The notes under the pieces were generated by a model. It searched no databases. It saw nothing but the letters and a program-made list of their open reading frames with translations, and was not told where the DNA came from. Shown here piece after piece: positions 1-64,000 of a stretch of 64,000 nt of DNA. Each line of letters begins with the position of its first letter. The first letter of the stretch is position 1. Both the position numbers and the translations under genes were made by a program. The stretch is taken from the UHGV virus genome UHGV-1550212; one strand, 5' to 3'. The stretch is from a virus.

Positions 1-646
1 CAATTACATCGTGGCCAATACCTGACATGGGCTCTGGCTCAGGTTCCGGTTCAGGTTCCGGTTCAGGTTCCGGTTCAGGCTCCGGTTCAGGTTCCGGTTC
101 AGGTTCCGGTTCAGGTTCCGGTTCCGGTTCCGGTTCAGGTTCCGGTTCAGGTTCCGGCTTGGGCTTTGATGAATAGTTAAACATCTTGTGAATCCATTTG
201 CACCACCATTTGTGACATGCATGTGCGCCATCATGATAATACGCTTGCAGCTCCATTGGAATTGCATGATATGCTTTGTCATGTGACATACCTTTGAATA
301 TTCGCAAGTACACATAGCACAAGCAATATGCAATGTAGTACATAAGCGGTGATGCAAGCAGCCACCACCAGCTAAGCACATTGCATGCTGCAAGCACAAT
401 AAGTACAAGCAACGTCGCAAGTGTTACAAAGATGAATTGCTTTGCATGCACAGCTTCATGCTTCAAGGTCTCAGAGTATCTGCTAAGTGTGTCATCATAT
501 GACTTATCACTTCTTATGAAGCACATTGCACACAACGACATTGCATAATAATGTGAAAATGGAATGCATGGCTGGTCGATGACAAGCATTGGTCCAGCAA
601 ACCACAGTCGCCACTGAGATTTATTTGGCAGTGTTGCAGTTTTCAT
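1..646 (-). CDS. HExxH metallopeptidase-like membrane protein with C-terminal (Glu-Pro)n linker; partial, 3' end beyond window
   Basis: ATG at 646..644 (minus), frame open to position 1, so absent from ORF track. Translation [19 protein letters not shown]...[24 protein letters not shown] (HEAVH = HExxH, then hydrophobic segments), ending in ~20 EP dipeptides. Confidence 0.55.
31..158 (-). repeat. Tandem GGTTCC/GGTTCA hexamer array (~21 units) encoding alternating Glu-Pro
   Basis: Direct reading; period 6/12 nt. The track ORF 4..420 (NLNRNL...) is the wrong frame of this array. Confidence 0.9.
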
Positions 647-672
647 AAATGATGTTTATTGTTTGATGATGA

Positions 673-700
673 AGACTGAAGAGCCGAAGCTCTTCAGTCT
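673..700 (-). terminator. 12-bp perfect stem hairpin, UUCG tetraloop on sense strand, after sheath gene stop
   Basis: AGACTGAAGAGC-CGAA-GCTCTTCAGTCT on plus strand; no clear U-tract, so may be an RNA stability element rather than a terminator. Confidence 0.35.
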
Positions 701-709
701 GTCAATTTG

Positions 710-3547
710 CTACTCAGCAGATGCACCTTGCAGTGACAATGTTGTACGATGTACGCCAATTCGAATGCCTTGAGCATTGATGATTTCAGTGTCAAGTACA
801 ATGAATCCGCGAGCAATCGTTTCATCATCATTGTTGCTGCTATCGCAGACATTCGTGTACGAAACTGCGCCACCGGCTGCAACGATGCCATCCATGAAGT
901 TGTCTGCTTTTGTTTTGACCTGCAAACGAACATTTGCAGTGTTTCGTTTGTACTGAGCAGACTTCAGATATGGCTCAATGTTGTCAGCGACATAGATGAG
1001 CAACTCAAGATTTTCAATGTAGCTGAATGCGCTGGTGTAAGCTACTTGTGCAGAACGAGATGTCAGCATTGTGATGACGCCTTGGTCTGAACGAGCGAGC
1101 ATGTTCCAACCTGCAGGTTCAAGGTCATCCATATCAGACCCTTCACCTTGCGAGACAATCATGTCAATGTCGGTTACACCAACACCAGACAGTGGCCACT
1201 CATCACCAGCAACGACGTCAAAGACATGCTTGCCTGCTTCTGTATGCTTTCTCATGAAGACATTCGACAAGATACCTGTTGCAGGAATCGTCATATCATC
1301 AATGCCATCATTGTAGCGAACATTGGCTACATATGTGATGAACGGTGCGCCATCAGTTTGACCTGCGAAGCTGAACAACTTGCTGTATGGTTTATCGGTG
1401 TTACCACCTGCAGCACAGTACTTAGACTCAATTGGGTCACCTGCATTGTCCTTAAAGTACGGGTCAGTTGAGCGGAACAAGTCATACTTGGTTGGCAGAG
1501 CAGAGAATGCGATTGCACGTTTTGAATCATTGCAAATCTTTGCAAACTCGTACTTTTGATTTGCTGCAATGTATGTCTTGAATGGGTCAACTACATAACG
1601 CCATTGACATTGATTGTGGTCCATCAAGCTACGATAAACGCCGCCTGAAATGAGAGCTTGCAGTACTTCTGTCTGACGTGCAGATGTGCCATCAACAAAT
1701 TGAGTTGCACGAAGAGCTACACCATGTAGATATGCGCCCTTGAAGAACTTAACTTGGTCAACAAGCTTCGTCAATGACCAAACAGACGCCTGCGAGGCGT
1801 ACTTCATCATTGAGCCATCTGCAAGTTCAAATTCGCCTTCAGCACCTGCAGCTTTGTATGCCAATGCACCAGTGAATTGATATTCAATCAGCACTTTGTT
1901 TTCTGCAAATGCGTCGTAGACATTCTTCTTCTCAAGCGGCGACAAATCAGCTTCAGTGATTGTGATTGGCATACCGCCATACTTGAGTGGCTTGTCTAAT
2001 GGCAGGCCATTTGAATCATATTCAACAAGGTCACCGCCATATGAAATTGTCTCACCTGCAGCTCTTGCTTTACGAGCTTTCGTTGATGAAGTTTCTGCAT
2101 CTGCAGACTCTTCGCCGCCAATTATGACTGTTGAGCCTTGTGGATAGATGAAGTTGCCCTTTGCATCCTGAGGGAATGCTACCTTTGCACCTGATTCGTT
2201 AGTGTACATTGGAATGCCGCCTTCCTTGCCAATGACAGGAACTGCGCGATATTCAGCTACAACTGCGCGACTTGTACAACGTACTGGCGAGCCATCTGCA
2301 CCAATAAAGATGTCGCCAAGCGAAATTGGCAACACTGGTGCAACAAATGAAGTCTTTGAAGCTTCACCTGGCTGCACAAATGGAACCATCACATTAACAA
2401 ACTCAGATGACACGAAGTCCTTGAGCTGTTCTTTTGTGATTGCGACATCTGTTGCTGTTGGCGTGCAGTCAATCTTTTCAGGATTGATGTCAGTTGACGG
2501 ACGAGCCATGCCAAGATATTGATGCGTAGCATCATCAGCAAACAGTGGACCTGCAGCGTCATCTACAGAAATGTAGTTCGAACCAAAGATGTCCACTGCA
2601 CGTTGGAAACGAGCATCTTCGATATCATTCGAATTGTAGAACTCGTCAACCTTGTCAGGGTCAATCTTACACATGATACCCGTCGTGTCTGACACTGCAT
2701 TCACAGCAGTTTCCAATGACAACTTGTTACCATTGATATCAAGCAAGTCAGGAATCAATGAGCCAGATACACGACCCATGTAGCCAGATGCAGCAAGCTT
2801 TGACAATGCCTCAGGACCATACATGCCATCAACTTGTGCACGGATACCATCCTTTGTGAAGTACTTGCCATATACAGTCGAACCTGCAAGTGACTCATAG
2901 TTCGTCAGCTTTTCAGAGAAGAACCAAACGTCAACCATATAGTCTGACACAAGGTCATTGCAATTCACGCCAGGCACATACATTGATGGGAAGCGGTCTT
3001 GAACTGACTTGATATCATAATCATAGCCAGTCAATGTCGTCGGCGTAATGAAGATTGTTGCAGACTTGTTTGTAAGTGTTGAGAAGTTGAGCAGTTGTAC
3101 AGGGTCAGTGCCAACTGCATTGAGCAGATTCAATGGCTCAGCTTTCCAGAAGTTTGATGTATCATAGACATCCTTAAATGGAACGTCTACAGGCGAGCCA
3201 TCTTCTCCTGAGCTGTTTGCAGCAAAAGTCACTCGTGACAACACATCGCTATCATTGAATGAGCGCAAGTTCAACACAAGAATTGGGCTTGTTGCAAGCA
3301 TTTGCTCTGCAATGAGACCAGCGAAACAGCCGGCACGCTCCAAACGCTTGTCACGTTGACCGAAAATTTCATGCAGCTGGTCTGCATCTTCAACAAGCGC
3401 GGCGCGATTGACCGGACCGTTCTTCCACTGGCCAGGCAGCAATCGAAGTGTTTGAGCGGGCAGTGAGTCAAGGCGACTTGCGTCAATGAACAGACGATAT
3501 GTCCCGACTGACTTGAACCGTTCAAATAAAGAAGTGTTATTTGCCAT
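710..3547 (-). CDS. Tail sheath-like structural protein (T4 gp18-like), 945 aa
   Basis: ORF 710..3631 trimmed to ATG at 3547 (MANNTSLFERF; ATG at 3628 also possible). C-terminus ...YTNVCDSSNNDDETIARGFIVLDTEI resembles the conserved sheath C-terminus as recalled; large size, structural neighbourhood. Confidence 0.5.
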   Translation of the reverse strand: MANNTSLFERFKSVGTYRLFIDASRLDSLPAQTLRLLPGQWKNGPVNRAALVEDADQLHEIFGQRDKRLERAGCFAGLIAEQMLATSPILVLNLRSFNDSDVLSRVTFAANSSGEDGSPVDVPFKDVYDTSNFWKAEPLNLLNAVGTDPVQLLNFSTLTNKSATIFITPTTLTGYDYDIKSVQDRFPSMYVPGVNCNDLVSDYMVDVWFFSEKLTNYESLAGSTVYGKYFTKDGIRAQVDGMYGPEALSKLAASGYMGRVSGSLIPDLLDINGNKLSLETAVNAVSDTTGIMCKIDPDKVDEFYNSNDIEDARFQRAVDIFGSNYISVDDAAGPLFADDATHQYLGMARPSTDINPEKIDCTPTATDVAITKEQLKDFVSSEFVNVMVPFVQPGEASKTSFVAPVLPISLGDIFIGADGSPVRCTSRAVVAEYRAVPVIGKEGGIPMYTNESGAKVAFPQDAKGNFIYPQGSTVIIGGEESADAETSSTKARKARAAGETISYGGDLVEYDSNGLPLDKPLKYGGMPITITEADLSPLEKKNVYDAFAENKVLIEYQFTGALAYKAAGAEGEFELADGSMMKYASQASVWSLTKLVDQVKFFKGAYLHGVALRATQFVDGTSARQTEVLQALISGGVYRSLMDHNQCQWRYVVDPFKTYIAANQKYEFAKICNDSKRAIAFSALPTKYDLFRSTDPYFKDNAGDPIESKYCAAGGNTDKPYSKLFSFAGQTDGAPFITYVANVRYNDGIDDMTIPATGILSNVFMRKHTEAGKHVFDVVAGDEWPLSGVGVTDIDMIVSQGEGSDMDDLEPAGWNMLARSDQGVITMLTSRSAQVAYTSAFSYIENLELLIYVADNIEPYLKSAQYKRNTANVRLQVKTKADNFMDGIVAAGGAVSYTNVCDSSNNDDETIARGFIVLDTEIINAQGIRIGVHRTTLSLQGASAE

Positions 3548-3653
3548 GTTCGTTATCGTATTTGTTGTAAATTGTGAAATGTTGCTTTGTTTGATTATAA
3601 CTTGATATATGTATGTATATGATGACATCAAACATGTTGTTGACCAAAATCAA

Positions 3654-3681
3654 AAAGACCAGCTCAATTGAGCTGGTCTTT
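3654..3681 (-). terminator. Intrinsic terminator, 28-nt perfect palindrome
   Basis: AAAGACCAGCTCAATTGAGCTGGTCTTT; T-rich on sense strand downstream; lies between stop of 3705..7820 and start of sheath gene. Confidence 0.6.
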
Positions 3682-3704
3682 CAAATGCTGTTTAACTGTC
3701 ATCA

Positions 3705-6700
3705 TTAGCCACGAATCAAGTCAACCAAGCGTTGCTGTTCAGGAGTCAATGAAGACTTTCCGCTGCCATCAATGTTTTCGTTAACGAAACCGACTGGCTG
3801 CTTAGTCGAATATGACTTGATTGCAGCCCAGTTACGTGAACGATAGAATGCTGCGACATCTGACTCATTTACGAAAGTGCGAACTGCTGCCTGAGTAGCA
3901 ATCAATGACTTCTGTTCAGGAGTCAAGCTTTCATAAATGTACTTGTATGCTGTTGGCATATGCTTCAGATACAATGGTGTATGGTCAATTGGCTGCAGGT
4001 TCTCATCCAAGACTGCTACACCAGCAGCATCATAGCGAGTTGCAAGCTGCTTTGTTTGACGACGCAATGCAGCAATTTCATGCTTGATGCTTGTCAAGCA
4101 TTCATCAGTTGCTTGTGCGCCAAGATATGTGCGAAGCATATCAGACAGCATCTTCTGATTTGCATCGGTCAAATCACCTGCAACTTCAATGCCAGTCAGC
4201 TGGCCATCTTTGCTGATGACTACAGAAATTGTAGAACCGTCGCGTTCAACTGTGCGGAAGTCAAAGTCATCGTATGACTTATCCTTAAGGACAGCTTCAC
4301 GAATATTGTCATCTACGCCTTCATTGACCATGCTCATGCATTCCTCAACATCTACGTCAAGTCCAAGCTCTTCTGCAGTTTCAGCAATCTTTTCTGCAAG
4401 CTGAGCTTTATTCTCAACTTTGTCAAGGTCTGCTGCATCTGATACAGCATCGACAAGTTCATCTGCCTGTGCACGAGTAATCGTTGAAGCATCAACAAGG
4501 CCATCAATGATTTGCTCTACATCTGCAGGTGTCGGCTTGTTGTCTTCTGCTGCTTCATTGATAAACTTGGCAGTCTTTGGCTTGTAGCTAAGCTTGCCCT
4601 CATTGACCATCTCATCCTGCAATTGTGCAGCGATGTATGCAATTAGCAATGACTTGTTGGCTTCAAGTTCATCGACTGCTTCAGCAGACTTTTGAGCTTT
4701 GATGAGTTCATCGTAAGCTGCTGCAACTTTGTCATCCATCGTAGACTTGTCAGGGTCAATGTTTTTGATGCATGTCTTGACAATATCATCCTGATAGAAC
4801 TTGTCAATGATTGATTTGTCTGTGTCAGAGTATGTTGCATATAACTTGTCTGCGACAATTGATTCATTGACAATCTTGCCTGGCTCAGATGCAGGAACAA
4901 GAGTCCACTTACCATCAACTTCTGCAACAATGCCTGAAGTCGATTCGCCATAAGTGACTGTTAGACGAGTGCCTGCTTCATTGTTGTCAATTGTGTTGAC
5001 GACTGCTTCGAATTCATTACCATCAGCGTCATAGATTTTGATGCTGTCACCGACAGCAGCTTCATCTACTGGTGCTTCGAAGAACTCTTTGACAAAGTTC
5101 TGAACATCAACGGGCAGACTGTCATATGGCTGTGATGCATAGTACTCTGAGTCAGCATCAAGGTAATTCTTTGAAAGCAGCCAAGCTTTTCGAGTAGCAA
5201 CATCTGCAGCATTCCAAGCATCGACTGACTCATCGCAGTCATCGACAAGTGCAAGATACTCATGGTCTTTCTTGTCATCAAAACGAAGAGTAATCTTTTG
5301 TTCGGGCTTGCCAGCAGGCCAAACTTCGACTTCAATTTCTGTAGTGCCTGCAACATTTTTGACTGTGCCTACAACAATCTTGTCGCCTTTGTTGATGCCA
5401 TTAGACATGTCGTATGGTGCTTCAATAGATTCATCTGTCGACTGAGCTCGAATTGCTGCAGCAATAGCATTACGAGATTCATTGTCGAACATCTCCCATG
5501 TAGCATTCGCAGCATCTTCTACACCAATCTTGTCTTTGCCAACCTGCTCAATCAACTGATTGCGGTCAGCTACTGAAGCATTGTACCACCAGTCTGCAGC
5601 AGTGTCAGATGCTTCATTGACAAATGCATTGAGCAATGCAGTCTGAACGTTATCAGGCAACTTGTCAAAGTCAACAAGCTCTACGTCATCTGCAATATTT
5701 GCTTGCTTTGCTGTTGCTTTACGGCCATCTGCATCAGACTTATTCCAGTCATCAATGAATGCCTGTTCAGCAGCAGATTCATCAAGCGCTTTGACAGTTT
5801 CATATCGACCGTCATACAGCATGTACTTATCGCCTTCTTTGATGGCTACAGACTCCTTGCCATTGTACTTGAATGACACTTTGTCACCATTGAAGCCGGT
5901 CAATTCAGCTGTGATTTTATCGCCATTCTTGTCATACACTTCAACTGTCTGCTCTTCATCAATGTTCAAGTGCTTCTTGAGTGCATCTACAAGTTCTTTG
6001 CCAAGAGCGTCTTCATTGTCATGGGCTTGCTGGAAGCAATCTTCATCTGACTTGTCAGGCTGAACAGCTTTCAATGCTGTTGCCCGATTAAGCATTGACA
6101 TCGTGCCCCAGATTGACATGAAGCTTTTGCCCTCATTGTCTTGTGCTTCGGCTTCGTCAATTGCATCAATGTCTTTCTCAAGCATTGCATGATGAGCAAT
6201 GTCGATGCCAGACCATTTCGTCTTTGCATTATATGGCAAACCAATATGCTTCGACAAAATTGACTGACGTTGGTCATCTGTGAATGAATCCCAAGCTTCG
6301 CCAAGTGTTGCATGCTTTGCTTCATCAGCAGCAAATTCTGTTTCAATCTTAAGTTTGTGGTCCTTGTCAATCAGTTGCCACTTGGCATTTGGACGATAGA
6401 ACTCAGACAATGACAGCTTGTCAAGAATGACTTTGCGTTCGTCATCTGACAATTCGTCCCACTTGTTGTCAGCAGATTCATCGATGTTGACGAGTTCTTT
6501 CTCAATGAGATTCTTGTCAAGCATTGCATCAATGATTGGCTGCTGGGCTTCTGCTGGAATGTCTTTGAACGACTTAATTGCAATGACAGCGTCTTTGTCA
6601 TCAACTTTAGCAGCTTCAACAATTTCTGTCTTCACTTCATCAGTCAAAGCGCCCCAAGCAGCATCGAGATAATCAAAGTTGAGAGCTTCATCACATTCAA

Positions 6701-7820
6701 CAATGCCATACTGCTTTGCAATGTCATTGTGCTTGTCAAGATTGCTGTTGAGTTCAGCTTCAATTGCTGCTTTGATGTCATCAATTGACTTATCTTCAAC
6801 TTCAAGCTCAAGAGCTTTTGCAAGTTCAGTCAATGCTGCATCATCAAGCTTGCTAATGTCATAAGGCTTAGCATCTTCATTTGTGAAGTCAATGCCAAGC
6901 AAAGACATTGCTTGCTTCTTGTTTTCTTCTGAGAGTGCATCGAATGCAGTTGCAAGACCGACATCGGTGTAGTCGCACCCAACTTCGTCAAGTAATGCTT
7001 CGACTTTCTGGATGTTTTCTACGCCAACTTCGTTAGCATCAGCATTGTTGTATGCCTCAACAAAACGTGATTGGTTTGTCATGGTAGTGAAATCTTCTAT
7101 TGATTCGTTTATGAGTTGCTGTTTGAGTGCATCCAATGATGCTGAGCCAATCAATGCATCAGGGAATAGCTTCTGCAACATACCTGTACGTGCAAGCTCA
7201 ATCAATTGGAGCATCAATGAGTTTGGCGAGTCTTCGTCATCTACAGATTCACAAATGAGAGTGTCTTTTGATTCATTAACTGAACCGACAAGATTGAACT
7301 CTGCATTCGAAAAGCCTGGCTGTGCAACCAAATCAAATGTCACGATTTTGAGAAGCTGAACTCTGCCAGTAGTTGGATTGACTACGCCAAGGGCGCGACT
7401 TGAAATGAACAATGGCGAACCTGCTGTAACAATTGCCCATGCAATGCGACCTGCAGGCGTATCAAGAATTGTAATGTAGCCTTCAAAACGTCGTTTTTCA
7501 GGATTCCATTCAATACTGTCCAATCTGTGGCTTACGTTTCCATAACGTACAGTACGTCGCTTAACATGTTCAAGTTCGCCAAGAAGTCGCTTTGCTTTAA
7601 TTGCAGGTTGCAATGCCTGTACTTGAGCAAAGTAATTCTCAAAGTCATACGTGCGCCCATTTTCGTTTTTCTGGTCCATGTATGCATACACGCCAAAAAG
7701 ACGACCAAGTGCGCCGCTTGGCACATGAGAATCTTCTGCTTCAACTACAAACTGACAATCTGCGCGGCTTTCAAGCATAAGTGAGGCTTCCCTGCCTTTG
7801 TACTTATATGACTTTGCCAT
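3705..7820 (-). CDS. Prohead core protease-like N-terminal domain (T4 gp21-like, ~210 aa) fused to ~1160-aa highly acidic low-complexity region (scaffold/internal-protein-like)
   Basis: First ATG at 7820 (MAKSYKYK). N-terminus ...NGRTYDFENYF...LLGELEHV...GYITILDTPAGRIA...FISSRALG matches prohead protease motifs as recalled; remainder is Asp/Glu-rich throughout. Confidence 0.6.
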   Translation of the reverse strand: MAKSYKYKGREASLMLESRADCQFVVEAEDSHVPSGALGRLFGVYAYMDQKNENGRTYDFENYFAQVQALQPAIKAKRLLGELEHVKRRTVRYGNVSHRLDSIEWNPEKRRFEGYITILDTPAGRIAWAIVTAGSPLFISSRALGVVNPTTGRVQLLKIVTFDLVAQPGFSNAEFNLVGSVNESKDTLICESVDDEDSPNSLMLQLIELARTGMLQKLFPDALIGSASLDALKQQLINESIEDFTTMTNQSRFVEAYNNADANEVGVENIQKVEALLDEVGCDYTDVGLATAFDALSEENKKQAMSLLGIDFTNEDAKPYDISKLDDAALTELAKALELEVEDKSIDDIKAAIEAELNSNLDKHNDIAKQYGIVECDEALNFDYLDAAWGALTDEVKTEIVEAAKVDDKDAVIAIKSFKDIPAEAQQPIIDAMLDKNLIEKELVNIDESADNKWDELSDDERKVILDKLSLSEFYRPNAKWQLIDKDHKLKIETEFAADEAKHATLGEAWDSFTDDQRQSILSKHIGLPYNAKTKWSGIDIAHHAMLEKDIDAIDEAEAQDNEGKSFMSIWGTMSMLNRATALKAVQPDKSDEDCFQQAHDNEDALGKELVDALKKHLNIDEEQTVEVYDKNGDKITAELTGFNGDKVSFKYNGKESVAIKEGDKYMLYDGRYETVKALDESAAEQAFIDDWNKSDADGRKATAKQANIADDVELVDFDKLPDNVQTALLNAFVNEASDTAADWWYNASVADRNQLIEQVGKDKIGVEDAANATWEMFDNESRNAIAAAIRAQSTDESIEAPYDMSNGINKGDKIVVGTVKNVAGTTEIEVEVWPAGKPEQKITLRFDDKKDHEYLALVDDCDESVDAWNAADVATRKAWLLSKNYLDADSEYYASQPYDSLPVDVQNFVKEFFEAPVDEAAVGDSIKIYDADGNEFEAVVNTIDNNEAGTRLTVTYGESTSGIVAEVDGKWTLVPASEPGKIVNESIVADKLYATYSDTDKSIIDKFYQDDIVKTCIKNIDPDKSTMDDKVAAAYDELIKAQKSAEAVDELEANKSLLIAYIAAQLQDEMVNEGKLSYKPKTAKFINEAAEDNKPTPADVEQIIDGLVDASTITRAQADELVDAVSDAADLDKVENKAQLAEKIAETAEELGLDVDVEECMSMVNEGVDDNIREAVLKDKSYDDFDFRTVERDGSTISVVISKDGQLTGIEVAGDLTDANQKMLSDMLRTYLGAQATDECLTSIKHEIAALRRQTKQLATRYDAAGVAVLDENLQPIDHTPLYLKHMPTAYKYIYESLTPEQKSLIATQAAVRTFVNESDVAAFYRSRNWAAIKSYSTKQPVGFVNENIDGSGKSSLTPEQQRLVDLIRG

Positions 7821-7898
7821 ATTTGAATTGTGTTTGAAAGTTTGCAAATTTTTGTTGTTATTGATTATATATGCAAGGCAGACTTGTGTGTTGAAAAA

Positions 7899-7927
7899 TT
7901 GCAAAATTTCAGTTATGTGTACATAAC
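7899..7927. promoter_or_regulatory. Divergent intergenic region with TTGCAA box and inverted repeat GTTATGT-GT-ACATAAC
   Basis: Between minus gene start 7820 and plus RuvC-like start 7954; 7-bp arms around a TGTACA core at 7912-7927. Confidence 0.3.
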
Positions 7928-7953
7928 AAAACCATCCAAATCAATTCAATTAT

Positions 7954-8622
7954 ATGTCAACAAACAATCATGGCAAGCTCAGATTGCTTGAGCTCAAAGA
8001 AGCACAGCCATATGACACGCTCAAAATTGGCATTGACGTATCAGTAGATGCTACTGGCATGTGCATGATATTTGGCAAAACTGTTGCGCTGTTCAAATTT
8101 ACGCCGCACTTGCCACCAGAAGATGACAGTTCAGATGATGTGAATTTTGTGCAGTTCAACAAAATCTATCTGCAAACATCATCTTCTGCAAGAGAACGCT
8201 CAAAAATGCATACTCGACACACACTTGCAAACAAGATTGTTGACGCGATTGATATGTTCATGCAGGAAATTTGGCCGAATAGCCCAGCAAACATTCAAAT
8301 TGTTACAGAAGGGTCTGCATATGGCTATGCCGCACACAACTCTAACAGCTTGGTAGAACTTGCTGAATTTAGAAGCGTGATTTTAGAAAGAGTCTATCAT
8401 CGTTGGCCACTCGGCACGCATCTAAGTCTTGACGTTATTGCGCCAAAATCATTGAAGAAACATGCAACCGGTGACGGCAAAGCAGACAAACTAAAGATGA
8501 TTGAAGCTGCAATTGCTAAGTTGACACACATTCATTGGGCAGGCAAAATTGACGATGAATGCGATGCATTGCATCTTTGTCTGTATGAGCCATTAAGCAA
8601 TCCTGAACCACGACTTTGGTGA
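7954..8622 (+). CDS. RuvC-like Holliday junction resolvase
   Basis: LKIGIDVSVDATG (Asp motif I), IVTEGSAYGYA (catalytic Glu), DDECDALHLCLY (C-terminal Asp/His motif); 222 aa. Confidence 0.65.
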   Translation: MSTNNHGKLRLLELKEAQPYDTLKIGIDVSVDATGMCMIFGKTVALFKFTPHLPPEDDSSDDVNFVQFNKIYLQTSSSARERSKMHTRHTLANKIVDAIDMFMQEIWPNSPANIQIVTEGSAYGYAAHNSNSLVELAEFRSVILERVYHRWPLGTHLSLDVIAPKSLKKHATGDGKADKLKMIEAAIAKLTHIHWAGKIDDECDALHLCLYEPLSNPEPRLW

Positions 8623-8788
8623 CATTACATCGTACAACATAAGTTTCATTTCAAAAACTCAATTCATATGCAAATCCCTCGTAACTGGGGGTGGGGCACA
8701 ACAAGCCCTCCAAGTCAAAGACGGCGCATTTGACATCACTGTGCGCTTTACATGTGAAAGCTCTACAGCTGCACAATATAAGTACATC

Positions 8789-9049
8789 ATGGTGCACATT
8801 GATGGCTTACATGCAGCAGGTCAATATGCATATCTTGGCGTATCATTGTCACAGACAGGCGTCATATACCATGCAAAGTGGACATCTGGTTCTGGTACAG
8901 GACCTCAAGGCCCATTTAAGCCAGGCACAATTATCAGATTTGGCTTGCACAATTCAGTGTCATCAACTACAACGCCTCGTGCAATGCAAGCAATAGAAGT
9001 TGACGCAAAGCAATTTGGGCAAAATTATGCTATATTGTTTCAGCTGTAG
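8789..9049 (+). CDS. Hypothetical protein (86 aa)
   Basis: First in-frame ATG of track ORF 8741..9049 (GTG start); downstream of RuvC-like gene on same strand, followed by hairpin at 9094. Confidence 0.3.
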   Translation: MVHIDGLHAAGQYAYLGVSLSQTGVIYHAKWTSGSGTGPQGPFKPGTIIRFGLHNSVSSTTTPRAMQAIEVDAKQFGQNYAILFQL

Positions 9050-9093
9050 TATTGATTGCAATGGTATGCACTCGTTAACATAAGCATCAAAAA

Positions 9094-9120
9094 ACTCCGA
9101 CAGAATTGTTCTGTCGGAGT
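9094..9120. terminator. Bidirectional intrinsic terminator between convergent genes
   Basis: ACTCCGACAGAA-TTG-TTCTGTCGGAGT, 12-bp perfect stem, A-run upstream and T-rich downstream. Confidence 0.65.
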
Positions 9121-9167
9121 TTGCTGTTGTAAACAGCTGTCTTAATGTTTTGCAATCTATAGCAAAT

Positions 9168-10961
9168 TCAATTTTGTGTTGCAACGTCATCAGTCTTGTT
9201 ATCAACTGGCTCATCGTCGACATGTGTATCAACATCAATGCCAGAAGCTGCAGCAAGTGAAACATCATTAGCGACGCCTTGTTGTTCAAGTTGTTGTTGA
9301 GCTTGCTTTGTTTGAATTGCGACAAGTCTTGCAGCTTCCATTGCAAGCTTAAGATTCTCTTGAAGTTCGATATCAAGCTGTTCAGCATTAGCTTGCATGT
9401 CTTCTTTGCTTAAGCCAAGATACTTGTTGATAAGCCAATTGCTTGAGAAGAATGGGCGTTCAGTATCAGACATGTTAAGTGAACGAACAAGTGAACTGCG
9501 AATGTCTTCGATTGTATGAATACGCTTCTGAAGCAATGTGAGCTCCATTTGCGTCTGGAAATGATTGTATCTATTGAATTTGAGTTTTAGCGCATTCAAA
9601 ACTTCATTGTCGCCAATGTAGTTATTGTTTTTGATGCACATCAAAACATACACAGGCTTCAATATGATTGCAATGCCAAATCTACGCATCAAAGCTGAAA
9701 TAAAGATTGCAAAACGACGCTCATCACGCTGAATTGACTCTTCAGAAACATTCCACATGCCACCGCCATCATCGAATCTGCTTAGAGGCAGCTTTGACAG
9801 ACGTTGTAAGTTATTGCGGAAATATGTGACTGCTGAAGTATCAGATAAGTCAGGCATGCCTGTGCCAATTGTTTGAATGTTGGGTTTGCCTGCATTAGTG
9901 TCAGCCATCCAAAATTCGCTATTGAAAGGCACAGATGCTTCGCCATTAACTTGGAGTTCGCCGGTTTGATTGTCGAATTCAATTTTTTCGTGGTACTTAT
10001 TCATTGCTTTACGCAATGTTTCCTGTGCAGCAGCTTTCAGTTTACCGCCAGTAGGAATTGTGATAAGTGAACGAAAACGAGAAGCTGTCGTAGCATATGC
10101 AATGCGACTTCGCTCCAAAATCCTGAGCAAGTTGAATGCACGAACAAGACGCTCAAAATATGACATAGACCCAACCATGTCATCGTTCCACTGCAAATAT
10201 GCTACTTGCGAATCAAGCAAGTTGATTTTTTCTGAGTTGTTAGACACAAATGCTGGTGCTTTGACATCAAACATTGTATGTGTCTTGAACATATCTTGTT
10301 GAGACTTATCATACTGCCAGAAGAACATTTCACCCTTCTTCATAGGCGTCAATGCAAATGCATTCAACTTTTTGATGCCAACAATATCAGTCGGCTCATC
10401 TGCATTATCAAACACAATCTCATAGCCAAGTCTGCCTCGTACAAGATATTCACGCAACAATGCTCTAACATCTTGTTTGCGAGGTTCAGAGTTCAACCCA
10501 TTGAATGCATACATCAAATAGACTTGCTTGAATGCATCCATAAAGTCATCTTTGATTGTCTGCTTTGCTGTGTCGTCTATCTCAAGTTTATCGATGTCAC
10601 AAAAATCAGGCTCGCAAAAGAAATTACTATCGGAATTGAACACGATGCACTCATCAATCATGCGGTCAAGAATGTCGTCGAGTTCCGGTTCTGCACTTAA
10701 GATGTCATATTTTTTGGCTCGAAGATAACTTGTCAATCCAAAAAGATTCTTTTTAGGTGACTCTTTCTGATTGAACACGTCATCAGTAGACAACACAACA
10801 ACTTCTTGGTCATTGATGTTATGCTCACCTGTATATGCTGCTTTCTCCAAATCTGCATCAGACCCAGACTTGTGCACATTCAATTGCTGCAATGGACTGT
10901 CTTTCGGAATTGAGCGTAATGCATCAGTTCCCAGATATGTTCGTTTGGTCTTTTTAGCCAT
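9168..10961 (-). CDS. Portal-like protein (T4 gp20-like), 597 aa
   Basis: ATG at 10961; ...SEFWMADTNAGKP...YFRNNLQRLSKLPLSRFDD resembles portal core motif (VPLSRI region) as recalled. Confidence 0.55.
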   Translation of the reverse strand: MAKKTKRTYLGTDALRSIPKDSPLQQLNVHKSGSDADLEKAAYTGEHNINDQEVVVLSTDDVFNQKESPKKNLFGLTSYLRAKKYDILSAEPELDDILDRMIDECIVFNSDSNFFCEPDFCDIDKLEIDDTAKQTIKDDFMDAFKQVYLMYAFNGLNSEPRKQDVRALLREYLVRGRLGYEIVFDNADEPTDIVGIKKLNAFALTPMKKGEMFFWQYDKSQQDMFKTHTMFDVKAPAFVSNNSEKINLLDSQVAYLQWNDDMVGSMSYFERLVRAFNLLRILERSRIAYATTASRFRSLITIPTGGKLKAAAQETLRKAMNKYHEKIEFDNQTGELQVNGEASVPFNSEFWMADTNAGKPNIQTIGTGMPDLSDTSAVTYFRNNLQRLSKLPLSRFDDGGGMWNVSEESIQRDERRFAIFISALMRRFGIAIILKPVYVLMCIKNNNYIGDNEVLNALKLKFNRYNHFQTQMELTLLQKRIHTIEDIRSSLVRSLNMSDTERPFFSSNWLINKYLGLSKEDMQANAEQLDIELQENLKLAMEAARLVAIQTKQAQQQLEQQGVANDVSLAAASGIDVDTHVDDEPVDNKTDDVATQN

Positions 10962-10981
10962 TTTTGTATTGCTTTGAATAT

Positions 10982-12220
10982 CTATACACGTCTTGTCAAT
11001 TTGACATGACCGCAGTCATCTGCAAGCAGTTTAACATGACCGCAGTCATCTGCAAGCAGTTTAACATGACCGCAGTCATAAACTTTGACGAAGCCTGCAT
11101 CAATCATAGTTTGCTCATCATGATTGCAGTCAAGCACATGTGTATGAGTTTTCATATTGTACCAATGCAAGCCGATGTAAAAGTCAGTCTTGTGATATGC
11201 GTCAGTATATAATCGTGGGTCATCTATAGACAAATCAAGTTCGACGCAGTCAGCAGTCTGCAGTTGTTCTGTGTCAGTTAGCAATGATTTGACAAGCTTG
11301 ACTACAGCATCAAATGACATCCAATCAAATACAGTGATGCATCTATAGCCATGTTGCATAGCTGTGCAACATTTGTCAAAATGCGTAGTTGATGCAATTG
11401 GCTTGTTGACTGTAGAACGACCAGTAGCAAAATCAAATGCAAATGTGCTGTTATGCGTAAATGACGGATTGACATCAATTAGCAAATTGTCATATCGCAA
11501 ATCAAATGCGTAGCAATCTACGTCATGTTCATATTCAAAATCAACACCAGTATGCTCAAGTAGCATATCATGTAACAAGACGTTTGGCTTTGTAATGATT
11601 TTGCCATTTGCAAGTCTGCACTTCTGAGTTAAACAATGCCAAGGCACGCCATATCGTTCAAGTGTAGTGTTGCTAATCTTCTGCAAATTGCCAAAACCGC
11701 TGCCATAGCGTAATTGCTTTGTGACTGTTTGCTGTGCAACATTACCATTAGCATGACCAAACTTGTTGATGTTTGTTTGCTTGCGCTTAGCATTTGCAGT
11801 TGCAATATCAACAGATTCAAGTGACTCAAGAAATTTTGACATGTCGCCAAGCCCATTGCCATATAGTTGACGTTTAGTGTCAACAACTTTTGTCATGTTC
11901 CAGTGCTTGTAGCCATATCGAGCTTCTTTTGTCGCAAATGCTTTGTCATAGTTGCCAAAGCCTGCATGACCATATCGTTCAACTTTTGTTGCAGCAATTT
12001 TGTCTGAGACTTCTTTAAGCTGATGTTTGTATTCAACGCCAAACTTGCGCAAATTTGATATGCGAATGTTGAACACTCGTTTGACTTTTGTATGCGTAGA
12101 GCCTTTGTCAAGCTTTGCATATGGAATTTGTGCAAGTGCAGCGTCTCTTTCATCTTCAAGCTCTCTTATTCGAGCTTCAAGTGCATCACCAGCCAAAACT
12201 TCTATGCGTATAGTCTGCAT
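10982..12220 (-). CDS. Repeat/nuclease-like protein: coiled-coil N-terminus, 6-7 degenerate TK-x-(E/A)RYG repeats, C-terminal LLIDVNP..THNS domain; candidate free-standing homing endonuclease
   Basis: 412 aa; GDALEARIRELEDERD, repeated ...TKVERYG...TKEARYG...RQLYG...TLERYG; paralog of 16405..17604; C-terminal 30 aa is a triplicated decapeptide. Confidence 0.6.
   Translation of the reverse strand: MQTIRIEVLAGDALEARIRELEDERDAALAQIPYAKLDKGSTHTKVKRVFNIRISNLRKFGVEYKHQLKEVSDKIAATKVERYGHAGFGNYDKAFATKEARYGYKHWNMTKVVDTKRQLYGNGLGDMSKFLESLESVDIATANAKRKQTNINKFGHANGNVAQQTVTKQLRYGSGFGNLQKISNTTLERYGVPWHCLTQKCRLANGKIITKPNVLLHDMLLEHTGVDFEYEHDVDCYAFDLRYDNLLIDVNPSFTHNSTFAFDFATGRSTVNKPIASTTHFDKCCTAMQHGYRCITVFDWMSFDAVVKLVKSLLTDTEQLQTADCVELDLSIDDPRLYTDAYHKTDFYIGLHWYNMKTHTHVLDCNHDEQTMIDAGFVKVYDCGHVKLLADDCGHVKLLADDCGHVKLTRRV
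11004..11079 (-). repeat. Perfect 30-bp tandem repeat x2.5 at the 3' end of CDS 10982..12220
   Basis: Unit ACATGACCGCAGTCATCTGCAAGCAGTTTA; encodes DDCGHVKLLA x3; each unit carries inverted repeat ATGAC-CGCA-GTCAT. Confidence 0.9.
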
Positions 12221-12279
12221 TGCAATTTGTTGTCAAATCGCGAACTTCATATGTTGTCATTGACTCATTCATAGTCGCA

Positions 12280-13026
12280 TCAAATCATTCTGTTATCACT
12301 AACTGCAAAGTTGATATTGTTGTCTTTCAGATATTGCATGTATCGCTGAAAAATCTGGTCAGCTGTCAGTTTTTCATAATGATTCGATGGAATGAAGATT
12401 GCTTTAGACCAATCTTCATATTTGAACTCAATCAAGCCTGTCATTCGTGGTGGCAAATATGAACGAAATGCGAATGCTGCGCCATACTTTGTGACAAGTG
12501 AGCCAACTTGCTGCCATGTCATATGCACTGCAGTTTGTTCAGAACGATACATCTCGCCTTTGTATTTAGACGCAAATGCTTTGAAGACAGTCTCAATGAC
12601 AAGAAAACGAACTTCAAGAGGCAAGTGGTGCAAGTTTACACCCATGCTGACTACTGAGCCGTCCTTTGCAATATAATACGACAATGACAAAATTAACGGC
12701 GCGCAGTCGTACCAATCAAGTACATCTGCATGCTTTGGATTGTCATACACAAACATGTACAATTTCCCAGGTTCCATGTACTTTCTGCGAATCTGCACAT
12801 CAGGATTCGTAGCATATGATTTGAACCATGCAGCAGCTTCTCTACCACCGTTTGGCATTTTGTACCATGGATTGCTTCGAATTTCTTTGCCAAGGTCATA
12901 TTGACCGGACTTTACCAAACGATTGAATAATCGTTGTGCTGCAGTCAATATTGAACGTCCTACTGACTTCGCTTTGTCAATAAAAGACGTTTTTGCTTGT
13001 GTATCTAATGAATTAAACTTGGGCAT
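12280..13026 (-). CDS. Hypothetical protein (248 aa)
   Basis: Track ORF 12280..13041 trimmed to ATG (MPKFNSL). Confidence 0.6.
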   Translation of the reverse strand: MPKFNSLDTQAKTSFIDKAKSVGRSILTAAQRLFNRLVKSGQYDLGKEIRSNPWYKMPNGGREAAAWFKSYATNPDVQIRRKYMEPGKLYMFVYDNPKHADVLDWYDCAPLILSLSYYIAKDGSVVSMGVNLHHLPLEVRFLVIETVFKAFASKYKGEMYRSEQTAVHMTWQQVGSLVTKYGAAFAFRSYLPPRMTGLIEFKYEDWSKAIFIPSNHYEKLTADQIFQRYMQYLKDNNINFAVSDNRMI

Positions 13027-13044
13027 ATCTTTATGCAGCAATTA

Positions 13045-13191
13045 TTATCGTTTCGGCTTTGTGACTACATGCCAAGCATTGCATTCTTGACACCACACAG
13101 CTCTCTTTGCTTGTTTAGCGTTTAGCACTGCTTGCTTAGCTACTTCTGCATTTGCAGCAATCTTGTCATAGCATTTCTTTGAGCAACTCAT
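13045..13191 (-). CDS. Small Cys-rich protein (48 aa)
   Basis: Internal ATG of ORF 13045..13323 overlapping upstream stop as ATGA; MSCSKKCYDK...CQECNAWH. Confidence 0.4.
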   Translation of the reverse strand: MSCSKKCYDKIAANAEVAKQAVLNAKQAKRAVWCQECNAWHVVTKPKR

Positions 13192-13628
13192 TTGAAGAAT
13201 CGTTCTGTAATGATTTTGAACTTGATATTTTGTTGTTTGCAGTATGCAATGGTGGCATTCCACTTCGCAACATTTTTGCGATATGTTTCTTTCGCATAAT
13301 TTGATGCTGACCGACTTGGACATTGTGTTTCATGCCACGGTTTCACTTCAACGATATATGTAGAATCTGCAGTTTTGAACAAAAAGTCAGGCCAATATGT
13401 ATGAGTTACGCCATCAAGCTCATATACAATTGGCAGAGTCTCAGATGACCAAGCAAGCACTTTTGAACTCATGTCACAAAGCTTGCAAAATCTGAATTCA
13501 AGTGAACTGCGGTATATGATTGTCTTGTCTGTCGCATCTTTGCCTTTGTACTTATCTGGGTTCATACATCTGTAGTAGCCTTGCTTATACGGTCCAGATT
13601 TGTTTGGCTTAAGTTGCTTAATGTTCAT
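13188..13628 (-). CDS. PD-(D/E)xK-type nuclease-like protein
   Basis: ...YWPDFLFKTADSTYIVEVKPWHE (D...E-V-K motif); 146 aa. Confidence 0.5.
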   Translation of the reverse strand: MNIKQLKPNKSGPYKQGYYRCMNPDKYKGKDATDKTIIYRSSLEFRFCKLCDMSSKVLAWSSETLPIVYELDGVTHTYWPDFLFKTADSTYIVEVKPWHETQCPSRSASNYAKETYRKNVAKWNATIAYCKQQNIKFKIITERFFK

Positions 13629-13633
13629 TGCAG

Positions 13634-13879
13634 TCACTCATTGTCAGGTTTGACGTCTTTGCAGCCAAACTTATGAACAGCATATTCAAGACCAAGTCGT
13701 TGCAATTCTGCAAATGTCTTGTCTTGTATGTATTCCTTTGGAAATCTGCCATGCCATTTGCCTATTGTAGGCGCACATTCTGAACACATTCGAGGCTTAT
13801 TTTGTAAACGTGCAGACCAATAATAGCCAAGCGCAGTATTTTCAATTGCGCCACACTTTTCACATACAAATAAAGGCAT
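13634..13879 (-). CDS. Zinc-ribbon protein (81 aa)
   Basis: CEKC...CSEC paired Cys motifs. Confidence 0.5.
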   Translation of the reverse strand: MPLFVCEKCGAIENTALGYYWSARLQNKPRMCSECAPTIGKWHGRFPKEYIQDKTFAELQRLGLEYAVHKFGCKDVKPDNE

Positions 13880-13883
13880 GATG

Positions 13884-15263
13884 TCAACTGTTTACTTCCC
13901 ACATGTTATCAATATCAAGTACAGGCCACATTCTACGTTGAAGCTCAACTGTTTGTGACAGTTTGCCTGACTTTGTGTAGTTCCATTTCAATGCAGTGCT
14001 TATGTATTTGCCGCTCAATCGCAAGTTCTTTGCATTCTGAGATACGCTTGGCTGTCGCTTTGGCGAATCTGTTGCTTTCTCATCAGGTTTTGTTGGCTCT
14101 TCAAGCTTGTTCTTGATTGACCATATCTCAACGTTGAGTGTTTTGAATGCATATAGCTGGTTCAGTGTTCGTTGTAATGTGCACGACAAAATTACTCTAT
14201 CAAGCATGCCTTGAGACCAATCATACATTGCAGCAGCTTCATAAAAGTGCTCATGCACATTTGAGTGGTCTGGGTCTCGTTTAGCAAGTTGAATTGCAGT
14301 CTGCTCTGTGTAATCTGCAAAAGTGTCCCAAATCTTATCTGTAGATTCTTGTTTGATGACAGGCTGTGATGTTTGCGCGTATATGCTTTGTTCACCTAAA
14401 TTGTGCTGCATTGACACAACATTAACCGCTGATGGTCTGCGCATAGATGTTGAATTGTATGTCATGCCATATTTTGTGAATCTTGACATCCAATTTTCAC
14501 CATTGACATTGTTATTCAAGATGAGCTTTTGCGGCTTTGGTAATTCTTTGCCGTCAATGTTATCAATTGTTATTGTGTCATCAAGCGGAGTCTCTTCCAT
14601 TTCTGCAAACACATCAACAATCGTCAAACGATACCAAGGGTCAATGAATGCTTTGACAACTTTGTTTTTACCAAGCCACATATGTCGTAATACATGACGT
14701 TTAATGAAGCTTAGATATGTTTCATTGCATTGCAGCCATGTCATTTTGTCATCTGTGCCATCAATGTTTGTGACAAGTCCAAGACCTGTATCTTCGCAAA
14801 TCTTCTTTATGACATCAATGCTTGTCATGTCATCAAATGATTGAACCATTGTTTGCTTCAATGCATCATCGACAAACAAATGTGCAGAAATTCGAATGTT
14901 GCCATTGTCTTGTTCTGCATTATCAATCAAAAAGTCGGCTTTGATGACCTTAAATTCTGTGTCAGCAGTGTTGCCAATGTAAAGCGTTGCGATGTCATGC
15001 ACAAGCGGAAAGTCATTGAACATAAAGTTCGCATTGTCATTAAATGACAACTCAAACTGCGGCAAAAAATCTTTGCCATATGACAGCTCAAAGTACTGAA
15101 TTGACCCAAAGGGCACATTCGTGTTGCACACATACACAAGTGGCACAAGTTTACCTGCAGACTTCAGCACAGATTTTGTCGAGTCTTCATTGACAGGGTC
15201 ATAGTTGACCATTATGTCTCGCACTTCATCAATCAAAGTGCCCTTCAAAACTTCTTTGAGCAT
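13884..15263 (-). CDS. Hypothetical protein, probable virion/morphogenesis component (459 aa)
   Basis: Long ORF, ATG start, in structural gene run; no motif recognised. Confidence 0.6.
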   Translation of the reverse strand: MLKEVLKGTLIDEVRDIMVNYDPVNEDSTKSVLKSAGKLVPLVYVCNTNVPFGSIQYFELSYGKDFLPQFELSFNDNANFMFNDFPLVHDIATLYIGNTADTEFKVIKADFLIDNAEQDNGNIRISAHLFVDDALKQTMVQSFDDMTSIDVIKKICEDTGLGLVTNIDGTDDKMTWLQCNETYLSFIKRHVLRHMWLGKNKVVKAFIDPWYRLTIVDVFAEMEETPLDDTITIDNIDGKELPKPQKLILNNNVNGENWMSRFTKYGMTYNSTSMRRPSAVNVVSMQHNLGEQSIYAQTSQPVIKQESTDKIWDTFADYTEQTAIQLAKRDPDHSNVHEHFYEAAAMYDWSQGMLDRVILSCTLQRTLNQLYAFKTLNVEIWSIKNKLEEPTKPDEKATDSPKRQPSVSQNAKNLRLSGKYISTALKWNYTKSGKLSQTVELQRRMWPVLDIDNMWEVNS

Positions 15264-15264
15264 G

Positions 15265-15729
15265 TCAGAAGATGATTTTGCCTGCTTGCTGATTGATAAT
15301 TACATGTGATGTGCTTCGCCTGTTTGCGACAATTGATGCATTAGATGCTTGTGCTTCAACTTTGTCTGTTGTAGTTTTATTGACTGTCTGTGGAACTGTT
15401 TTTGCATCTGCATTCTGCTTGTATGTCAGCACTGTTATGGCATCATATACAGAAGTCTCAGGCACAAGCAAGATGTCATTAGGCTCAAAATCAAATGGGG
15501 ACTTGCGATTGTTGAATGTCATCAATTGCTCAATGCCGCGTTTATGCGCGTATACGTACTCAGATAAGCCAATAGGATTTGCTGCATACACAGGATGCAC
15601 AAGAGCAACACCGCCGACACCGACAGTGTCAAATTGTCTTGATTGCGTAGCTGTTATGGGTTCATCTGAGTGCAATGTAACATTGTCAAGCAATGGCATT
15701 GCAACATCATCATAATTATCTGTGACCAT
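15265..15729 (-). CDS. Hypothetical protein (154 aa)
   Basis: ATG start; start overlaps downstream gene stop. Confidence 0.6.
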   Translation of the reverse strand: MVTDNYDDVAMPLLDNVTLHSDEPITATQSRQFDTVGVGGVALVHPVYAANPIGLSEYVYAHKRGIEQLMTFNNRKSPFDFEPNDILLVPETSVYDAITVLTYKQNADAKTVPQTVNKTTTDKVEAQASNASIVANRRSTSHVIINQQAGKIIF

Positions 15730-15781
15730 GGTAGATGTGGTTTATGCTTATGAGATTGAGACATGAAATTGAACATCAATG

Positions 15782-16405
15782 TTATGCATTGGCAATTTCA
15801 GATGGCATTCTGAACTTGATGTCATTATACACAAATGTCAATGTGAATGTCATCACGTTCTGGTCTACACGAGTTTTGTCATATGTGAGTTCTGAAATTG
15901 CAGAAAACACGACATCAATGAAGTCGATGCCAAACAATGGTTTCTTTGCACCGCCATATGTCGCTACAAATCTGCAGGGCTGAAAGTAGATAGTTTCGCG
16001 TTTATCGTTAGCGTATCTGAACAAACTCTCTAAGCAACAAAAATAGCTTAAACCACCATTCGTCAATCTGCATGTCACCTGGATTCGCTTATCAAGTGCT
16101 TGATGAATTGTCTTGCTGCCCTTATGAAACTGTGTAATTGACTTCTTCATGCCACTGTCATCAAGAACTTTATTGACATTCTGAGTAACAATTGGCATCG
16201 ATATGCCCATCAATGACACAGACTGAATTGAATCATGCAACAAGTCATTGATGTCATAAATGATTTGTGTTGGTTGTTGCACAAACACTTTATTGTAAGT
16301 ATCAGCAATATCTTGCGGAATCAAATCAATTGGCAAGTCAAAGCGAAACTGGTCTGACCGTGTATCGAGAATGAGCATATTTTTGATAATTTGTTTATGT
16401 ACCAT
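15782..16405 (-). CDS. Hypothetical protein (207 aa)
   Basis: ATG at 16405 overlaps stop of upstream gene (TAATG). Confidence 0.6.
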   Translation of the reverse strand: MVHKQIIKNMLILDTRSDQFRFDLPIDLIPQDIADTYNKVFVQQPTQIIYDINDLLHDSIQSVSLMGISMPIVTQNVNKVLDDSGMKKSITQFHKGSKTIHQALDKRIQVTCRLTNGGLSYFCCLESLFRYANDKRETIYFQPCRFVATYGGAKKPLFGIDFIDVVFSAISELTYDKTRVDQNVMTFTLTFVYNDIKFRMPSEIANA

Positions 16406-17604
16406 TAACTGTCATACGACCAGTGACCACAGTCATACACTGGCACAAATCCAGTGTCAAGCATTTCTTGCTCAATAAAGCCATCATCAAGCAAATGTTC
16501 ACCTGACTTCGTATTGACCCAATGCTTCTTAATTGTGCATTCATCAACCACAAAGGGATTAAGTGCATTGTCAGTGCAATCAATGAACACATTATTCAAA
16601 TGCGCGTCAATGACATGCAGCACAATTTCTGGGTTGTGCCAATCAAATATCATAAGTGGCGTGTAGCCACATACAATTGCAAGTTGTTGCTTCCACCAAT
16701 GATAGTTTGGCTGTTTTGCTTCTGCGGCATTTCGTTTAAAGCCATACACGCTATTATGAGTATGCGTCGGGTTAACGTCAATTAGCAGATTGCCATAATA
16801 CAGGTCATATGATGTTATGCCAACATCATGTTCAAACTCAAAATGCACACCAAGATGTTCTTCAATGTATGATTGCCACCATCTGTTTGGCGCAGATATG
16901 ATTTGCCCATTTGCTTGCATACATTTATTTGTCATGCAAAACCATGGCACACCGTAACGTTCCATACAGGTTTTTGAAATTGCAGCAAGCCATTCATCTT
17001 TGTCTCTATGCGGCCATGCATAACCATAACGCAGACGACATGTTTGTTGAGCTTTAGCAACGATTGGCGCTAAACGTTCACCGTATATTTCACGTTTAGT
17101 TGCGATGGCTTTGCGTGGATTAGTCCATCCAGCATCACCCCATCGCTCAAGCTTCGTTTGCTGAGATTTTTCAACAATCAGTTCAAGATTCTCACCATAT
17201 TTTTGACGACGAGTTTGCATTGCTGCAACATAATCTGTAATGCATCTATGGCCATACAAACGTTCTTTTGTCGCACTATGTGCTTTATCGCCATATGAAC
17301 TGCCGTAGCGTGCAACTTTAGTGGCAATTGTTTGCTTGATGTTGCCTGCTTTAGAACCATAACGAGCTTCTTTAGTTGCTACGCATTTTTGTTTGACTTC
17401 TGCTCTGTTCCAATTATGCTCAACGCCATGTTTACGAAGATGGCCAATTTTCATGTTGTACACGTTTTTGATATGACCATGAGATGTCTTACGTGGTGCA
17501 TATCGTACAAATGGTGTTTCTGCAAGCAACTTATCTCGTTCAGCTTCAAGCTCTTTAATTCGAGCTTCAAGAGCTTCACCAGTCAAATGCTCTACATGTT
17601 TCAT
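16405..17604 (-). CDS. Repeat/nuclease-like protein, paralog of 10982..12220 (399 aa)
   Basis: GEALEARIKELEAERD; repeats ...TKEARYG...TKVARYG...KERLYG...REIYG...RLRYG...MERYG; C-terminus ...NLLIDVNPTHTHNS. Confidence 0.6.
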   Translation of the reverse strand: MKHVEHLTGEALEARIKELEAERDKLLAETPFVRYAPRKTSHGHIKNVYNMKIGHLRKHGVEHNWNRAEVKQKCVATKEARYGSKAGNIKQTIATKVARYGSSYGDKAHSATKERLYGHRCITDYVAAMQTRRQKYGENLELIVEKSQQTKLERWGDAGWTNPRKAIATKREIYGERLAPIVAKAQQTCRLRYGYAWPHRDKDEWLAAISKTCMERYGVPWFCMTNKCMQANGQIISAPNRWWQSYIEEHLGVHFEFEHDVGITSYDLYYGNLLIDVNPTHTHNSVYGFKRNAAEAKQPNYHWWKQQLAIVCGYTPLMIFDWHNPEIVLHVIDAHLNNVFIDCTDNALNPFVVDECTIKKHWVNTKSGEHLLDDGFIEQEMLDTGFVPVYDCGHWSYDS

Positions 17605-18101
17605 TCGTGTTTGCCAGTTTGAAATAACGAATCAATTGGGATGTGAATACCAGGTTTGGATTGAATGTTCCATCCGCGCGCCAAACCATTAAGTACGCAG
17701 CTCGTAAGGTAAGAAAACGCGTTTTGAGTTACTGTTGGGTCAAACATTTGCCACTTTGACGCCAAAATTAACATGGCTTCTGCTGCGACATCTGCTTGTA
17801 AGTCTTTGTCCCTGTAGTATAAACGTCTCTGCACATGTTTGATAAGCAACTCAAACATGTGTATAAGTTTATTTGACAGCTGTCCAGATACTTTGCATGC
17901 GCATATTTCTGCACAAAGTTCTTTGCTGTTGATGTAATAGTTTGATGGCTGACCTCGCTTCTTTGTGTTTGCAGCTTCTTCACGAAGTTGGTCTTCAAGT
18001 TGTGTCAACATGTCATCATCTGACACGTATTGAATATGCTTGTCTTCTGGTAGTTTAGATTCTATTGGTTGTAAGTTTTGCAGTGGCATAGCAGTGAGCA
18101 T
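17601..18101 (-). CDS. Late-transcription sigma factor-like protein (T4 gp55-like)
   Basis: ...SNYYINSKELCAEICACK...NAFSYLTSCVLNGLARGW resembles the gp55 pattern as recalled; start chosen at ATG 18101, downstream of promoter motif (alternatives 18140, 18089). Confidence 0.4.
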   Translation of the reverse strand: MLTAMPLQNLQPIESKLPEDKHIQYVSDDDMLTQLEDQLREEAANTKKRGQPSNYYINSKELCAEICACKVSGQLSNKLIHMFELLIKHVQRRLYYRDKDLQADVAAEAMLILASKWQMFDPTVTQNAFSYLTSCVLNGLARGWNIQSKPGIHIPIDSLFQTGKHE

Positions 18102-18117
18102 TAAAATTCCTATATAA

Positions 18118-18146
18118 ATTGTACAACGCTTTGTGCACATTTGCAA
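18118..18146 (-). promoter_or_regulatory. Sigma70-like promoter (sense: TTGCAA-N17-TACAAT)
   Basis: Direct reading; upstream of sigma-like gene. Confidence 0.45.
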
Positions 18147-18155
18147 TCATAAAAA

Positions 18156-18179
18156 AGCTCAGCCAATTACGGCTGAGCT
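18156..18179 (-). terminator. Intrinsic terminator after 18206..19495
   Basis: AGCTCAGCC-AATTAC-GGCTGAGCT; A5 on plus = U-tract on sense. Confidence 0.55.
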
Positions 18180-18205
18180 TTCATTGAGATGCGTCTTGTC
18201 TGCCA

Positions 18206-19495
18206 CTATTCTTTTGGCAGAAGTTCAGCAATGCGTGACTGCAATTGCTCTTTCTGCTTCAAGTAGCTATCAAGAATTTGCTGATGAGCTGCATAGCCCT
18301 CTGATGTCGGGTCCATGCTCTGCATTGTTACTTGAACTGCAGCAATGTCTGATTCAACATTATTGAGCACTGTTTGATATGCATCAACTTGTGCAGATGC
18401 ACGAATTGCAGCTTTCATTGCAGTATCATAATGTTCACGCCACATTGACTTGATGCATTCGATTTCTGGTGTGCTTACAGAAATTGACTGCAATGCTGCA
18501 ATGAGTGCAACAATGCCGCCATACACTGTAATGATGCCAGACTGAGTATCAAGCATATTGAAGTGATTGCCATCAACTGCATATACAATGATAGGCGCAG
18601 ATTGCAGCTTAACTGAATTGTCGAGAACTGCAAGCTTTGTGAACTGCTGTGCTACTGCAATGACTGCATTGCAAATTGCCTCTGCAGTCTCAAATTCGCC
18701 AGCAACTTGCATGCTAACTTGATTGAGTTGCATATAAGTCTTGACTTTCTCAGCGAATTCAAGTGCAGTCATAACTTGTGAATCAAGCTCAACTGCATCT
18801 TGGCCAACAATGCGAACATGGCCGACAATTGTGTCAGCAAAGAATGCTTCAGTCTTTGGACAATACTGAACAAGTGATATTGCATTCATCAATGCGATAG
18901 ATTCTGCTGATGGCTCAGATGTTGTAGCATACAGCAAATTGCCATCAGACACAGTGAACCACTTGCCAACTACAGGCAGACCCATGATGTCACCTGCAAT
19001 AATTGCAAGCACATGCTGGCAATCACCTGTAGCAATGATGTGTTCGGGATTTGCTGCGTAGTAGATGTCTTTTGCCTGCTTAATGAGCGACTTCACCTCA
19101 GGGTACATGTCATAATTGTCAAGCACGCCATCAACTGCAATTGCTCGAATGATTGGCTCATCAGTTGATGCAACATCTACTGCATCTTCGATTGCTGACG
19201 CAGCCCTTTGCATATTTGCAGAGCCATCACTCATCAAATCCTCCATGACAAGTGATGCTTTGAAGCCAAAGCCATCTGCACCAATTGCTGTTTTCTGTGA
19301 TTTTGCAAATGCGCGTACAGCAGCATCTTTGCTATTTGCGGCGCTTTCCAAAATCAATGCAGCTTTTCGAAGAGTCAGACCAGACTTTTTGATTTGTGCA
19401 AGTGACTCATTGACAAAGTTTGCACCGCCAAAAGTCAATGCTTTGATGCCTTTGATACCTTGAACAAATGCATCAACGTTTACAGTATGTTTCAT
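18206..19495 (-). CDS. Hypothetical structural protein (429 aa)
   Basis: ATG start; Ala/Val-rich; next to Ig-repeat protein gene. Confidence 0.6.
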   Translation of the reverse strand: MKHTVNVDAFVQGIKGIKALTFGGANFVNESLAQIKKSGLTLRKAALILESAANSKDAAVRAFAKSQKTAIGADGFGFKASLVMEDLMSDGSANMQRAASAIEDAVDVASTDEPIIRAIAVDGVLDNYDMYPEVKSLIKQAKDIYYAANPEHIIATGDCQHVLAIIAGDIMGLPVVGKWFTVSDGNLLYATTSEPSAESIALMNAISLVQYCPKTEAFFADTIVGHVRIVGQDAVELDSQVMTALEFAEKVKTYMQLNQVSMQVAGEFETAEAICNAVIAVAQQFTKLAVLDNSVKLQSAPIIVYAVDGNHFNMLDTQSGIITVYGGIVALIAALQSISVSTPEIECIKSMWREHYDTAMKAAIRASAQVDAYQTVLNNVESDIAAVQVTMQSMDPTSEGYAAHQQILDSYLKQKEQLQSRIAELLPKE

Positions 19496-19502
19496 AGTCT
19501 AC

Positions 19503-20993
19503 TTATGCCTTTTTAGATTTGCGCTTTGCGGCAACTACGACTTCTGCTACGATAGCTTCTACAGTAGCTTCAGTTACAACAGACTTGTCTGCAACTTTTA
19601 CAAGAGCTGCATGCAACTTGTAGTTGCCGACTTTGCTGAAAGTGCACTTGAATTCTGTTGTTGCGTTGTATTCTGCAGGTACTGCAAAACCACTGTCAGG
19701 ACCCCATACACCAGTGTCTTCAAATGTCCAAGACTGTCCTTGTGAATCTGTTGCAGCGAATGTCACATGACCATCTTCAGGTGCTTCTACAATTTCATAT
19801 TGCAGCTGAACGCCATCAACACCTGCTTTACCAACGACTTCAGTTGCAAGTGTTGCATTGATTGCAACTTCTGTTGTAGGCTGAATACTTGCAGGGACAT
19901 CTACAGAAATCTTGTATTCTGACACTTCAGGCTGAACTGGCTCAGCAACAACTACTGTAGACTCTGCTTCAACAACTACACTGTCATCAGCAACCTTGGC
20001 AAGAACTGCATGCAACTTGTATGCGCCTGCCTTGCTAAAGATTACAGTGAACTTTGTAGTTGCATTGTATTCTGCTGGAATGTCAAAGCCTACTGCAGGA
20101 CCCCAAGTTCCATTATCGACGAATGTGTATTCATTGCCAGTTGTGTCAGTAGCCTTGAATGTCACATGACCATCTTCAGGTGCTACGTCCACGCCATAAC
20201 GGAACTGAACTTTGTCAACGCCGACGTCGCCAACAGTCTTCGTTTTGAATGTTGCATCAAGCTCAACTTCAGTGTTTTCGATTATTGTTTCAGGTGCAGA
20301 CATTTCGAACTCGTACTCAGACACTGTTTGTGCAGCTTGTTCAAGTTTGATGTTCTTTGTCTTGTTTGAACTCATAGTCTCACGACCAGCATGGCTAATG
20401 TAGCCCTCTTTAGACACTTCCCATACAATTTCTTCGCCTGACAAAACAGTCAACGAATTGCGAACTTCGCCATTCATCTTGATAACTGCATCTGCAGGTT
20501 CTACATTAATTGTCAGTGTAGCTTTGCTAAGCTTAACAAGCTCCACTACTTGAATGACATCATGATTTGTGAGCGTGATTGTGCCCTCCTGAGATTCATA
20601 GCCCTCTTTCGACACTTCCCACTTAATTGGAATGCCTGCGGGCACATTCTCAAGCATCTTTGTAGCCTCACCATTGATTTCTACATGAGCATCTTCAGGC
20701 ACTGGCTGAATTGTGATGCTGAACTTGTCTTTACCAGGTTCAGGGTCTGGTCCGGGTCCTGGGTCATCACCAGTAATTGCAGGGATGATAGTGTTTTCGA
20801 TGACTTTCTGAGCTTCTGCAGTTGTGCCATAGAATTTGAGAGTTTTCTTGGCTTCTTCTACAGACATCTTCTCAAGATTATCTGCAAGATATGTCAGACC
20901 AGTGACTGCAGCAATTTTCTGCCGCATTTCTGGGCTAATGACTACACCAGTAGATTTGACTACTGGAGCAGCTTGTTTTTGTTTCTTTGCCAT
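19503..20993 (-). CDS. Ig-like/beta-sandwich repeat protein (Hoc-like decoration protein candidate)
   Basis: Trimmed to ATG 20993 (MAKKQKQ). Two pairs of internal repeats: ...KWEVSKEGY.. x2 and ..VSEY.....APEDGHVTF.ATD......VPAEYNATT.. x2. Confidence 0.55.
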   Translation of the reverse strand: MAKKQKQAAPVVKSTGVVISPEMRQKIAAVTGLTYLADNLEKMSVEEAKKTLKFYGTTAEAQKVIENTIIPAITGDDPGPGPDPEPGKDKFSITIQPVPEDAHVEINGEATKMLENVPAGIPIKWEVSKEGYESQEGTITLTNHDVIQVVELVKLSKATLTINVEPADAVIKMNGEVRNSLTVLSGEEIVWEVSKEGYISHAGRETMSSNKTKNIKLEQAAQTVSEYEFEMSAPETIIENTEVELDATFKTKTVGDVGVDKVQFRYGVDVAPEDGHVTFKATDTTGNEYTFVDNGTWGPAVGFDIPAEYNATTKFTVIFSKAGAYKLHAVLAKVADDSVVVEAESTVVVAEPVQPEVSEYKISVDVPASIQPTTEVAINATLATEVVGKAGVDGVQLQYEIVEAPEDGHVTFAATDSQGQSWTFEDTGVWGPDSGFAVPAEYNATTEFKCTFSKVGNYKLHAALVKVADKSVVTEATVEAIVAEVVVAAKRKSKKA

Positions 20994-21084
20994 AAGATAT
21001 TGTGAATTTGGTTGTTTATTCTTAACAAAATATGTACATACAGATGCAACAGATGATATGTCAGATACACAAAGCTGCATAAAA

Positions 21085-21122
21085 TGACCAGACTTGCAAA
21101 TAAATTTAAGCAAGTCTGGTCA
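21085..21122 (-). terminator. Intrinsic terminator after DNA polymerase C-terminal gene
   Basis: TGACCAGACTTGC / GCAAGTCTGGTCA, 13-bp stem, AT-rich loop, A4 on plus. Confidence 0.5.
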
Positions 21123-21137
21123 TCAGTTTTGATTGCA

Positions 21138-22430
21138 CTACAACAATGACGGCACTCGTTGAGTTTCAAGTGGGTCGCTGACATTGATGCCTGTGTATGC
21201 AACAAGTCGTTGTATTGGGCCAAGTACGAGTTTTTCGAACATGAGTCGTTTGTTCATTGGCGGCACATCTGGCATATACTTCGGTGTCGGCATTTCGCCT
21301 GGTGCAAAGCCAAATGCATCGCAATATTGACGAGAGCCAATTGGTATATTTGACAAATCTGACTTTGCTCTGTCAACAAAGTAGTAGAACACTCGACCGC
21401 CTTCAATCAATGGGTATCGTGTTTCCAATCCATGTGCTTTGACAAGACAGTTATGCCAACAACATGCTCTATATTGAGGCAGTACACCTTTTGCTAACTG
21501 CCATTCACCATCATAGCTTAGCACATAGTCATGATACTTGTTTGCATTGACATATGCACAAAGTTTCTCCAAGTCTTGCTCGGCTTCAAAGCGTTTCCAT
21601 AATTTCTGTATGAGCTTTGGATATGTCGCAGAAGTTAATTCGCCTCTGAACATTTTCTTGAATGCATAATCAAGCATTTGTCTAACAAGCATTGACGAGC
21701 CTGTTTGAATAAGTTCGATGCCTTTGCCTTGAATGTGCTCAGTAGGGTCTTCGAATACTCGACCATCTACATATATTTGAGCCTTTAAGTACTTTTTCTT
21801 TTGGGCAAATAATGCAGTGTCAGAAATCGTTTCGAGGTCAAATAGCAAAATTGAATTGCCGTGGCGTTTTGCGAGGTCTGCTGCATATGCACCATTGAAT
21901 AACTCTTCCATACGATATTTGAATATCGCAAGAATCAAGTCATACCAATTTTTGCCTATGTAGCCAATTGATTTGACAGTTGGCTCAAAGTGAATGTACA
22001 AAGAGTCTGTATCAATGTACAACACTTTGTCTTCATAAGGCTCTTGCTTTGGCGACACAGACAAATCAAAATTGCCCTTCAATTGTGGGTCATTACGCAG
22101 CTTTTCATGCAATTCATAATCACACCACCACTTATTGTTGAGATAGTCATTTGCTACTCGTTCACCAAAGTGAATGAAGTTGCGGCCTTCAGCAGTAATT
22201 GATTCTGCAACTGCCATATTAAAGAAGTGATAGAAACGATTGCTTGTAGCGCCATATATTGAGTTTCGACAACATTTTGCTGAGACTTGCAGTCCTGCAT
22301 GCTTTAGTGATTCTTGCATTGCAAAATCTCTCAATTCAAATAGACGTTCAGTAGACAACTGGCTTAAATCACCAGTCAAATCTACTCCATCTATTTCAAT
22401 TTTTGACATATCTATCTGAGCTTCTGCCAT
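21138..22430 (-). CDS. DNA polymerase family B, C-terminal fragment (motifs B and C)
   Basis: ...CCRNSIYGATS (KxxxNSxYG) and ...VLYIDTDSLYIHF (YxDTDS); 430 aa; own promoter upstream. Confidence 0.85.
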   Translation of the reverse strand: MAEAQIDMSKIEIDGVDLTGDLSQLSTERLFELRDFAMQESLKHAGLQVSAKCCRNSIYGATSNRFYHFFNMAVAESITAEGRNFIHFGERVANDYLNNKWWCDYELHEKLRNDPQLKGNFDLSVSPKQEPYEDKVLYIDTDSLYIHFEPTVKSIGYIGKNWYDLILAIFKYRMEELFNGAYAADLAKRHGNSILLFDLETISDTALFAQKKKYLKAQIYVDGRVFEDPTEHIQGKGIELIQTGSSMLVRQMLDYAFKKMFRGELTSATYPKLIQKLWKRFEAEQDLEKLCAYVNANKYHDYVLSYDGEWQLAKGVLPQYRACCWHNCLVKAHGLETRYPLIEGGRVFYYFVDRAKSDLSNIPIGSRQYCDAFGFAPGEMPTPKYMPDVPPMNKRLMFEKLVLGPIQRLVAYTGINVSDPLETQRVPSLL

Positions 22431-22451
22431 AAGTTGTTTATTTTTGATTAA

Positions 22452-22481
22452 ATTGTACTACACATGTTGCAATTTTTGCAA
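22452..22481 (-). promoter_or_regulatory. Sigma70-like promoter (TTGCAA-N18-TACAAT)
   Basis: Direct reading; upstream of polymerase C-terminal gene. Confidence 0.45.
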
Positions 22482-22499
22482 TACACATGTTAAACCAAA

Positions 22500-22528
22500 A
22501 TGCAGCAGCAGATGTTCTGCTGCTGCAT
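22500..22528 (-). terminator. Intrinsic terminator after 22572..23399
   Basis: ATGCAGCAGCAGA-TGT-TCTGCTGCTGCAT, 13-bp perfect stem, T-rich sense downstream. Confidence 0.6.
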
Positions 22529-22571
22529 CGGCAGGTATCTTCACAATTGTTTGAGTTGATTGCAATGCGAT

Positions 22572-23399
22572 TTAGAATGGCAGGTCGCCATCATCACCTA
22601 CAGCATCAAAATCAGCAGCAATGTCATATACCAACGTCATTGCGATTCGCAAATCACGTTTCTTAGATTTCAGACGCATGATGTCATGACCTGAATTGTT
22701 TGTGATGACTGAGCATTCAAACTCTTCATTGCCGTCGATGAATGACAGCATTGATTTGTGAATTGTGATTGGCGACAAATCTGACGGATATGACGAATCA
22801 ATCACATATTCAAAGTTGTTGTTCTTGGCAATTAGGCCTCGTTCAGTTGTGCGAATCTCAATGCCGGGCAGTTCCTTGTCACCTGTATTCAATGAGCCAT
22901 ACGATGACATGATGCCAAAGTGATTTGACGTCAAATCGAGCTTTCTCAGATTTGTTGTGCTATCAAACAGCATTGACATATCATTGTCAGACAGCTCAAA
23001 GTAGCCAAGTGATGGCATTGAACAAACCTGATTGATTTTGAGCTGATTGTTTGAGATTACAATGAGCTCTGCAATTGTATCTGTACCAATTTGTTTGACA
23101 TAGATTTCAATCATTGCATATGAGCCAAATGCAGCAAGTACTCGATTGTTGAATTGCGTGCCATTGTAAATAAGCGCCTTGACTGTGACATCTTTGAGTG
23201 TAGACTCATAATGTTCGCAAATGTCAAGCACATTAAGTGTCTGCGACTTTACAAAGCTACTATTGCCAGCATCAGTTCTGATTCGCTGGTCATTGAGTGA
23301 AAAGCTAAGCTTGCCATCGCATTTTAATGATGATGCAAACAATGCTCGCAGCATATCAATGTTTGCATTGCGTAACGTAATTTTGTTCAGATTTTCCAT
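22572..23399 (-). CDS. Hypothetical protein (275 aa); possible sliding clamp
   Basis: ATG start; acidic C-terminus; size and location between polymerase halves; clamp assignment weak. Confidence 0.5.
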   Translation of the reverse strand: MENLNKITLRNANIDMLRALFASSLKCDGKLSFSLNDQRIRTDAGNSSFVKSQTLNVLDICEHYESTLKDVTVKALIYNGTQFNNRVLAAFGSYAMIEIYVKQIGTDTIAELIVISNNQLKINQVCSMPSLGYFELSDNDMSMLFDSTTNLRKLDLTSNHFGIMSSYGSLNTGDKELPGIEIRTTERGLIAKNNNFEYVIDSSYPSDLSPITIHKSMLSFIDGNEEFECSVITNNSGHDIMRLKSKKRDLRIAMTLVYDIAADFDAVGDDGDLPF

Positions 23400-23433
23400 C
23401 TTGTATCTATGTTGTTGATTTTCAATTTAATAT

Positions 23434-23462
23434 ATTGAACAACATTTGTTGACATTTTGCAA
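23434..23462 (-). promoter_or_regulatory. Sigma70-like promoter (TTGCAA-N17-TTCAAT)
   Basis: Direct reading; upstream of 22572..23399. Confidence 0.4.
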
Positions 23463-23467
23463 CATTG

Positions 23468-23842
23468 TCATCGATTGTCGCCTGACCCATGCAATACACC
23501 TCGCAATTTTCGAGACTGCAGTTTCTGAATGTTAAGCTGACAAATGTCAGTTAAGCTGTAGCCCAAATCATGTGCAAGAGTTGCAGCATACCACATGACA
23601 TCGCTGAGCTCTTTTGCGATTTCCTTGCGAATGTCTTCATTATCAAAATCACCATTCTTGTCTCGAATGACTTTTTTGACTTTGTCTGCAACTTCGCCTG
23701 CTTCACCCGTTAAGCCAAGTGTTGGATAGATAATTGCAGCTGATTTAGGATATACTGCGCTATCAAGCGCAGCAGTCTGATATTCATCAATAGTTGAAAT
23801 CCAAGTGTGGTCGATTACGCCGTGTTCATCTCGTTTAAGCAT
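23468..23842 (-). CDS. MazG-like nucleoside triphosphate pyrophosphohydrolase
   Basis: ...LTGEAGEVADKVKK...ELSDVMWYAATLA (MazG EExxE/D-type motifs). Confidence 0.6.
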   Translation of the reverse strand: MLKRDEHGVIDHTWISTIDEYQTAALDSAVYPKSAAIIYPTLGLTGEAGEVADKVKKVIRDKNGDFDNEDIRKEIAKELSDVMWYAATLAHDLGYSLTDICQLNIQKLQSRKLRGVLHGSGDNR

Positions 23843-23843
23843 A

Positions 23844-24335
23844 TCATTTACGTTTTTGTTTGACTCTTAATCGTTTTTGCATAAATGCTCTTGTAGCTTC
23901 ACCAAAAGCCATCTCGTCTCGTTCGCCACCACAAAGCTTTGCAAGCTTATTGAATGTGTCTTGGTCAATCATTGTGTACGTTGAGTTGTTGACCACATGC
24001 AATGCAAACTGAATCAGCGGTGCGCCTGGCTGCAAGCAGAATGGCTCTTTACCTGCATTGTACACTGCAAGATGAATCTCGCCATGATAGTCTGAATCTA
24101 CAAACTCACTTGTTTTGATGATAAGATGATTTCGTGAAATGCCCGACTTATTGTAGGCAATCAATGCATGACCGGCAGGCACAAGTGCTTTGATGCCAGA
24201 TGGAATTGCAATGCCCTCACCAGGTTGCAGCATTGTTTGCACAAAATCATTGGGTATGCAAAAGTCCCATGCGCCAGATTCTGCTGTTGACTTAAAAGGA
24301 CTTTCTACATTTCTGCATTTTGCAAAGAATAACAT
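23844..24335 (-). CDS. dUTPase-family protein (dUTPase or dCTPase)
   Basis: ...FVDSDYHGEIHLAVYN (dUTPase motif III-like). Confidence 0.6.
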   Translation of the reverse strand: MLFFAKCRNVESPFKSTAESGAWDFCIPNDFVQTMLQPGEGIAIPSGIKALVPAGHALIAYNKSGISRNHLIIKTSEFVDSDYHGEIHLAVYNAGKEPFCLQPGAPLIQFALHVVNNSTYTMIDQDTFNKLAKLCGGERDEMAFGEATRAFMQKRLRVKQKRK

Positions 24336-24358
24336 ATTAAGTATGTGTTTGTATGTTG

Positions 24359-24703
24359 TTAGTACATTTCTCGTTTAACAAGAGCTTTGCGTTTTGAGCG
24401 TAGCCCTGCCCTATTACGTAATTCTACTGACCAATCACGAATCATTTGCCATGCAATCCCACCACGTTGAATACCACCGTGCTTGAACATTTCATTGCAA
24501 ATACCTTGAATAAACACCGCATCAGACTTTGTCAATGCGTCAACAATTTGACCATGGTTGTCTTCTGTCTTGACATCATTGCAAAGCTTAAGCTCATCTA
24601 CTGAAAGTTCGCCAAGCAGCTCATAGTAGTATATGAGAGCTTTGCGTGCGGCAATTGCTTTTCTTGAATTGCCAGAATAAGACAAAGTCACATGTTTGCT
24701 CAT
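24359..24703 (-). CDS. Hypothetical protein (114 aa)
   Basis: Trimmed to ATG 24703. Confidence 0.5.
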   Translation of the reverse strand: MSKHVTLSYSGNSRKAIAARKALIYYYELLGELSVDELKLCNDVKTEDNHGQIVDALTKSDAVFIQGICNEMFKHGGIQRGGIAWQMIRDWSVELRNRAGLRSKRKALVKREMY

Positions 24704-24723
24704 ATTCAATTATTGTTATGGTG

Positions 24724-26229
24724 TTACAATTTGATTGCGCCTCTACGAGCAAGCTCTTCTTCAATCAATCGAACATGATTGTTAGCATACCAAAATTGCA
24801 ATTTTTTGTGATAATTGCGAACGTTGCCAAGCTGTTCTTGAGTTTCTTTATACATTGAAGGCTCTCTGTTGTCATACAGACAATTGTTGACTGACACAAA
24901 GTAATTTGGGTCTGCTTTGTAATGCTCAATTTCATCAGGATTTGTTAAACGTCTAATAAAGTTGTCTGGTGAAATATTCGCCGAGCGCATACTTGACGGA
25001 TACAATGAGTTTGCGTCAACACAGACAACCATACGAGCCCAATGGTTAAATGGTTGCTTAACAAAGCCGCCCTCAAATGAATGTACTACATTCTCTGGGC
25101 CACCTTGAGCACATACAACTTTGCCGCCATATTTGTTGTATAAGTATGTCATCATGACGCCCTCAGATTGCTTAACTGGTCCTTGGCAGTGATTCATGTC
25201 AATATTTGTCATATTTGACAATGACATCACATTTGATATCAAGTCAGTTTTTGCAGCAATCATTGCATTGACCATAGTATCGACAGCATTGTATGCAATG
25301 AATGTGCATGGATGATACAAATACAGCTCTTTAAGTGTGCAATCATAGGGCAACTTACCTACGCCGAACATACGATGTGCAATGTAGTCAAGTCGCAATG
25401 ATTCCTTTTGCCACACTGAATAGTCGTATGTGTCCATGAGCTGCATGTAGTCATCAATGTACTTGTGATATGGCATACCATTGCCCCAGACAGTTCTGCC
25501 AACTGGAGATGCCAATGCTAAATCAATATTGTGCATTGCGCATCGATTTTTGACATAGATGTTATCGAAGTCATTGATGTTCCAGCCTGTCAATGCAGGA
25601 ATGTTTTTGAAGAGCTTAGTCACCCAAAAATGCAACAATTCATGCTCATTTGCATGTTGAAAAATTTTGACAGTTGGATGTTCTTTCAAATACGCAGCAA
25701 AGCAATGTTGACCCATATACTCTTGAATGATGCCATTGACAAACTCAAATGCATCATCCAATGTTGGGTTTTGTTTGCCGCAGCTTTTGCGCAAATCATC
25801 ATCATTCAACAAGTCAACAGTAGTCTGAATGACACAATTGCATTGTTCATCGCATGTACTTATTGCATTAATGGGCATTTCAGCTTTGTCAGGCTTTGGA
25901 AAGCCATTGCCAATTTCAGTCTCAATATCGTAAAAGTACAACTTTGGTCTACGATAAGCAAACAATTCAGCTTTGTCAGCTTCAGGCAATTCAAATAAGA
26001 ATTGCAGCAAGTCAAATTGATTGAATCGTTTTGCTGTGACTCGAGTCACTGGCAATTTACGCCAATCTTGAATATCTGCATATTGAGGCTCTACGTGGTC
26101 TGATATTTGCCACACTGGAAATTGATATGGCTGTTCACAGACTGGGTATGTTTTGATGTCAATGCCACCTTGCTCATTAACATATGAGACTTCAATGCCA
26201 TGTGACAAATATGCTACGTCAACAATCAT
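24724..26229 (-). CDS. DNA polymerase family B, N-terminal fragment (3'-5' exonuclease + motif A)
   Basis: FYDIETE (Exo I), NINDFD (Exo II), YNAVD (Exo III), VDANSLYPS (motif A); 501 aa. Confidence 0.85.
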   Translation of the reverse strand: MIVDVAYLSHGIEVSYVNEQGGIDIKTYPVCEQPYQFPVWQISDHVEPQYADIQDWRKLPVTRVTAKRFNQFDLLQFLFELPEADKAELFAYRRPKLYFYDIETEIGNGFPKPDKAEMPINAISTCDEQCNCVIQTTVDLLNDDDLRKSCGKQNPTLDDAFEFVNGIIQEYMGQHCFAAYLKEHPTVKIFQHANEHELLHFWVTKLFKNIPALTGWNINDFDNIYVKNRCAMHNIDLALASPVGRTVWGNGMPYHKYIDDYMQLMDTYDYSVWQKESLRLDYIAHRMFGVGKLPYDCTLKELYLYHPCTFIAYNAVDTMVNAMIAAKTDLISNVMSLSNMTNIDMNHCQGPVKQSEGVMMTYLYNKYGGKVVCAQGGPENVVHSFEGGFVKQPFNHWARMVVCVDANSLYPSSMRSANISPDNFIRRLTNPDEIEHYKADPNYFVSVNNCLYDNREPSMYKETQEQLGNVRNYHKKLQFWYANNHVRLIEEELARRGAIKL

Positions 26230-26244
26230 ATATCATTATCTTTT

Positions 26245-26655
26245 TTAGAATAGAGATATTGTACAACAATTTGATTCAGGTTGCCATTCTACAATATGCG
26301 CATCAAAGTGTTTGTTAAGCCAATGTGCAAGTATGTGTCTATGACAAAATGCAGATAGTCTGCACCAACATAACAATACAATGTCTCGTTCGCCTGCAAG
26401 AATCTTTATGCGATGCAGCATCAAACTTATCTGTGACAATGCAGCGTCAAGTTTTGCTGCATATTGCTCTGCATATTGTGCATTGTCAAGCAAGCCTGCT
26501 TTATGCAAACGAACAAGTGACATGTAATCAGGCATGACGTCAGTCCATGTAAAATCTGCTATGAAGCCCTTAGGCTTTGTTGCAGACACTTGAACAAGAA
26601 ATGCGTTATCAGGCAGATGCCTGCATGCATAATATGAAGTTAAGATTCTTGTCAT
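26245..26655 (-). CDS. DUF488-like protein
   Basis: ...DIVLLCWCRLSAFCHRHILAHWL resembles DUF488 signature as recalled. Confidence 0.4.
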   Translation of the reverse strand: MTRILTSYYACRHLPDNAFLVQVSATKPKGFIADFTWTDVMPDYMSLVRLHKAGLLDNAQYAEQYAAKLDAALSQISLMLHRIKILAGERDIVLLCWCRLSAFCHRHILAHWLNKHFDAHIVEWQPESNCCTISLF

Positions 26656-27575
26656 TCTACAATAATTGTTGCAAGTTTGTTAATTGGCTGTATGAACACA
26701 TCAAAACCCTTAACAGTGCCGAACGCGTTTCGTTTGACTGCATATAACATTGCAGTGTTCACATCATGCTTTGCATAACGAGTTTCAATGACTTGACTGA
26801 TGTAGCCTTTTGAGTCTCGAATGTATTCTATGCTTGTAGCAATTTTGTTTGCTTTGATAGAATTTACTGTTATCAATGCATCATTCTGACCATACGCATA
26901 TTGCATTGTTGCTGTAGATGGCTTTGCAGCATTTACACTTAACTGCTGAATGACTTGCATTTTGCGACCATGCGAATCATAGTAATATGTGAATGTGCAT
27001 GGAAACTTGCCAACCAAACTGTTCAAATGATGCAACTGCTCATAATGATAGCTGAACTGCACTACACTGCTATTAGATTCGCAAATGCTGCTTGGTCTAT
27101 AGTAGCCATTGAAGTACCCATACTGAATTGAGTATGTTTCAAAACGACCTCTACGATACAAACTCAACAAACTAAGCATATTCGTCGCTTCATCAATATG
27201 CAAGAACTTGATGTCTGCGCATGCATTGCTCTTGGCATAATCAGCTGCATTCCACTTATCAACGACTTTCCAAGAGTAGCATTTGATGCTTTGATTGCGC
27301 TCATTGACAAAGTGTATACCATTTGACTGCACCTTTACAATGTCATAGCAATTCAAATGCCCATTACTGTCAATGAATTTTTGCAGCCAATTTAAAGCCA
27401 TGATGTTTGTTGCAAATGTCTGTGCAAATGCAATTTGGCCATCTGCAAATGCTGCAGTGTATGTCTTGTTCTTATCGTAGATTGGCAATGTCGCATCTGC
27501 ATATGATGCTGCTACAAATGCATAGCCAATCACATTATTCTCAGAACTCAAATTAGAGTGTCTTAACTGTTCCAT
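26652..27575 (-). CDS. Hypothetical protein (307 aa)
   Basis: ATG start, ATGA overlap. Confidence 0.6.
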   Translation of the reverse strand: MEQLRHSNLSSENNVIGYAFVAASYADATLPIYDKNKTYTAAFADGQIAFAQTFATNIMALNWLQKFIDSNGHLNCYDIVKVQSNGIHFVNERNQSIKCYSWKVVDKWNAADYAKSNACADIKFLHIDEATNMLSLLSLYRRGRFETYSIQYGYFNGYYRPSSICESNSSVVQFSYHYEQLHHLNSLVGKFPCTFTYYYDSHGRKMQVIQQLSVNAAKPSTATMQYAYGQNDALITVNSIKANKIATSIEYIRDSKGYISQVIETRYAKHDVNTAMLYAVKRNAFGTVKGFDVFIQPINKLATIIVE

Positions 27576-27772
27576 GTGCCATTACGCTTACGACGTTCAA
27601 TTTCTGCTTCAACGTCATCAATGTCGTGATTTATTTGAGCAAGACGAATGTCATTGTCGTACTCTTTAAGCAATTGTTCAAACAAATCTTCTTTGAACTG
27701 CTTCAAACGTTCATTTGAAAATGCTCTTACATTCATATCAAAGTCTACAGTCTTTTTCAAGTTTCTTGTCAT
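27563..27772 (-). CDS. Hypothetical small charged protein (69 aa)
   Basis: ATG start. Confidence 0.4.
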   Translation of the reverse strand: MTRNLKKTVDFDMNVRAFSNERLKQFKEDLFEQLLKEYDNDIRLAQINHDIDDVEAEIERRKRNGTWNS

Positions 27773-28307
27773 TTATGACTGCATTCAACAAATAATTGAC
27801 ATGCTTACATGAATGACGATACATAAAGCCTGGGCAATCACAATATGCTTGCATTGATTCAGGATATAACACAAGTACATGTGAATTGCCTCGTGAGCCA
27901 AAGACCTTGTACTTGACTGGCGCTGTTGGCATGCCAATCAAATTGTTAATGTCTTGTGAATGCCTGATATTATGCAGTTGTTTAAGTGAAACCCAGTGTT
28001 CTGCGGCTTCAGTAGCAGACATCAAATCAATGCCAAATGCTTGTTTGTATTGTTGTTTGCAAAACAATTGCCATTTGTGTGCATATACAGAGTTCTTTTG
28101 CAGCATCTCTTTATGCAACAAATACTCTTCAATGTATCTTGGCTGCCAACGAGTTGACCATGACACAAATTCAGGCACAAACTGAATGTCTTCAAGAGTT
28201 GTGCCTGCTGGTACAGAATGCCAAGCATCACCTGTGCATGCATAAGTACCGGTCGTTGTTACAATTATTGCCGGATTACATTTGCCAATGATTTGAATCT
28301 TGTCCAT
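27738..28307 (-). CDS. SWIM zinc-finger protein
   Basis: ...YCDCPGFMYRHSCKHV (CxCxnCxH). Confidence 0.5.
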   Translation of the reverse strand: MDKIQIIGKCNPAIIVTTTGTYACTGDAWHSVPAGTTLEDIQFVPEFVSWSTRWQPRYIEEYLLHKEMLQKNSVYAHKWQLFCKQQYKQAFGIDLMSATEAAEHWVSLKQLHNIRHSQDINNLIGMPTAPVKYKVFGSRGNSHVLVLYPESMQAYCDCPGFMYRHSCKHVNYLLNAVINDKKLEKDCRL

Positions 28308-28350
28308 CTTATTTATGATTTGATGTCTTGTTATATTATTATATGTTGAT

Positions 28351-28379
28351 ATTGTACAACGCTAAGTGTCATTTTGCAC
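28351..28379 (-). promoter_or_regulatory. Sigma70-like promoter (GTGCAA-N17-TACAAT)
   Basis: Direct reading; upstream of 27738..28307. Confidence 0.45.
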
Positions 28380-28548
28380 TATCGCCGCCAATTTTTATTG
28401 ATGGCGTTGCAAACAATGCAAGCAAACACCAGCCACTTTTAGTAACTGCACAAGCAACTGCTATTGCAGCAAAGAAGCTTGCATAAATGATTGCTGCAGC
28501 AAGCCAACTTGTTTTATCGCTACATTTGTTGTTCGATGAGTTCTCCAT
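28369..28548 (-). CDS. Small hydrophobic protein (59 aa), not in ORF track
   Basis: ATG 28548; MENSSNNKCSDKTSWLAAAIIYASFFAAIAVACAV...; stop falls inside the -35 box of the promoter. Confidence 0.3.
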   Translation of the reverse strand: MENSSNNKCSDKTSWLAAAIIYASFFAAIAVACAVTKSGWCLLALFATPSIKIGGDSAK

Positions 28549-28771
28549 TGATAATGTCTTTTCTGATGTAAACGCCCTTTAATGTTGGATGCTGCTGTAC
28601 AAATGTCATGTGACCAATAACATGCACTTTGTGATTTTTGGGCAGTACAATGCCATACTCGAATATGGCATGAGTATCTGTAAATCGTAACAGTTTTACT
28701 GGAGATGTAACACAATTGACGAAGTATAGCTTGCCAACTTGCGCATCTGCTGCTTTGATTTTGTCTTTCAT
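28520..28771 (-). CDS. Hypothetical protein (83 aa)
   Basis: Internal ATG of ORF 28520..28810. Confidence 0.4.
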   Translation of the reverse strand: MKDKIKAADAQVGKLYFVNCVTSPVKLLRFTDTHAIFEYGIVLPKNHKVHVIGHMTFVQQHPTLKGVYIRKDIINGELIEQQM

Positions 28772-28773
28772 TG

Positions 28774-29052
28774 TTATGCAATTTGAGTGCTGGCGTATTT
28801 TACTAGCCAAGCGTACACGTCATAATGAAAAATCTTCACATAATGTGGCATGCTAAAGCATTCACCGCAGCTACAATGAGCGTCAATATTACCTGTAATG
28901 ACATTGTACGTCAGCCGAACAATTTCATATGACTCAGAACCCATTTGACAATGCTGCTTAATGTCAATTGTTCTGCCAAATCGCTTACGAAACCATATTA
29001 CAAGCTGAGCATACAACTCATCAACGTTTGATGTCATTGAGCAATCTTTCAT
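28774..29052 (-). CDS. Hypothetical Cys-containing protein (92 aa)
   Basis: ATG start; ...HCSCGEC... Confidence 0.45.
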   Translation of the reverse strand: MKDCSMTSNVDELYAQLVIWFRKRFGRTIDIKQHCQMGSESYEIVRLTYNVITGNIDAHCSCGECFSMPHYVKIFHYDVYAWLVKYASTQIA

Positions 29053-29524
29053 ATGCGCAAGGATATTCAGGATTTGTCAGTATATGTTTGATGAACTGTT
29101 TAAGCTGCATTTTGCTGTCGAATGCTTGAACTGCAGGCTTGCCAACAAATTTGAGATATTTAATTGCTTCTTTAGCAAATTTGCCTGCAGAATTGCTGTC
29201 AAGCATTATGTATGATGTCAGAGTATCAATCATAAAAATGCTTCGCCAACTTGGTGCGCCGCAAATGACTTCTACTGCATTTCTGTTAGGAATGCGTCGT
29301 ACACGCACATTAAGAATAGTCATCAAGTCATTCCAAGATGCATCTCTGCATGTACATGGCTGCAAGTTCCGCTGACGTGTCATATGACACCAATACAAAA
29401 TTGTGTTTGCAGGCAATTCTGCTCGTTCAGCTTTGCTAAGCTTATGGCCATCTGCTGCATAGACTGCTTGTCTGCTAATTTGAACAGAGCTAAGCTTGCC
29501 TCGTTTGTGCGTAACTGCTACCAT
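29021..29524 (-). CDS. Hypothetical protein (167 aa)
   Basis: ATG start. Confidence 0.5.
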   Translation of the reverse strand: MVAVTHKRGKLSSVQISRQAVYAADGHKLSKAERAELPANTILYWCHMTRQRNLQPCTCRDASWNDLMTILNVRVRRIPNRNAVEVICGAPSWRSIFMIDTLTSYIMLDSNSAGKFAKEAIKYLKFVGKPAVQAFDSKMQLKQFIKHILTNPEYPCAYERLLNDIKR

Positions 29525-29916
29525 GTCTTTGCGTAGTTAATGAGCTGCTTAATATCACAGAATACAGGATTGTCGTACGCAGACTTGTTGTAATCGAAGA
29601 TGACACAAATGTTGTTGCCAAGCAATCTGCAGTTGCCATAGATTTTTGCAATCTTTGTGTTACGTTTATTGTCAACGCAAATATTGATTGCTCGTACTTT
29701 CATGACATCAAGCCACTGACCAGTACATTCATTCTGAACTGCAGATGGTTCACAAGTTGGCAATGCAAGCACATATGTCTTACCACTGTCAAGTCGTTCA
29801 ATGACTTCACCATGATATTGAGGTTCAAGAATGTTGATGCCATTGACATCAGGATTTGCTGTTCGTAATGCAACTTTCAATTCTTCTGTAGTTGCGTTGT
29901 AATTTATTCTGTACAT
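29518..29916 (-). CDS. Hypothetical protein (132 aa)
   Basis: ATG start. Confidence 0.5.
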   Translation of the reverse strand: MYRINYNATTEELKVALRTANPDVNGINILEPQYHGEVIERLDSGKTYVLALPTCEPSAVQNECTGQWLDVMKVRAINICVDNKRNTKIAKIYGNCRLLGNNICVIFDYNKSAYDNPVFCDIKQLINYAKTW

Positions 29917-29931
29917 ATCTATTGATATTTG

Positions 29932-30168
29932 TTATTCGAAATCCGTGTCATCTGCATTTTCATTAGGGTCATAGATAAGCCATACAAATGCTGCACAGCC
30001 AAGTATGAATAAGCCTCCGCCAATGATTGTCGTAAAAACCGAACCAATCCAATGCTTCATAATATCACCGAGCGGATTCAATGTTTCATAGCCAATCATA
30101 AATGCGACAAATACAACTATTATTGCTGCTATTGCTTTGTTTGTGGTATTTCGTTTTATTGTTGCCAT
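29932..30168 (-). CDS. Small membrane protein (78 aa)
   Basis: Trimmed to ATG 30168 (MATIKRNTT...); two hydrophobic segments. Confidence 0.5.
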   Translation of the reverse strand: MATIKRNTTNKAIAAIIVVFVAFMIGYETLNPLGDIMKHWIGSVFTTIIGGGLFILGCAAFVWLIYDPNENADDTDFE

Positions 30169-30199
30169 TGTAGTAGAGGTTTGTTGTGTTCTGTATATT

Positions 30200-30221
30200 A
30201 TGTTCGAATATATGAGGACAT
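30200..30221 (-). promoter_or_regulatory. Leader palindrome ATGTTCGAATATATGAGGACAT (copy 1 of 3)
   Basis: Between promoter 30237..30265 and start codon 30168; near-identical copies at 47427 and 54380. Confidence 0.5.
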
Positions 30222-30236
30222 ATATTATATATAGAT

Positions 30237-30265
30237 ATATTACAACACGCAAATCATTTTTGCAC
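30237..30265 (-). promoter_or_regulatory. Sigma70-like promoter (GTGCAA-N17-TAATAT)
   Basis: Direct reading. Confidence 0.4.
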
Positions 30266-30291
30266 ACTTTTATAAACCAAATTTCACAAAA

Positions 30292-30597
30292 ATGCAAACA
30301 CAAGAAGTTTTAGATGCAATTGACATGTCGCAGTCAGCTCGCAATTATGCGCTTGGCACTGTATGCGATGCAGAAGAGCATGAAGATGCTGTTGAAGCAG
30401 TTATCGAAGATTACATGCAAGGCGCAAGAGAAATGTACGTCAAGCTGACTACATTTGTCAATGTTAATGATGCAGTGCCTGCAAACAACTACCCAGTCAT
30501 TGCAAAGCTTGCAAATGACTCATATGCAGTTGCAACGTTTGAAAATGACATGTGGTCTGTCGACAACGTAGTTGCATGGCGCAAGTTGCACATTTAA
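30292..30597 (+). CDS. Hypothetical acidic protein (101 aa)
   Basis: ATG start; one of only three plus-strand genes; convergent with 30660..33965. Confidence 0.5.
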   Translation: MQTQEVLDAIDMSQSARNYALGTVCDAEEHEDAVEAVIEDYMQGAREMYVKLTTFVNVNDAVPANNYPVIAKLANDSYAVATFENDMWSVDNVVAWRKLHI

Positions 30598-30615
30598 GCC
30601 CTACAGCACAAAAAA

Positions 30616-30636
30616 AGTCCGAGCATTGCTCGGACT
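30616..30636. terminator. Bidirectional intrinsic terminator
   Basis: A6-AGTCCGAGC-ATT-GCTCGGACT-T7. Confidence 0.75.
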
Positions 30637-30659
30637 TTTTTTGTTGTGCATTGATTGGC

Positions 30660-33600
30660 CTATCGAACAATCGATGTAATTGATGCTACTGGTATCGTAC
30701 CAATGATTGATGTAGTTGAGCGGAAGTCTGCATAGACTTTAATGTCAAATGTGAACTCCTTGCCACCAATGTAGCATATGAAATTCATTGTTTTTGTGTA
30801 TGACAGCTTATTTTGCTGAGCATTGCTATCAATATCAGATGAACCAACTGCATCAGTCATACGAGCTTGGAACAGCAATGGTATCAACAATGCATTATTT
30901 TCGCCAGGCTTAACTACATAAGCTGCAGAATCAGTGCTATTCGAAACTTGCATTTGATTGACTGCAGTTGGATTCAACAACAAGAATGCACCACGACTAT
31001 TTGCACCAACTGCATAGACATCATTGTCTGTGAATGCACATTTAGGTGCGTTTTCTGCAGTAAGTTCAAGTGGCAGAATCTGCTGATACTTTGATTTGAT
31101 GACAGAATTGAACTTAGCAAGCTCTGCAAATGCTGCAGTCAATGTTGCTTTTGTTTGTTCATTCTTATTTGCTGAGTATGCAATCCATGCTGGATGCTGA
31201 ACAGACATCAGATTGTATGCATCTGGTGATACTGTCGACTTCAATGCGATTGCTTCATAATCATCGCCATTCTTATGAACGAACTTGCGATTTGCTGCTT
31301 GTGCAGAAGTATCAATGTTTTGTGTTTCTACAGTAGACGATGATGGTGTTTCTGCAGCAACGTACAGCTTTTCTGTGCCTGCTACGTTTTTCAAGCCAGC
31401 ATACAATGTTTGACCCATGTATTGACGAGTGCCATACGGTGCTAAGATGTCATTGCTGTCATATGCATCGCTGTTAAGTACAACAGGTACGTCATAGACA
31501 TCTGCGAAATCTTGCAGCTTGTCTGTAATATGCTGTGACAAGTCGCCATGATATCGTGGGTACAATGAGATGTTTTCTGCACCAATGTTGTAGAACTTCA
31601 ACCAATATTGTCGAGTAAGCACTTTGCCATAGTTGTCTGCTGAAGTGATGTCAAACTTATCTGCATAAGTGCCTGCAAACAAAACATTGCTTGACCCATT
31701 CAGAATTTCTGTTTGATTGCCCTCATCATCTACAATTGCGACTCGAAGCATTGAGCCTTGATTCAAAATGATGTCTTTGAGCTGCGCAACTTCATTGCTA
31801 AGCGACAGTAGTTTTTCATATGTAGTCACTTTTGCAAGCTCTGATGTGAAGAAGCCTGATGCAATGTTTTGAGCATTGTGGGCGTAGTAGATGTTGTTTT
31901 CTGAGAATGCATCTGCAATATGCTTGATAAGTCCTTTGTTCTCAAGCATATTTTCAAGAGCCACATTTTGCTTATCAATTGCAAGTTCATCTTTAAGCGT
32001 GACGAACATTGCAGAAGCTGCAAGACTTTCTGGGAACTGAATGCTGACAATGTTTGACCACTCAGACTCATTGAGCACGTTTGGATAGCCTGCTTCACCA
32101 ATCGCCTTAACGCGGAACTGAACAATCTCATTAGCAGAAATTGGAATTTCAAGCTGATTGCATGAGATTGCGTCAATTGATTCTGAATTGATTGGCTCCC
32201 ATTGAATGCTACCATCGACAATGATTTTGCGACGAAGTGGCGTAAATACTTCATTCCATGTGCTAAATGCTGCTGTCGTAATTGTGCCTGCTGCATTTTC
32301 GATGTCAAATGTGTCTGCCTTTGCTACTGTGCCATTCAATGATGCATATCTGTACTGCACCTTGAATTGCACAATGTTTTGTGCTGCAGTAAACCTACTG
32401 ATTGCAGGGTCTTGTACCGGTAAGAAGCCTCGAACTCTGAACTTTGGATTGTACAATGCGTCATATGCAGCACCATTGATATTCAGCATCTCATCAATGA
32501 TATTTGTGAGTGTTTGCAGTCGTTCTGCTCTTTGCTGAGTCAATGTAACATATTGTGTAGATGCTTTTTGACGTTCAACGTCATTCTTGAAATTATTTGT
32601 ATTGAGCTTTGACATCACAGATGCGATATCAGAGTCAAGTACCGACATTTCTTGCTGAACTGCTCGTTTTTGATTGTACAATGACAAAATTCGAGATTTG
32701 TCAGTGTTGTCAATCAAATGCGTGTTAAGTTGAATGACTTTGAATGCTTCTGCTGACAATTGTAGACGATTTGGCTTAATTGCATATTGCGATGGCGCAA
32801 GCATATCAGTAGTCAATGCTGCAATATAAGCGCCAATTGATGCGTCGCCATGTGACAACATATACGAGTTTGCATTGACAAGCTCATTTGTTGCAGTACG
32901 AATTGTAAGTGTTGCAGTGTCAATCAAAACTGCTGGGCTGTACTGAGCTACTGTGTTGTATGCATCATGCACAGGCGACAAGAACAGCACGAATTTTTCA
33001 GAATGTCGAAGTGGCACTTCAACGACTTTTCTAACAACAGGCTCTACAAAGACGAGGTCAGTGACTTCTACATTCAATGCATTCAAGCCTGCAGTACGCT
33101 GCAGTATGCATGTTTGTGACAGTTTGTCAATTGAGACAATTTGCAGTAATACTGAACCAGTCGGGTCTGATAACGTGTCACCGACTTTCAATGTCAGTGA
33201 ACCGGCAGCCTTTGCGTCAATTGCATCATATACAATGCTGTCAAGTTTGACAGCGATTGTGCCATTGTTCGCATTTTGCTTCTTGAGAATTTTGAAGCTG
33301 CCACTTGATGCTGCTCGTCGTGGTCGCAAATTAACTGTGAAGTCTTCAAGAGTATAGTCATCATCAGTATGCCAGCCATGCGCATCAATTTCAGCAAGCA
33401 ATGCAGCATGGCTCATTTCAATGCCTGTTTGTGCCACAATTTGCTGCAATGCAGCAAACATGGCGTCTGAGCATATGTACTTTGTAACTTGACATTGTTT
33501 AAGATACGATGATGCTTGACCAGTCACATCAATTTGCACGTGCATACCAAGCGCTGTTGTGCGTTCAAGCATATCATTGCCAAGTGCGACAACATTGTTA

Positions 33601-33965
33601 TCTTCTGCTATCGTGCCTTGCAAAGTTTTCAAAGTCTCAGGCTGATTCAACAAGCTCATATGCACCATTGTACGCATATTGTTGTTTGCATCTACAAGTT
33701 GTGCATACAACTGCTCGCCATTATTTAAGCCTGTCAAGACTTTCATGTTTTGCTCAATGACAGCCATGCGACGTTGAATTGACGCAAAGCTTGGTACAGT
33801 AATGCTTGTTGTGCTGCCATCGTCATTTGTCAATGTTATTGTGACTGTATCTTCTGATGATGACACTGCAGCTTGCAGCACATCAAGGTATTGCAGACTA
33901 TTGTCATACAGTTGCTTAATGTCTGACAGCAATTGTTGCATTGCATTTGTTGAAACTTCTGACAT
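30660..33965 (-). CDS. Large virion protein (1101 aa), tail/baseplate candidate
   Basis: Trimmed to ATG 33965 (MSEVSTNAMQQ); size and neighbourhood only. Confidence 0.6.
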   Translation of the reverse strand: MSEVSTNAMQQLLSDIKQLYDNSLQYLDVLQAAVSSSEDTVTITLTNDDGSTTSITVPSFASIQRRMAVIEQNMKVLTGLNNGEQLYAQLVDANNNMRTMVHMSLLNQPETLKTLQGTIAEDNNVVALGNDMLERTTALGMHVQIDVTGQASSYLKQCQVTKYICSDAMFAALQQIVAQTGIEMSHAALLAEIDAHGWHTDDDYTLEDFTVNLRPRRAASSGSFKILKKQNANNGTIAVKLDSIVYDAIDAKAAGSLTLKVGDTLSDPTGSVLLQIVSIDKLSQTCILQRTAGLNALNVEVTDLVFVEPVVRKVVEVPLRHSEKFVLFLSPVHDAYNTVAQYSPAVLIDTATLTIRTATNELVNANSYMLSHGDASIGAYIAALTTDMLAPSQYAIKPNRLQLSAEAFKVIQLNTHLIDNTDKSRILSLYNQKRAVQQEMSVLDSDIASVMSKLNTNNFKNDVERQKASTQYVTLTQQRAERLQTLTNIIDEMLNINGAAYDALYNPKFRVRGFLPVQDPAISRFTAAQNIVQFKVQYRYASLNGTVAKADTFDIENAAGTITTAAFSTWNEVFTPLRRKIIVDGSIQWEPINSESIDAISCNQLEIPISANEIVQFRVKAIGEAGYPNVLNESEWSNIVSIQFPESLAASAMFVTLKDELAIDKQNVALENMLENKGLIKHIADAFSENNIYYAHNAQNIASGFFTSELAKVTTYEKLLSLSNEVAQLKDIILNQGSMLRVAIVDDEGNQTEILNGSSNVLFAGTYADKFDITSADNYGKVLTRQYWLKFYNIGAENISLYPRYHGDLSQHITDKLQDFADVYDVPVVLNSDAYDSNDILAPYGTRQYMGQTLYAGLKNVAGTEKLYVAAETPSSSTVETQNIDTSAQAANRKFVHKNGDDYEAIALKSTVSPDAYNLMSVQHPAWIAYSANKNEQTKATLTAAFAELAKFNSVIKSKYQQILPLELTAENAPKCAFTDNDVYAVGANSRGAFLLLNPTAVNQMQVSNSTDSAAYVVKPGENNALLIPLLFQARMTDAVGSSDIDSNAQQNKLSYTKTMNFICYIGGKEFTFDIKVYADFRSTTSIIGTIPVASITSIVR

Positions 33966-34001
33966 ATGCTTAAAATGTGGTGTTTGAATATGTACAAACA
34001 A

Positions 34002-34033
34002 AAAGACTGCTGCAAATTATTGCAGCAGTCTTT
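34002..34033 (-). terminator. Intrinsic terminator, 14-bp perfect stem
   Basis: AAAGACTGCTGCAA-ATTA-TTGCAGCAGTCTTT. Confidence 0.65.
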
Positions 34034-34051
34034 GATAATTGCTTGTTTATG

Positions 34052-34945
34052 CTATGTCAATGCAATAAAGACATCACCAGATTGCTCAGCCTCAAGCTCT
34101 TTTTCAACTGTCTGTTGCATTGTTTGACCTTTTGACGCAAGTCTATCAAAGTTAATGCGAACATTGCCGGGCAACTTGAAGTCATATGTGCCAATGATAT
34201 CTGCAAGTTCTTGCATGCATTGACCAGTGCAGTATCTCAAGAAACGTCTGTCTTCATACAATGACTGCAGTGGCACTCTTACCCAACACATCAACACCAA
34301 ATCAGACCCTTCATTGTCACCAAGAATGTTCAGCTTATGACTAAATCTGTTGAAGTTATACGTGATTGTTCGTTGCAAAATGCTTTCATACGTGCCAATT
34401 TCATACATTGTCACCCACAAGTCATCTGCAATTGATGCATTTTGAGAACCTGCAGGCCCAGCGTAGTTAAATGACACACCGTTTGCTTCACTGTAAAAGT
34501 TAATTGAGTTGCTAAGCAGTCGTTCAAGATAAAAGTTTGCACGACGCATTGACAGCTTATGCTGTGATTCAAGCAACTGCACATCTGATACAGCCCAGAT
34601 TTGTGGCGGCAATTTGACAATTTTGTTTGCACCATCAGTCATGTCAATATCGCGAACAACAAACCAGCGCTCTTCAAGAGCAGACTCAGAATGTTCAAAA
34701 AACCATTCTGCGCATGTTTCAATGATTTGCGGCATACGAGTCTTCGGAATTGCAAAGGGCAATGCACAGCCTCGTGTGACTTCTTGAACAAGTCGCTCAA
34801 TGAATCGCAAGTCTACACTGTAGTCGTATTTAGAATTGATATTTTCGACTTCAGGCTTATTGCACTCATTTGTTGTTGCGCCTTCGACTTTCCAAGAAGT
34901 TGCGCCGTCATTGATTGGTGGCGCTGGTTTACGTTGAACTTTCAT
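34052..34945 (-). CDS. Hypothetical protein (297 aa)
   Basis: ATG start. Confidence 0.6.
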   Translation of the reverse strand: MKVQRKPAPPINDGATSWKVEGATTNECNKPEVENINSKYDYSVDLRFIERLVQEVTRGCALPFAIPKTRMPQIIETCAEWFFEHSESALEERWFVVRDIDMTDGANKIVKLPPQIWAVSDVQLLESQHKLSMRRANFYLERLLSNSINFYSEANGVSFNYAGPAGSQNASIADDLWVTMYEIGTYESILQRTITYNFNRFSHKLNILGDNEGSDLVLMCWVRVPLQSLYEDRRFLRYCTGQCMQELADIIGTYDFKLPGNVRINFDRLASKGQTMQQTVEKELEAEQSGDVFIALT

Positions 34946-35003
34946 GCTTGATAACGTTGAACTTTCATGTGTCTTGTCTATGGTCTACGGTGTGTGAAAC
35001 ACT

Positions 35004-35561
35004 CTACGGTATGATGTTGAAATTGACTGCAAGCAACAATGATGTGACATCTTCGCCCAATGGAAATGAACCTGTAGTAAAACCAACTGTTTTTGTTTGT
35101 GTATATTGGCTGCTCAAATCGAAGTAGTATTGTGATGGCGACAATTCTGGTGTAGCATGCGGCTCAGTTTGACCATTTCGAACAACCATCAATCGTACTG
35201 GACCATTGAATGTTGCTTTATGATTCGGCAATGCAGAACCGTTGTAGTTAAGCGACATGTATTGCATCGTAATTCGAATCTGCTCAGCATATGATTTGCT
35301 AAGGTCAAGTTGCTGAGTGCCTTGAACACGTAGAATACTTGATTGTCCAGATGACTGCCAATTTGCATACACAGATTGCTCGTTGGTCGTTATGATGGCA
35401 TTGCCATCAATATCGAGTAGTTCAACAGTCATCTGACCTGTCAAGCTGATTCGATTGCCAAGATTGTTGCCTACTACTGCAATGCTAACTGAAACGGGCT
35501 TCAAAGACCCCCCCTGCGCCACATTTTGTGAACGATAGTGGTCTTGTGTAACTGTTGACAT
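35004..35561 (-). CDS. Hypothetical protein, tandem paralog A (185 aa)
   Basis: Trimmed to ATG 35561; MSTVTQDHYRSQNVAQGGSLKP; G7 tract at 35508-35514. Confidence 0.5.
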   Translation of the reverse strand: MSTVTQDHYRSQNVAQGGSLKPVSVSIAVVGNNLGNRISLTGQMTVELLDIDGNAIITTNEQSVYANWQSSGQSSILRVQGTQQLDLSKSYAEQIRITMQYMSLNYNGSALPNHKATFNGPVRLMVVRNGQTEPHATPELSPSQYYFDLSSQYTQTKTVGFTTGSFPLGEDVTSLLLAVNFNIIP

Positions 35562-35608
35562 ATCATAAAGTGTTTTGCGATGATGCAATCCACTTTATGA
35601 ATGCATCA

Positions 35609-35980
35609 TCAGTTAAATAATGTTTGAATTTTTATTGTAACGTCATTGCAGCCTTTTAGCAAGTCGACTTGAATCATATCGACAAATGCTGAACGATAAC
35701 TTAAACCATTGCTGTACTGAACGTAAAAGTACTTGATATGCTCCCAATCATTTACGCAAGCTTTCGTAAAGTTATCTGACAACTGAATGCTTGTTGCTGA
35801 TAGAGTCGTACATGCAACGTACGAATCAACAAATATATGCAAGTCATTTACATTGATGTAACCAACGACATCAAGTTGATTTGTAAACGTGCTCAGCGGC
35901 AATGTCAGTATGATGTGGCCTAACTTAACAGAGCCCCCCGCGTTTTGTGAACGATAGTGGTCTTGAGTAACGTGTGACAT
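35609..35980 (-). CDS. Hypothetical protein, tandem paralog B (123 aa)
   Basis: Trimmed to ATG 35980; MSHVTQDHYRSQNAGGSVKL; G6 tract at 35934-35939. Confidence 0.5.
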   Translation of the reverse strand: MSHVTQDHYRSQNAGGSVKLGHIILTLPLSTFTNQLDVVGYINVNDLHIFVDSYVACTTLSATSIQLSDNFTKACVNDWEHIKYFYVQYSNGLSYRSAFVDMIQVDLLKGCNDVTIKIQTLFN

Positions 35981-36011
35981 ACTGTAATGAAATTGTTTGT
36001 TTGAATATGTA

Positions 36012-36623
36012 TTATGGTGTAATAATCGGTCCACCGCCAGGCAAACTTGAACATGTTTGCATATATGTGTACAACAAGTTACCTGCATTTTGCATAATGT
36101 TTGCAAACATCAATGTGATGCCTCGCAAATCTGCTTCGCCTTCAAATGTGTTGATGAACGCTTGCTGTGCACATGCAAACATTACTGGCACAGTCGATGC
36201 ACTTGTCATTGCAATCACAGGACCGCCAGGCGACAAGGGCAACACTGGTGGCGATGCAGGCACAGTTAAGTTTGTTGGAATCCATGCTGCAACTGCTGCA
36301 GCATAAGGCTTAAAGCCATTGCCAAACTTTATTGCAATGTTCTTTGGGTCTGCTTCACCTTGAAACGTTTCTATAAGTGCTTGTCTGCCTGCTTCAAATA
36401 AAGATTGCTCAAGTGCAGCAGTTGGACCTGCAGTTATTGGACCGCCAACAGGCAATCCTGTGCAAGTTGCAATGTAGCTTGCTACGCCTGTTGCAAACAA
36501 TTGACTGAACTTGTTGGCAAACTTTGTCGCAATTTGTGGTCTATCATGCTCACCTTGAAAAGTTGCAGTATATGCTTGATATGCAATAGGCTGCACAGCA
36601 GCTTGCAATGTGGCACCTGGCAT
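36012..36623 (-). CDS. Protein with three ~65-aa tandem repeats
   Basis: Trimmed to ATG 36623; each repeat has F(Q/E)GE(H/A)D...KF(A/G)N.F...GGP. Confidence 0.5.
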   Translation of the reverse strand: MPGATLQAAVQPIAYQAYTATFQGEHDRPQIATKFANKFSQLFATGVASYIATCTGLPVGGPITAGPTAALEQSLFEAGRQALIETFQGEADPKNIAIKFGNGFKPYAAAVAAWIPTNLTVPASPPVLPLSPGGPVIAMTSASTVPVMFACAQQAFINTFEGEADLRGITLMFANIMQNAGNLLYTYMQTCSSLPGGGPIITP

Positions 36624-36624
36624 A

Positions 36625-36909
36625 TCAATCCAACAATTGAGCAGCAGCAATTGCGCCAAGTGCTGCAGATATAAATGATTGCACAATGTATGATAAACTC
36701 CAGCAACGTTCTATTGCATAGAGTTTTGACAAGCCACATGCAATGATATCAAGTGCGACTGCACACAATGTAACTGCAAGCAAATGTGTTCGCAATGGCA
36801 CTTCAATTGTGTCGTATGTCATTAGTGTTGTTGCAAATGCAATGAATGCGATTATTACGCAGTGCAGCAGTGCAAACATCAAGCGTTCAATGAAATGTTG
36901 ACTGTTCAT
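36625..36909 (-). CDS. Small multi-pass membrane protein (94 aa)
   Basis: ATG start; three hydrophobic segments. Confidence 0.5.
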   Translation of the reverse strand: MNSQHFIERLMFALLHCVIIAFIAFATTLMTYDTIEVPLRTHLLAVTLCAVALDIIACGLSKLYAIERCWSLSYIVQSFISAALGAIAAAQLLD

Positions 36910-36911
36910 AT

Positions 36912-37790
36912 TTAGTCTTGGCCTTTATCAATTGTTGCGATTTTTGATAGTGTCTCAGGCAAAAAGTCTGAGTCTTTTTTGTGTGTGTTGTTTGATGGTT
37001 GCTGCACTTTTGCAGGATATGTGCCAAATACAGGTGCAAGTGGGCTTGTGTATGGGTTGCTTTGCGCAGTTGTTTGCAATTGCTTCATGACTTTTGCAAG
37101 ATTGTCAACAACTTCTTTCACGTAATCAAGAACATTTTGATGCGCAGTTTTGTTGTCATCTCCAACTACACAAGGCTGTTCTGATTTATCTGTGCTGCCA
37201 AAGCTTAAGTGACCATCAGCAGTCATATGAATGACACCATTTTTGTCAGCGTCAGTAGTCATATGAATTGATTTATCCTTACGCAAATTGATGTCTGTGC
37301 CATTGTAGTAAATGTGCCAGCCTTGTTCAGGTGTCCACCATATGCCAAACTTACCCTCTGCACCATATCGTTCAGCGTCATCGTAGACAACAATCTTTGC
37401 TTTGGCGTTTTCATCACCAATGACATCTTTTACTATATCTGAGCGAGAATCAAGATGCATCCAAGTCATATTATAGACGCCTCGACTCAAATCAAGCATA
37501 ACCCAGTCACCCACAATTGGCGCATCATACATGTTCATCATGCTGCTATCTGCATAGCACCATGGCAGCTTGTCTGCAGCAATTTCATTGTCAGCAAATC
37601 GAGTAAAGCCGTCAATTTGACAGCGGATGCGACATTGCAACATGTCATCATCAACATCAACAACTTCACCAATAAGCTTAACTGGCATGCCCTCTGTCAA
37701 AGACCCAATTGATGATGCAGTTATTGATGCATTGTATGCTGATATCTTTTCAAACAGCTCTTCTTGAGTAACAAGCAACATATCAGACAT
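36912..37790 (-). CDS. Hypothetical virion protein (292 aa)
   Basis: ATG start; overlaps next gene stop. Confidence 0.6.
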   Translation of the reverse strand: MSDMLLVTQEELFEKISAYNASITASSIGSLTEGMPVKLIGEVVDVDDDMLQCRIRCQIDGFTRFADNEIAADKLPWCYADSSMMNMYDAPIVGDWVMLDLSRGVYNMTWMHLDSRSDIVKDVIGDENAKAKIVVYDDAERYGAEGKFGIWWTPEQGWHIYYNGTDINLRKDKSIHMTTDADKNGVIHMTADGHLSFGSTDKSEQPCVVGDDNKTAHQNVLDYVKEVVDNLAKVMKQLQTTAQSNPYTSPLAPVFGTYPAKVQQPSNNTHKKDSDFLPETLSKIATIDKGQD

Positions 37791-39220
37791 TACATTGAAT
37801 CTTCATACACATTGATACGACCAAGCTTTGGCGACTTTTCTTGGTCAGGCTCATACACAGGATTTGCAAGTGCTTTCTGTGATAAGCTGTCATCATATTT
37901 TGCTACTGCAGACCCTTTGAGCAATTGCTTTGCTCTTGAATATGCAAACTGTGGATTTGTCAATGCTGCAATTTCAACAGCATTCAAGCCATAGACATTG
38001 CCAACAGTCTTGCCAACAAGTATTCGACTTGCTTGCATATTAATTTCAGCCAACGCATTTGCTGCAGTTGACAATGCAAACTCTTTTGCATACTCAAGCG
38101 CTTCTTTAGCGGCTTTGTTGACTGCGTCTTTGAGTAGCTGTTTGACTGACTGGCCTTTCATTGTCGACACAACTTGCTGTGTAATCTTGCCATACTTGCT
38201 ATCTTTTGCAAGCTTGACAAATTGCTGGCCATATGTCTCTTTCTTTTTCTCAACTGTTTCTGATGTGTCAGTGTCACTAAGAATTTTTTGAGACTGCACT
38301 ACAAGACCCTTATGACTGTCTTTCATTGCTGCAAATGCAGACGAAATTGACAATGTGCCATATGACACTTTGATGTTGTTTGTCGCCATTGTAGGCTCAG
38401 CAGTGTTATCTATGTCTTGCACAAAGTTTGCACCAGAATCGGGCATAAATGCGCATTGACCAAAATTGAAGAGCACATACTGACCAGCGTTAATTACGAC
38501 TGCGATGTCATCTGGTCTTGCCATTTGAGTTGATGATGACACGCCTTCTATACGTGCTTGCTGAATTGCTTTGATGTCTTCACCGTAGTTTGCAACTTCT
38601 GTTCTCGTATCACCAAAACTGTGCTCTGACATACCAAGCATTTGCTCAACTTCATTGTCAAGTTTTAATGACTTGTCATCTGCAAGCTCTTCTTGGAATA
38701 TGCGAACTTCTGTTACATACACAAACATGTTGAAGCGTTGCAAGTTCAGTGGTAGCACATAGACCATGCGGTCGTAGTCATATAACACTTGCTTGAGCAG
38801 CGTGTTAATTGTCGCAAATCGCCAGTCAACGCTTTCTGTCACAGTAAGCCCAATGGTTTTGTCATTCAAAATGACTTCTTTCATTGTTCGCTTATACGCA
38901 TCAGCAAGCCCTTGAATGCCTGTAAAGCAATGAAACGCAGAGTCCTGAATTGCTTGCAGCATCTTTATGACAATTTCAAGCTGTGCATATCGCGTGTCAT
39001 CACCAATTCGCTTCAAATATGCCAATGCGCTGTTCTTAAACTTAGCATCTGCAAGTAAACCCATTTCAGAGTCAAAGTTAAAGAACACTCTAAATGTCAA
39101 ATACGTTGGGTCTTGATATGCATTGCACAACACACCATTTATGACCTCTGGGTCAAGTGACATGAATTGGTATACACCATTGAACATGTCTATGCGTGAA
39201 GTTGCGTGATTTGATGGCAT
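37790..39220 (-). CDS. Hypothetical protein (476 aa)
   Basis: ATG start. Confidence 0.6.
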   Translation of the reverse strand: MPSNHATSRIDMFNGVYQFMSLDPEVINGVLCNAYQDPTYLTFRVFFNFDSEMGLLADAKFKNSALAYLKRIGDDTRYAQLEIVIKMLQAIQDSAFHCFTGIQGLADAYKRTMKEVILNDKTIGLTVTESVDWRFATINTLLKQVLYDYDRMVYVLPLNLQRFNMFVYVTEVRIFQEELADDKSLKLDNEVEQMLGMSEHSFGDTRTEVANYGEDIKAIQQARIEGVSSSTQMARPDDIAVVINAGQYVLFNFGQCAFMPDSGANFVQDIDNTAEPTMATNNIKVSYGTLSISSAFAAMKDSHKGLVVQSQKILSDTDTSETVEKKKETYGQQFVKLAKDSKYGKITQQVVSTMKGQSVKQLLKDAVNKAAKEALEYAKEFALSTAANALAEINMQASRILVGKTVGNVYGLNAVEIAALTNPQFAYSRAKQLLKGSAVAKYDDSLSQKALANPVYEPDQEKSPKLGRINVYEDSM

Positions 39221-39282
39221 ATTGTGTGTAGTTTGCTTTCTTAATTTTTGGATATATACACATACTCAAACAGCACAAAAAA

Positions 39283-39310
39283 ACTTCGCATCAATAACTT
39301 GATGCGAAGT
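39283..39310 (-). terminator. Intrinsic terminator after 39328..40989
   Basis: ACTTCGCATCAA-TAAC-TTGATGCGAAGT, 12-bp stem; A6 on plus = U-tract on sense. Confidence 0.65.
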
Positions 39311-39327
39311 GTACTCAATACAATATG

Positions 39328-40989
39328 CTAACGACCGTAGCTGTATGCATTCGCCTTATCAGCATTTGCTTTGCGTGCATTGTTTCGTTGAGTTTGACTA
39401 CGAATTGCTTTCTTATTGCCAGACGCTTCAAGTGCAGTATTGTACTGCTTAACTGCTGCATTGAGCTCATTCACAAATTGCTGTGTATTGCATTGTTCAA
39501 GCAGCAGCATGTTAGATGTCAATTGAGCAGACTCAGTATTGTCATTGAGCTGCTCCAAATCACGACAATTGTAATATGTGGTGACGTCATCATCTGTAAT
39601 GCTGACACAAGTTGATGCAAATGCCACTGTAGGCTTAGCAATGTTGCATTCATATTCATAGTATTTGACGTCTTGATAGTCATATCCACCACTCAAGCGC
39701 TTAACTTTGACATTATTGCGAACTTTTTCTACTTTCTGAATGTTTGCTATCTGTGCAAGCTGTGCATACTTAGACGCATCAATGGTTGCAACTCCAAGCG
39801 ATTCAGATGCTTTAATGTCTTCAAGCAATTCATAAATTGCTGCAGCAATGTTTGACTTGATGCCTACATAATTTGCTGTTAGCTGCTGAGGCGTACGAGC
39901 TTGTTCAACAATCTTTACATTTTGACGAAGCTTAGCAAAGTTGTCAGTGCTTGTTAGCAATGCATTGTAGAGCAAAGTGTCATTTGCAGGCTCACCACCG
40001 TATTTGGCGCATAATGCATCATTAGGCTTGCCAAAAATGTCTTCAATGCGCTTTGCATAGATACCAGTTGGAATTCGTGCAACACTTCTGTTTGTCACAT
40101 AGATTTCATTACCAGCTTCATCACAAATTGCTAAATACTGGTTGTCTTCTGTGTACACTCTGTAAGTTTTGCCTTTGATGTTTTTGAGCTTGTATTTGCG
40201 ATTGCTATTGTCAAACCACACACTATCGCTTTTGATGACATTGCCATCGGTGTCATAGTTTGCAAACCACTGAAAAGTTTTAGAATTGAAACTCTTAGAC
40301 TGCACTGCATCGTTAGGTTCCCAAGTTGCATTTGGCAGCTGACGAGCATGCGTAGTCAATTCATATCGTCCATCGTCAGCATTCCATGTTTTTGTAATGA
40401 TATGCGCCTTTGTTTTGTCTGTCCATACAGTGCAAGTGCCATCAGATGTTCGCTCAGAATACATTTCACCAATAGGACTGATTTCCCAAAAGATGTCACC
40501 AGTTTTGCCAGCAGTCTGTACAAACTTGCGATTGTCTTCACCAGTGATTCTATCGATGCGACCAACAAGTTCATATTTGCTTACAGTGTATTCATAGCCA
40601 TTGTCGTCATATGCAATAGTGTGTTTGAGTCTGCACTGATATTTGCCATTGTCGGTATACAACTCCTGATAAACTTCACGGCCTTTGCTGTCATATGACC
40701 ACTTGCCTAACAGTTGACCAAGTGAATTGTATTCAAGCCAAGTGCCTGACTGCTTGCCATCATTGTCCCAAGTTCGAATCATAGCAAGTTGAGCGTTATC
40801 GAACCACTGTTCGTCTTTAATGACAACGCCTGCAGCATTCGTAGTAGTTCTACTACGCAAGCATTTGTCTACAAGACTTCCGTCTTTAAGTGTTTGCCAA
40901 TGCGTCGTCGTGACTTTTTGTGCGTCTGCGTTTACATGCATAAGCACACTTGCCGCTAATACAAGCAGCAACATTTTTAGTGTTTTCAT
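39328..40989 (-). CDS. Secreted protein with cleavable signal peptide and MORN/YwqK-like repeats (553 aa)
   Basis: MKTLKMLLLVLAASVLMHVNA-DAQ; ...GTWLEYNSLGQLLGKWSYDSKGREVYQELYTDNGKY. Confidence 0.65.
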   Translation of the reverse strand: MKTLKMLLLVLAASVLMHVNADAQKVTTTHWQTLKDGSLVDKCLRSRTTTNAAGVVIKDEQWFDNAQLAMIRTWDNDGKQSGTWLEYNSLGQLLGKWSYDSKGREVYQELYTDNGKYQCRLKHTIAYDDNGYEYTVSKYELVGRIDRITGEDNRKFVQTAGKTGDIFWEISPIGEMYSERTSDGTCTVWTDKTKAHIITKTWNADDGRYELTTHARQLPNATWEPNDAVQSKSFNSKTFQWFANYDTDGNVIKSDSVWFDNSNRKYKLKNIKGKTYRVYTEDNQYLAICDEAGNEIYVTNRSVARIPTGIYAKRIEDIFGKPNDALCAKYGGEPANDTLLYNALLTSTDNFAKLRQNVKIVEQARTPQQLTANYVGIKSNIAAAIYELLEDIKASESLGVATIDASKYAQLAQIANIQKVEKVRNNVKVKRLSGGYDYQDVKYYEYECNIAKPTVAFASTCVSITDDDVTTYYNCRDLEQLNDNTESAQLTSNMLLLEQCNTQQFVNELNAAVKQYNTALEASGNKKAIRSQTQRNNARKANADKANAYSYGR

Positions 40990-41296
40990 TGTTTGTTGTT
41001 ATTTGAGATGGTTTTGGACAATTAGCAAAGAATGGATTGCATTTGTAGTTGTTCAGTCGCAAATCATCATACTGTGACTTGTCAATGTATTGCACTGTGA
41101 CTTTGTTAAACGCTAGTTTAACGCCAAATCGAGCAGCACATTGACCATACAACATATAACGATAATTGACGTTCTTACGAGATATGCTGCTGTCCTTATT
41201 AAAGGCTATTTTTCGTGTGCTTATGTATGCAAATGTAACATCGCCATCAAGACATGTAAACTTGCGTGCATACACATATACTCGAACAGTTTTCAT
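40886..41296 (-). CDS. Hypothetical protein (136 aa), overlaps 5' end of 39328..40989
   Basis: Internal ATG of ORF 40886..41398; overlap of ~100 nt makes this uncertain. Confidence 0.3.
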   Translation of the reverse strand: MKTVRVYVYARKFTCLDGDVTFAYISTRKIAFNKDSSISRKNVNYRYMLYGQCAARFGVKLAFNKVTVQYIDKSQYDDLRLNNYKCNPFFANCPKPSQITTNNENTKNVAACISGKCAYACKRRRTKSHDDALANT

Positions 41297-41300
41297 AGCA

Positions 41301-42566
41301 TTACCGATATTTGATGTGCCATGGCCGCATAAATGCACATACATTGATGCGGTTTGCATACACATATCGAAGCATTGCAACTGCATTGCTGACATCACTT
41401 ACTGCAGCAGGTTCATAATTTGCATGCCCGCCAATCTTGGCATTCAAAGCATCACGAGTAACTGGCGTAAGACTGCCATTTCTGAGTTCAGGCCATAATT
41501 GTGCTGCAAGTGATGCATTGTTTACAATGGCTTGCTTATGAAAGATTGCGTTTTCTCGTGCGTTCTTTTTGCAATTTGACTGCCACATGCCATATACGAA
41601 GTATGGCTGATGCATAACCACACAATTGCCAGATAACTGCAAAATTGCATGTACAAAGTCGATTGCAGTATCTGCGTCAAGACCCTTTGTTTTGCAGTCA
41701 TTGTAGTCAATATTGTACAGCTTCAGCCACTCTGCATCGAACAACTCATACGGGTCATTGATGTAAATGTGCTTGAACCACAGCAGCTCTGCATCAGAAG
41801 ACATCACTGCAATATCTACTTGTGCAATACGCTGCCAGTCATTGTCAAATATGCTGCTTGGGATGTTGTCATGCTTTGCGCCACTGTAGCATGTCATTGC
41901 TGCTGTACAATGCAGCATTGGCCAAACTTGAAGTCGCTTGCAACATTCAGCAAAGACATCTGCACATGCATTGACATCAGCAAGAGCATCATGAGCGGAT
42001 TCAAAGTCATGACCAAACAAGCCTCGATATGCATCTACAAGTTTTGCAGACCCATTGCTCAAATGCTTTGCAAAGCCTTTGTACAGAAACTTCGTGTCAA
42101 TGACGGGGTATTGAGTCATAAAGTTTGCAGTTTTGCAACGCTGACATTCATAATCAAGAATCGTCAAGTCATACGGCGCATTGTGTGCAATGAGATGTGT
42201 TACGCCAAAACGTTCCAAGTCAAGTCTGAACTGGTCAAGCACTTTTTGCATGGGCTCTCCATGTTCATACAACTGCTCCATAGTATGACCATGCACAGCA
42301 AGAGCTTCTGCTGGCATATCATCAAAACTGCTGTTGAATCTGCCAAGTGGCATTACAAGCATGTTGTTTCGATGCAGTTCTATAATGTTGCCCGCATAGT
42401 CAAGTCTGAAGATTTTGTATGCAAGCTGAACTACAAATGACATCTCTCGCAAGTCAATGACATCTTGCTTGTGATAATAGTCAACTGCTAAGCCTGTTGA
42501 CTCAGTATCTATGCATGCGCATATCAGCTCTGTGATATGCTCTTTACTTTTATTGATATGTTCCAT
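41301..42566 (-). CDS. DnaQ-like 3'-5' exonuclease (DEDDh) with C-terminal extension
   Basis: ACIDTESTGL (Exo I), IAHNAPYDL (Exo II), HDALADV (Exo III). Confidence 0.7.
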   Translation of the reverse strand: MEHINKSKEHITELICACIDTESTGLAVDYYHKQDVIDLREMSFVVQLAYKIFRLDYAGNIIELHRNNMLVMPLGRFNSSFDDMPAEALAVHGHTMEQLYEHGEPMQKVLDQFRLDLERFGVTHLIAHNAPYDLTILDYECQRCKTANFMTQYPVIDTKFLYKGFAKHLSNGSAKLVDAYRGLFGHDFESAHDALADVNACADVFAECCKRLQVWPMLHCTAAMTCYSGAKHDNIPSSIFDNDWQRIAQVDIAVMSSDAELLWFKHIYINDPYELFDAEWLKLYNIDYNDCKTKGLDADTAIDFVHAILQLSGNCVVMHQPYFVYGMWQSNCKKNARENAIFHKQAIVNNASLAAQLWPELRNGSLTPVTRDALNAKIGGHANYEPAAVSDVSNAVAMLRYVYANRINVCAFMRPWHIKYR

Positions 42567-42568
42567 GC

Positions 42569-43198
42569 TTATGAGATTTTTTCTGCAATCAAGCCAGATG
42601 TAAAATCAGGATGGAACTGCAGAGGCCCATTATCAATGACATTGATTTCAATATGGTTGCCATCGATGTCTATGACAGATGCTTTGTCAAAGCCTACAGG
42701 GCTATTGTAGATGTATGCAGTGCCTGATTTGTCAATGACAATGTCACCATGAACAAAGTACTCACGTTCAGTTACTGCAAAGCCTCCGCAAGTTGCAGCA
42801 TTGTTTGAATCTTGTTCGACATCGTAGTCAGCTTTCAATGCTTGTGCAAGTATAATGACATTTTTGTTGTACTTTCTGCGGCCAATAGGTGTGTCAATCA
42901 TATTGATGAGCGACACAATCTTATCTTGCGGCGACATGTTCATAGCAGCATATTGCAATGCAGACACATAATACAACAATGTTTCAGTGCCATCATTGTC
43001 AATGCGAATTTGACAAATATCGCCAATTGCGATGTCATCAATATTGATGCAGACAACATGTTTAACATTGAATGTTTCATTACGATGCATTGACTTGACT
43101 ACAATTTTCGTAATTACATTGTCATAATCTCTTTCGATATGTGCTACTGTACAAATGTACATATCGTCATGCTCTGTAAAGCGATATTGTTTACTCAT
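42569..43198 (-). CDS. Hypothetical protein (209 aa)
   Basis: Trimmed to ATG 43198. Confidence 0.5.
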   Translation of the reverse strand: MSKQYRFTEHDDMYICTVAHIERDYDNVITKIVVKSMHRNETFNVKHVVCINIDDIAIGDICQIRIDNDGTETLLYYVSALQYAAMNMSPQDKIVSLINMIDTPIGRRKYNKNVIILAQALKADYDVEQDSNNAATCGGFAVTEREYFVHGDIVIDKSGTAYIYNSPVGFDKASVIDIDGNHIEINVIDNGPLQFHPDFTSGLIAEKIS

Positions 43199-43412
43199 AT
43201 GTGTAAGTGTGAAGTTGTTCAAAAACGTCTTCAATCAAGTTTGTTTCAAATGCAAACTCATTTTTTGATATGCAAGTGACCATATAAATGCCATCAATGT
43301 TTACGATGCTGCAATCATGACCATCTGGACTAAATTTTCTGTCTTTGTACAGAATTTCAGCCATGATGAGTCGTTGATTAAGCATAAGTGGATTGCTATA
43401 GAATCGTTTCAT
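43191..43412 (-). CDS. Hypothetical protein (73 aa)
   Basis: ATG start. Confidence 0.4.
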   Translation of the reverse strand: MKRFYSNPLMLNQRLIMAEILYKDRKFSPDGHDCSIVNIDGIYMVTCISKNEFAFETNLIEDVFEQLHTYTYE

Positions 43413-43416
43413 ATCA

Positions 43417-43638
43417 TTAAGCTTCTTTGAAATTCAAGCAATTATTGAACCAGAGTTCTTCTGAAATCGTAAGCTCCAATTCAAAGCAGTTATTCTTGAT
43501 GAAGTCGGTCGGGTCATAATTGAAATACACATATTCACCTGAATAGTGAAAAGGCTGTTCCATAGCAATCAATGCGAACATTAAACGGTCAATGTCCTTT
43601 TTATTGCCGTATGCTACGTAAACTTTAATCTGTTTCAT
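43417..43638 (-). CDS. Hypothetical protein (73 aa)
   Basis: ATG start; AAACCTCTACAAC leader. Confidence 0.45.
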   Translation of the reverse strand: MKQIKVYVAYGNKKDIDRLMFALIAMEQPFHYSGEYVYFNYDPTDFIKNNCFELELTISEELWFNNCLNFKEA

Positions 43639-43668
43639 TGTTGTAGAGGTTTTATATTATATATTAAT

Positions 43669-43697
43669 ATATTACAACATTTGTTGTCAATTTGCAC
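43669..43697 (-). promoter_or_regulatory. Sigma70-like promoter (GTGCAA-N17-TAATAT)
   Basis: Direct reading. Confidence 0.4.
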
Positions 43698-43738
43698 AAT
43701 TGTTGTTAACAAAATGCATTACATTGACAAAAAAATAA

Positions 43739-43763
43739 AGGCTCAGTTTGTATAACTGAGCCT
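43739..43763 (-). terminator. Intrinsic terminator after thymidylate synthase gene
   Basis: AGGCTCAGTT-TGTAT-AACTGAGCCT; A-rich on plus. Confidence 0.6.
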
Positions 43764-43783
43764 CTTGAAATGACACGAACTTA

Positions 43784-44842
43784 TTACTGCTTCAAGCCTG
43801 TGAACAGTTCATACTTGAATGCAGGCCCTGCTGTGTAAGCCTCAAAGTAGAAGTCACCAATATTGATGCTTGCAATAGCGTCATCGACAGCTTTCTTGTA
43901 GCCTACACGTTCAATTGTCTGCTTATCGCATTTACGCCAATATGTGCTGTGCATCATAAGCGTGGGTGATGCAGCATAGTCTACTGCAAGCTGTTGTTTT
44001 GCAGTGTCAATGTGATGTTCATAGATGTGCACATCATTGCCAGTCCAAATGAACTCTCTTGCCACACAGTTAGTCAATGTTGCAACAATATGTGTAAGCA
44101 ATGCATATGATGCGATATTGATGGGCACACCAAGACACATGTCACAGCTACGCTGAGTAAGCGCACAGTCAAGCCACATGCTTGGTACTTGAGCAGAATC
44201 AAGGCATTCTGCAGAACCATCATGCACAAGCATGCTATCATTAGCAATCTGAATTCGTTCTTCAAGAGTCATTGGCTGACAATTGAACTGAAACAGCATA
44301 TGACATGGCGGCAATGCCATCTGAGACATTTGCGCAGGATTCCATGCAGACACGACTTTGTAGCGGCCAGTTGGATTGATGACAATGTCTTTAATGCAAG
44401 TTGCAAGTTGGTCAAATCCACTGTCATTGAAGTTGCGCCACTGATACCCATAGATAGGTCCGCAATCACCATACTCAGGTTTGCTGAATTTTGTGTTGTG
44501 CAGTTCTGTGCACCAAGTGTCAAAGTCGACATCTTCACCTGGATGCAGCTTTTGCCAATGACGATATGCATCCTGATGCCAGAACTTTGTAATGCCAAGC
44601 GTGTCAAGCGTTTTGACATTAGTGTCACCTGACATAAACCACAGAAGTTCTCCAATGACGCCTTTGACAAACATTCTCTTGGATGTCAACAGTGGAAAGC
44701 CTTTACGCAAATCAAATCGCATTGATTCTACAAACAATGACTTTGTGCGAGGCATGTTTTCACGAGCAGGTTCCTTAAATCTGCCATGCTCAATAACATT
44801 ATTAAGTACTCTCAAGTACTCAGTGTCGTGTTTGATATTCAT
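43784..44842 (-). CDS. thyA: Thymidylate synthase (ThyA family) with an internal insertion
   Basis: FPLLTSKRMFVKGVIGELLWFMSG, GPIYGYQWRNF, ALPPCHMLFQF, QRSCDMCLGVPINIASYALL; Asn at the pyrimidine-specificity position. Confidence 0.8.
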   Translation of the reverse strand: MNIKHDTEYLRVLNNVIEHGRFKEPARENMPRTKSLFVESMRFDLRKGFPLLTSKRMFVKGVIGELLWFMSGDTNVKTLDTLGITKFWHQDAYRHWQKLHPGEDVDFDTWCTELHNTKFSKPEYGDCGPIYGYQWRNFNDSGFDQLATCIKDIVINPTGRYKVVSAWNPAQMSQMALPPCHMLFQFNCQPMTLEERIQIANDSMLVHDGSAECLDSAQVPSMWLDCALTQRSCDMCLGVPINIASYALLTHIVATLTNCVAREFIWTGNDVHIYEHHIDTAKQQLAVDYAASPTLMMHSTYWRKCDKQTIERVGYKKAVDDAIASINIGDFYFEAYTAGPAFKYELFTGLKQ

Positions 44843-45464
44843 GAATGGGATGTTTATGAGTGTCTAATGATATGTCTGAGAATTCATATGCATACTTTGA
44901 TATTGCAACACCATTTGCGTCTTCAAATGCTTCTGTAAAGTTGCTGTCAATCCATCGTTTGACAGACTTAACTCCGCCTAAATGACATGCTGCAAGCAAT
45001 GATGCTTCGGTTATTATAAATGCGCTATCATTGTATGTCGCTTTACGCCCAATTGCGTCATAGCAATTGTAGTGCTGCAGCAATTCTTGTTGACGTTCAA
45101 GTAGCATATGCTGTGCCGCAATCTGCTTTGTAGAATCTTTGGCAATTTCTTGCAGTGACCAAGTCAATCCTTTGTATCGTACCAAGTCATCATGAGCAAT
45201 CTTTGTTAGCTGCCATCGCCCTGTTGCGCCAAATCGATTTGTGATATGCCAACGATTACGAGATTCAAGATAGCCCAGCTTGTCTAAGTATTCTGCAAAG
45301 CTGCAAGTTTCTGGTTCAGTGACGTCTAACAAGACGTGTACATTTGACAAATTTGCGACTGGCGCATATGTGACATGTTTTGTTGCAGTGCAATCACATA
45401 ATGTCGGCCATGCAATGATAAAAGCAACACCAATTTTGATGAGCGATTCACATAATCTTATCAT
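44820..45464 (-). CDS. SLT-domain lytic transglycosylase-like protein
   Basis: Trimmed to ATG 45464; ...YLESRNRWHITNRFGATGRWQL (E-S...GAxGxxQ pattern); hydrophobic N-terminus. Confidence 0.4.
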   Translation of the reverse strand: MIRLCESLIKIGVAFIIAWPTLCDCTATKHVTYAPVANLSNVHVLLDVTEPETCSFAEYLDKLGYLESRNRWHITNRFGATGRWQLTKIAHDDLVRYKGLTWSLQEIAKDSTKQIAAQHMLLERQQELLQHYNCYDAIGRKATYNDSAFIITEASLLAACHLGGVKSVKRWIDSNFTEAFEDANGVAISKYAYEFSDISLDTHKHPIHEYQTRH

Positions 45465-45529
45465 TTGTTTGAAATTAGTGAAGAGCACTTGCAGGCAGCT
45501 CAATCTCCTGACAGTACACTGTCATGCAA

Positions 45530-47407
45530 TCAAAAGCCTGCAAAGAAATCAGCATCAGCAGCATCTTGCTGAGGTGTCGACTCTTGTTCAATCACAAATC
45601 GACTGTGCAACTTTTGATTATGTTTTATGTATGGCATAATGCGCCGGATTGATTCGTCAATGACAAATGTTTCACACCAGTCATTTGCATGTCGAATGCC
45701 TCGACCAACTGACTGTACGAAGCTTTGATAGCACTTGTTGCGATACCAGCTTTCGTGATTTGCAGCCTTTGTTTTTACTACGATATCACCAAGTGACTGC
45801 CAAGGTAATTTTGCAACAATTTGACATCTACAACGATTGTCTGGTAAGTCAACGCCTTCAGTAATGCTAAAGCCTACAAGTACGTAGTTAGTGCCATCAG
45901 CAAGCATTGCAAGTTTATTTTGTTTGTCTTCAGCATTGACATATGTCAGCATTCTGCGTTTGTGCTTGCTGTTGTTGATGATATAGTTTGCAATGTCTCG
46001 TGTTGATGTGTGTATGATACAGTTGCAGTCATGTGTATCAAGAATGCTGTCAATCTTCTCAACAAGTCGAGGCATATTTGCTGCTTTATTCTTGTAGCTC
46101 AATGACAACGCAGGTTTGCACAGTACAATGGGCGATTTGCTAAAATCCCAATCAGGCTCCATGTAGAATGCTACATAGTTTTTGATGCCATTGAGCGTAG
46201 CAAATGTATCAATGTCACCAATTGTCGCTGACATCCACAATTGTGCATGCGTAGCATCACTATGATGCACCAGTGTATTTGCAAGAAGCTCATCATTGAC
46301 ACATTTGAATTGCAAGCTGTTTGTTGCAGCATCAAGTACTACAAGCATGTCACCAGGTGATTGTTCAGTTGCATCAAGCATTGTAATGATTGAATATGAC
46401 AACGTATCACAGCTGGCAACAAAGCGAATGAACGCTTTCTCAAATTGACCAAGCATTTTGCCTGAATCCTGAAGTTCACGTAGCTTTTCATATGCAGTAT
46501 GCAAAAAGTCTACAAGTTCTGACAACTGCTGTGCAAGCACTCTTGCTTCTGCTCGCATTGTTGCAATGTCATATTGTGTTGTTGCAAGCTTAATGACTGC
46601 TTTGACTTGTGCAAACACATTGTTGCGAAGTTCTACATATTTGTTCTGATTTTCAAGAGTCATGATACCTGCAATCAGTGACTCGGCCTTTGTGCAATTC
46701 TGAATGAATCGAGGACCAATTGACGTGTCAAGAAAGCCTGACAAAATGTCATCAATCTTATGGCACTCATCGAATATCGTCAATTCACGAGGCCCAAACA
46801 AGTTTTTGACGCAATTAACTTGTATCAACCAGTACGCATAGTTAAGCACTGTGCAATTTGCTGCGGCAGCCTTTTGACGAGTCTGCAAATATGCGCATTT
46901 AGGTCCACATGGCAATGCAAGAGCTTTCTTTGATGACAACCCGTCTTGTTGGCATTTGCCCATACTGAATGGCAGACCATTGACATGACAAATGTAATTG
47001 TCTCGACCTTTGAGCATTACACAACTTCTGAATGCTGAAGTAGTTGTGTCTGCTTTAGCATTGTTGTCGTACAAATATTGTTGAATGAACTTGTCATACT
47101 GGTCTTGCAGCAGTTTATCAGAAGTCAGCACATACGACTTGAAGAATGTTGCGCAAAACATCGCAACCACAGATTTTCCCGTTCCAGTCGCTCCCTGCAA
47201 TATGACATGTTGCCCATTTGCAATTGCTCGAATAATGTCGATGATTAGATGACGCTGAGTTGCATCAAAACGCGCTTGGTCCCACTTGCATGTCTTTGAT
47301 TGCGCAAGATATGCTGAGAATTTATCAATATGTGCTACAATAAGCTCATCAAGTTCTTGCTGAGATTGCTCTTCTGTCTTATGTTCTGCTGGTGTTAGTC
47401 TACCCAT
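45530..47407 (-). CDS. Superfamily-2 DEAH helicase with Fe-S cluster cysteines (DinG/XPD-like)
   Basis: ILQGATGTGKS (Walker A), IFDECHKIDD (DExH), Cys cluster ...SCVMLK..YICHV..KCQ...PCGPKC. Confidence 0.7.
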   Translation of the reverse strand: MGRLTPAEHKTEEQSQQELDELIVAHIDKFSAYLAQSKTCKWDQARFDATQRHLIIDIIRAIANGQHVILQGATGTGKSVVAMFCATFFKSYVLTSDKLLQDQYDKFIQQYLYDNNAKADTTTSAFRSCVMLKGRDNYICHVNGLPFSMGKCQQDGLSSKKALALPCGPKCAYLQTRQKAAAANCTVLNYAYWLIQVNCVKNLFGPRELTIFDECHKIDDILSGFLDTSIGPRFIQNCTKAESLIAGIMTLENQNKYVELRNNVFAQVKAVIKLATTQYDIATMRAEARVLAQQLSELVDFLHTAYEKLRELQDSGKMLGQFEKAFIRFVASCDTLSYSIITMLDATEQSPGDMLVVLDAATNSLQFKCVNDELLANTLVHHSDATHAQLWMSATIGDIDTFATLNGIKNYVAFYMEPDWDFSKSPIVLCKPALSLSYKNKAANMPRLVEKIDSILDTHDCNCIIHTSTRDIANYIINNSKHKRRMLTYVNAEDKQNKLAMLADGTNYVLVGFSITEGVDLPDNRCRCQIVAKLPWQSLGDIVVKTKAANHESWYRNKCYQSFVQSVGRGIRHANDWCETFVIDESIRRIMPYIKHNQKLHSRFVIEQESTPQQDAADADFFAGF

Positions 47408-47448
47408 TCTAAATGAGATTTAGATTATGTTCGAATATATGAGAACAT
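47408..47448 (-). promoter_or_regulatory. Leader element: inverted repeat TCTAAAT-GAG-ATTTAGA plus palindrome ATGTTCGAATATATGAGAACAT (copy 2)
   Basis: Immediately upstream of helicase ATG; near-identical to 54361..54402. Confidence 0.5.
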
Positions 47449-47465
47449 ATATTATTTGTAAAAAT

Positions 47466-47494
47466 ATAATACTACAATCAGCATACATTTGCAC
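47466..47494 (-). promoter_or_regulatory. Sigma70-like promoter (GTGCAA-N17-TATTAT)
   Basis: Direct reading. Confidence 0.4.
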
Positions 47495-47499
47495 TTTGA

Positions 47500-47529
47500 C
47501 ATAACTGATTGATACTCAATCAGTTATGA
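47500..47529. promoter_or_regulatory. 13-bp perfect inverted repeat CATAACTGATTGA-TACT-TCAATCAGTTATG upstream of helicase promoter
   Basis: Direct reading; two CTGTCAGCTGTC direct repeats follow at 47586 and 47625. Confidence 0.4.
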
Positions 47530-47649
47530 GTTTATAAAAGTTTTCAAAAGTAGGGTGTTGTTGTTTGAGTAGAGTGTTGCTGATTCTGTCAGCTGTCTTG
47601 TTTGCGTTATCGATTGCTTGCAAACTGTCAGCTGTCATAGAACATCACA

Positions 47650-47685
47650 AAAGCAAGCAGACTACAATTGCAGTCTGCTTGCTTT
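47650..47685 (-). terminator. Intrinsic terminator after 47706..48062
   Basis: AGCAAGCAGACT-loop-AGTCTGCTTGCT, 14-bp stem. Confidence 0.55.
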
Positions 47686-47705
47686 GACATAGTTGTAATG
47701 TGAGT

Positions 47706-48062
47706 CTACTTGCGCATAAACAATGCAGCAAGCCAATTCACTGGCTTGTCAATAAGCTGCTTCCACATAGTCCAATTGTACATGCCATGCGCAAACATTG
47801 TAAGAGCAAACAACAGCATGCACATTGATACAAGCCAATCAGCAAATGGCATATTGCCCCATCGAATGTACTCGAAAATGCCAACTTTAACAAGCTGAGC
47901 AAACAAAATGAGCATTACAGCCATTGCAAGTCGCATCCAGACTACATATTGCTGAGTCTTATCTACAAACTTTGCAATCAATGCTGGCACAAAGTACATA
48001 ATGTACGCAAACAGCAACAAGCAAAAGCCTGCATACAGCAGATTAGAAATAAAAGCTCCCAT
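47706..48062 (-). CDS. Multi-pass membrane protein (118 aa)
   Basis: ATG start; hydrophobic throughout. Confidence 0.55.
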   Translation of the reverse strand: MGAFISNLLYAGFCLLLFAYIMYFVPALIAKFVDKTQQYVVWMRLAMAVMLILFAQLVKVGIFEYIRWGNMPFADWLVSMCMLLFALTMFAHGMYNWTMWKQLIDKPVNWLAALFMRK

Positions 48063-48065
48063 ATT

Positions 48066-48947
48066 TTATCGTTTGAATTTGATGAAGTGTTCAGCATCAA
48101 GGCCCTCAAATATGTACGGGTCAAGAGTTTCCCAGAAGTTTGAGTATGTCGTTGTCTTTGCAATACTTGTCTGCTTTGACAAGTTCATGTTTGGATAGCC
48201 AAGCATTGCATAGTGTCGCTCATATATGTGCATTGACGTTGCATTATGCATATAAGCGCCAAGCTTAAGACCAAGTTCATTTGCGACAAGTTCTTGCAAC
48301 AAAGTGAATGCAAACTGGTCGTTACAGAAGCCCCAAATGACATCATTGCTTCGCATATATGTTGTCAAGTACAGCTTATCACCACGAACATTGAAAACAA
48401 GATTCAATGTGCACGGCATATCTTTGCCAGTGTAGTTTGCATATTGCGGCTCATAAATGCTAATAACTGCTCGTCTTGTGCATTCATGATTTCGCAAACG
48501 TTCAATGACATCTGCAATCTGCTTGTGCCAAATTGCGCCATACTGTGAATTGACATTGACGCCATCATCACTGAACTGCTTCCAACGAGGCAAATAACGT
48601 TCAATGCATTCAACTGCAGGATTGGCTGTCATATACCATGCAAATTCTGCAGCAGCATTGAGCTTTTTCCATGGTCGTACATCAATCTTGATTTGTCGCT
48701 GTGAAGGGTCCTGAATAACTACAGACACATTCAGCAATTCTTTTGTTCGAGTCACTGTTTGTGCATTGTTGCCCTTTGATTCTACAAACTCACCTCTACA
48801 ATGAAGTTCATACAAAATTGAGCGAAATGCTTCTGTTGCAGTGTTTTCAACGATTGTCGTCTGTTGATAGCATAAATTTGACGACAATGCTTCAGCATCA
48901 TTGTACTTTATGCTGTCATTGTCATAAGGTGAATTTTTTGTGTGCAT
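48066..48947 (-). CDS. dCMP hydroxymethylase-like ThyA-fold enzyme (T4 gp42-like)
   Basis: ...DMPCTLNLVF, YMRSNDVIWGFCNDQFAF, SMHIYERHY; Asp at the position where thymidylate synthases have Asn. Start at 48947 chosen; ATG at 49088 also possible (would overlap HAD gene). Confidence 0.65.
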   Translation of the reverse strand: MHTKNSPYDNDSIKYNDAEALSSNLCYQQTTIVENTATEAFRSILYELHCRGEFVESKGNNAQTVTRTKELLNVSVVIQDPSQRQIKIDVRPWKKLNAAAEFAWYMTANPAVECIERYLPRWKQFSDDGVNVNSQYGAIWHKQIADVIERLRNHECTRRAVISIYEPQYANYTGKDMPCTLNLVFNVRGDKLYLTTYMRSNDVIWGFCNDQFAFTLLQELVANELGLKLGAYMHNATSMHIYERHYAMLGYPNMNLSKQTSIAKTTTYSNFWETLDPYIFEGLDAEHFIKFKR

Positions 48948-48972
48948 ATTTTGGGATGTTTGTTTTTTATTA

Positions 48973-50067
48973 TCATACAACGATAGTATCTCGTTTGCAA
49001 TCTGTTTTGTCAAATATTGAACAACAATACGATGCAGATTGTTCTTTGATTTCAAGAGCTTCATCATTATCAAGTGATGAAATGCCATCTATGTATGCTT
49101 TTGCATTGCCAGCAATGTCATCATTTGTTAACAACGCTGCACGACGTTCAGTGCCAAAGAAGCCAAAGCACAATTGATGTTGCAGTGCTTCACGAGAAGT
49201 CTTGTCATCAAACTCTGATTTCATGTGTTGCATAAATTCGACAATATCATCAATGTCGCATTGAGTAAAGTCAATGCACAATTTATGCATGTACTTGAAT
49301 CGTTTGTAGTCTGTTGCAAGAATTTCTGGGTGCACAATGAACAACGTCTTTTTGCTGTCTATTGGATTTGCAATGACTGATGCTTGAACATAATCGACAA
49401 GCATACCAGATTCACGAAGTTGCTCAATTGTTTTGCCAAACACATGCCCAAGCGTGTCATCAAACCACTTCAAGTATGCTTCACTGTCTTCATCTTTTGA
49501 CGCGCCAACAATGTAAATCTCATTGACTCCAAGTGCTTTGAGACGAGTATCAGACAACATAGTATTCAATTGATGCTGCACGTACAGCATTGGGCTGCTA
49601 TGCAAAACCGTTTTAACAATCTCACAAGCAATGTCCATATATGCATAGTCAAGCTTTGCAGATTTTGACACATACACTGCACGTTGCTGCAATGGCTCAA
49701 TTGCCGAGCATGTAGTTACAAAGTTGCCAACACATTCTGCTACTGCAATGTCATGCAAGTCATCTGCAATGTACACAATACTTGACAAGTCATCAAATGT
49801 TTGAACAAGTTGCTGAAGCTTTGTTTTGTAATTGCAGAGCATCAATGACTTGATGTTGCAATTACTTAGCATTGTCTTGATGAGTCGTTGACCTGCTTCA
49901 GTGCTGTCACCAGAAATGACATGCACATCGCAGTCAAACCAGTTCAGCATGTCAATTGCATGCCGAACACCATATTGCATTTGTTTTGCAAACTTACCAG
50001 ATTCATTGAACAGCATTTCACCTGACATAATGCCGTCAAAGTCACATACGATTTGAAGTCTGTCCAT
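48973..50067 (-). CDS. HAD-superfamily phosphatase domain protein with C-terminal domain
   Basis: VCDFDGIM (motif I DxDG), VHVISGDS, IADDLHD. Confidence 0.55.
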   Translation of the reverse strand: MDRLQIVCDFDGIMSGEMLFNESGKFAKQMQYGVRHAIDMLNWFDCDVHVISGDSTEAGQRLIKTMLSNCNIKSLMLCNYKTKLQQLVQTFDDLSSIVYIADDLHDIAVAECVGNFVTTCSAIEPLQQRAVYVSKSAKLDYAYMDIACEIVKTVLHSSPMLYVQHQLNTMLSDTRLKALGVNEIYIVGASKDEDSEAYLKWFDDTLGHVFGKTIEQLRESGMLVDYVQASVIANPIDSKKTLFIVHPEILATDYKRFKYMHKLCIDFTQCDIDDIVEFMQHMKSEFDDKTSREALQHQLCFGFFGTERRAALLTNDDIAGNAKAYIDGISSLDNDEALEIKEQSASYCCSIFDKTDCKRDTIVV

Positions 50068-50071
50068 GCTG

Positions 50072-50404
50072 CTACAATTTTGAAGTTAAGTCAATTCGAA
50101 TTTTGTCTGCATTGCTTTGGTCTACAAATCTGTCATCAAAGAAACATTCAACTACGACAAGCTTCTTTGAATTCACAAATTCAATTAGCGATTTTTGCAT
50201 TGCATCAAGCTGTTTCATGCATTTGCAAAAACTGCTGTATGACATGATTTGCTTTGGTGACATATCAAATGCATCCGCAATTCGCTGATGAGCAATCTTT
50301 TTTGATGTTGCAATAATGACATCTGCTTTGTTATCATTTGCATGATTGCCAAATATCGCAATATGATAAACTTTCATTGTATGAGTGATTTTACTGTTAT
50401 ACAT
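50072..50404 (-). CDS. Hypothetical protein (110 aa)
   Basis: ATG start. Confidence 0.5.
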   Translation of the reverse strand: MYNSKITHTMKVYHIAIFGNHANDNKADVIIATSKKIAHQRIADAFDMSPKQIMSYSSFCKCMKQLDAMQKSLIEFVNSKKLVVVECFFDDRFVDQSNADKIRIDLTSKL

Positions 50405-50431
50405 TTATGTTATATATGCACATTGTGCCAG

Positions 50432-53400
50432 TTAACAAATTGATGATGTGCCATCAGTGTTTGCTACAACTGTCAATGCGCTATCAAACTCATCTTGCTG
50501 TAACACATGGTCAACTATGAGTGTTTTGCGAATTGCAGAAAGCTTAGTAAGCAACTGCATCAACACTTGCTGATAATTGATGGTGTTGACGTCATGCTCA
50601 GCGCCAACAATCTGCCCGTTGCTAAGCTTGCCGCTAATTTCATCAATGAGCAAGATGTTGCCAACTTTGTTTAAGCGTTGAGTCAAAATGAGATGCACGA
50701 TTGCAAGACCTGCGAAAGTCCCTTCCATACCAGACATTTGACTTACACTTCGAATTGACTTCGAGCCCATCAAGTCAATCATCTTTAGCACATTGTTGTC
50801 ATTGATGTCAAAGAACACTCGGTAGTTCAATGAATCAAGCAAATCATTGAGCTGTGCATTCAGTGATGTTGCAATTGCTGCAAAGACATATGAAACTAAG
50901 CCTCGTTTGCTTGTGCACTGCTTATATGCATTGTACACCAAGTTTGCAATGTTCCACTTTTTCGAAGCTTGCAAATCTTTCTTGAGAGCTTCAATTCGCA
51001 CATTGTTTGCTGACAAGTCTGCTTGCATTGTTGCAATTTCTGCATTGATGCTTAGCAGTTTTGAGTTTGCTTCAGTTTCATGCTGCTTAGCATCATCAAT
51101 GTCGACTTGCAATGCAGCGTTTGCCACAATATGCTGCTGAGTTTGCTGTGCATGTTCAAGTGCAAATGCTGCAGCAGTCTTGTCAATCTCAAGTTGTTTA
51201 AGAGTAGACTCATATGATGCTTTCTTATCATATTCTGCTTGAGCAATTTCAAGTTCAGCATTTATTGCAGCCAGTTCTGATTCTACTGCAGATTTTGATT
51301 GCAATACATCTTGCTTTGCTTGTTCAGCTTTACGTTTGATGTCTGCAAGTTGATTTGTGATATCTGCAATTTGCGTTTTGACTGCTTCAACTTCAAGCAA
51401 TGTTGCTGCAGTAGCCATTGGCTGTGCAATGAATGCATCCAAGTCTCTTTGCGCATTGACTACAGTTCTTTGCAAGTCATTAAGCTTTTCTGCATGCATA
51501 TCATATGCAGCTTTATGTGCTGTATTCAGTGCAGCAATTATTGCATTTGAATCTGTGACATCAATGATTGCTGCTTGCAATTGCTCAATCTCATACTTCA
51601 AATTGCCAATTTTGACAACATTCTCATTGAATTGCTCTGTCTTTTGCGCGTATTCTTGACGCAACTTAGCAAGCTCAGTTGACAACCACAGCTTGTATGC
51701 TTGCCCTGTGCCAGATGTCAAATCATTTGTGCACACAGGACATTTATCATTTTCAAGTTGCTTTTGCTTGTCTATAACATTGTCGATGTTTGTTTTTGCA
51801 GCAGATACTTCTGTTCTAAGTGCATTTTGAACAGTGTTGATGTCTTCAATTTGCTTTTGCAAAGCATCTATTTTTGCCCGAGTGTCTGCATTATATGACT
51901 TGCCAAGATTTACCAGCACAGAATCAATGCGCTGCTTTGCTGCATCATATGCAAGCTTTGATTCATCAAGCTTTGTTCTGTACAATGATTCTGCATGCGC
52001 AACTTCTTTCTGCACTTTTGCAGATAGCTCATTCTGTTTTGTAAGCAGCTCAGCATATGTATTGTGCAGCTGTGAGCCAGATGCTATGACATTTGTGTAT
52101 GCTGCATTAGCTTCATTGTCAATATTAGTGAGTTGTTGCTCAATCTGCGCTTTTACTGTTTGCAATTTAGACATGTCTTGCAATGCAAGTGCAGCAATGT
52201 CAAGCTCAACTTTGCGAATCTTTGCAACGATGCTATCGACATTTGCTGTTGCATCTTCTACAGTTAAAATATCTGCAGGAATTTGATGCAGTCTTTTTGA
52301 GAGCTCTTCTACTTTTGCACGTGCTTTTGTAAGTTTTGCAGACCATTCCCTTTGATTATCTTGTCGTAACTGCAAAGAGTCATTGAGTTCATTGCAAGTT
52401 GTATTGAGAGACTCAAGTTCTGCTTTTATTGCGACATCAGTCAATGCGGGCTTACTAAGGCCATCAAACAATGCGGCCTTTGCAGCATCATTAGAATTGC
52501 CCAGTTGCACGAATGTGTTGATGCCAAGAGTATCAAGCAACCAGTCATTCAATGAATTTGAATCCATTGCAATGATTTGGTCAAGTAATGTCTGATTGAT
52601 GCAGACATATCGCGACAATTCCCAGATAGAACCAAAGATTGCGTATAGCGTGTCTTTGATTTCATGCTGTGGCACTACGTAGTCATCTGACAATCTTACA
52701 AGCTGCACAGTCTCATTGACTGCTGACACGTTATCTCGCCATGAGCCATCTGCATTTATTCGAGAGCCCCGTTTGAATCTACGTTCAAGTGTTCGAGTTA
52801 ATTTGTAGTGAACATTTTGACCAGCTACTACATGTACAAATACACAAGATGCTTCAAGCTTATCATATGACTCATTGTCAATCAATTTGTCATTGAAGTA
52901 TGTCAAAGCGTTCTGCTTTGTTGCTGCAGAAGACTGTCCAGCGTCAATAAAGCCAGTCAGCAGCCATTTAATGAGTCTGAAGATTGTTGTTTTGCCATTG
53001 CCGTTGTTGCCTCTAACTTGTGTAAGCTGTGCAAGATTGTCAAAGCTGACATCGACATCTTTCAATGCCATGAACTGATTTGCTTTGACATTTTGAATGA
53101 CGTATTTTGCAACTTCAGTGTCAAAAGACAATTTATCAATTTGCTCATCAATCAATGACTTGAACATGTCAACAAACTGCTGAGCGTCTTCAGTAGCAAC
53201 TATAGCATTGCGTTCAATGTACGCATTGACCCAGTCAAGTGCAGCATCTTTAAGCCATTCAGCAGTTTGAACTTTTTGCAGCAAATTGTCGCCATTTGCA
53301 TCTACAGCATTGATTGAATCAATGACAGCAGAATCATACAGAATGTCAATTGCGGCAACAACGTATGAACTTACAAGATTCTGTGCAATGCGCTCAACAA

Positions 53401-54358
53401 TGCCAGACAGTTCGGGCTTTGTGACCTTTGACTTGATTTTGATTTTGTTGATGCGACCAGGATTGATGAGTGCAATCTTATCTGTTTTGATGTCATTGTC
53501 AATTGTGATTGTATGATAATGCACAAGCTGCTCAAGCGAATGCCACTCTACTACAATTCGCTTGTTGTCAATATCGATGTCAAGCAAGTTGTAGCCATGT
53601 TCTGCAGTGCCCTGTTGCGTTGCAGTGTCATTCAACAAATAGTCGCCTTCACCAAAATCTCTGACAATTGGCGAGCCGCAGTATGTCAATGTCTTGGTGC
53701 CAGAAGTCCATATTGCATGTTTGTGAATATCACCCATTGCAACAAAGTTGCTGTGAAACTGTGTTGCATCTATACGACTGTCATTGTCACCACGAACAAT
53801 GCAGTCATCAAAGTTGACGCAATTCTTTACAGGGTCATGGAACAGCTCAATAACACACATTGATGACAATGCAGCAATCTGCGATTCGTCAAGTGATGCC
53901 CAAGGCGAATATGTGCCACCAGACCACTTCTCATTTTGAGCCCATACTGCAGCAGCAAAACCAGGTGCAAGCAGTTCAACTCTTGAACTGTTGATATACT
54001 TGATTCGCTTGTCATCAATTGCAGTTACAAGCTTGTCAATGCTATCTGTCCACTGCATTTGTGAACCATCACCAGCATCAAATGTGTTATCACGTTGCTT
54101 CAAATCATGATTGCCAGCAGTAATGACAATTTGAAGCTTGTCATTGACTTCAAGCATGCCTTTGAGCAGCTTAACAAACAGCGACTCTTCAAGTGAATTG
54201 CTGTTCCACTGCTCAAACACATCGCCAACAATAAACACAAACTCAACCGACTTTGCTTTGTCAATTAGTTGTTTGTTGATGTGCTCATATTCTACGAAAC
54301 GTCGTAAATGCCCTTGTCGAACATTATATTGAATGTCTGCTATGTGAAGTGCTTTCAT
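50432..54358 (-). CDS. Mre11/SbcD nuclease fused to Rad50/SbcC ATPase in one 1308-aa polypeptide
   Basis: N-terminus HIADIQYN, FIVGDVFE, ITAGNHD, GDIHKH (calcineurin-like phosphoesterase); then VRGNNGNGKTTIF (Walker A), long coiled coil with CPVC hook, ILLIDEISG (Walker B), TLIVDHV. Confidence 0.8.
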   Translation of the reverse strand: MKALHIADIQYNVRQGHLRRFVEYEHINKQLIDKAKSVEFVFIVGDVFEQWNSNSLEESLFVKLLKGMLEVNDKLQIVITAGNHDLKQRDNTFDAGDGSQMQWTDSIDKLVTAIDDKRIKYINSSRVELLAPGFAAAVWAQNEKWSGGTYSPWASLDESQIAALSSMCVIELFHDPVKNCVNFDDCIVRGDNDSRIDATQFHSNFVAMGDIHKHAIWTSGTKTLTYCGSPIVRDFGEGDYLLNDTATQQGTAEHGYNLLDIDIDNKRIVVEWHSLEQLVHYHTITIDNDIKTDKIALINPGRINKIKIKSKVTKPELSGIVERIAQNLVSSYVVAAIDILYDSAVIDSINAVDANGDNLLQKVQTAEWLKDAALDWVNAYIERNAIVATEDAQQFVDMFKSLIDEQIDKLSFDTEVAKYVIQNVKANQFMALKDVDVSFDNLAQLTQVRGNNGNGKTTIFRLIKWLLTGFIDAGQSSAATKQNALTYFNDKLIDNESYDKLEASCVFVHVVAGQNVHYKLTRTLERRFKRGSRINADGSWRDNVSAVNETVQLVRLSDDYVVPQHEIKDTLYAIFGSIWELSRYVCINQTLLDQIIAMDSNSLNDWLLDTLGINTFVQLGNSNDAAKAALFDGLSKPALTDVAIKAELESLNTTCNELNDSLQLRQDNQREWSAKLTKARAKVEELSKRLHQIPADILTVEDATANVDSIVAKIRKVELDIAALALQDMSKLQTVKAQIEQQLTNIDNEANAAYTNVIASGSQLHNTYAELLTKQNELSAKVQKEVAHAESLYRTKLDESKLAYDAAKQRIDSVLVNLGKSYNADTRAKIDALQKQIEDINTVQNALRTEVSAAKTNIDNVIDKQKQLENDKCPVCTNDLTSGTGQAYKLWLSTELAKLRQEYAQKTEQFNENVVKIGNLKYEIEQLQAAIIDVTDSNAIIAALNTAHKAAYDMHAEKLNDLQRTVVNAQRDLDAFIAQPMATAATLLEVEAVKTQIADITNQLADIKRKAEQAKQDVLQSKSAVESELAAINAELEIAQAEYDKKASYESTLKQLEIDKTAAAFALEHAQQTQQHIVANAALQVDIDDAKQHETEANSKLLSINAEIATMQADLSANNVRIEALKKDLQASKKWNIANLVYNAYKQCTSKRGLVSYVFAAIATSLNAQLNDLLDSLNYRVFFDINDNNVLKMIDLMGSKSIRSVSQMSGMEGTFAGLAIVHLILTQRLNKVGNILLIDEISGKLSNGQIVGAEHDVNTINYQQVLMQLLTKLSAIRKTLIVDHVLQQDEFDSALTVVANTDGTSSIC

Positions 54359-54360
54359 AT

Positions 54361-54402
54361 TCTAAATGAGATTTAGATTATGTTCGAAATATATGAGAAC
54401 AT
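54361..54402 (-). promoter_or_regulatory. Leader element (copy 3): TCTAAATGAGATTTAGA + ATGTTCGAAATATATGAGAACAT
   Basis: Immediately upstream of Mre11-Rad50 ATG. Confidence 0.5.
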
Positions 54403-54417
54403 ATATTATATGTTGAT

Positions 54418-54446
54418 ATTGTACAACATATGTTATCATTTTGCAA
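54418..54446 (-). promoter_or_regulatory. Sigma70-like promoter (TTGCAA-N17-TACAAT)
   Basis: Direct reading. Confidence 0.45.
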
Positions 54447-54783
54447 GCATTTTGATGATTGCATCTATCACAGTTTCACTGAGCAAGTAGTAGACAACGC
54501 TTATCAGCAATGATATCAGTACTGCAGCTGTGATAAATTGCAACGCATTCACAATTGCACGCACAAATGTTATCTGCGTGTTGTATGCAAGCACTATGCA
54601 GCATAGCACAATAATGACACACCAGACTACAATTGCATATGCAGGCATCAATGAATTTGTCCATATGCAGTACAATACAGTAATTAGCATCAAAAATGCT
54701 ATTGCTCTGATAACTGACACAATGATGTCTATGTAAGGCTTCATTGCACGCAAATGAACTCTTGGTTTATGTTGCTTCATCAT
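54436..54783 (-). CDS. Multi-pass membrane protein (115 aa)
   Basis: ATG start; hydrophobic. Confidence 0.55.
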   Translation of the reverse strand: MMKQHKPRVHLRAMKPYIDIIVSVIRAIAFLMLITVLYCIWTNSLMPAYAIVVWCVIIVLCCIVLAYNTQITFVRAIVNALQFITAAVLISLLISVVYYLLSETVIDAIIKMLAK

Positions 54784-56012
54784 GACTTTATGTACAATTC
54801 TGCAAGTTGTCTGGTGTACAGTCGTGGATTATGATATGCTTTCCAATACGCAGTAGACTTTATTGCAGCAAGAATTTCATCATAATGTTTGACTGCTTCT
54901 GCTACAACTTCATCAAGCACGCTCAAATCTTCTACACTGACAAGCAACCATTTTTCTACAATATCAATGAACTCCTGATTGCAATTGAAGCCATACTTGT
55001 AGTTGCAAGTATCAAGTACAAGTGGAATGCAATCATTTGTCAATGCTTCAAAAAATCTACGAAGACTGAAACAATTCTCATCATATGATGGAATGCTCAA
55101 TGTAAACTTGGCAGTCTTGATGAGTTGCAAATACTCTTCGTATGGAATCAGAGGACCATTGTGCTTCCATTGATTATTGTGTCGTCTTGTCGTGTACTTG
55201 AACAAAAACTTTGAATTGTCAAGTTCACAAAGATGGTCCATGCGTAAAATGTAGTTATAGCGGTCTCTTCTGTCAGGCCAACTGTCAGTCATCGCAAACA
55301 CAAAGTCTCTTTGCTTGTCACATTTTGCTGACATACCTCTATGCTGACACATGCAATACCAATATTGCTGCGATGGGCTGAACTCAAACTTTGAATGATG
55401 CTCACTTCCATCTTTGCATTGCTGAACATAAATGTTGTCAGGCACAAAGTGAAAATAAAAGTGTCGAATTTGCAAGTCATTGATGTAGTCAAGCTTATGC
55501 TGCAATGGGTCTTCACAGAAATTGTAACACTGAATATGCTTTGCTGCTGCGTACTCAGCAACTATGAACGTGCACATCCATTGCAATGCAATATCTTCAC
55601 TCTTCAAAAAGTTTACAAGCGGCTCATTTGGATGCGCTTTGCATTCATTGAACATTTTGTACCACTTGCATTGCTCCATATCGTACTTTGATACTGTATT
55701 GCCATTAAAGAACGACACAGTGTCAATTTTGAATGCATCAAGTTGTTTATGCACAATGTCAAGTGCTTGTGCGTATGTGATTGTCTCATCAGACATTATC
55801 TGCGCAAACTTGATTGGATGCGCATGCAAATTTGCGATAGTGTCTGCCGACATTTTACGCTGTGTGTGATAATCGACATACAAAAACTGACACTTGTCTG
55901 TAAGCAATTCAAGCATTGCTACAGATTTCCATCGAATTGCTTGAAAGAAATTGAAGTGTGCAGTTTGAAAGATGAGATGCGTAGGTTTATCAGAATGAGT
56001 CAAAGTTTGCAT
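54780..56012 (-). CDS. Glycosyltransferase-like protein (GT-B type), cassette 1
   Basis: C-terminal ...IPSYDENCFSLRRFFEALTNDCIPLV (E...EA..x.P motif); paralog of 59060..60616. Confidence 0.45.
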   Translation of the reverse strand: MQTLTHSDKPTHLIFQTAHFNFFQAIRWKSVAMLELLTDKCQFLYVDYHTQRKMSADTIANLHAHPIKFAQIMSDETITYAQALDIVHKQLDAFKIDTVSFFNGNTVSKYDMEQCKWYKMFNECKAHPNEPLVNFLKSEDIALQWMCTFIVAEYAAAKHIQCYNFCEDPLQHKLDYINDLQIRHFYFHFVPDNIYVQQCKDGSEHHSKFEFSPSQQYWYCMCQHRGMSAKCDKQRDFVFAMTDSWPDRRDRYNYILRMDHLCELDNSKFLFKYTTRRHNNQWKHNGPLIPYEEYLQLIKTAKFTLSIPSYDENCFSLRRFFEALTNDCIPLVLDTCNYKYGFNCNQEFIDIVEKWLLVSVEDLSVLDEVVAEAVKHYDEILAAIKSTAYWKAYHNPRLYTRQLAELYIKS

Positions 56013-57175
56013 GGACAAATGTCGCAGTTATGTTGATGTTTGTGTTTATTTATGAAGTCATATGTCACTGCAAAAAAGTGCTTTGCAATGTCATATCGAG
56101 TTTTCAAATATGCTGCTTGGCGTTCACAAAACGCTGCATAAATGTCTGGGTGTCGTTTGAATGCAGCAATGCGTTGCTGTACTTGTTCTGCAGAATGTAC
56201 ATATGACACTTTGCTCAAATATGCATCATCTGCAAATAATCGTCTGTCTTTGTCAACTGCGCAATCAACAAAAGTTGCAATTCGTGCAACAATGGCTTCA
56301 CCAACACGATTTGGCATCAACCCATATTGCTCATATTGTTGGTCACCGATAGCAATGTGCGCTGCTGCATATGACATTGCATATGGCACACTATAAAATG
56401 GCACACTAAAATCAAATGAGCAATTTGACTGTAGTAGTTGCGTTTGTGCATCAGACAATCTACTTGTCAAGTTGCCTGTATGTTTGTGCTCACCAAGAAA
56501 ACTTGAGCGACAACCTGAATCTACATAGTATCGAATGACTTTGTTTATGCGACTGTCAGATAGCATATGCCAATCTCTTGTAGCATATATCAAGTCTACT
56601 GTTTTTGCACCAATATGACGAGGCTCTATCGCAACATTGCTGTATGTTGGCAGCATGAACAATGGCAGCCATTTGACATTGTTGAACACTGAATGTTCAT
56701 TTGACAAATTCATGCACTGGCTAAGTTCAAGTACTGGCTCATCATACACGCCATGCAGTTCAACTCTGCCTGCATGCACAAAGTTGACACGCTTAAATGG
56801 AAATCGCATATCAGTGCAAACCGTCATTCTTGCTGCAGTAGACATTCGCCACATAGCATGCAGCTTAACAACTGCTTCGGCTTGAGGTCGAGGCAGCATA
56901 TTTAGCAAATCAATCCAGCCACCCCACAAAATCCAAACATCATTTGAACAGATGTTGAATTGCAAACTCAATATGTCTTCTACTGTTGCAGCAATGATGT
57001 CATGCCCATTGATGCTTGCAAGGTGCTTTCGTTGATTTGCAATAAGAATGACTTGACTGAACGGAGACTCTGGAAATGACACAAGCGCCTTTGCAAACAA
57101 CACGGGTTCTTGTGATACCAAGTTGTTTGAGTATGGGTCGATTATGCAATCAAGCTTGTGTATGAAAAGTCTCAT
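56000..57175 (-). CDS. Possible DNA glycosyltransferase, cassette 1 partner
   Basis: ...ILWGGWID...TVCTDMRFPF; paralog of 60613..61779; resemblance to T4 beta-glucosyltransferase is from memory and weak. Confidence 0.4.
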   Translation of the reverse strand: MRLFIHKLDCIIDPYSNNLVSQEPVLFAKALVSFPESPFSQVILIANQRKHLASINGHDIIAATVEDILSLQFNICSNDVWILWGGWIDLLNMLPRPQAEAVVKLHAMWRMSTAARMTVCTDMRFPFKRVNFVHAGRVELHGVYDEPVLELSQCMNLSNEHSVFNNVKWLPLFMLPTYSNVAIEPRHIGAKTVDLIYATRDWHMLSDSRINKVIRYYVDSGCRSSFLGEHKHTGNLTSRLSDAQTQLLQSNCSFDFSVPFYSVPYAMSYAAAHIAIGDQQYEQYGLMPNRVGEAIVARIATFVDCAVDKDRRLFADDAYLSKVSYVHSAEQVQQRIAAFKRHPDIYAAFCERQAAYLKTRYDIAKHFFAVTYDFINKHKHQHNCDICPCKL

Positions 57176-57906
57176 TTTGCAGACGATTCAAAAAATTTGT
57201 AGACATCACAGTTAGCAATGTGGTCATTCCAAGCATCTTCAGAGTCTGCAACAAAGCCACAATGACAGCGTTTTGGCTGCCAAACTGGTTCAACTACTGC
57301 AGGCATTGCTTCTTCAATAGTGTTTGCAGGTTCATTATCTGCTGGCAATACTTCAACGTCTTCAACTTGTGCTGCATCTTGTTGTGCACGCTGCTCAATG
57401 ACATTGCCCTCAAAGTCAAACTGAATGCCAGCTTGTTCTGCTTTTGTACGATTGTTACGAGCTACGAACAAATACGCAAAGATGAATTCGACAAGCGCTA
57501 TGGCAAGTGACTTCAGTGCATTGACAAGAAGCATGATGCCCGTTGACAAGTGGCCGTCAAAGCTCAAAAATACGAACACGCATGTAAAGCATGACATAAA
57601 CACTGCAATCAGTGGAATGTTCTTGTATTTTGGCAACAAATCAGAGTTGACTGATGTAAGCAACACAACGAATTGATAACCTATTGCAAGCCAATAGTCG
57701 CCAAACACTGCATAGATATGCGTAGTGATGCCAATAAGAAATGTGATAGTCACAATCATAATGAGCAACACACTTGTCAGAAAGTCTGCAATAGAATTGC
57801 TGAGCTTGTCATACCAGTGTTTGTTGACAATTGATGTGTTGGCTACGCGCACTTTACTAAGTGCATCTATGCCGCTTTTGATATTTGATTGTGCTTTCAT
57901 ACACAT
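57172..57906 (-). CDS. Multi-pass membrane protein with C-terminal Cys/His cluster (244 aa)
   Basis: Hydrophobic N-terminal half; C-terminus ...RCHCGF...HIANCD. Confidence 0.6.
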   Translation of the reverse strand: MCMKAQSNIKSGIDALSKVRVANTSIVNKHWYDKLSNSIADFLTSVLLIMIVTITFLIGITTHIYAVFGDYWLAIGYQFVVLLTSVNSDLLPKYKNIPLIAVFMSCFTCVFVFLSFDGHLSTGIMLLVNALKSLAIALVEFIFAYLFVARNNRTKAEQAGIQFDFEGNVIEQRAQQDAAQVEDVEVLPADNEPANTIEEAMPAVVEPVWQPKRCHCGFVADSEDAWNDHIANCDVYKFFESSAK

Positions 57907-57912
57907 ATAATG

Positions 57913-58050
57913 TTATATCATATCTACACACAAAGCAAATGCTACTGCAAGTGCAGCCATAATTGCATATACGACTATCGATGCAATATAATCTGATTCA
58001 GGATTCCACTTATCAGGTGTGTTAAGCTTGTGATACTTGTCTCGTCTCAT
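57913..58050 (-). CDS. Small tail-anchored membrane peptide (45 aa), not in ORF track
   Basis: MRRDKYHKLNTPDKWNPESDYIASIVVYAIMAALAVAFALCVDMI; 7 nt upstream of next gene; preceded by terminator hairpin. Confidence 0.3.
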   Translation of the reverse strand: MRRDKYHKLNTPDKWNPESDYIASIVVYAIMAALAVAFALCVDMI

Positions 58051-58065
58051 CTTGAGTCAAAAAAT

Positions 58066-58109
58066 GATGGCTGCTGCTACATTTTGTGAAATCATGTGCA
58101 GCAGCCATC
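58066..58109 (-). terminator. Strong hairpin with U6 tract (terminator or attenuator)
   Basis: GATGGCTGCTGCTACAT-loop-ATGTGCAGCAGCCATC with one bulge; A6 on plus at 58059-58064. Confidence 0.55.
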
Positions 58110-58164
58110 TGGCAGGTTTCTTGCTTTGTAAAGCTTGGATAGAGGATGGATTTTATATGTTGAT

Positions 58165-58193
58165 ATTGTACAACATGCAAAATGCATTTGCAT
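58165..58193 (-). promoter_or_regulatory. Sigma70-like promoter (ATGCAA-N17-TACAAT)
   Basis: Direct reading; proximal of a tandem pair. Confidence 0.4.
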
Positions 58194-58211
58194 TTTGATA
58201 CAACATGCATT

Positions 58212-58240
58212 TTGATACAACATATATTGTCATTTTGCAC
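58212..58240 (-). promoter_or_regulatory. Sigma70-like promoter (GTGCAA-N17-TATCAA)
   Basis: Direct reading; distal of tandem pair. Confidence 0.35.
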
Positions 58241-58445
58241 AGTCTGAGGCAATCAAATCTTTGTCAAAGCATTCATCTATAATGTCTTCAATAAGATACG
58301 CTTCGACATTGTTAAGCTTCAAGATATCTACGAGTTTTGCTTTGATATCGCAAGCTAATGCAGATTCAACTGTATGCAATATGACTGATGATGCGACATG
58401 CTTGTCTGTCATCATTTGTAATTGCTGTGGTGTTACTCTACTCAT
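58230..58445 (-). CDS. Hypothetical protein (71 aa)
   Basis: ATG start, ATGA overlap with kinase gene. Confidence 0.45.
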   Translation of the reverse strand: MSRVTPQQLQMMTDKHVASSVILHTVESALACDIKAKLVDILKLNNVEAYLIEDIIDECFDKDLIASDCAK

Positions 58446-59014
58446 GCGCCAAGTTCAGCTAAGCATTTTAGCACATTGTCTTGCAGACTTACATTGTTGT
58501 CGATTTCGACAATATGCAATGGTGAGTTCTTTCGCCACTCATCATATGCAGCAATCATTTTATTGCGTTTGTTGACATCAATGTTGACATCGCCACAAAA
58601 GTTATCAACAAAATCTGGTGCAACATCACGCTTGCATAAGAACACTATATGCGGCAATGTTGCAAGCTTCTTTTCATATGCTTCAAAGAATGCTTGATGC
58701 TTATCAGTGTGCAACTCTTTGTAAAGCGTTGTGTTAAAGATTTGATGTGTGATGAACGAACGGTCACACAAAAATGTTGCTTTGCCAAAGCCTTTAGAGT
58801 CATTTCCAATGAACTCTAAGAAGAAGCGCCAATCATAAAAGAACGCTTCATTGAGGTCCCAAGGTTCGGGCATTGGGTCATCACCTGACTCATGCTGTTG
58901 CCACCAAGAACGAGATGTTCGTTTGCAATTGATAAACCATGGGCGCCACTTCATCAATTCATTGATGAGTGTTGTTTTGCCTGAAGCTTCTACACCTTCA
59001 AATATCGCTATCAT
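58442..59014 (-). CDS. P-loop nucleotide kinase (thymidylate kinase-like)
   Basis: IAIFEGVEASGKTTLI (Walker A). Confidence 0.65.
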   Translation of the reverse strand: MIAIFEGVEASGKTTLINELMKWRPWFINCKRTSRSWWQQHESGDDPMPEPWDLNEAFFYDWRFFLEFIGNDSKGFGKATFLCDRSFITHQIFNTTLYKELHTDKHQAFFEAYEKKLATLPHIVFLCKRDVAPDFVDNFCGDVNIDVNKRNKMIAAYDEWRKNSPLHIVEIDNNVSLQDNVLKCLAELGA

Positions 59015-59039
59015 TGTGTATTATGTTTGATTTTTGATT

Positions 59040-59068
59040 ACAGTACAACGTAGTTATGCTCATTGCAC
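59040..59068 (-). promoter_or_regulatory. Weak sigma70-like promoter (GTGCAA-N17-TACTGT)
   Basis: Direct reading. Confidence 0.3.
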
Positions 59069-60616
59069 TTCTACGAATGGCTCTTTCAACACAAAGCTGT
59101 CACCATTGCAACATGCGGCTGAGCCATCGTCTGCATCAAGTGCACATGACATATCAGACTTGCAGAACTTGCAATATAAACATGACCATGCATGACTCAT
59201 GAAGTTGTTTGCTTCACAAATTGCGCAACGCTCATGCATAAGTGCATTGTCGCAATTATCACAAGACTTCTTGATTGGCACAGTTTTGTTGATGTATGCA
59301 AGATGCAATGCAATATCATACACAAAGTCACCCGTATATTGCTGAATGAAATCAGTATGCCACAACTCTTTTAACAATTGTGCATGTCTATATGGCTGAA
59401 CAATGTCTTCAAGATGCTGCAAGTCATCATCGCTAACCATGAGCTTCTTAATGACAAATTGTTTGAACTGTGGCCATCTGTCAAACATATAGAGTTTGCA
59501 TGAGTTGTGCACAAGTGGAACACAGCCAAGCACAATGCTTTCACAGAATCTACGCAAACTAAAACAGTTTGCATCATATGACGGCACAATCAATGTGAAT
59601 CTGCTATGCTTGATGAGTTCAAGGTATGTGTCATATGGCAGTAGCTTATCTGACAATTGCTGTTGTTGTTTGTCTCTGCTGAAAAATCTGAACACAATAC
59701 CCTTGTCAATTGCATCTTGATTGTGCAGATGCATGAGTTTGTTGATGAGTTCTGTGCGTTCAGTTTTGTCTCGCCAAGTATTCGTCAATGCAAATGCAAA
59801 ATTCAGTCGCTTGTCATCAAACGTCGCTTCAATATCATTCCAAGTTTTGTCATGCAAATACCAGTATTGCTGTGATGGGCACCATCCATAATATGCAATA
59901 GCATCTTGTTCTGCTGTAACGTCATACACATATGCAGAATTGTATTCAAGGCCAAGCCTTTTGACGTTGTTGCAGTCATGAAAGTACCAATGCTGCACTT
60001 TGAATATCTTTGATGCACTGAATGCGCTTTCATATGGCCCTGAATAGCGATAGTCAATGTAATTGAGCTTGTGCTGCAATGGGTCTTCGACAAAGTTGTT
60101 TATGACTGTGCCTTGTTGTTTGCCCTTAGTCTTGCGAGCATTCAATGCAACATTGTATTGCATGATGACTGACAGCATCTCATACACTACATACATGAGT
60201 GCTTTGTAGACTGAGCCTGCTGCGTCAATTAGTGGCAAATCACGTTTGACTGATGTAGCGCCAAATGTCTTGCAATATGCAGAAAATGTGTCAAGTTCTG
60301 CTTGCTGAAATGAATTGCATGCACCATTGAATATGTTGAATGTTGCAATGTAGCTCATATTGCAAGATGTCATTGACATATCAAGACGCTTCATAATGTC
60401 GACAATGCGACATTGAGCAAAATCTGACACATCAACATATTTGACATGATGGCCTGATGTAGTCAAGCCATCTGCGACATCTTTCATCTGTGGCACAAAG
60501 CCTACAACAATGAATAAGTCATCTTTGTTTGCTCGTTCAAACATTGCTGCACTTTTCCAAGTCAATGAATTGAAAAAGTCTATGTAGCCAGTTTGAGTGA
60601 TTATATGCGTTCTCAT
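59060..60616 (-). CDS. Glycosyltransferase-like protein (GT-B type), cassette 2
   Basis: ...VPSYDANCFSLRRFCESIVLGCVPLV; N-terminus also parallels 54780..56012. Confidence 0.45.
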   Translation of the reverse strand: MRTHIITQTGYIDFFNSLTWKSAAMFERANKDDLFIVVGFVPQMKDVADGLTTSGHHVKYVDVSDFAQCRIVDIMKRLDMSMTSCNMSYIATFNIFNGACNSFQQAELDTFSAYCKTFGATSVKRDLPLIDAAGSVYKALMYVVYEMLSVIMQYNVALNARKTKGKQQGTVINNFVEDPLQHKLNYIDYRYSGPYESAFSASKIFKVQHWYFHDCNNVKRLGLEYNSAYVYDVTAEQDAIAYYGWCPSQQYWYLHDKTWNDIEATFDDKRLNFAFALTNTWRDKTERTELINKLMHLHNQDAIDKGIVFRFFSRDKQQQQLSDKLLPYDTYLELIKHSRFTLIVPSYDANCFSLRRFCESIVLGCVPLVHNSCKLYMFDRWPQFKQFVIKKLMVSDDDLQHLEDIVQPYRHAQLLKELWHTDFIQQYTGDFVYDIALHLAYINKTVPIKKSCDNCDNALMHERCAICEANNFMSHAWSCLYCKFCKSDMSCALDADDGSAACCNGDSFVLKEPFVEVQ

Positions 60617-61779
60617 GATTTGAATGTTTGTTCAAGAATTGTATAGCACTGTGCAATCATTGTTGCAAGAGCTTTTTGCTGAAGCTGTTTGCAATTTGAA
60701 GATATTGTGTATTGCTGACGCTCAGTTGTAGTACTGCTTAATGTCGCAAATTGCAGGTACTCATCTTCTGACATGATATCAGCAAACAATGCAGACAATT
60801 CATAATCTACAATGACATTTGAGCAGTTTGCAAGTACGCCTTCAACCCATCGATTTGGCAACAAACATGCTTGCACATACAATGAATCGCCGACTACAAG
60901 ATTGCACATTGACTGCGACATTACATACGTCATCATGTCATATGGCACTTTGTACTTAAGTGTGAAGTTTTGTGCTGCTGACTTAATTGCTTGCAGAATT
61001 GTGTCATCAAGATATGATGTTATAAGGCAAGTATTGTATGCCTGCATAATGTAACGCTCAATCACGCTTCTACGATACTCGTCAAGATATGTGAAACCTG
61101 CACAACTTGCACAACATGCATATTGCTGCTTTATGTCAGCAAAGCTACACACATGCGCTTCAATTGCATTTTGCATTGTTGCTTGTCGTTTGAGCAATCT
61201 TGGCTCTTTAATGCATTGAAGCTTCAATGCATTGACTGCTGCAATGATTTGCAATGGCACAAACACGCATTGAGACTCATCAAGCCAAGCATACTTGAGA
61301 TTTTTATGTTGACACAGATGCGTAATGTTGTCTTTTTGTGATTCTAAGTACTCTTTGTAATTATGCAATCGCTTTGTCAATGTGCACTCTTTGTCAAAAT
61401 CAAATCGCAAATCAGTTGTTAGTGTAAATTTGCGAACATTTGACAAGCACCATGCTTTGAATGCATTCCACAGAACATCTTGCTGAAATTCTGAACAATG
61501 TTCAAGAGCAGCCTTTGAGCCCTGCCAGAATATTGCGCAATCATCTGATTTTGCACACTTCAGCATATCTTGCCATGCATGTATGCTATTGATGATATGC
61601 ACTTTATTATGCACAAGCTCATTAAGTGTTGCATGCTTGTTCTCAGGGTCGCCAAACACGTATACTGTATCAAACATTGTTTGAACAAACCCTGCAAATG
61701 CAATGGGTTCTGTATGTTTAAGATGCTGTATGTCTGAACGCACACATGTGTCAAATTTCAAAATGAAGAGTTTGCTCAT
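60613..61779 (-). CDS. Possible DNA glycosyltransferase, cassette 2 partner
   Basis: ...IFWQGSKAA...TLTTDLRFDF; paralog of 56000..57175. Confidence 0.4.
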   Translation of the reverse strand: MSKLFILKFDTCVRSDIQHLKHTEPIAFAGFVQTMFDTVYVFGDPENKHATLNELVHNKVHIINSIHAWQDMLKCAKSDDCAIFWQGSKAALEHCSEFQQDVLWNAFKAWCLSNVRKFTLTTDLRFDFDKECTLTKRLHNYKEYLESQKDNITHLCQHKNLKYAWLDESQCVFVPLQIIAAVNALKLQCIKEPRLLKRQATMQNAIEAHVCSFADIKQQYACCASCAGFTYLDEYRRSVIERYIMQAYNTCLITSYLDDTILQAIKSAAQNFTLKYKVPYDMMTYVMSQSMCNLVVGDSLYVQACLLPNRWVEGVLANCSNVIVDYELSALFADIMSEDEYLQFATLSSTTTERQQYTISSNCKQLQQKALATMIAQCYTILEQTFKS

Positions 61780-62416
61780 ATGCTTTGCAATTATCTATTA
61801 CATGTTGATATTGTACTTCATCTATGATGTGATTTGCAATGACACCATATGACGTGTCATACATTGGCATCTTCTCATATGACAATGCTGCGTCAAGATT
61901 GCATATCACATAATTGCAATGCACAATGTCATCTACATTGTCACTAACTGCTACGATATTGACGCAATTTGCAAGAAATGCATCATCAAAGTCTACTTGA
62001 TTGCATGCAACCTCATAATCTGCAGCACTTCTTGGGTACCAATATAACTCAATGCCGGCACTACTAAGTAGTCGCAAGCCATCTATGTGATGATACAAGT
62101 CAACAAAATGCACTTGCTTAACGCCTGCTTGCAAAATAAGCTTTGCGCAATCAATGCATGGACTATATGTTACATATAGCACTGCGTCATTTGCAGTCGC
62201 ATTGCCATATTTGCACAGCTTCATCAATGCATTTGATTCTGCATGCAAAACTTCTTTGTTGGTTTTGATGCCTGCTGATGTTGCATGTTCACAACAATTT
62301 GACATGCCAGTTGGCATGCCATTGTAGCCATCTGAAATTATGCAGCCATCTTTTACAAGCAATGCGCCGACTTTTGCTCGCTGAGCATGTGAATTTAATG
62401 ACCAGAGCTCAGCCAT
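61751..62416 (-). CDS. dCMP deaminase
   Basis: HAESNAL (H-A-E zinc motif), SPCIDCAKLI (PCxxC); start chosen at MAELW (62416), ATG at 62476 also in frame. Confidence 0.75.
   Translation of the reverse strand: MAELWSLNSHAQRAKVGALLVKDGCIISDGYNGMPTGMSNCCEHATSAGIKTNKEVLHAESNALMKLCKYGNATANDAVLYVTYSPCIDCAKLILQAGVKQVHFVDLYHHIDGLRLLSSAGIELYWYPRSAADYEVACNQVDFDDAFLANCVNIVAVSDNVDDIVHCNYVICNLDAALSYEKMPMYDTSYGVIANHIIDEVQYQHVIDNCKAYEQTLHFEI
61810..61839 (-). promoter_or_regulatory. Sigma70-like promoter (TTGCAA-N18-TACAAT) inside 3' end of deaminase gene
   Basis: Direct reading. Confidence 0.4.
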
Positions 62417-62480
62417 TTTAAGATATATGAGATTTCGTTGAAACCACTTTGTTTCAGACCAAGTTAGCCATTTCATATGC

Positions 62481-63863
62481 TTATAGTGAATTTATGATTT
62501 TGCTGAAGTCTGTTACAATGTTTGAATGCAACTCAATGAGATAGTTGTCTTGCAATGTCATAAGCTCATCAAGTTCATCTACACTTAATGACTTGAAGAC
62601 TTCTGCACAATGCTTGGCATTTTTGATGTGTGCGACTTTATGATACTTGATAAAGTCAGGACACACACAATTATTCACGTACATACAAGGCAAGCCTGCA
62701 AGCATTGATTCAGTTGCTCTGAATGTAATTGCGTTGCATTGTTTCATATTCTCTTCACACACAATGTATGCAAAATCGAACTGTGACAAGTATGTTAACA
62801 TGTCAAAATACTTGATTGTGCCATCATAGACATGTGGCATATCAATGTCAATATTGCCGACAACATGAGTTTCGATGTCTGCGCAGCCAAGCAAATCAAT
62901 GACTTCTTGTTTGCGTTCAGCACACATGTCATTCCAAGCCACCATCGGCATTGCAGTAGTCAACTTGCCTGATTGCAATTTTGCTAAACGTTTTTCATTA
63001 TGTGATGCATACAATGGAATGCCTTCAAGTCTTGCATGCTGAATTGCGTTGACATTGATTTCTGTCAACATTGACAACGCATTATGTATGTTCTGCGCTT
63101 GTGTGACAACTGTCATCTTTTTGCAGTGCAATCTAAAGTTTGCAATGTGTGGCACGAGTCGTAAATCATACCATAGCCATACAATGTCGCCCTTCCATGA
63201 TTCAATGAGCTGCTTGTGCTGTTTGTAGATGACTGACTGACTCATCGAGTCATTCATTGCTGAGCATACAATGTACAACACACCATATTTGTCAATTGAG
63301 TGCTGCACATAGTCAGCTGAGCAGCATAGCACATCTTTGTCGAAAAGTTTTGGGTCATGCACTTCTGCATCATCTACAATAAGATGCGCCTTGTATTGAT
63401 GCCGCTTTGTTACATCAATGATGCGAGCAATTGCGAAACATTCTCTGCTTTGAATGTCTGTCTTGTCTTGTCGCAGCTGGTCTTGTGTTCGTACTGGATA
63501 CGCAGGTTTCAGTATTACAGGCACAAAATGTGTTTTTGCAGAATATGGTGCATCTACTGCAGCAAACTCCGCGTTGCATCGTTGTGAATGCAGATGTCGT
63601 GCATATGATTGCAACAATTCATGAATCATTGCAATATACTCTTCCAATTCAAACAGCTCGTGTTCAGTTGCGTTTGTTATGTCAACTACGACAGTTTGTC
63701 GCACAATTGGATACACACAAATAACGTAATCATTATATGGCAGTGGAATGCCTATAAATGTTGAGCATCTGTTTCGAAGCCATGCAATGCAATCAACATC
63801 AAACACAATTTCATATTGCTGCTGCAAAGCATTTAATTGCGCTATAATCAAATCATTGTGCAT
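62481..63863 (-). CDS. Glycosyltransferase-like protein (GT-B type), 460 aa
   Basis: ...ITFRATESMLAGLPCMYV (E...G.P motif). Confidence 0.4.
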   Translation of the reverse strand: MHNDLIIAQLNALQQQYEIVFDVDCIAWLRNRCSTFIGIPLPYNDYVICVYPIVRQTVVVDITNATEHELFELEEYIAMIHELLQSYARHLHSQRCNAEFAAVDAPYSAKTHFVPVILKPAYPVRTQDQLRQDKTDIQSRECFAIARIIDVTKRHQYKAHLIVDDAEVHDPKLFDKDVLCCSADYVQHSIDKYGVLYIVCSAMNDSMSQSVIYKQHKQLIESWKGDIVWLWYDLRLVPHIANFRLHCKKMTVVTQAQNIHNALSMLTEINVNAIQHARLEGIPLYASHNEKRLAKLQSGKLTTAMPMVAWNDMCAERKQEVIDLLGCADIETHVVGNIDIDMPHVYDGTIKYFDMLTYLSQFDFAYIVCEENMKQCNAITFRATESMLAGLPCMYVNNCVCPDFIKYHKVAHIKNAKHCAEVFKSLSVDELDELMTLQDNYLIELHSNIVTDFSKIINSL

Positions 63864-63892
63864 GTTCGTATTGTTTTATCATATATGAATAT

Positions 63893-63921
63893 ATTGTACA
63901 ACATGTATTGAGCTTTTGCAC
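63893..63921 (-). promoter_or_regulatory. Sigma70-like promoter (GTGCAA-N17-TACAAT), proximal
   Basis: Direct reading. Confidence 0.45.
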
Positions 63922-63945
63922 AACACTTGTTGTTAAAATATCGTC

Positions 63946-63974
63946 ATTGTACAACATAAAGTGCATACTTGCAC
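63946..63974 (-). promoter_or_regulatory. Sigma70-like promoter (GTGCAA-N17-TACAAT), distal
   Basis: Direct reading. Confidence 0.45.
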
Positions 63975-64000
63975 TTTGTGTTGCTAAAAATATCGTTATT

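Follow-up and report, generated by a model that had tools for sequence, protein, structure and literature searches.

A recurrent bipartite sequence element with the core (G/T)TGCAA-N17-TAcaAT occurs throughout the non-virion regions of the 64,000-nt window, i.e. the whole stretch of DNA analysed here. As read from the letters of the genome, this element is predicted to be the chief class of promoters from which an uncultured, T4-like phage of the gut transcribes its non-virion genes, and is a putative lineage-specific member of the already known kind of T4-type early promoters and PeSLs. That the motif constitutes a functional σ70-family pre-late (early/middle) promoter class of the phage appears highly probable, the "early/middle" timing being deduced from gene content only.

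Anatomy and strand specificity of the motif

Scanning the window for the exact pattern [TGA]TGCAA-N17/18-TA[CAT][AT]AT returned 11 matches on the minus strand (63946, 63893, 61810, 58165, 54418, 47466, 43669, 30237, 28351, 22452 and 18118) and none on the plus strand, as compared to a mean of 1.2 and a maximum of 6 in 200 dinucleotide shuffles. This bears out the minus-sense specificity proposed in an initial annotation, which had listed fourteen sites as fitting the pattern; eleven do so exactly, while the remaining three deviate in the –10 element (TTCAAT at 23434, TATCAA at 58212 and TACTGT at 59040). Those three score 15–25 bits with an independent matrix, with their –35 element and 17-bp spacing intact. 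The matrix in question, for which 19 sites taken solely from other genomes served as training set, gave 18 sense and 0 antisense matches in the window (0.86 in random sequence), recovering all 14 listed sites plus four that the initial annotation had not listed, namely 26258, 48972 and the weaker candidates 36066 and 49016. Even a matrix built from merely seven sites of diverged relatives yielded 15 sense matches, including 12 of the 14 initial sites.

From its 5′ end, the element comprises an A-tract near –41, a –35 box (G/T)TGCAAA, a spacer of variable sequence that mostly measures 17 bp (18 bp in some sites), an extended –10 of the form TGT(T/A)G-TAcaAT-AT (hexamer consensus in context, TAcaATAT), and, where transcription is expected to begin, a conserved CATATA. 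The –35 and –10 blocks always co-occur at 17–18 bp, the bipartite spacing of σ70-family promoters, and almost all strong extended –10 elements of the window are paired with a TGCAA-type –35 at this distance. Across 39 sites from five genomes, T–12 is retained in 38, A–11 in 37 and T–7 in 35 cases, as in –10 elements of the σ70 type; the –10 further carries A–8, A–6 and T–5, and a conserved G at –13 abuts the hexamer. The TGCAAA box occupies –34 to –29, 16 bp from the –10 hexamer, and at some sites lies within an inverted repeat (GTGCAAA..TTTGCAC). Sub-families of sites have spacer words in common, e.g. TGCAAAATGACA, as well as whole 5′ UTR modules; an Rfam search of the window returned no known RNA family. 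As a generic TTGACA/TATAAT scan of the window remained at chance level, the enrichment belongs to the particular TGCAA/TAcaAT motif. Together, spacing, strand specificity and position upstream of non-virion genes support the bipartite σ70-type promoter class suggested in the initial annotation.

Table 1. Putative promoters and adjoining features in the window.
Feature	Position	Strand	Remarks
Putative promoter GTGCAA-N17-TACAAT	63946..63974	–	Upstream member of tandem pair, before gene 62481-63863; 23.3 bits, independent matrix
Putative promoter GTGCAA-N17-TACAAT	63893..63921	–	29 nt 5′ of ATG at 63863
Putative promoter TTGCAA-N18-TACAAT	61810..61839	–	Within 3′ end of dCMP deaminase gene; ATG 61779 follows 30 nt on
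Looser putative promoter GTGCAA-N17-TACTGT	59040..59068	–	25 nt 5′ of ATG 59014; 15 bits
Looser putative promoter GTGCAA-N17-TATCAA	58212..58240	–	Upstream member of tandem pair; overlaps 17-bp direct repeat 58189-58223
Putative promoter ATGCAA-N17-TACAAT	58165..58193	–	Tandem with 58212; exact pattern and matrix
Putative promoter TTGCAA-N17-TACAAT	54418..54446	–	Before Mre11-Rad50 fusion gene, ATG 54358
Conserved 5′ UTR module, two hairpins	54359..54411	–	Common to leaders 47408-47459 and 30180-30230
Extra candidate TTGCAA-N17-TATGAT	48972..49000	–	Missed in initial annotation; 19.9 bits
Putative promoter GTGCAA-N17-TATTAT	47466..47494	–	Before helicase gene, ATG 47407
Intrinsic terminator, 12 pairs	43737..43765	–	5′ of promoter 43669
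Putative promoter GTGCAA-N17-TAATAT	43669..43697	–	39 nt 3′ of terminator 43737-43765
Putative promoter GTGCAA-N17-TAATAT	30237..30265	–	Orthologous sites in L003, L006, L008
Putative promoter GTGCAA-N17-TACAAT	28351..28379	–	43 nt 5′ of ATG 28307
Extra putative site TGGCAA-N17-TACAAT	26258..26286	–	28 nt 5′ of PolB N-terminal gene; ortholog in L006; missed in initial annotation
Looser putative promoter TTGCAA-N17-TTCAAT	23434..23462	–	34 nt 5′ of ATG 23399; 23.1 bits
Intrinsic terminator, 14 pairs	22499..22529	–	5′ of promoter 22452
Putative promoter TTGCAA-N18-TACAAT	22452..22481	–	Before PolB C-terminal gene; 17 nt 3′ of terminator 22499-22529
Intrinsic terminator, 13 pairs	18153..18182	–	Immediately 5′ of promoter 18118; PeSL-like layout
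Putative promoter TTGCAA-N17-TACAAT	18118..18146	–	6 nt 3′ of terminator 18153-18182; 16 nt 5′ of gp55-like gene
gp55-like late sigma factor gene	17601..18101	–	phrog_234, E = 2.5e-7; ATG 18101; site 18118 directly 5′

Genomic placement and conservation

All sites lie on the coding (minus) strand, which also carries all long ORFs of the window, and are positioned in intergenic gaps or at the 3′ ends of genes. From the end of the –10 it is 16–82 nt to the ATG of an ORF with a length of 40 aa or more, in agreement with the initial claim that all sites precede gene starts; the one exception is the tandem pair 58212/58165, where small ORFs come next. Downstream of the sites are genes for replication, nucleotide metabolism, DNA modification and recombination, an SSB gene, the gene of the gp55-like late sigma and a cluster of tRNAs; small ORFs of unassigned function are likewise preceded by the motif. 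Three sites (18118, 22452 and 43669) are found 6–39 nt 3′ of terminators of 12–14 pairs.

The reported absence from the virion block at 1–17 kb holds for the exact pattern, the sole look-alike there being a weak one with a 16-bp spacer at 15768. Restriction to a replication/modification half, as originally described, captures the preference for non-virion genes, but not its geography: rather than filling one half, the motif avoids two separate virion modules (1–17.6 kb and 30.6–41 kb), the second of which includes genes for a head-tail adaptor and for a baseplate protein. Of the intergenic gaps, 10 of the 14 non-virion ones had a site, but none of the 15 virion ones did (p = 5e-5, Fisher test). 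The proposed division into early/middle and late-sigma-dependent classes fared similarly. Its first part agrees with the gp55-like gene downstream of site 18118, an arrangement that fits an early/middle-to-late cascade, but no late-promoter motif was identified: upstream of the window's virion genes we found only a weak enrichment of ATAAAC, and T4's TATAAATA is absent from the window. Inspired by the class B sites of the Chryseobacterium phage MA9V-1, we also searched the window for copies of the extended –10 lacking a –35 and found none before virion genes. Likewise, no host-type second promoter class was visible in about 110 kb, and TTTG-N17-21-TAhhTTTG showed no sense-strand enrichment.

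Three relatives (L003, L006 and L008; 57–63% PolB identity, GC 33–38%) have the motif at orthologous gaps, with a terminator stem-loop also 5′ of orthologous sites. The sequence flanking these sites does not align, and the conserved block extends from the A-tract to about +10 only. A sister genome, roughly 95% identical to the window, contributes 12 further sites from a 29-kb portion lying beyond the window, including one about 85 nt 5′ of a six-tRNA cluster, and possesses one additional tandem unit at the 54418 promoter. Between window and sister, core positions diverged by 2.4% as compared to 5.2% for spacer and flanks (p = 0.045). Beyond the window, its own record holds two more sites, one before a gene for a gp32-like SSB; looking up exact protein matches at the window's left end returned no record. 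In relatives, arrays of TGCAA-rich direct repeats occur upstream of promoters.

More distant PolB relatives yielded merely two matches in 82 loci (1.2 Mb), which argues for a motif restricted to the clade. A motif scan of IMG/VR returned nine matches on the sister contig and no more than two on any other. GTDB genomes, scanned for clues to the host, gave only distant matches, the bins concerned being assigned to Clostridia, Marinilabiliales and Firmicutes, and thus offered no pointer to a host. Unrelated viral contigs that use Shine-Dalgarno (SD) sequences contain multiple copies each of CGTGCAAA-N12-TGTWGTATAAT, suggesting the same promoter architecture to be in use elsewhere; attempts to link these contigs to cultured phages were unsuccessful, and the TGCAA/TAcaAT hexamer pair of the window's motif was not found in the literature on phages of Bacteroidota. 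With about 18 predicted promoters in the window and more than 30 across relatives, the motif offers a putative transcription-unit map for an uncultured gut phage clade with genomes of ~175 kb. Its consensus could help annotate related metagenomic phages and, once the host is identified, might furnish a compact strong promoter tool.

Recognition of the motif and rival readings

According to established σ70 mechanics, σ region 4 would contact the –35 element and regions 2 and 3 the extended –10, with T–12, A–11 and T–7 as key bases. Transcription would start about 7 nt 3′ of the –10, giving leaders of roughly 10–75 nt, and transcription units would end at intrinsic terminators, several of them directly 5′ of the next promoter. 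In the likely cascade, pre-late promoters would drive the gp55-like sigma gene, whose product would turn on the two virion modules later.

The simplest reading has the host's primary σ factor recognising the motif directly. As a megablast of the window against cultured phages gave no match, host inference rests on protein-level relatives and translation signals. The nearest cultured relatives at the protein level infect Bacteroidota; none of 37 phage genes has an SD-like word, and initiation regions are A-rich at –12 to –14 (A–13 in 76%), a signature described for Bacteroidetes (PMC6847099), found in the window and all relatives and shared with the cultured Chryseobacterium phage. The Bacteroidota primary σ requires TTTG/TAnnTTTG, T–8, T–6 and G–5 hardly ever varying, and promoters of the E. 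coli type are reportedly inactive in the phylum (PMC6847099). Since the motif has A–8, A–6 and T–5 instead, direct reading by the host primary σ is not assured, and "σ70-like" need not be the consensus of the host itself. By and large the signal is an ordinary one; its single oddity is an E. coli-like appearance in a phage whose translation signals suggest a host of the Bacteroidota type. Either this clade has been assigned to the wrong host, or a Bacteroidota RNA polymerase is redirected in an undescribed way. We are doubtful that the clade infects Bacteroidota while nearly all of its pre-late genes use E. coli-like promoters that the host σ should not read; if it did, an as yet unrecognised phage factor would be implied, be it a sigma of cryptic sequence, a factor injected with the DNA's entry, or an appropriation system like MotA/AsiA with TGCAAA as its box.

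A related proposal, which we entertain tentatively, leaves the sites as promoters and changes the holoenzyme. They would be middle-type promoters that Bacteroidota host σA is unable to read and that depend on a phage-supplied specificity factor: a σ70-like sigma (as in Lak megaphages), an injected protein, or a MotA/AsiA-like activator, with TGCAAA as activator box and TAcaAT read by host σ region 2. Besides the translation signals and hosts mentioned above, the missing T–8, T–6 and G–5 and the different, Bacteroidota-like –33/–7 motif of the related MA9V-1 point in this direction, as do the TGCAA-rich repeat arrays of relatives and the inverted repeat at some –35 boxes, which a dimeric binder would need. 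Moreover, Prevotella Lak phages carry a σ70-like sigma, and T4-like 'group 2' jumbo phages have been reported to encode sigma factors, some of them RpoD-like (PMC7824862). However, no Sigma70, MotA or AsiA domain turned up in the window, in 29 kb of the sister genome or in a 10-kb part of the record to which the window belongs; for the latter two, Pfam matches were likewise missing from the precomputed annotations of L207 (about 100 of the 175-kb genome covered overall). A tblastn search with RpoD regions 2–4 and a search for anti-sigma factors were negative in all the sequence examined. The lack of a visible host-type promoter class in about 110 kb to express the factor first, the small ORFs and tRNAs among the targets, as for an earliest class, a box at canonical –35 spacing rather than the MotA position of –30, and near-identical promoters in the unrelated SD-using phages all speak against such a factor.

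We consider it unlikely that the sites serve chiefly as recombinogenic or mobile PeSL-like cassettes which shuffle gene modules and spread by duplication rather than transcriptional selection. The terminator-promoter arrangement, the tandem duplicated units (with the extra one in the sister genome), the shared spacer words and 5′ UTR modules, and the PeSL precedent (PMC2839356, PMC4122927) would suit such cassettes, but are compatible with promoter function, PeSLs being promoters themselves; of the roughly 15 sites in the window, no more than 3 have an adjacent stem-loop, and orthologous sites were kept at 57–63% protein identity while their spacers diverged, implying selection on the boxes themselves. 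The initial annotation had further suggested the embedded palindrome TTGTACAA to bind a regulator. As an operator for a dimeric protein, with promoter likeness secondary, the palindrome is very unlikely and its presence probably incidental: although it occurs 10 times vs. 2.7 expected, 7 of them within sites, it is intact in only 9 of the 39 sites in five genomes, relatives mostly have GTAGTACAAT, which breaks the symmetry, the retained T–12, A–11 and T–7 are not symmetric partners, and the element is always paired with a –35 box at fixed spacing. Finally, Bacteroides promoters have TAnnTTTG followed by CA, so that TTTGCA(C/A), in the reverse complement of GTGCAAA (TTTGCAC), resembles the 3′ part of an opposite-strand –7 box that might drive plus-strand transcripts. 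This is extremely improbable, given that the required TA four bases 5′ of TTTG is present in 1 of 11 sites only, the TTG of ATTGTAC lies about 14 bp away instead of the about 19 needed, no plus-strand genes follow, and the conservation pattern matches a minus-strand –10.

Several known promoter identities were discarded. A single-subunit (T7-like) RNA polymerase promoter disagrees with a bipartite motif of variable spacer, and neither the window nor the sister sequence examined yielded an RNA polymerase domain. Identity with T4 late (gp55) promoters fails on the missing T4 sequence and on an obligatory –35 in a motif absent from virion modules, and identity with T4 middle (MotA-dependent) promoters on the location of TGCAAA, which differs from that of a TGCTT at –30. 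The TAcaATAT consensus likewise does not fit a Bacteroidota σA (σABfr) promoter.

Comparison with known promoter systems

Gram-positive '-16 region' (extended –10) promoters have the consensus TRTGnTATAAT. T–17, G–16 and T–15 of the motif resemble its TRT, whereas the G is at –13 rather than –14 and a strong –35 is present besides. With Bacteroidota primary-σ promoters (–33 TTTG / –7 TAnnTTTG; PMC6847099), the motif has T–12, A–11, T–7 and an AT-rich spacer in common, and the translation initiation regions of the phage match the phylum; the three other –10 bases and TGCAAA at –35 geometry set it apart, and the –33/–7-like motif of MA9V-1 is missing from the window's clade. T4 middle promoters likewise combine a TGC-containing upstream box with a TAnnnT –10, drive genes for replication and nucleotide metabolism, and precede late-sigma expression. 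Unlike the motif with its canonical 17-bp hexamer spacing, however, they place a MotA box (TGCTT) centred at –30, 11–13 bp from the –10, and no homologue of AsiA or MotA, the T4 proteins for sigma appropriation, turned up in the sequence examined from this phage.

The closest counterparts are probably the lineage-specific σ70-like early promoters that T4-like phages carry in terminator-promoter cassettes, e.g. TTGYVH-N17-TAWWAT (PMC4122927, PMC2839356). Differences include the C at the third position of TAcaAT and the preceding TGTnG, the 3′ end of the element, which in PeSLs has an SD sequence and start codon but here is without SD, and a host that is probably not a proteobacterium. PeSLs are associated with ORF insertion, deletion or replacement between close relatives; an anecdotal observation of this kind is the extra tandem unit at 54418 in the sister genome. 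In line with a T4-type early promoter class (PMC2839356, PMC4122927), the motif is bipartite and σ70-like, its hexamers are N17 apart with AT-rich sequence upstream, and its consensus is highly stereotyped and lineage-specific. TTGCAA is accommodated by TTGYVH, the –35 consensus of phages nt-1 and KVP40, the terminator stem-loop often found directly 5′ of such promoters recurs at three window sites and at orthologous sites in relatives but not at most others, and many same-orientation copies, including tandem and duplicated units, precede non-structural genes.

Enrichment and anatomy of the motif

The recurrent motif is real and highly non-random. The initial annotation had listed 14 minus-strand sites for a pattern made up of (T/G/A)TGCAA, a 17–18 bp spacer and TA(C/A/T)(A/T)AT. 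In exact degenerate form, this pattern matched the minus strand of the window 11 times and the plus strand never; dinucleotide shuffles averaged 1.2 matches and never exceeded six. Eleven of the listed sites thus fit as claimed, but 23434, 58212 and 59040 deviate in the –10 hexamer while retaining the –35 element and spacing. The position-matrix scan that had been suggested was carried out with an independent matrix, trained solely on 19 sites of other genomes, and retrieved 14/14 listed sites, added four in the window (26258, 48972, 36066 and 49016) and gave no plus-strand match there (random sequence: 0.86 per 64 kb). A matrix from just seven sites of diverged relatives returned 15 sense matches in the window, including 12 of the listed 14. 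By comparison, a generic TTGACA/TATAAT scanner performed at chance (60 vs. 57.9 expected, 42 vs. 38.6 and 27 vs. 29.0), so it is the specific motif that is enriched, not sigma-70 look-alikes at large.

The consensus of 39 sites from five genomes, aaa.agTGCAAAttt...a...tTGT.GTAcaATattcAtata, comprises an A-tract close to –41 and the –35 element (G/T)TGCAAA, followed by a spacer of 17 bp (18 in some sites), an extended –10 element, TGT(T/A)G-TAcaAT-AT, and a conserved CATATA near the expected transcription start. The N17 spacing originally proposed is correct once placed in register, with TGACA-like words falling within spacers. T–12 is kept in 38, A–11 in 37 and T–7 in 35 of the 39 sites, whereas the TTGTACAA palindrome, suggested earlier as a regulator-binding site, is intact in only nine, relatives mostly having GTAGTACAAT in its place; conservation therefore obeys –10 logic rather than operator symmetry, and the regulator proposal is unsupported. 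With the extended –10 alone as query, nearly all strong copies in the window were paired with a TGCAA-type –35 at 17–18 bp, and no –35-less copy was found before virion genes.

Genomic setting and conservation in relatives

Judging by its gene content, the window belongs to a very divergent T4-like myovirus. The minus strand carries nearly all long ORFs; the sole clear opposite-strand gene encodes a RuvC-like resolvase, around which (7.9–9.2 kb) long minus-strand ORFs are missing. In addition to the genes tabulated below, the window encodes a Mre11-Rad50 fusion, a helicase, nucleotide-metabolism and modification enzymes (a thymidylate-synthase-like enzyme, dCMP deaminase, dUTPase/MazG and glycosyltransferases) and virion proteins (portal, sheath, prohead protease, head-tail adaptor and baseplate proteins). 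No cultured phage matched the window at the nucleotide level. By PolB, the closest cultured phages are Chryseobacterium phages MA9V-1 and MA9V-2 (36%), Tenacibaculum phages, Sphingomonas phage PAU and Prevotella Lak phages; a sister genome (IMGVR_UViG_3300045988_149023; 175,564 bp) is ~95% identical.

Coordinates of features in the window (unless a sister locus is named)
Feature	Position	Strand	Remark
gp55-like late sigma gene	17601-18101		
Split family-B DNA polymerase (PolB)	24724-26229 and 21138-22430		
5′-UTR module	54359-54411, 47408-47459 and 30180-30230	minus	CTAAATCTCATTTAGAAT added in the first two copies
Terminator	22499-22529		stem identical in sister locus L127, loop inverted (AACAT in window, ATGTT in sister)
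17-bp perfect direct repeat	58189-58223	minus-strand sense	2.1 copies of TGTTGTATCAAAATGCA, through which a –10-like unit is duplicated
RuvC-like resolvase gene	7954-8622	plus	
DUF7487 paralogues, ~400 aa	16405-17604 and 10982-12220		within virion module; repeated 'ERYG'-like motifs, weak homing-endonuclease matches; third copy in sister genome (L055)
30-bp tandem repeat	11000-11079		inside one DUF7487 paralogue gene
Left-edge ORF	1-646		long C-terminal (PE)n tract
12-nt tandem repeat, 9.9 copies	39-157		encodes the (PE)n tract
Six-tRNA cluster (Gln, Pro, Leu, Glu, Thr, Gly)	sister locus L108, 8207-9393 (sister contig 18554-31270)		~85 nt downstream of a motif site

As the initial annotation had noted, sites precede gene starts, the –10 ending 16–82 nt upstream of an ATG-initiated ORF. 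At 18118, 22452 and 43669, strong intrinsic terminators (12–14 pairs) come before the –35, at distances of 6, 17 and 39 nt, respectively; the gp55-like gene is found 16 nt downstream of site 18118. Some sites of the window form tandem pairs (63946/63893 and 58212/58165), and such pairs occur in the sister genome as well, with a spacing of 28–53 bp across both; at site 54418, the sister genome has one additional promoter unit in tandem. Of the proposed restriction to one half of the window, the absence of sites from 1–17.6 kb was borne out, but a second virion module (30.6–41 kb; adaptor and baseplate genes) is also site-free. Sites occupy 10 of 14 non-virion intergenic gaps but none of the 15 virion gaps (p = 5e-5).

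Three of the predicted promoters are followed by a conserved 5′-UTR module, AATATATGTYCTCATATAT(T)TCGAACATAAT; the Mre11-Rad50 fusion and helicase genes have two of its copies as their leaders. The module is predicted to fold into two hairpins, the second adjoining the AUG (z about –3), and could be a common element that controls translation or stability.

The same motif is present at orthologous gaps in L003 (GC 33%), L006 (36%) and L008 (38%), long metagenomic contigs with PolB N-terminal homologues of 57–63% identity. When the gap downstream of a ~1,100-aa gene was aligned, the conserved block extended from the A-tract to ~+10 only, the remainder being unalignable. Between window and sister genome, substitutions affect 2.4% of core vs. 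5.2% of spacer/flank positions (p = 0.045). Beyond the window, 29 kb of sister-genome chunks contain 12 further sites, all in sense orientation, and the 10 kb past the right end (from ZEEV15-1_SAMEA3664939 scaffold_22) two more, one ahead of a gp32-like SSB gene. Distant PolB relatives (≤32% identity; 82 loci, 1.2 Mb) yielded two matches altogether, and a completed scan of 2.9 million viral contigs with a stringent form of the motif gave nine in the sister contig and at most two in every other. Enrichment, anatomy, context and conservation all fit a sigma-70-type promoter family that would be the principal pre-late class in this clade; context and phylogenetic footprinting lend the original sigma-70-type interpretation good support.

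Translation signals and recognition of the motif

A Shine-Dalgarno-like word was found in 0/37 window genes, whose starts are strongly enriched for A at –12 to –14 (A–13 in 76%) and depleted of G. The relatives share this start signature, with such a word in 0/20, 0/23 and 0/14 genes, as does a cultured Chryseobacterium phage included as a control (1/43). A start signature that is A-rich at –12 to –14 and devoid of Shine-Dalgarno is that described for Bacteroidetes (PMC6847099). Four genes (window ATGs 43638 and 30168; sister loci L095 and L055) have a leader abutting the start codon, ACCTCTAC(A/T)ACA, which resembles the anti-Shine-Dalgarno (CCUCC) rather than the Shine-Dalgarno.

The Bacteroidetes primary sigma recognizes TTTG/TAnnTTTG, T–12, A–11, T–8, T–7, T–6 and G–5 are nearly invariant in Bacteroidetes promoters, and E. 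coli-type promoters are reported to give no expression there (PMC6847099). The window motif has T–12, A–11 and T–7 in common with these promoters but carries A–8, A–6 and T–5, and sense-strand enrichment of Bacteroidota-type boxes was absent from ~110 kb of clade sequence. Unlike the window clade, MA9V-1 has a Bacteroidota –33/–7-like motif, TTTTCATATGTCG-N10-TTAAATTTA, one of two recurrent intergenic classes in this phage (OR050627.1 90343–131818); in the other, a terminator precedes TTTGTATAATACAT-type elements that have no –35 but look like the window motif's extended –10 half.

This mismatch could mean that the host is no typical Bacteroidota; alternatively, polymerase may be redirected to the motif by a factor of the phage. 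We regard such a factor as rather improbable, even though group-2 jumbo phages have been reported with sigma factors, some of them RpoD-like (PMC7824862), Lak phages have one, and the search for it covered only ~100 of the 175 kb of the genome: the sequence searched contained no sigma-70, MotA or AsiA domain, nor did it show a distinct early class of host type that could express such a factor. Moreover, a near-identical architecture, CGTGCAAA-N12-TGTWGTATAAT, recurs in several copies each in unrelated Shine-Dalgarno-using viral contigs; ordinary sigma-70-family holoenzymes are its likely readers. Judged by sequence, it appears to be another stereotyped promoter family; hairpins follow it, with 2–4 copies per contig (IMG/VR contigs L217, L219, L226, L228/L223, L214+L230 and L208), at a GC content of 40–51% and with strong GGAGG-type Shine-Dalgarno sequences. 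Only the disagreement between the motif and the inferred host phylum could prove notable.

Comparison with known phage promoters

Taken alone, the motif defines a phage promoter family that is clear-cut but of an ordinary kind. T4 middle promoters were ruled out because box sequence and position differ, and T4 late promoters because the –35 is obligatory, TATAAATA is absent and virion genes are without the motif; no late promoter class was identified in the window. A T7-like promoter was likewise dismissed, as the motif falls into two blocks and the sequence searched contained no RNA polymerase gene. Its nearest counterpart in the literature is the T4-type early promoter with its promoter-early stem-loop (PeSL) cassette form, which joins a terminator stem-loop to a stereotyped sigma-70-like promoter and whose consensus differs by lineage (TTGACA-N17-TATAAT, TTTACW-N17-TAYWAT or TTGYVH-N17-TAWWAT; PMC4122927, PMC2839356). 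The TTGCAA of the window motif matches the TTGYVH of the last of these. Whereas PeSL cassettes carry the stem-loop, the window motif has one at some sites only, and would be a new addition to this kind of promoter.

Follow-up and report, generated by a model that had tools for sequence, protein, structure and literature searches.

Six open reading frames (ORFs), all on the minus strand, make up the polymerase locus of the window (the whole stretch of 64,000 nucleotides of virus genome UHGV-1550212 that was analyzed) and lie at the coordinates given in the initial annotation (table 1). The two outermost genes, polN and polC, encode the N-terminal and the C-terminal half of a family B DNA polymerase and are separated by a gap of ~2.3 kb that contains four genes. 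The Exo I (DxE), Exo II (NxxxFD) and Exo III (YxxxD) motifs of the family are present in the N-half, and motifs A (DxxSLYPS), B (KxxxNSxYG) and C (DTDS) as well as the KKRY-type motif are supplied by the two halves jointly. As the initial annotation had located them, Exo I–III and motif A are found in polN and motifs B and C in polC; each catalytic motif occurs once across the halves. The N-half matches Pfam DNA_pol_B_exo1 (E 1.4e-12) and the beginning of DNA_pol_B, and the C-half matches DNA_pol_B (E 3.6e-15). Each half corresponds to a separate PHROG family that it matches end to end (phrog_2062, E 2e-61, positions 99–500 of 502 for the N-half; phrog_1918, E 5e-46, positions 12–372 of 382 for the C-half), and together they cover positions 111–489 and 504–842 of the 856 positions of phrog_262, a colinear match to the whole fold with no domain absent. 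Based on these matches, the locus is assigned to a family B (T4 gp43-type) replicative DNA polymerase that is encoded in two genes and predicted to be catalytically active. Both halves are under purifying selection, with 123 nucleotide differences but 25 amino acid changes between strains in polN and 116 nucleotide differences but 17 amino acid changes in polC.

Table 1. Features of the split polymerase locus in the order of transcription (L010 and L012 are sister strains)
Feature	Position	Strand	Description
Core of promoter-like motif upstream of polN	26256..26268	-	Exact TGTTGTACAATAT; 26 nt before the polN start codon, within the 3' end of the preceding DUF488-like ORF
polN, PolB N-half	24724..26229	-	501 aa; N-terminal domain, 3'-5' exonuclease, early palm with motif A, first fingers helix
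Exo I	25915..25935	-	FYDIETE; in polN
Exo II	25555..25587	-	GWNINDFDNIY; in polN
Exo III	25279..25293	-	YNAVD; in polN
Motif A	24994..25017	-	DANSLYPS; in polN; centre of a patch recoded relative to L012
Spacer after the polN stop	24710..24723	-	14 nt; empty site of the L012 cassette (1.23-kb homing-endonuclease-like insert)
Small ORF	24359..24709	-	116 aa from TTG, more likely 114 aa from ATG at 24703
Trimeric-type dUTPase-family enzyme	23844..24335	-	163 aa; Pfam E 7e-11; NCBIfam dut E 2e-13
MazG-type nucleoside-triphosphate pyrophosphohydrolase	23468..23842	-	124 aa; Pfam E 8e-9; phrog_229 E 1e-35
Promoter-like element upstream of the clamp gene	23432..23462	-	TTGCAA 23457..23462; core TGTTGTTCAATAT 23432..23444, 1 mismatch; 32 nt from ATG
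Predicted sliding clamp	22572..23399	-	275 aa; divergent PCNA/beta/gp45 superfamily member; acidic C-terminal tail ending DDGDLPF
Intrinsic-terminator-like hairpin after the clamp gene	22499..22529	-	14-bp stem, 3-nt loop, then TTTTGGTTT
Site before polC	22484..22496	-	Empty site of the L010 cassette (1.23-kb homing-endonuclease-like insert)
Promoter-like element upstream of polC	22450..22481	-	TTGCAA 22476..22481; core TGTAGTACAATTT 22450..22462, 2 mismatches; 19 nt from ATG
polC, PolB C-half	21138..22430	-	430 aa; second fingers helix with motif B, palm with motif C and KKKY, thumb
Motif B	22251..22277	-	KCCRNSIYG; in polC; patch recoded relative to L010 and L012
Motif C	22002..22019	-	YIDTDS; in polC
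KKRY-type motif	21789..21800	-	KKKY; in polC

In an alignment with RB69 gp43, the two halves together were colinear with the RB69 protein. The N-half ends at RB69 residue 510 and the C-half begins at residue 511, with zero residues lost or surplus at the junction. The break falls in the loop at the fingertip: motif A and the first long helix of the fingers remain on the N-terminal side, the second long helix and motif B on the C-terminal side. Both halves are complete ORFs that have start and stop codons of their own, and the polN product terminates in EELARRGAIKL. A domain search identified no Hint or intein domain in either half (E <= 0.01) while the positive controls, PTm1 gp239 and gp241, did match Intein_splicing, and an Rfam scan of positions 20500..27000 (E <= 1) returned no intron family, group I included, and a single chance snoRNA match. 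An intein-split or “fractured” gene was rejected because the halves carry no terminal splicing blocks and the junction has no surplus residues, and a gene interrupted by a group I or II intron was rejected on the lack of intron RNA structure within the scanned region; both results agree with the initial annotation, which had seen neither an intein nor a group I intron. Since the split separates motif A from motif B, the halves are separate ORFs and no intein or intron rejoins them, the enzyme would have to assemble from two polypeptides, as previously proposed.

The four genes within the gap are those listed in the initial annotation (a 116-aa ORF, a dUTPase-family gene, a MazG gene and a gene for a 275-aa protein) and no endonuclease gene is present in the gap of this window. 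The small ORF displayed no matches in Pfam, PHROGs, NCBIfam or PDB and is 98–100% conserved in L010 and L012. The assignment of the 275-aa protein can be refined: structure prediction indicates that it is a sliding clamp. Its predicted structure displays the clamp-domain fold (beta-alpha-beta-beta-beta repeated twice); within residues 179–255 the predicted secondary structure repeats the domain pattern but the pLDDT is <50, a poor prediction for the C-terminal domain of the model. The protein has no sequence-family match in the libraries searched, a PDB profile search returned no match, and a comparison with gp45 by hhalign was not significant (E 0.062, probability 0.9%). By blastp, it is related to PTm1 gp237 and MA9V_137 (E 1e-10 each), which in turn link to PAU gp109 (PAU–PTm1 E 3e-16), a protein that was called a gp45-like clamp (HMMER E < 0.001, PMC4889955). 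A homolog of PAU gp109 is encoded between the polymerase halves, as is characteristic of the PAU/PTm1/MA9V-type locus, and the clamp gene within the gap is conserved across the clade. No clamp loader was detected among the window ORFs scanned; PAU and MA9V-1 carry a clamp loader elsewhere in their genomes. Overall, the gap is not filler, as it contains the polymerase's own predicted processivity factor and two enzymes of the dNTP pool.

A terminator hairpin that had been annotated at 22500..22528 is real (22499..22529), and a stem-loop is present at the same position in four relatives (L010, MA9V-1, PAU and PTm1). Hairpins followed by a T-run mark many other gene boundaries within the window. 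A recurrent phage motif (TTGCAA-N17-TGTTGTACAATAT) is located 19–32 nt upstream of the start codons of polN, the clamp gene and polC and is conserved in the sister strains, with the core upstream of polN kept exactly in L012. The coding strand contains four exact copies of the 13-mer, and 81 matches were found at <= 3 mismatches compared with 51.8 +/- 7.6 in shuffled sequences (0 out of 100 shuffles reached 81). The recurrence of the motif suggests that it functions as a promoter. The sequence at 22452..22481 (TTGCAA-18-TACAAT), which the initial annotation had interpreted as a promoter, is a copy of this motif, and it is the motif that supports the promoter call, not a likeness to sigma-70 promoters: only 9/12 positions match, and the generic sigma-70 scan was not above chance (23 sites vs 16.8 +/- 4.3 expected). 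A hairpin followed by a promoter-like element does precede polC, consistent with the transcription unit of its own that had been proposed for the C-half, but in the related assembly L009 the spacer between the clamp gene and polC is 26 nt long and contains neither the hairpin nor the motif. An independent polC transcription unit is therefore not a conserved requirement.

The same split was identified in Chryseobacterium phage MA9V-1, Tenacibaculum phage PTm1, Sphingomonas phage PAU, Lak phages and other huge phages. In RB69 numbering, the break is located at 508 in MA9V-1, 515/516 in PAU and 510/511 in PTm1, and at 512/514 between 43A and 43B of Aeromonas phage 25. Among the best 150 relatives of the N-half, drawn from 1.84 billion representatives, 95 are half-sized (440–540 aa). 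The split is ancient, since it is found at the same residue position in phages that are only 26–36% identical and in 95 of these 150 relatives. The fingertip split is the rule within the PAU/PTm1/MA9V/Lak clade, and the layout of the locus is neither unusual nor new.

The most likely explanation (probability ~0.85) is that the locus encodes the replicative family B polymerase of a jumbo myovirus of the PAU/PTm1/MA9V lineage, which is permanently divided into two genes and acts as a non-covalent enzyme whose parts are expressed from co-regulated units. The halves would be made separately and associate into one enzyme by pairing of the two antiparallel fingers helices and by completion of the palm sheet with strands from both halves, as the RB69 fold suggests. 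The dUTPase and the MazG pyrophosphatase encoded in the gap would clean the dNTP pool. The three holoenzyme parts (polN, clamp and polC) are probably expressed from separate but co-regulated units, as indicated by the shared promoter-like motif in front of each gene and the terminator-like hairpin after the clamp gene.

It is highly improbable that the halves are instead rejoined into a single polypeptide or mRNA by a split intein, a trans-spliced split intron, translational bypass or read-through. A split intein does occur in the relative PTm1, but at another site (motif C), and its two halves flank an endonuclease gene; in the window, the domain search, the Rfam scan and the exact RB69 junction all speak against rejoining, as do the 2.3 kb with four expressed-looking genes and a terminator between the halves. 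Furthermore, >10 kb separates the halves in LR756500 and their order is permuted in Lak-B5, which rules out rejoining in cis. Even less weight can be given to an assembly artefact or a pseudogene, in which a mis-join or gene decay would conceal an intact or a dead polymerase. This concern applies to metagenome-derived sequences in general and had been raised in the initial annotation, but assemblies made independently (L010, L012 and L009) show the arrangement too, with the same stop after RRGAIKL and the same gap genes documented in Logan ERR13912692 and IMG/VR 3300045988_149023. The locus is therefore not an assembly artefact. The isolate genomes of PAU, PTm1 and MA9V-1 share the layout, and the ratio of synonymous to non-synonymous changes indicates selection on both halves.

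A recent insertion of a mobile element (e.g., a homing-endonuclease cassette) into an intact gene, which would make the split young and possibly deleterious, is very unlikely and already largely refuted for this phage by the shared split, the conserved clamp and the selection on both halves. The sister strains do carry homing-endonuclease-like DUF7487 genes at both edges of the gap, and phage 25 has a seg-type endonuclease between 43A and 43B, but the gap of the window lacks an endonuclease gene. It is somewhat less improbable, although still unlikely, that the split is adaptive rather than neutral, either by an open fingertip that accepts bulky or hypermodified dNTPs or by independent dosing or exchange of the exonuclease and polymerase halves. 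Fingertip-split Pfu polymerase with the Q484R substitution shows broader use of gamma-phosphate-modified nucleotides, and its authors speculate likewise for natural splits (PMC3061061); furthermore, heavy modification was reported for PAU DNA (PMC7824862). Genes for two thymidylate-synthase-family enzymes, several glycosyltransferase-like proteins, the dUTPase and MazG are present in the window, a set suggestive of modified DNA, and split N-halves all end just past a shared basic RRG-type motif. However, these observations are correlations only. The unsplit polymerases of T4 and RB69 incorporate hydroxymethyl-dCTP, and close T4-like relatives include both split and unsplit forms.

In addition to the permanently divided enzyme favored here, the cassettes of the sister strains allow a tentative reading of the gap edges that we consider possible but short of probable. 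The DUF7487 paralogs match the fold of I-Bth0305I and contain a PD-(D/E)xK-type catalytic domain, they adjoin the recoded patches at motifs A and B, and their presence (L012 and L010) or absence (window) at a fixed site beside a conserved target gene is polymorphic. The gap edges might be active landing sites for multi-copy I-Bth0305I-like (DUF7487) endonucleases that recognize polymerase motifs. The insert after polN would target the coding sequence of motif A and the one before polC that of motif B, with the window as the naive, empty-site allele; since every cassette would carry a copy of the phage promoter, downstream genes would remain expressed. If so, the fingertip split in this lineage would be a fossil of such an invasion that was kept as a safe harbour, and the phage population would provide a naturally occurring case of intron-less homing into an essential gene that is split. 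More speculatively still, an open fingertip might help the enzyme to use hypermodified dNTPs.

The closest known systems are the jumbo myoviruses PAU, PTm1 and MA9V-1, in which the polymerase (gp105 and gp110 in PAU; phrog_2062 and phrog_1918) is broken at the same position into halves of similar size (487–501 aa and 404–430 aa, window included) on the same strand and in the same order. A homologous clamp gene (PAU gp109 family) followed by a stem-loop is located in the gap, synteny extends to the gene that follows polC, and in PAU a dUTPase-type gene adjoins polN. The proteins share only 28–36% amino acid identity with those of the window, and no DNA-level match to the window was found in the phage collection. 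Apart from the clamp, the contents of the gap differ: an ORF without family match, a trimeric dUTPase and MazG in the window, one 356-aa protein with no assigned function in MA9V-1, and a homing-endonuclease-like gene in PTm1, whose polymerase is divided once more at motif C, where it has a split intein. This PTm1 split (gp239-gp240-gp241) and other “fractured genes” (PMC2677866) resemble the window in having the polymerase in separate ORFs with intervening genes, and Vsr or I-Bth0305I-type endonucleases are associated with the break; in contrast, the junction of the window lacks intein halves, so there would be no protein splicing and the pieces would stay separate.

The initial annotation had suggested a comparison with the split gene 43 of some T4-like phages. 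Division at the fingertip was described in T4-like phages in 2006–2010, where a bicistronic gene 43 (43A/43B) is reported for phages 25, 44RR, 31, 65 and 133 (Petrov et al. 2006, 2010, as cited in PMC2988022 and PMC3061061). In phages 25, 44RR and 133, the position of the split corresponds to that in the window (RB69 512/514 in phage 25 compared with 510/511), and the T4-like N-half is of similar length (~500 aa) with a basic end (ILASRGIKTDH or ILARRKK compared with ELARRGAIKL). Eight ORFs (~2.9 kb) separate 43A and 43B in phage 133, and the 43A and 43B proteins of phage 25 co-purify and are active (PMC2988022). However, the split T4-like phages belong to another lineage (Straboviridae) that is only ~26% identical to the window, have close unsplit relatives (T4 and RB69), and encode the clamp gp45 upstream in the canonical 45-44-62-regA-43 order, whereas the clamp of the window is encoded between the halves. 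Further parallels exist for the assembly itself. DNAP-N and DNAP-C of the chimallivirus PhiKZ form a stable 1:1 complex (PMC13648687), and as presumably in the window, a family B polymerase of two polypeptides has a partner with a clamp fold (Rhc), but the PhiKZ PolB belongs to a different, highly divergent clade, and Rhc, in which one clamp-related domain is fused to RNase H, binds as a single subunit (PMC13648687), whereas the clamp of the window is free-standing, gp45-sized and predicted to have two domains. The engineered Pfu polymerase and the natural Methanothermobacter PolB are cut in or near the fingers and reassemble with wild-type kinetics (PMC3061061), which Pfu polymerase retains when split at the fingertip itself; in Pfu polymerase, the halves result from an artificial split and are translationally coupled, and the Methanothermobacter split is located in the palm, ~83 residues further on (PMC3061061).

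The family-B DNA polymerase (PolB) is encoded by two genes, polN and polC, in the stretch at 18-28 kb, where every gene lies on the minus strand. The initial annotation had assigned Exo I-III and motif A to the N-half and motifs B and C to the C-half, and each motif was found once, as stated (Exo I FYDIETE, Exo II GWNINDFDNIY, Exo III YNAVD and motif A DANSLYPS in the N-half; motif B KCCRNSIYG, motif C YIDTDS and KKKY in the C-half). The N-half also matches the first ~60 positions of the Pfam DNA_pol_B catalytic model. Each half is an end-to-end match to a separate half-sized "DNA polymerase" family in PHROGs (phrog_2062, E = 2e-61 for the N-half; phrog_1918, E = 5e-46 for the C-half), and together the halves tile the full-length T4-type family phrog_262 (856 positions) at 111-489 and 504-842. 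Both genes are under purifying selection, with 123 nucleotide differences against 25 amino acid changes in polN and 116 against 17 in polC between strains.

Features of the split polymerase locus, its sister-strain inserts and other genes (window positions unless prefixed by a locus)
Feature	Position	Strand	Details
PolB N-half (polN)	24724..26229	-	501 aa; Pfam DNA_pol_B_exo1, E 1.4e-12
116-aa ORF	24359..24709	-	no family match
Trimeric-type dUTPase	23844..24335	-	Pfam E 7e-11; NCBIfam dut E 2e-13
MazG pyrophosphatase	23468..23842	-	Pfam E 8e-9; phrog_229 E 1e-35
Predicted sliding clamp	22572..23399	-	275 aa; homologous to PTm1 gp237, MA9V-1 ORF137
PolB C-half (polC)	21138..22430	-	430 aa; Pfam DNA_pol_B positions 153-353, E 3.6e-15
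TGTTGTACAATAT, exact copy	26256..26268	-	upstream of polN
TGTTGTACAATAT, 1 mismatch	23432..23444	-	upstream of clamp
TGTTGTACAATAT, 2 mismatches	22450..22462	-	upstream of polC
TTGCAA(AATG)-N~17-TGTTGTACAATAT, examples	63891..63903, 58163..58175, 54416..54428, 28349..28361, 26256..26268	-	
Empty insert sites	24710..24723; 22484..22496		polN edge; polC edge
L012 insert	L012:6483-7713		14-nt spacer right after polN stop; 399-aa ORF, DUF7487 endonuclease-like
L010 insert	L010:2321-3547		right after clamp hairpin, upstream of polC; 382-aa ORF, DUF7487 endonuclease-like
DUF488-N3a-family protein	26245..26655	-	136 aa; immediately upstream of polN
Thymidylate-synthase-family (two) and glycosyltransferase-like (three) genes	43784..44842, 48066..49088, 54780..56018, 56000..57175, 59060..60616	-	
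Large fusion protein	3705..7904	-	1399 aa; only N-terminal ~350 residues match prohead protease
Large fusion protein	50432..54358	-	1308 aa; metallophosphoesterase (SbcD-like) + SbcC-like ATPase

The break was mapped by the alignment to T4 gp43 and RB69 polymerase that the initial annotation had proposed. In a sequence search against solved structures, N-half residues 94-427 align to RB69 gp43 107-433 and residues 48-476 to T4 gp43 61-485, and C-half residues 21-100 align to RB69 529-608. When the concatenated halves were aligned with RB69 gp43 in MAFFT, the N-half ended at RB69 510 and the C-half began at RB69 511, with no missing or surplus residues at the junction. The fingers domain of RB69 (residues ~469-572) consists of two long antiparallel helices, and the break is therefore located in the fingertip loop. 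No intein domain was identified in either half (Pfam), and an Rfam scan of 20500..27000 at E <= 1 returned no intron and nothing relevant. Since no intein, no intron and nothing left over at the junction was found, the pieces can work only as two polypeptides. The split itself is confirmed, and its interpretation as a two-polypeptide enzyme is supported.

Based on the RB69 fold and published precedents, the halves would associate via the two fingers helices and via the palm, to which one chain would contribute motif A and the other motif C; the assembled two-chain enzyme would then be tethered by the clamp. Every split N-half examined ends 3-8 residues past a basic motif, RRG[IVLA] or RRKK (ELARRGAIKL, ELERRGVLKI, EKRRGLVDSI, AERRGIKL.., LKRRGINP.., KKRRGITT.., LASRGIKTDH and LARRKK). 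The comparison covered the N-half ends of the window (24724..24760), PTm1 (L002), a metagenomic relative (L009) and the loci L001, L003, L004, L043 and L091. The motif occurs in the jumbo clade as well as in T4-like phages 25 and 133 and is absent from unsplit RB69; it could reflect either convergence or common ancestry of split fingertips.

The gap contains the 116-aa ORF, dUTPase, MazG and 275-aa protein described in the initial annotation, the last of which is now called a clamp. The 116-aa ORF has no match in Pfam, PHROGs, NCBIfam or PDB, and gene calls in the sister strains suggest that translation really begins at the ATG at 24703. The 275-aa protein has no Pfam, PHROG or NCBIfam match, and its fold search identifies it as a predicted sliding clamp. 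It is homologous to PTm1 gp237 and MA9V-1 ORF137 (E = 1e-10 each), which connect it to PAU gp109, a clamp homologue described as gp45-like (PMC4889955). At the sequence level, the clamp-family profile returned only chance matches against PDB sequences, and an hhalign comparison of the family with gp45 was not significant. With the 275-aa protein read as a clamp, the gap would hold a processivity factor and two dNTP-pool enzymes. The clamp C-terminus (22572..22610) is an acidic tail ending in DFDAVGDDGDLPF (DDGDLPF), which is similar to the tip of the bacterial SSB C-terminus (DDDIPF or DDDLPF); the idea from this tail that the protein is an SSB was ruled out by the fold search. The tail is kept in P0009 and P0010 (DDLPF), is acidic and aromatic yet different in the clamps of PAU, PTm1 and MA9V-1, and has no similar counterpart in any other window ORF.

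The initial annotation had placed a terminator hairpin at 22500..22528 and a promoter at 22452..22481, giving polC its own transcription unit. The hairpin was recovered at 22499..22529 as a 14-bp stem followed by TTTTGGTTT, and at least eight other gene boundaries in the window carry a similar hairpin with a T-run. A stem-loop also lies directly 3' of the clamp gene in the sister strain L010, MA9V-1, PAU and PTm1, among which the sequences are unrelated. Relative to L010:2289-2317, the window hairpin has an identical stem and an inverted loop (AACAT vs ATGTT), as if the centre of the palindrome had been flipped. For the promoter, a generic sigma-70 scan alone provides no evidence because promoter-like sites are no commoner than in shuffles, and neither the exact 21-mer nor the 8-mer CATGTGTA recurs. 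However, the -10 part lies within a shorter recurrent 13-mer core, TGTTGTACAATAT, with four exact copies on the coding strand and 81 copies at <= 3 mismatches (51.8 +/- 7.6 in shuffles). Good copies are located 19-60 nt upstream of start codons with TTGCAA ~17 nt before; those of polN, clamp and polC are kept in the sister strains, and a relative with a 76% identical clamp carries a copy of this type upstream of its clamp gene. Judged from sequence, the three holoenzyme genes appear to share one promoter-like class. The extended element TTGCAA(AATG)-N~17-TGTTGTACAATAT precedes many genes, often followed by CAACATATAAT; it is probably the main promoter class of the phage and is not of the Bacteroidota TTTG/TAnnTTTG type. 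The polN copy sits within the 3' end of the DUF488-N3a gene. Given the hairpin and the recurrent motif copy, a separate polC unit is plausible, but it is not universal because the 26-nt clamp-polC spacer of L009 lacks both.

Two sister strains (~94% DNA identity) carry 1.23-kb inserts, absent from the window, at the edges of the gap, and the L012 cassette ends in an exact promoter-like motif before the next gene. The polymerase coding sequence beside the inserts is recoded, mostly by synonymous changes: polN codons 381-480 hold 79 of the 123 nucleotide differences, codons 401-420 (motif A) show 21 nucleotide changes with only three amino acid changes, and polC codons 41-60 (motif B) show 26-27 with five. 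Inserts together with recoded patches are what intron-less homing accompanied by target-site immunity would be expected to leave; similar patches could also arise from recombination with a divergent phage.

A megablast of the locus found no DNA-level relative among 50,697 phage records, and a search for related loci with a single C-half returned the same species only. At the protein level, the N-half is related to Chryseobacterium phages MA9V-1/2 (36%), Tenacibaculum phages PTm1/PTm5/pT24, Sphingomonas phage PAU, huge metagenomic phages and Lak phages. The gap is variable: PAU has polN-dUTPase-two ORFs-clamp-polC, MA9V-1 has polN-356-aa ORF-clamp-polC and L009 has six gap genes. In PTm1, polN and clamp are followed by an endonuclease-like gene and a C-half that a split intein divides again at motif C; a Vsr-type endonuclease gene separates the two intein halves (gp239-gp241, L002:12522-15328). 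The C-half lies ~10 kb downstream of polN in LR756500, is absent within 12 kb in LR756504, and is in pieces upstream of the N-half in Lak-B5 (L007), where the order is permuted. Of the best 150 N-half relatives, drawn from 1.84 billion representative proteins, 95 have a length of 440-540 aa and 31 are of full-length size. In an IMG/VR survey of 78 loci, gp45 lies upstream of an unsplit gene in T4-like phages and cyanophages, the split falls immediately before motif C in one group (L033, L061-L063, L072 and L078), and the fingertip-split group includes 137-405 kb contigs.

A Shine-Dalgarno-like core lies <= 16 nt from the start codon in only 2 of 54 window genes and upstream regions are A-rich, which fits a Bacteroidota-type host, like the Chryseobacterium, Tenacibaculum and Prevotella hosts of the nearest relatives; the window contains no tRNA genes. 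The thymidylate-synthase-family and glycosyltransferase-like genes, together with dUTPase and MazG, suggest hypermodified DNA, possibly of the glycosylated hydroxymethyl-pyrimidine type, and hypermodified DNA has been reported in the relative PAU (PMC7824862). Two unusually large fusion proteins are also encoded (table).

None of these findings overturns current understanding. The locus is a well-resolved example of a family-B fingertip that tolerates a permanent break, with exonuclease half, putative clamp and polymerase half under what appears to be one promoter class, and the sister-strain comparison makes it possible to test whether homing endonucleases come and go at the edges of an essential gene that is split. 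Half-sized "DNA polymerase" ORFs of jumbo phages should not be annotated as fragments or pseudogenes, and an unannotated ~275-aa ORF between the halves should carry a sliding clamp label; the homologues in MA9V-1 and PTm1 are still "hypothetical".

Fingertip-split gene 43 (43A/43B) is known from the T4-like phages 25, 44RR, 31, 65 and 133, the two ORFs being separated by 2 bp to 3 kb (PMC3061061). The comparison with these genes called for by the initial annotation places the break of phage 25 at RB69 512/514, two residues from that of the window. In the annotated genomes, a homing endonuclease lies between 43A and 43B in phage 25 and eight ORFs in phage 133. The phage 25 proteins are active and co-purify (PMC2988022), fingertip-split Pfu polymerase retains wild-type kinetics (PMC3061061), and PhiKZ has a two-subunit PolB plus a clamp-derived partner (PMC13648687). 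Based on these T4-like, Pfu and PhiKZ precedents the split-polymerase type is already known, and the novelty is limited: the window represents a new species-level member of this type, and its added value lies in the proposed clamp identification, in a putative promoter class common to the holoenzyme genes and in the endonuclease polymorphism.

Follow-up and report, generated by a model that had tools for sequence, protein, structure and literature searches.

The DNA analysed here (the window) is a 64,000-nt stretch of the viral genome UHGV-1550212, which belongs to an uncultured jumbo phage of the PAU/PTm1/MA9V/Lak-related group; its host is probably a member of the gut Bacteroidota. On the minus strand, positions 26245–30168 hold ten short ORFs, o1 to o10 [Table 1]. 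The block is flanked by the gene for the N-terminal part of a split family-B polymerase (PolB-N) and by a 1113-aa gene (30660–34001). The coordinates of this arrangement, ten ORFs of 59–307 aa between a polymerase N-terminal gene and a large gene, are exactly those given in an earlier note on this DNA. The large gene is called a virion gene in that note; its product belongs to the conserved core proteins, and all phages that encode it carry it under the label "hypothetical". The same note had all stops and starts overlapping, which is wrong: six of the nine internal junctions overlap, by 4–35 nt, and the other three have gaps (o10/o9, 15 nt; o7/o6, 2 nt; o5/o4, 61 nt). Non-coding DNA amounts to 78 of 3924 nt, leaving 98% of the interval occupied on one strand.

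Table 1. Features of the small-gene cassette and its surroundings (window coordinates).
Feature	Position	Strand	Basis
Bidirectional intrinsic terminator, GTCCGAGC-AAT-GCTCGGAC	30610..30645	.	A-run and T-run flanks; sequence, folding
Promoter-like motif GTTGTAATATATCTATATATAATA, 5′ of o10	30223..30246	-	Pattern match
Promoter/leader element ATAATATATGTCCTCATATATTCGAACATAAT, 32 nt	30197..30228	-	Conserved; 7-bp inverted repeat ATATATG/CATATAT
o10, 78 aa, acidic, two predicted transmembrane segments	29932..30168	-	Gene callers, hydrophobic windows
o9, 132-aa orphan, fast-evolving	29518..29916	-	ORF, orthologue, selection counts
o8, 167 aa, basic (pI 9.8)	29021..29524	-	ORF, orthologues
o7, 92-aa orphan	28774..29052	-	56% orthologue in L005
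o6, 83-aa basic orphan	28520..28771	-	Gene callers (83 aa), 57% orthologue in L005
o5, 59-aa hydrophobic ORF (doubtful gene)	28369..28548	-	ORF; not called by gene callers
Promoter-like motif GTTGTACAATATCAACATATAATA, 5′ of o4 in the 61-nt gap	28337..28360	-	Pattern match
o4, 189 aa, C-terminal SWIM-type motif	27738..28307	-	ORF, motif, orthologues
o3, 69-aa charged helical ORF	27563..27772	-	ORF; overlap of 35 nt with o4 and 13 nt with o2
o2, 307-aa orphan	26652..27575	-	ORF, orthologue, selection counts
o1, 136 aa, DUF488-N3a enzyme-like, rhodanese-phosphatase superfamily	26245..26655	-	Pfam, motifs, model
Downstream genes, no terminator between them and o1	22470..26229	-	Gene calls, junctions, folding
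PolB-N	24724-26229	-	Downstream of o1
116-aa ORF	in the 22470..26229 stretch	-	Downstream of o1
dUTPase-like gene	23844-24335	-	Downstream of o1
MazG	23468-23842	-	Downstream of o1
275-aa ORF	within 22470..26229	-	Downstream of o1

Coding evidence for the ORFs

Comparison with a 94.5%-identical contig (L003) places the substitutions at codon positions 1/2/3 in the ratio 29/26/150, that is, 73% (150 of 205) at third positions, with 135 synonymous and 54 non-synonymous codon changes. The patterns against two further relatives, L007 and L008, resemble this one, and premature stops in the cassette ORFs are absent from all three. In a divergent contig (L005) the order of eight ORFs (o10, o9, o8, o7, o6, o4, o2, and o1) is kept at 37–69% amino acid identity, and throughout the lineage the synteny is stable rather than hypervariable. 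Judged from these substitution patterns and orthologues, at least eight of the ORFs are established as real genes under purifying selection, and the cassette is a genuine, tightly packed set of eight to ten small genes.

Could much of the cluster be chance short ORFs in AT-rich DNA, or decaying pseudogenes? The ORFs that invite this reading are o5, o3, and o8. Codon-position bias is not clear in o5 (0/3/4, 4/0/6, and 4/0/4 in three comparisons with relatives), which is intact in four close relatives; o5 has no counterpart in L005, where a hairpin fills the equivalent space, and its status as a gene is doubtful. The same contig has no o3 (its o4–o2 spacing is 14 nt), and o3 is confined to the close lineage of the window, with seven synonymous and one non-synonymous change against L003. 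In o8, the C-terminal part is disrupted by a frameshift in L003 and by a TAG in L005. Set against the eight ORFs conserved in order and sequence, the third-position bias, the lack of premature stops in three relatives, and the near-complete occupation of a single strand, annotation noise on this scale is very improbable.

Transcription signals and expression class

The terminator between the cassette and the 1113-aa gene is predicted to fold at -26.2 kcal/mol (z -7.7) on one strand and -26.5 kcal/mol (z -8.6) on the other. From its sequence, it ends both the transcript of the 1113-aa gene and that of a convergent plus-strand ORF (30292–30597). As a predicted structure, it also sets the upstream limit of the cassette transcription unit, apart from the 1113-aa gene.

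Both o10 and o4 are preceded by a phage-specific, promoter-like motif with the consensus GTTGTA-N12-TATAATA. The copy upstream of o10 was located in an identical contig (L001, 7330–7353) and transferred to the window; it aligns with three other upstream regions and is conserved in L003. The pattern has four matches in the window, relative to none expected, and a recognizable version is retained 5′ of o4 in L005. The motif is defined by recurrence and position alone, and a distance of 10 nt separates its -35-like box from its -10-like box, which is not sigma-70 spacing. The leader element upstream of o10 is common to the helicase and SbcCD-like genes: the copies at 30197–30228 and 47424–47455 are identical except at the pattern's Y (C here, T before the helicase gene), and a third copy (54377–54409) is one base longer. 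The chance expectation for leader matches is zero. The window copies of motif and leader belong to o10, o4, the helicase gene, and the SbcCD-like gene, and none precedes a structural gene.

Downstream, o4, o3, o2, and o1 continue into PolB-N, the dUTPase-like gene, and MazG through overlapping or 15-nt junctions with no break, up to a hairpin-plus-U terminator at about 22480–22530 that precedes PolB-C. Because of the upstream terminator, the motif held in common with the helicase and SbcCD-like genes, and this continuity, the cassette is probably in the replication expression class. The signals likewise support placing it outside any late or structural transcription unit. It would then consist of two sub-operons, o10–o6(–o5) and o4–o1–PolB-N onward, both of an early/middle "replication" class.

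These signals bear on the idea that the cassette codes for components of the virion or for its assembly, as part of the morphogenesis genes next to it (those for the 1113-aa core protein, a gp13-like neck protein, and the baseplate). The adjoining block does hold the neck and baseplate genes, structural genes are scattered in jumbo phages, and the beta-rich o2 gives a weak YD-repeat-like signal (see below). However, a strong terminator and a separate promoter lie between the cassette and the 1113-aa gene, and the promoter class is that of replication genes, not structural genes. No cassette member matches a structural PHROG or Pfam family, and Chryseobacterium phage MA9V-1 lacks counterparts although its structural core genes are conserved. 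We therefore regard a virion role as quite unlikely. That all members would prove structural or housekeeping, the outcome the earlier note set against its own proposal, is not what was found.

The products

A family can be assigned to one member only, o1; all ORFs except o1 and o4 are orphans. Seven of the ten products belong to no family; hence, the roles proposed below for those products are guesses from composition. The start of o1 overlaps the stop of o2 by 4 nt (ATGA), and its end lies 15 nt upstream of PolB-N. In Pfam, o1 matches PF22751 (DUF488-N3a) with 37.5 bits (E 3.4e-9; model positions 13–116 of 118; gathering cut-off, 27 bits), which bears out the earlier call of a DUF488-like protein; PF22751 is also present in all nine of its database relatives. 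In an alignment of 10 sequences, T6, S7, Y8, Y9, A10, D91–C96, H105, and R106 are invariant and C104 is 90% conserved; o1 has all of them and so retains the motifs of the "active" subclade (N-terminal TSYYA and DIVLLC...FCHRH). The structural model (pLDDT 88) predicts a Rossmann-like rhodanese/phosphatase-type fold, in common with PTP/dual-specificity phosphatases, the RapZ C-terminal domain, and tetrapyrrole methylases. At about 130 aa and with no partner domain, o1 resembles most of its relatives, which are likewise encoded singly by phages or mobile elements. It differs in having CWC where the family consensus is CYE, which creates a CxC-x5-CHRH arrangement found in few relatives, and L100 where close relatives have proline.

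Relatives of o1 occur in Lak megaphages, phiKZ-like phages, and many gut Bacteroidales and Clostridia contigs. They are single-domain proteins of 64–214 aa (mostly 115–180), and their neighborhoods vary (NrdD/NrdG, an RNA-polymerase-like gene, PcfJ, SLOG/YAcAr); outside this phage lineage, no relatives of o2–o10 were found near them. Since o1 relatives elsewhere stand alone, the gene neighborhoods indicate that the cassette is not a conserved multi-gene "system". Burroughs and Aravind (2023) reportedly predicted DNA-end processing for DUF488-N3a-type proteins. For the DUF488-N3a family, no biochemical data were found. The predicted role is the processing of ribose-linked phosphates of ADPr derivatives, and the DUF488/DUF4326 clade is proposed, also as a prediction, to process molecules derived from ADP-ribose during conflicts between viruses and hosts (PMC9503650). 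In our model o1 would be the one enzyme of the cassette, using its Cys/His/Arg motif to transfer or remove phosphate on a ribose, a nucleotide, or a nucleic-acid terminus, and it would be made together with the polymerase and nucleotide-pool enzymes.

The most conserved member is o4 (69% identity in L005). Its motif C156-D-C158-x8-C167-K-H169 (CxC-x8-CxH) does not vary among three sequences that diverge to 69% identity, and it likens o4 to SWIM zinc-finger proteins, from which o4 differs in its sub-threshold score: 15.2 bits for o4 and 15.5 bits for the L005 orthologue against PF04434 (gathering cut-off, 19.6 bits). Thus, of the earlier assignment as a SWIM zinc-finger protein the CxCxnCxH signature stands, and a Pfam-level match does not. 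The window protein also weakly matches phrog_29279 ("zinc-finger domain protein"). Its AF2 model is poor (pLDDT 59), with strands at 142–148 and 153–157 and a helix at 168–178 modeled at pLDDT 42–54, and a fold search with it gave no match at E ≤ 0.001. The N-terminal 145 aa have no detectable relatives. We suggest that o4 may serve as a zinc-finger adaptor for DNA or for a partner protein. Separately, one o1-like predicted viral structure of 257 aa is annotated as a SWIM-type domain protein; if it is a true DUF488–SWIM fusion, it would constitute a functional link between o1 and o4.

The fast-evolving pair is o2 and o9, with 37% and 38% identity in L005. For o2, 30 synonymous and 10 non-synonymous changes were counted against L003; for o9, the counts are 3 and 9 against L003 and 9 and 12 against L008. 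An exhaustive search of 1.84 billion protein representatives returned only three relatives of o2. Alignment of o2 12–97 with o9 21–89 (hhalign probability 56%, E 1.2e-4) suggests a possible relation of o9 to the N-terminal domain of o2. In its C-terminal half, the beta-rich o2 has a weak YD-repeat-like periodicity: residues 162–248 match one YD-repeat protein (phmmer E 4.9e-4; hhalign probability 17.6%), and there is no Pfam RHS_repeat match at E ≤ 0.1. As the fastest-evolving members, o2 and o9 might contact a variable host component.

Among the remaining ORFs, o7 stands out as the cassette member on which purifying selection is strongest (synonymous/non-synonymous 25/2, 18/0, and 20/3 against L003, L007, and L008). 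For o10, the counts against L003 are 13 and 4, and its L005 orthologue is 51% identical. For o6, conservation favors the ATG at 28771 as the start over the TTG at 28810, and the L005 orthologue starts close by. Four cysteines are invariant in o8 (C46, C57, C59, and C88). The earlier picture of Cys-rich, zinc-binding proteins holds for o4 and o8, and perhaps for o1 (CxC-x5-CHRH), but not for o9 and o7, in which most and half of the cysteines, respectively, are not conserved. The basic o8, with its four invariant cysteines, may bind nucleic acid, and o10, together with o5 if real, could insert in the membrane.

Interpretation and comparison with other phages

We favor, at roughly even odds (about 0.5), the reading that the cassette is a lineage-specific accessory set within the replication/nucleotide-metabolism module of a jumbo phage. 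An ordinary accessory cassette is preferred because a single family is assignable and nothing shows an anti-defence role.

The earlier note pointed out that such clusters in lytic phages often encode host-takeover or anti-defence factors. Members of this kind would counter host immunity or shut off host functions soon after infection begins. Consistent with this are the probably non-late expression class, the small lineage-specific orphans, the divergence of o2 and o9, much faster than that of o4, with the excess of non-synonymous changes in o9, and the filling of the same slot in MA9V-1 with unrelated small genes. The predicted involvement of the DUF488/DUF4326 clade in virus-host conflicts (PMC9503650) points the same way, as does one o1 relative that adjoins a SLOG/YAcAr gene. 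Yet PADLOC, PHROGs, Pfam, and NCBIfam give nothing beyond chance-level scores: the ten proteins match no anti-restriction, anti-CRISPR, host-takeover, or defence-related family there, and all PADLOC matches are weak and partial (E ≥ 3.6e-4, ≤ 18 bits). Moreover, the synteny is stable, most members are under ordinary purifying selection, and the coupling of o4–o1 to polymerase and nucleotide-pool genes fits a replication-accessory role equally well. On balance, a host-takeover or anti-defence role for the cassette, or for several of its members, is less likely than not. What stands of a lineage-specific, small early cluster are the lineage specificity and the non-late unit, both as deductions; an anti-defence family match does not.

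More specifically, o4–o1 might form a new counter-defence or DNA-protection module, in which the o1 enzyme, made with the split polymerase and guided by o4 and the fast-evolving o2, would remove or transfer phosphate on nucleotide-derived immune signals or nucleic-acid ends. We consider such a module unlikely.

Under the accessory-set reading, the cassette is a well-delimited case of a common phenomenon: small genes, restricted to one lineage, that sit within the replication module of a large phage. An enzyme-like DUF488-N3a gene is placed directly upstream of a split family-B polymerase, beside dUTPase and MazG genes, and finding the o1 substrate would aid the annotation of its phage and gut-contig relatives. 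For function screens of gut jumbo phages, o1, o4, o8, o2/o9, and o10 form a candidate list that comes with defined starts, promoter-like motifs, and orthologues.

In MA9V-1, the equivalent slot, flanked by orthologues of the 1113-aa protein (31% identity) and PolB-N (36%), holds nine small same-strand genes of 90–314 aa (MA9V1_126–134). BLASTP of these nine against o1–o10 detected no similarity; position is common to the two phages, and gene content is different. One of the MA9V-1 slot genes resembles an HD phosphohydrolase by eye. Early regions of small genes are a feature of large lytic phages, for example the pre-early and early ORF clusters of T4. In Pfam and PHROGs, no cassette member is related to a characterized T4-type host-takeover or anti-restriction protein. 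The likeness to T4-type early clusters lies in the dense packing and partial overlap of small ORFs, the scarcity of their relatives in databases, the possession of their own promoters, and the location near replication genes.

Layout and coding status of the cassette

Ten minus-strand ORFs, o1 to o10, tile positions 26245-30168 of the window (table below, from first to last transcribed), as the earlier note had described. Moreover, the flanks are those it named, with the N-terminal half of a split family-B DNA polymerase (PolB-N, 24724-26229; match to phrog_2062 at 2e-61) on one side and a 1113-aa protein (30660-34001) on the other. The description of all ten as overlapping has to be corrected: there are junction overlaps of 7, 32, 29, 35, 13, and 4 nt, but also gaps of 15, 2, and 61 nt. 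The non-coding share of the region is 78 of 3924 nt. With such corrections, the original observation is largely right. The C-terminal half of the polymerase (PolB-C) lies at 21138-22430. Between the two halves of this split locus (21138-26229 in all) there are four genes, i.e., a 116-aa ORF, a dUTPase/DCD-like gene, MazG, and a 275-aa ORF related to MA9V1_137. The phages MA9V-1 and PTm1 have the same split, and there the annotation places an intein and a Vsr endonuclease between the two parts.

Features of the cassette and copies of the promoter-like motif in the window
Feature	Coordinates	Strand	Size or position
o10	29932-30168	-	78 aa
o9	29518-29916	-	132 aa
o8	29021-29524	-	167 aa
o7	28774-29052	-	92 aa
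o6	28520-28771	-	83 aa; 96 aa if upstream TTG used as start
o5	28369-28548	-	59 aa
o4	27738-28307	-	189 aa
o3	27563-27772	-	69 aa
o2	26652-27575	-	307 aa
o1	26245-26655	-	136 aa
Lone acidic ORF	30292-30597	+	101 aa; convergent with 1113-aa gene, divergent from o10
Promoter-like motif	30223-30246		upstream of o10
Promoter-like motif	28337-28360		61-nt gap upstream of o4; still recognisable in L005
Promoter-like motif	54404-54427		upstream of SbcCD-like gene
Promoter-like motif	58151-58174
Promoter-like motif	61796-61819

Compared with L003, a 175.5-kb IMG/VR contig collinear with the window and 94.5% identical, the ten ORFs show 29, 26, and 150 substitutions at codon positions 1, 2, and 3, and 135 synonymous vs 54 non-synonymous codon changes, with no premature stops. 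Comparisons with two additional close relatives, L007 and L008, agree with this coding pattern. Constraint (synonymous:non-synonymous) is strong in o7 (25:2), o4 (22:8), o2 (30:10), and o10 (13:4), while o9 is close to neutral (3:9 and 9:12) and the substitution pattern of o5 is not clear. A search with the o4 protein led, through its relative P0004, to L005, a far more divergent contig of 3.5 kb. Its gene order, o10-o9-o8-o7-o6-o4-o2-o1, is that of the window, at amino acid identities of 51% (o10), 38% (o9), 48-54% (o8), 56% (o7), 57% (o6), 69% (o4), 37% (o2), and 57% (o1). L005 lacks o3, with o4 and o2 there 14 nt apart, and in place of o5 it has an 82-nt spacer with a hairpin; o5 is also left uncalled by gene callers on contigs identical to the window. 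Because order and sequence are kept in L005 and the substitution pattern is coding-like, o1, o2, o4, and o6 to o10 are robust genes. ORF o3 is probably a lineage-specific gene, and the status of o5 as a gene is doubtful. The alternative that the cluster is annotation noise thus fails for the eight robust genes.

Terminators and promoter-like elements

A bidirectional terminator (-26 kcal/mol on each strand, z of -7.7 and -8.6) separates the stop codon of the 1113-aa gene from the convergent plus-strand ORF. This ORF is kept in L003 and predicted by gene callers, with no family match. The divergent 123-nt spacer upstream of o10 contains a 32-nt leader element (30197-30228). One copy, differing in one base, precedes a helicase gene (45530-47407) at 47424-47455, and another with one extra base precedes the SbcCD-like gene (50432-54358) at 54377-54409. 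An operator function is possible for this 32-33-nt leader, which contains a 7-bp AT inverted repeat. In addition, a 24-nt phage-specific promoter-like motif, GTTGTA-N12-TATAATA, recurs in the window, with 0 copies expected by chance. A spacing of only 10 nt between its -35-like and -10-like boxes is non-standard for sigma-70, and a sigma-70 promoter scan found 31 sites vs 32.4 expected from shuffles. No copy of the motif is present upstream of the sheath, protease, baseplate, or 1113-aa genes. Downstream of o1, the first terminator is a hairpin-plus-U at about 22480-22530; since none intervenes, o4 to o1 would most simply be the front of an operon running into PolB-N, the 116-aa ORF, the dUTPase-like gene, MazG, and the 275-aa ORF. 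The cassette is presumably timed with the replication class.

It could be argued that the cassette consists of structural genes. This reading is unlikely, because of the terminator towards the 1113-aa gene, the promoter class of the cassette, and the lack of counterparts in relatives with a conserved structural core. Elsewhere in the window, strong intrinsic terminators are found at 34002-34033, immediately ahead of the start of the 1113-aa gene, and at 3650-3690, downstream of a 1399-aa gene; structural genes are seemingly divided by terminators, and copies of the replication-class promoter are absent between them.

Two further features concern gene content. In L003 (11515-12714) and L008 (5504-6697), PolB-N is directly followed by an inserted 399-aa gene that has repeated (K/R)YGN motifs and looks like a homing endonuclease. 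The gene is 40% identical to the window ORF 16405-17604. The insert is absent at this site from the window and has a promoter motif of its own at its end. The window also holds, at 43784-44842, 48066-49088, 61751-62476, 54780-56018, 59060-60616, and 23468-24335, two thymidylate-synthase-like genes, a dCMP deaminase, two sub-threshold GT47/exostosin-like proteins, a dUTPase-like gene, and MazG, possibly a pathway for pyrimidine hypermodification or glycosylation.

Members of the cassette

The DUF488-like character proposed for o1 is borne out by its match to Pfam PF22751 (DUF488-N3a; 37.5 bits vs a cut-off of 27), a family also present in nine of nine database relatives. Weaker Pfam matches are to DUF488 and DUF4326, and o1 matches phrog_2450 (4e-17). 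It keeps the TSYYA, DIVLLC, and HR motifs that are invariant in the alignment with these relatives, and the AF2 model built from it has a pLDDT of 87.9 and a pTM of 0.82. DUF488-N3 was reportedly defined in a 2023 paper by Burroughs and Aravind. The cassette holds a new member of a known, still uncharacterised enzyme family. The DUF4326 clade has been proposed to process ribose-linked phosphates of ADP-ribose derivatives in viruses (Iyer et al., PMC9503650). At the DNA level, o1 differs from L003 (9579-9989) at 3 of 411 nt (99.3% identity), with flanking genes at 92-95%, and is 91-94% identical to L007 and L008; this near-identity to one relative suggests a recent exchange by recombination among close relatives. 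In P0007, a 95%-identical database variant of o1, Tyr replaces the motif Cys104. The BFVD entry A0A8S5RT10, a 257-aa predicted viral protein similar to o1 in structure, carries the annotation "SWIM-type domain-containing", which may reflect a DUF488-SWIM fusion or a SWIM profile match to the CxC...CHRH motif.

For o4, the SWIM zinc-finger claim holds for the signature motif, since C-x-C-x8-C-x-H is invariant, but not for the Pfam cut-off, which both orthologues tested miss (15.2 and 15.5 bits vs 19.6). The window protein matches phrog_29279 (2.7e-4); its AF2 model, from three sequences, has a pLDDT of 59 and gave no Foldseek match at E <= 0.001. A word-indexed search of 5.8 billion proteins returned only relatives of 94% and 69% identity for o4 and of 92-95% for o2. 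Two metagenome contigs listed as o4 relatives (L009 and L010) proved to be chance matches within an unrelated terminase gene. Exhaustive search of 1.84 billion representatives yielded three o2 relatives, at 95% and 38% identity and one genuine YD-repeat protein, which aligns with residues 162-248 (E 4.9e-4) at an hhalign probability of only 17.6%. No tblastn match to o2 or o4 was obtained in 50,697 phage records at E <= 1. Alignment of o2 12-97 with o9 21-89 (56% probability, E 1.2e-4) suggests that they may share a domain. An NCBIfam match of o9 to TATA-box-binding protein (E 0.0012) was dropped, as a PDB profile search gave no support.

The o8 protein is basic (pI 9.8) with four invariant Cys. 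A 1-nt deletion in L003, near the equivalent of window position 29101, alters its last ~20 residues. The L005 homologue has an in-frame TAG (991-993) at the position of W98, and the C-terminal 25 residues are still conserved; stop-codon recoding was ruled out, because in L005 a TAG also serves as the stop of o2, at the orthologous position. Both o10 and o5 are hydrophobic. PDB-sequence profile searches with six families (o2, o4, o6, o7, o8, and o9) gave nothing below E 0.26, and the rest of the cassette had no other meaningful scores in Pfam, PHROGs, NCBIfam, PADLOC, or PDB sequences. Within the rest of the window, no paralogues of the ten proteins were detected; tRNA and Rfam families are absent from the whole window.

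Collectively, the cassette is best read as a lineage-specific accessory set in the replication and nucleotide-metabolism expression class. It would comprise one enzyme-like protein (o1), one or two zinc- or nucleic-acid-binding proteins (o4 and o8), one or two small membrane proteins, and the fast-evolving orphans o2 and o9. The earlier suggestion of anti-defence or host-takeover factors is compatible with genomic context and evolutionary rates, but no member has a family-level match of that kind, and the suggestion is possible but unsupported.

Relatives and comparison with other phages

Contigs identical to the window are present in assemblies ERR1137001 and ERZ28666419, and the 50,697 records of isolated phages contain no near-identical DNA. 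PolB-N reaches no more than 36% identity with isolates, and its closest matches are in the Chryseobacterium phages MA9V-1 and MA9V-2, next in Tenacibaculum PTm1/PTm5/pT24 and Sphingomonas PAU, followed by uncultured phages of 460-735 kb and Prevotella Lak megaphages. The 1113-aa protein, annotated everywhere as "hypothetical", belongs to the core genes of precisely this MA9V/PTm1/PAU/Lak group. The isolated phages that carry an o1 relative are all jumbo phages (Lak and phiKZ-like phages, and pVa-21 and pVp-JHP1101 of Vibrio). The nearest in genome bins are mostly from Bacteroidales, Prevotella, and Clostridia, with several bins named gut or rumen, and we infer a gut Bacteroidota host.

At 43 further loci in viral contigs and genome bins, the o1 relative stands alone as an ORF of 64-214 aa, in most cases 115-180 aa, with no relatives of o2 to o10 nearby. 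Its neighbours vary and include NrdD with an NrdG-like gene, an RNA-polymerase-like gene, PcfJ, DUF7484, and a SLOG/YAcAr gene. The cassette is an ordinary kind of phage region and not a conserved multi-gene system. MA9V-1 has orthologues of the 1113-aa protein (31%) and PolB-N (36%), and the nine small genes that fill the slot between them are not similar to o1 to o10. PTm1 has yet another arrangement.
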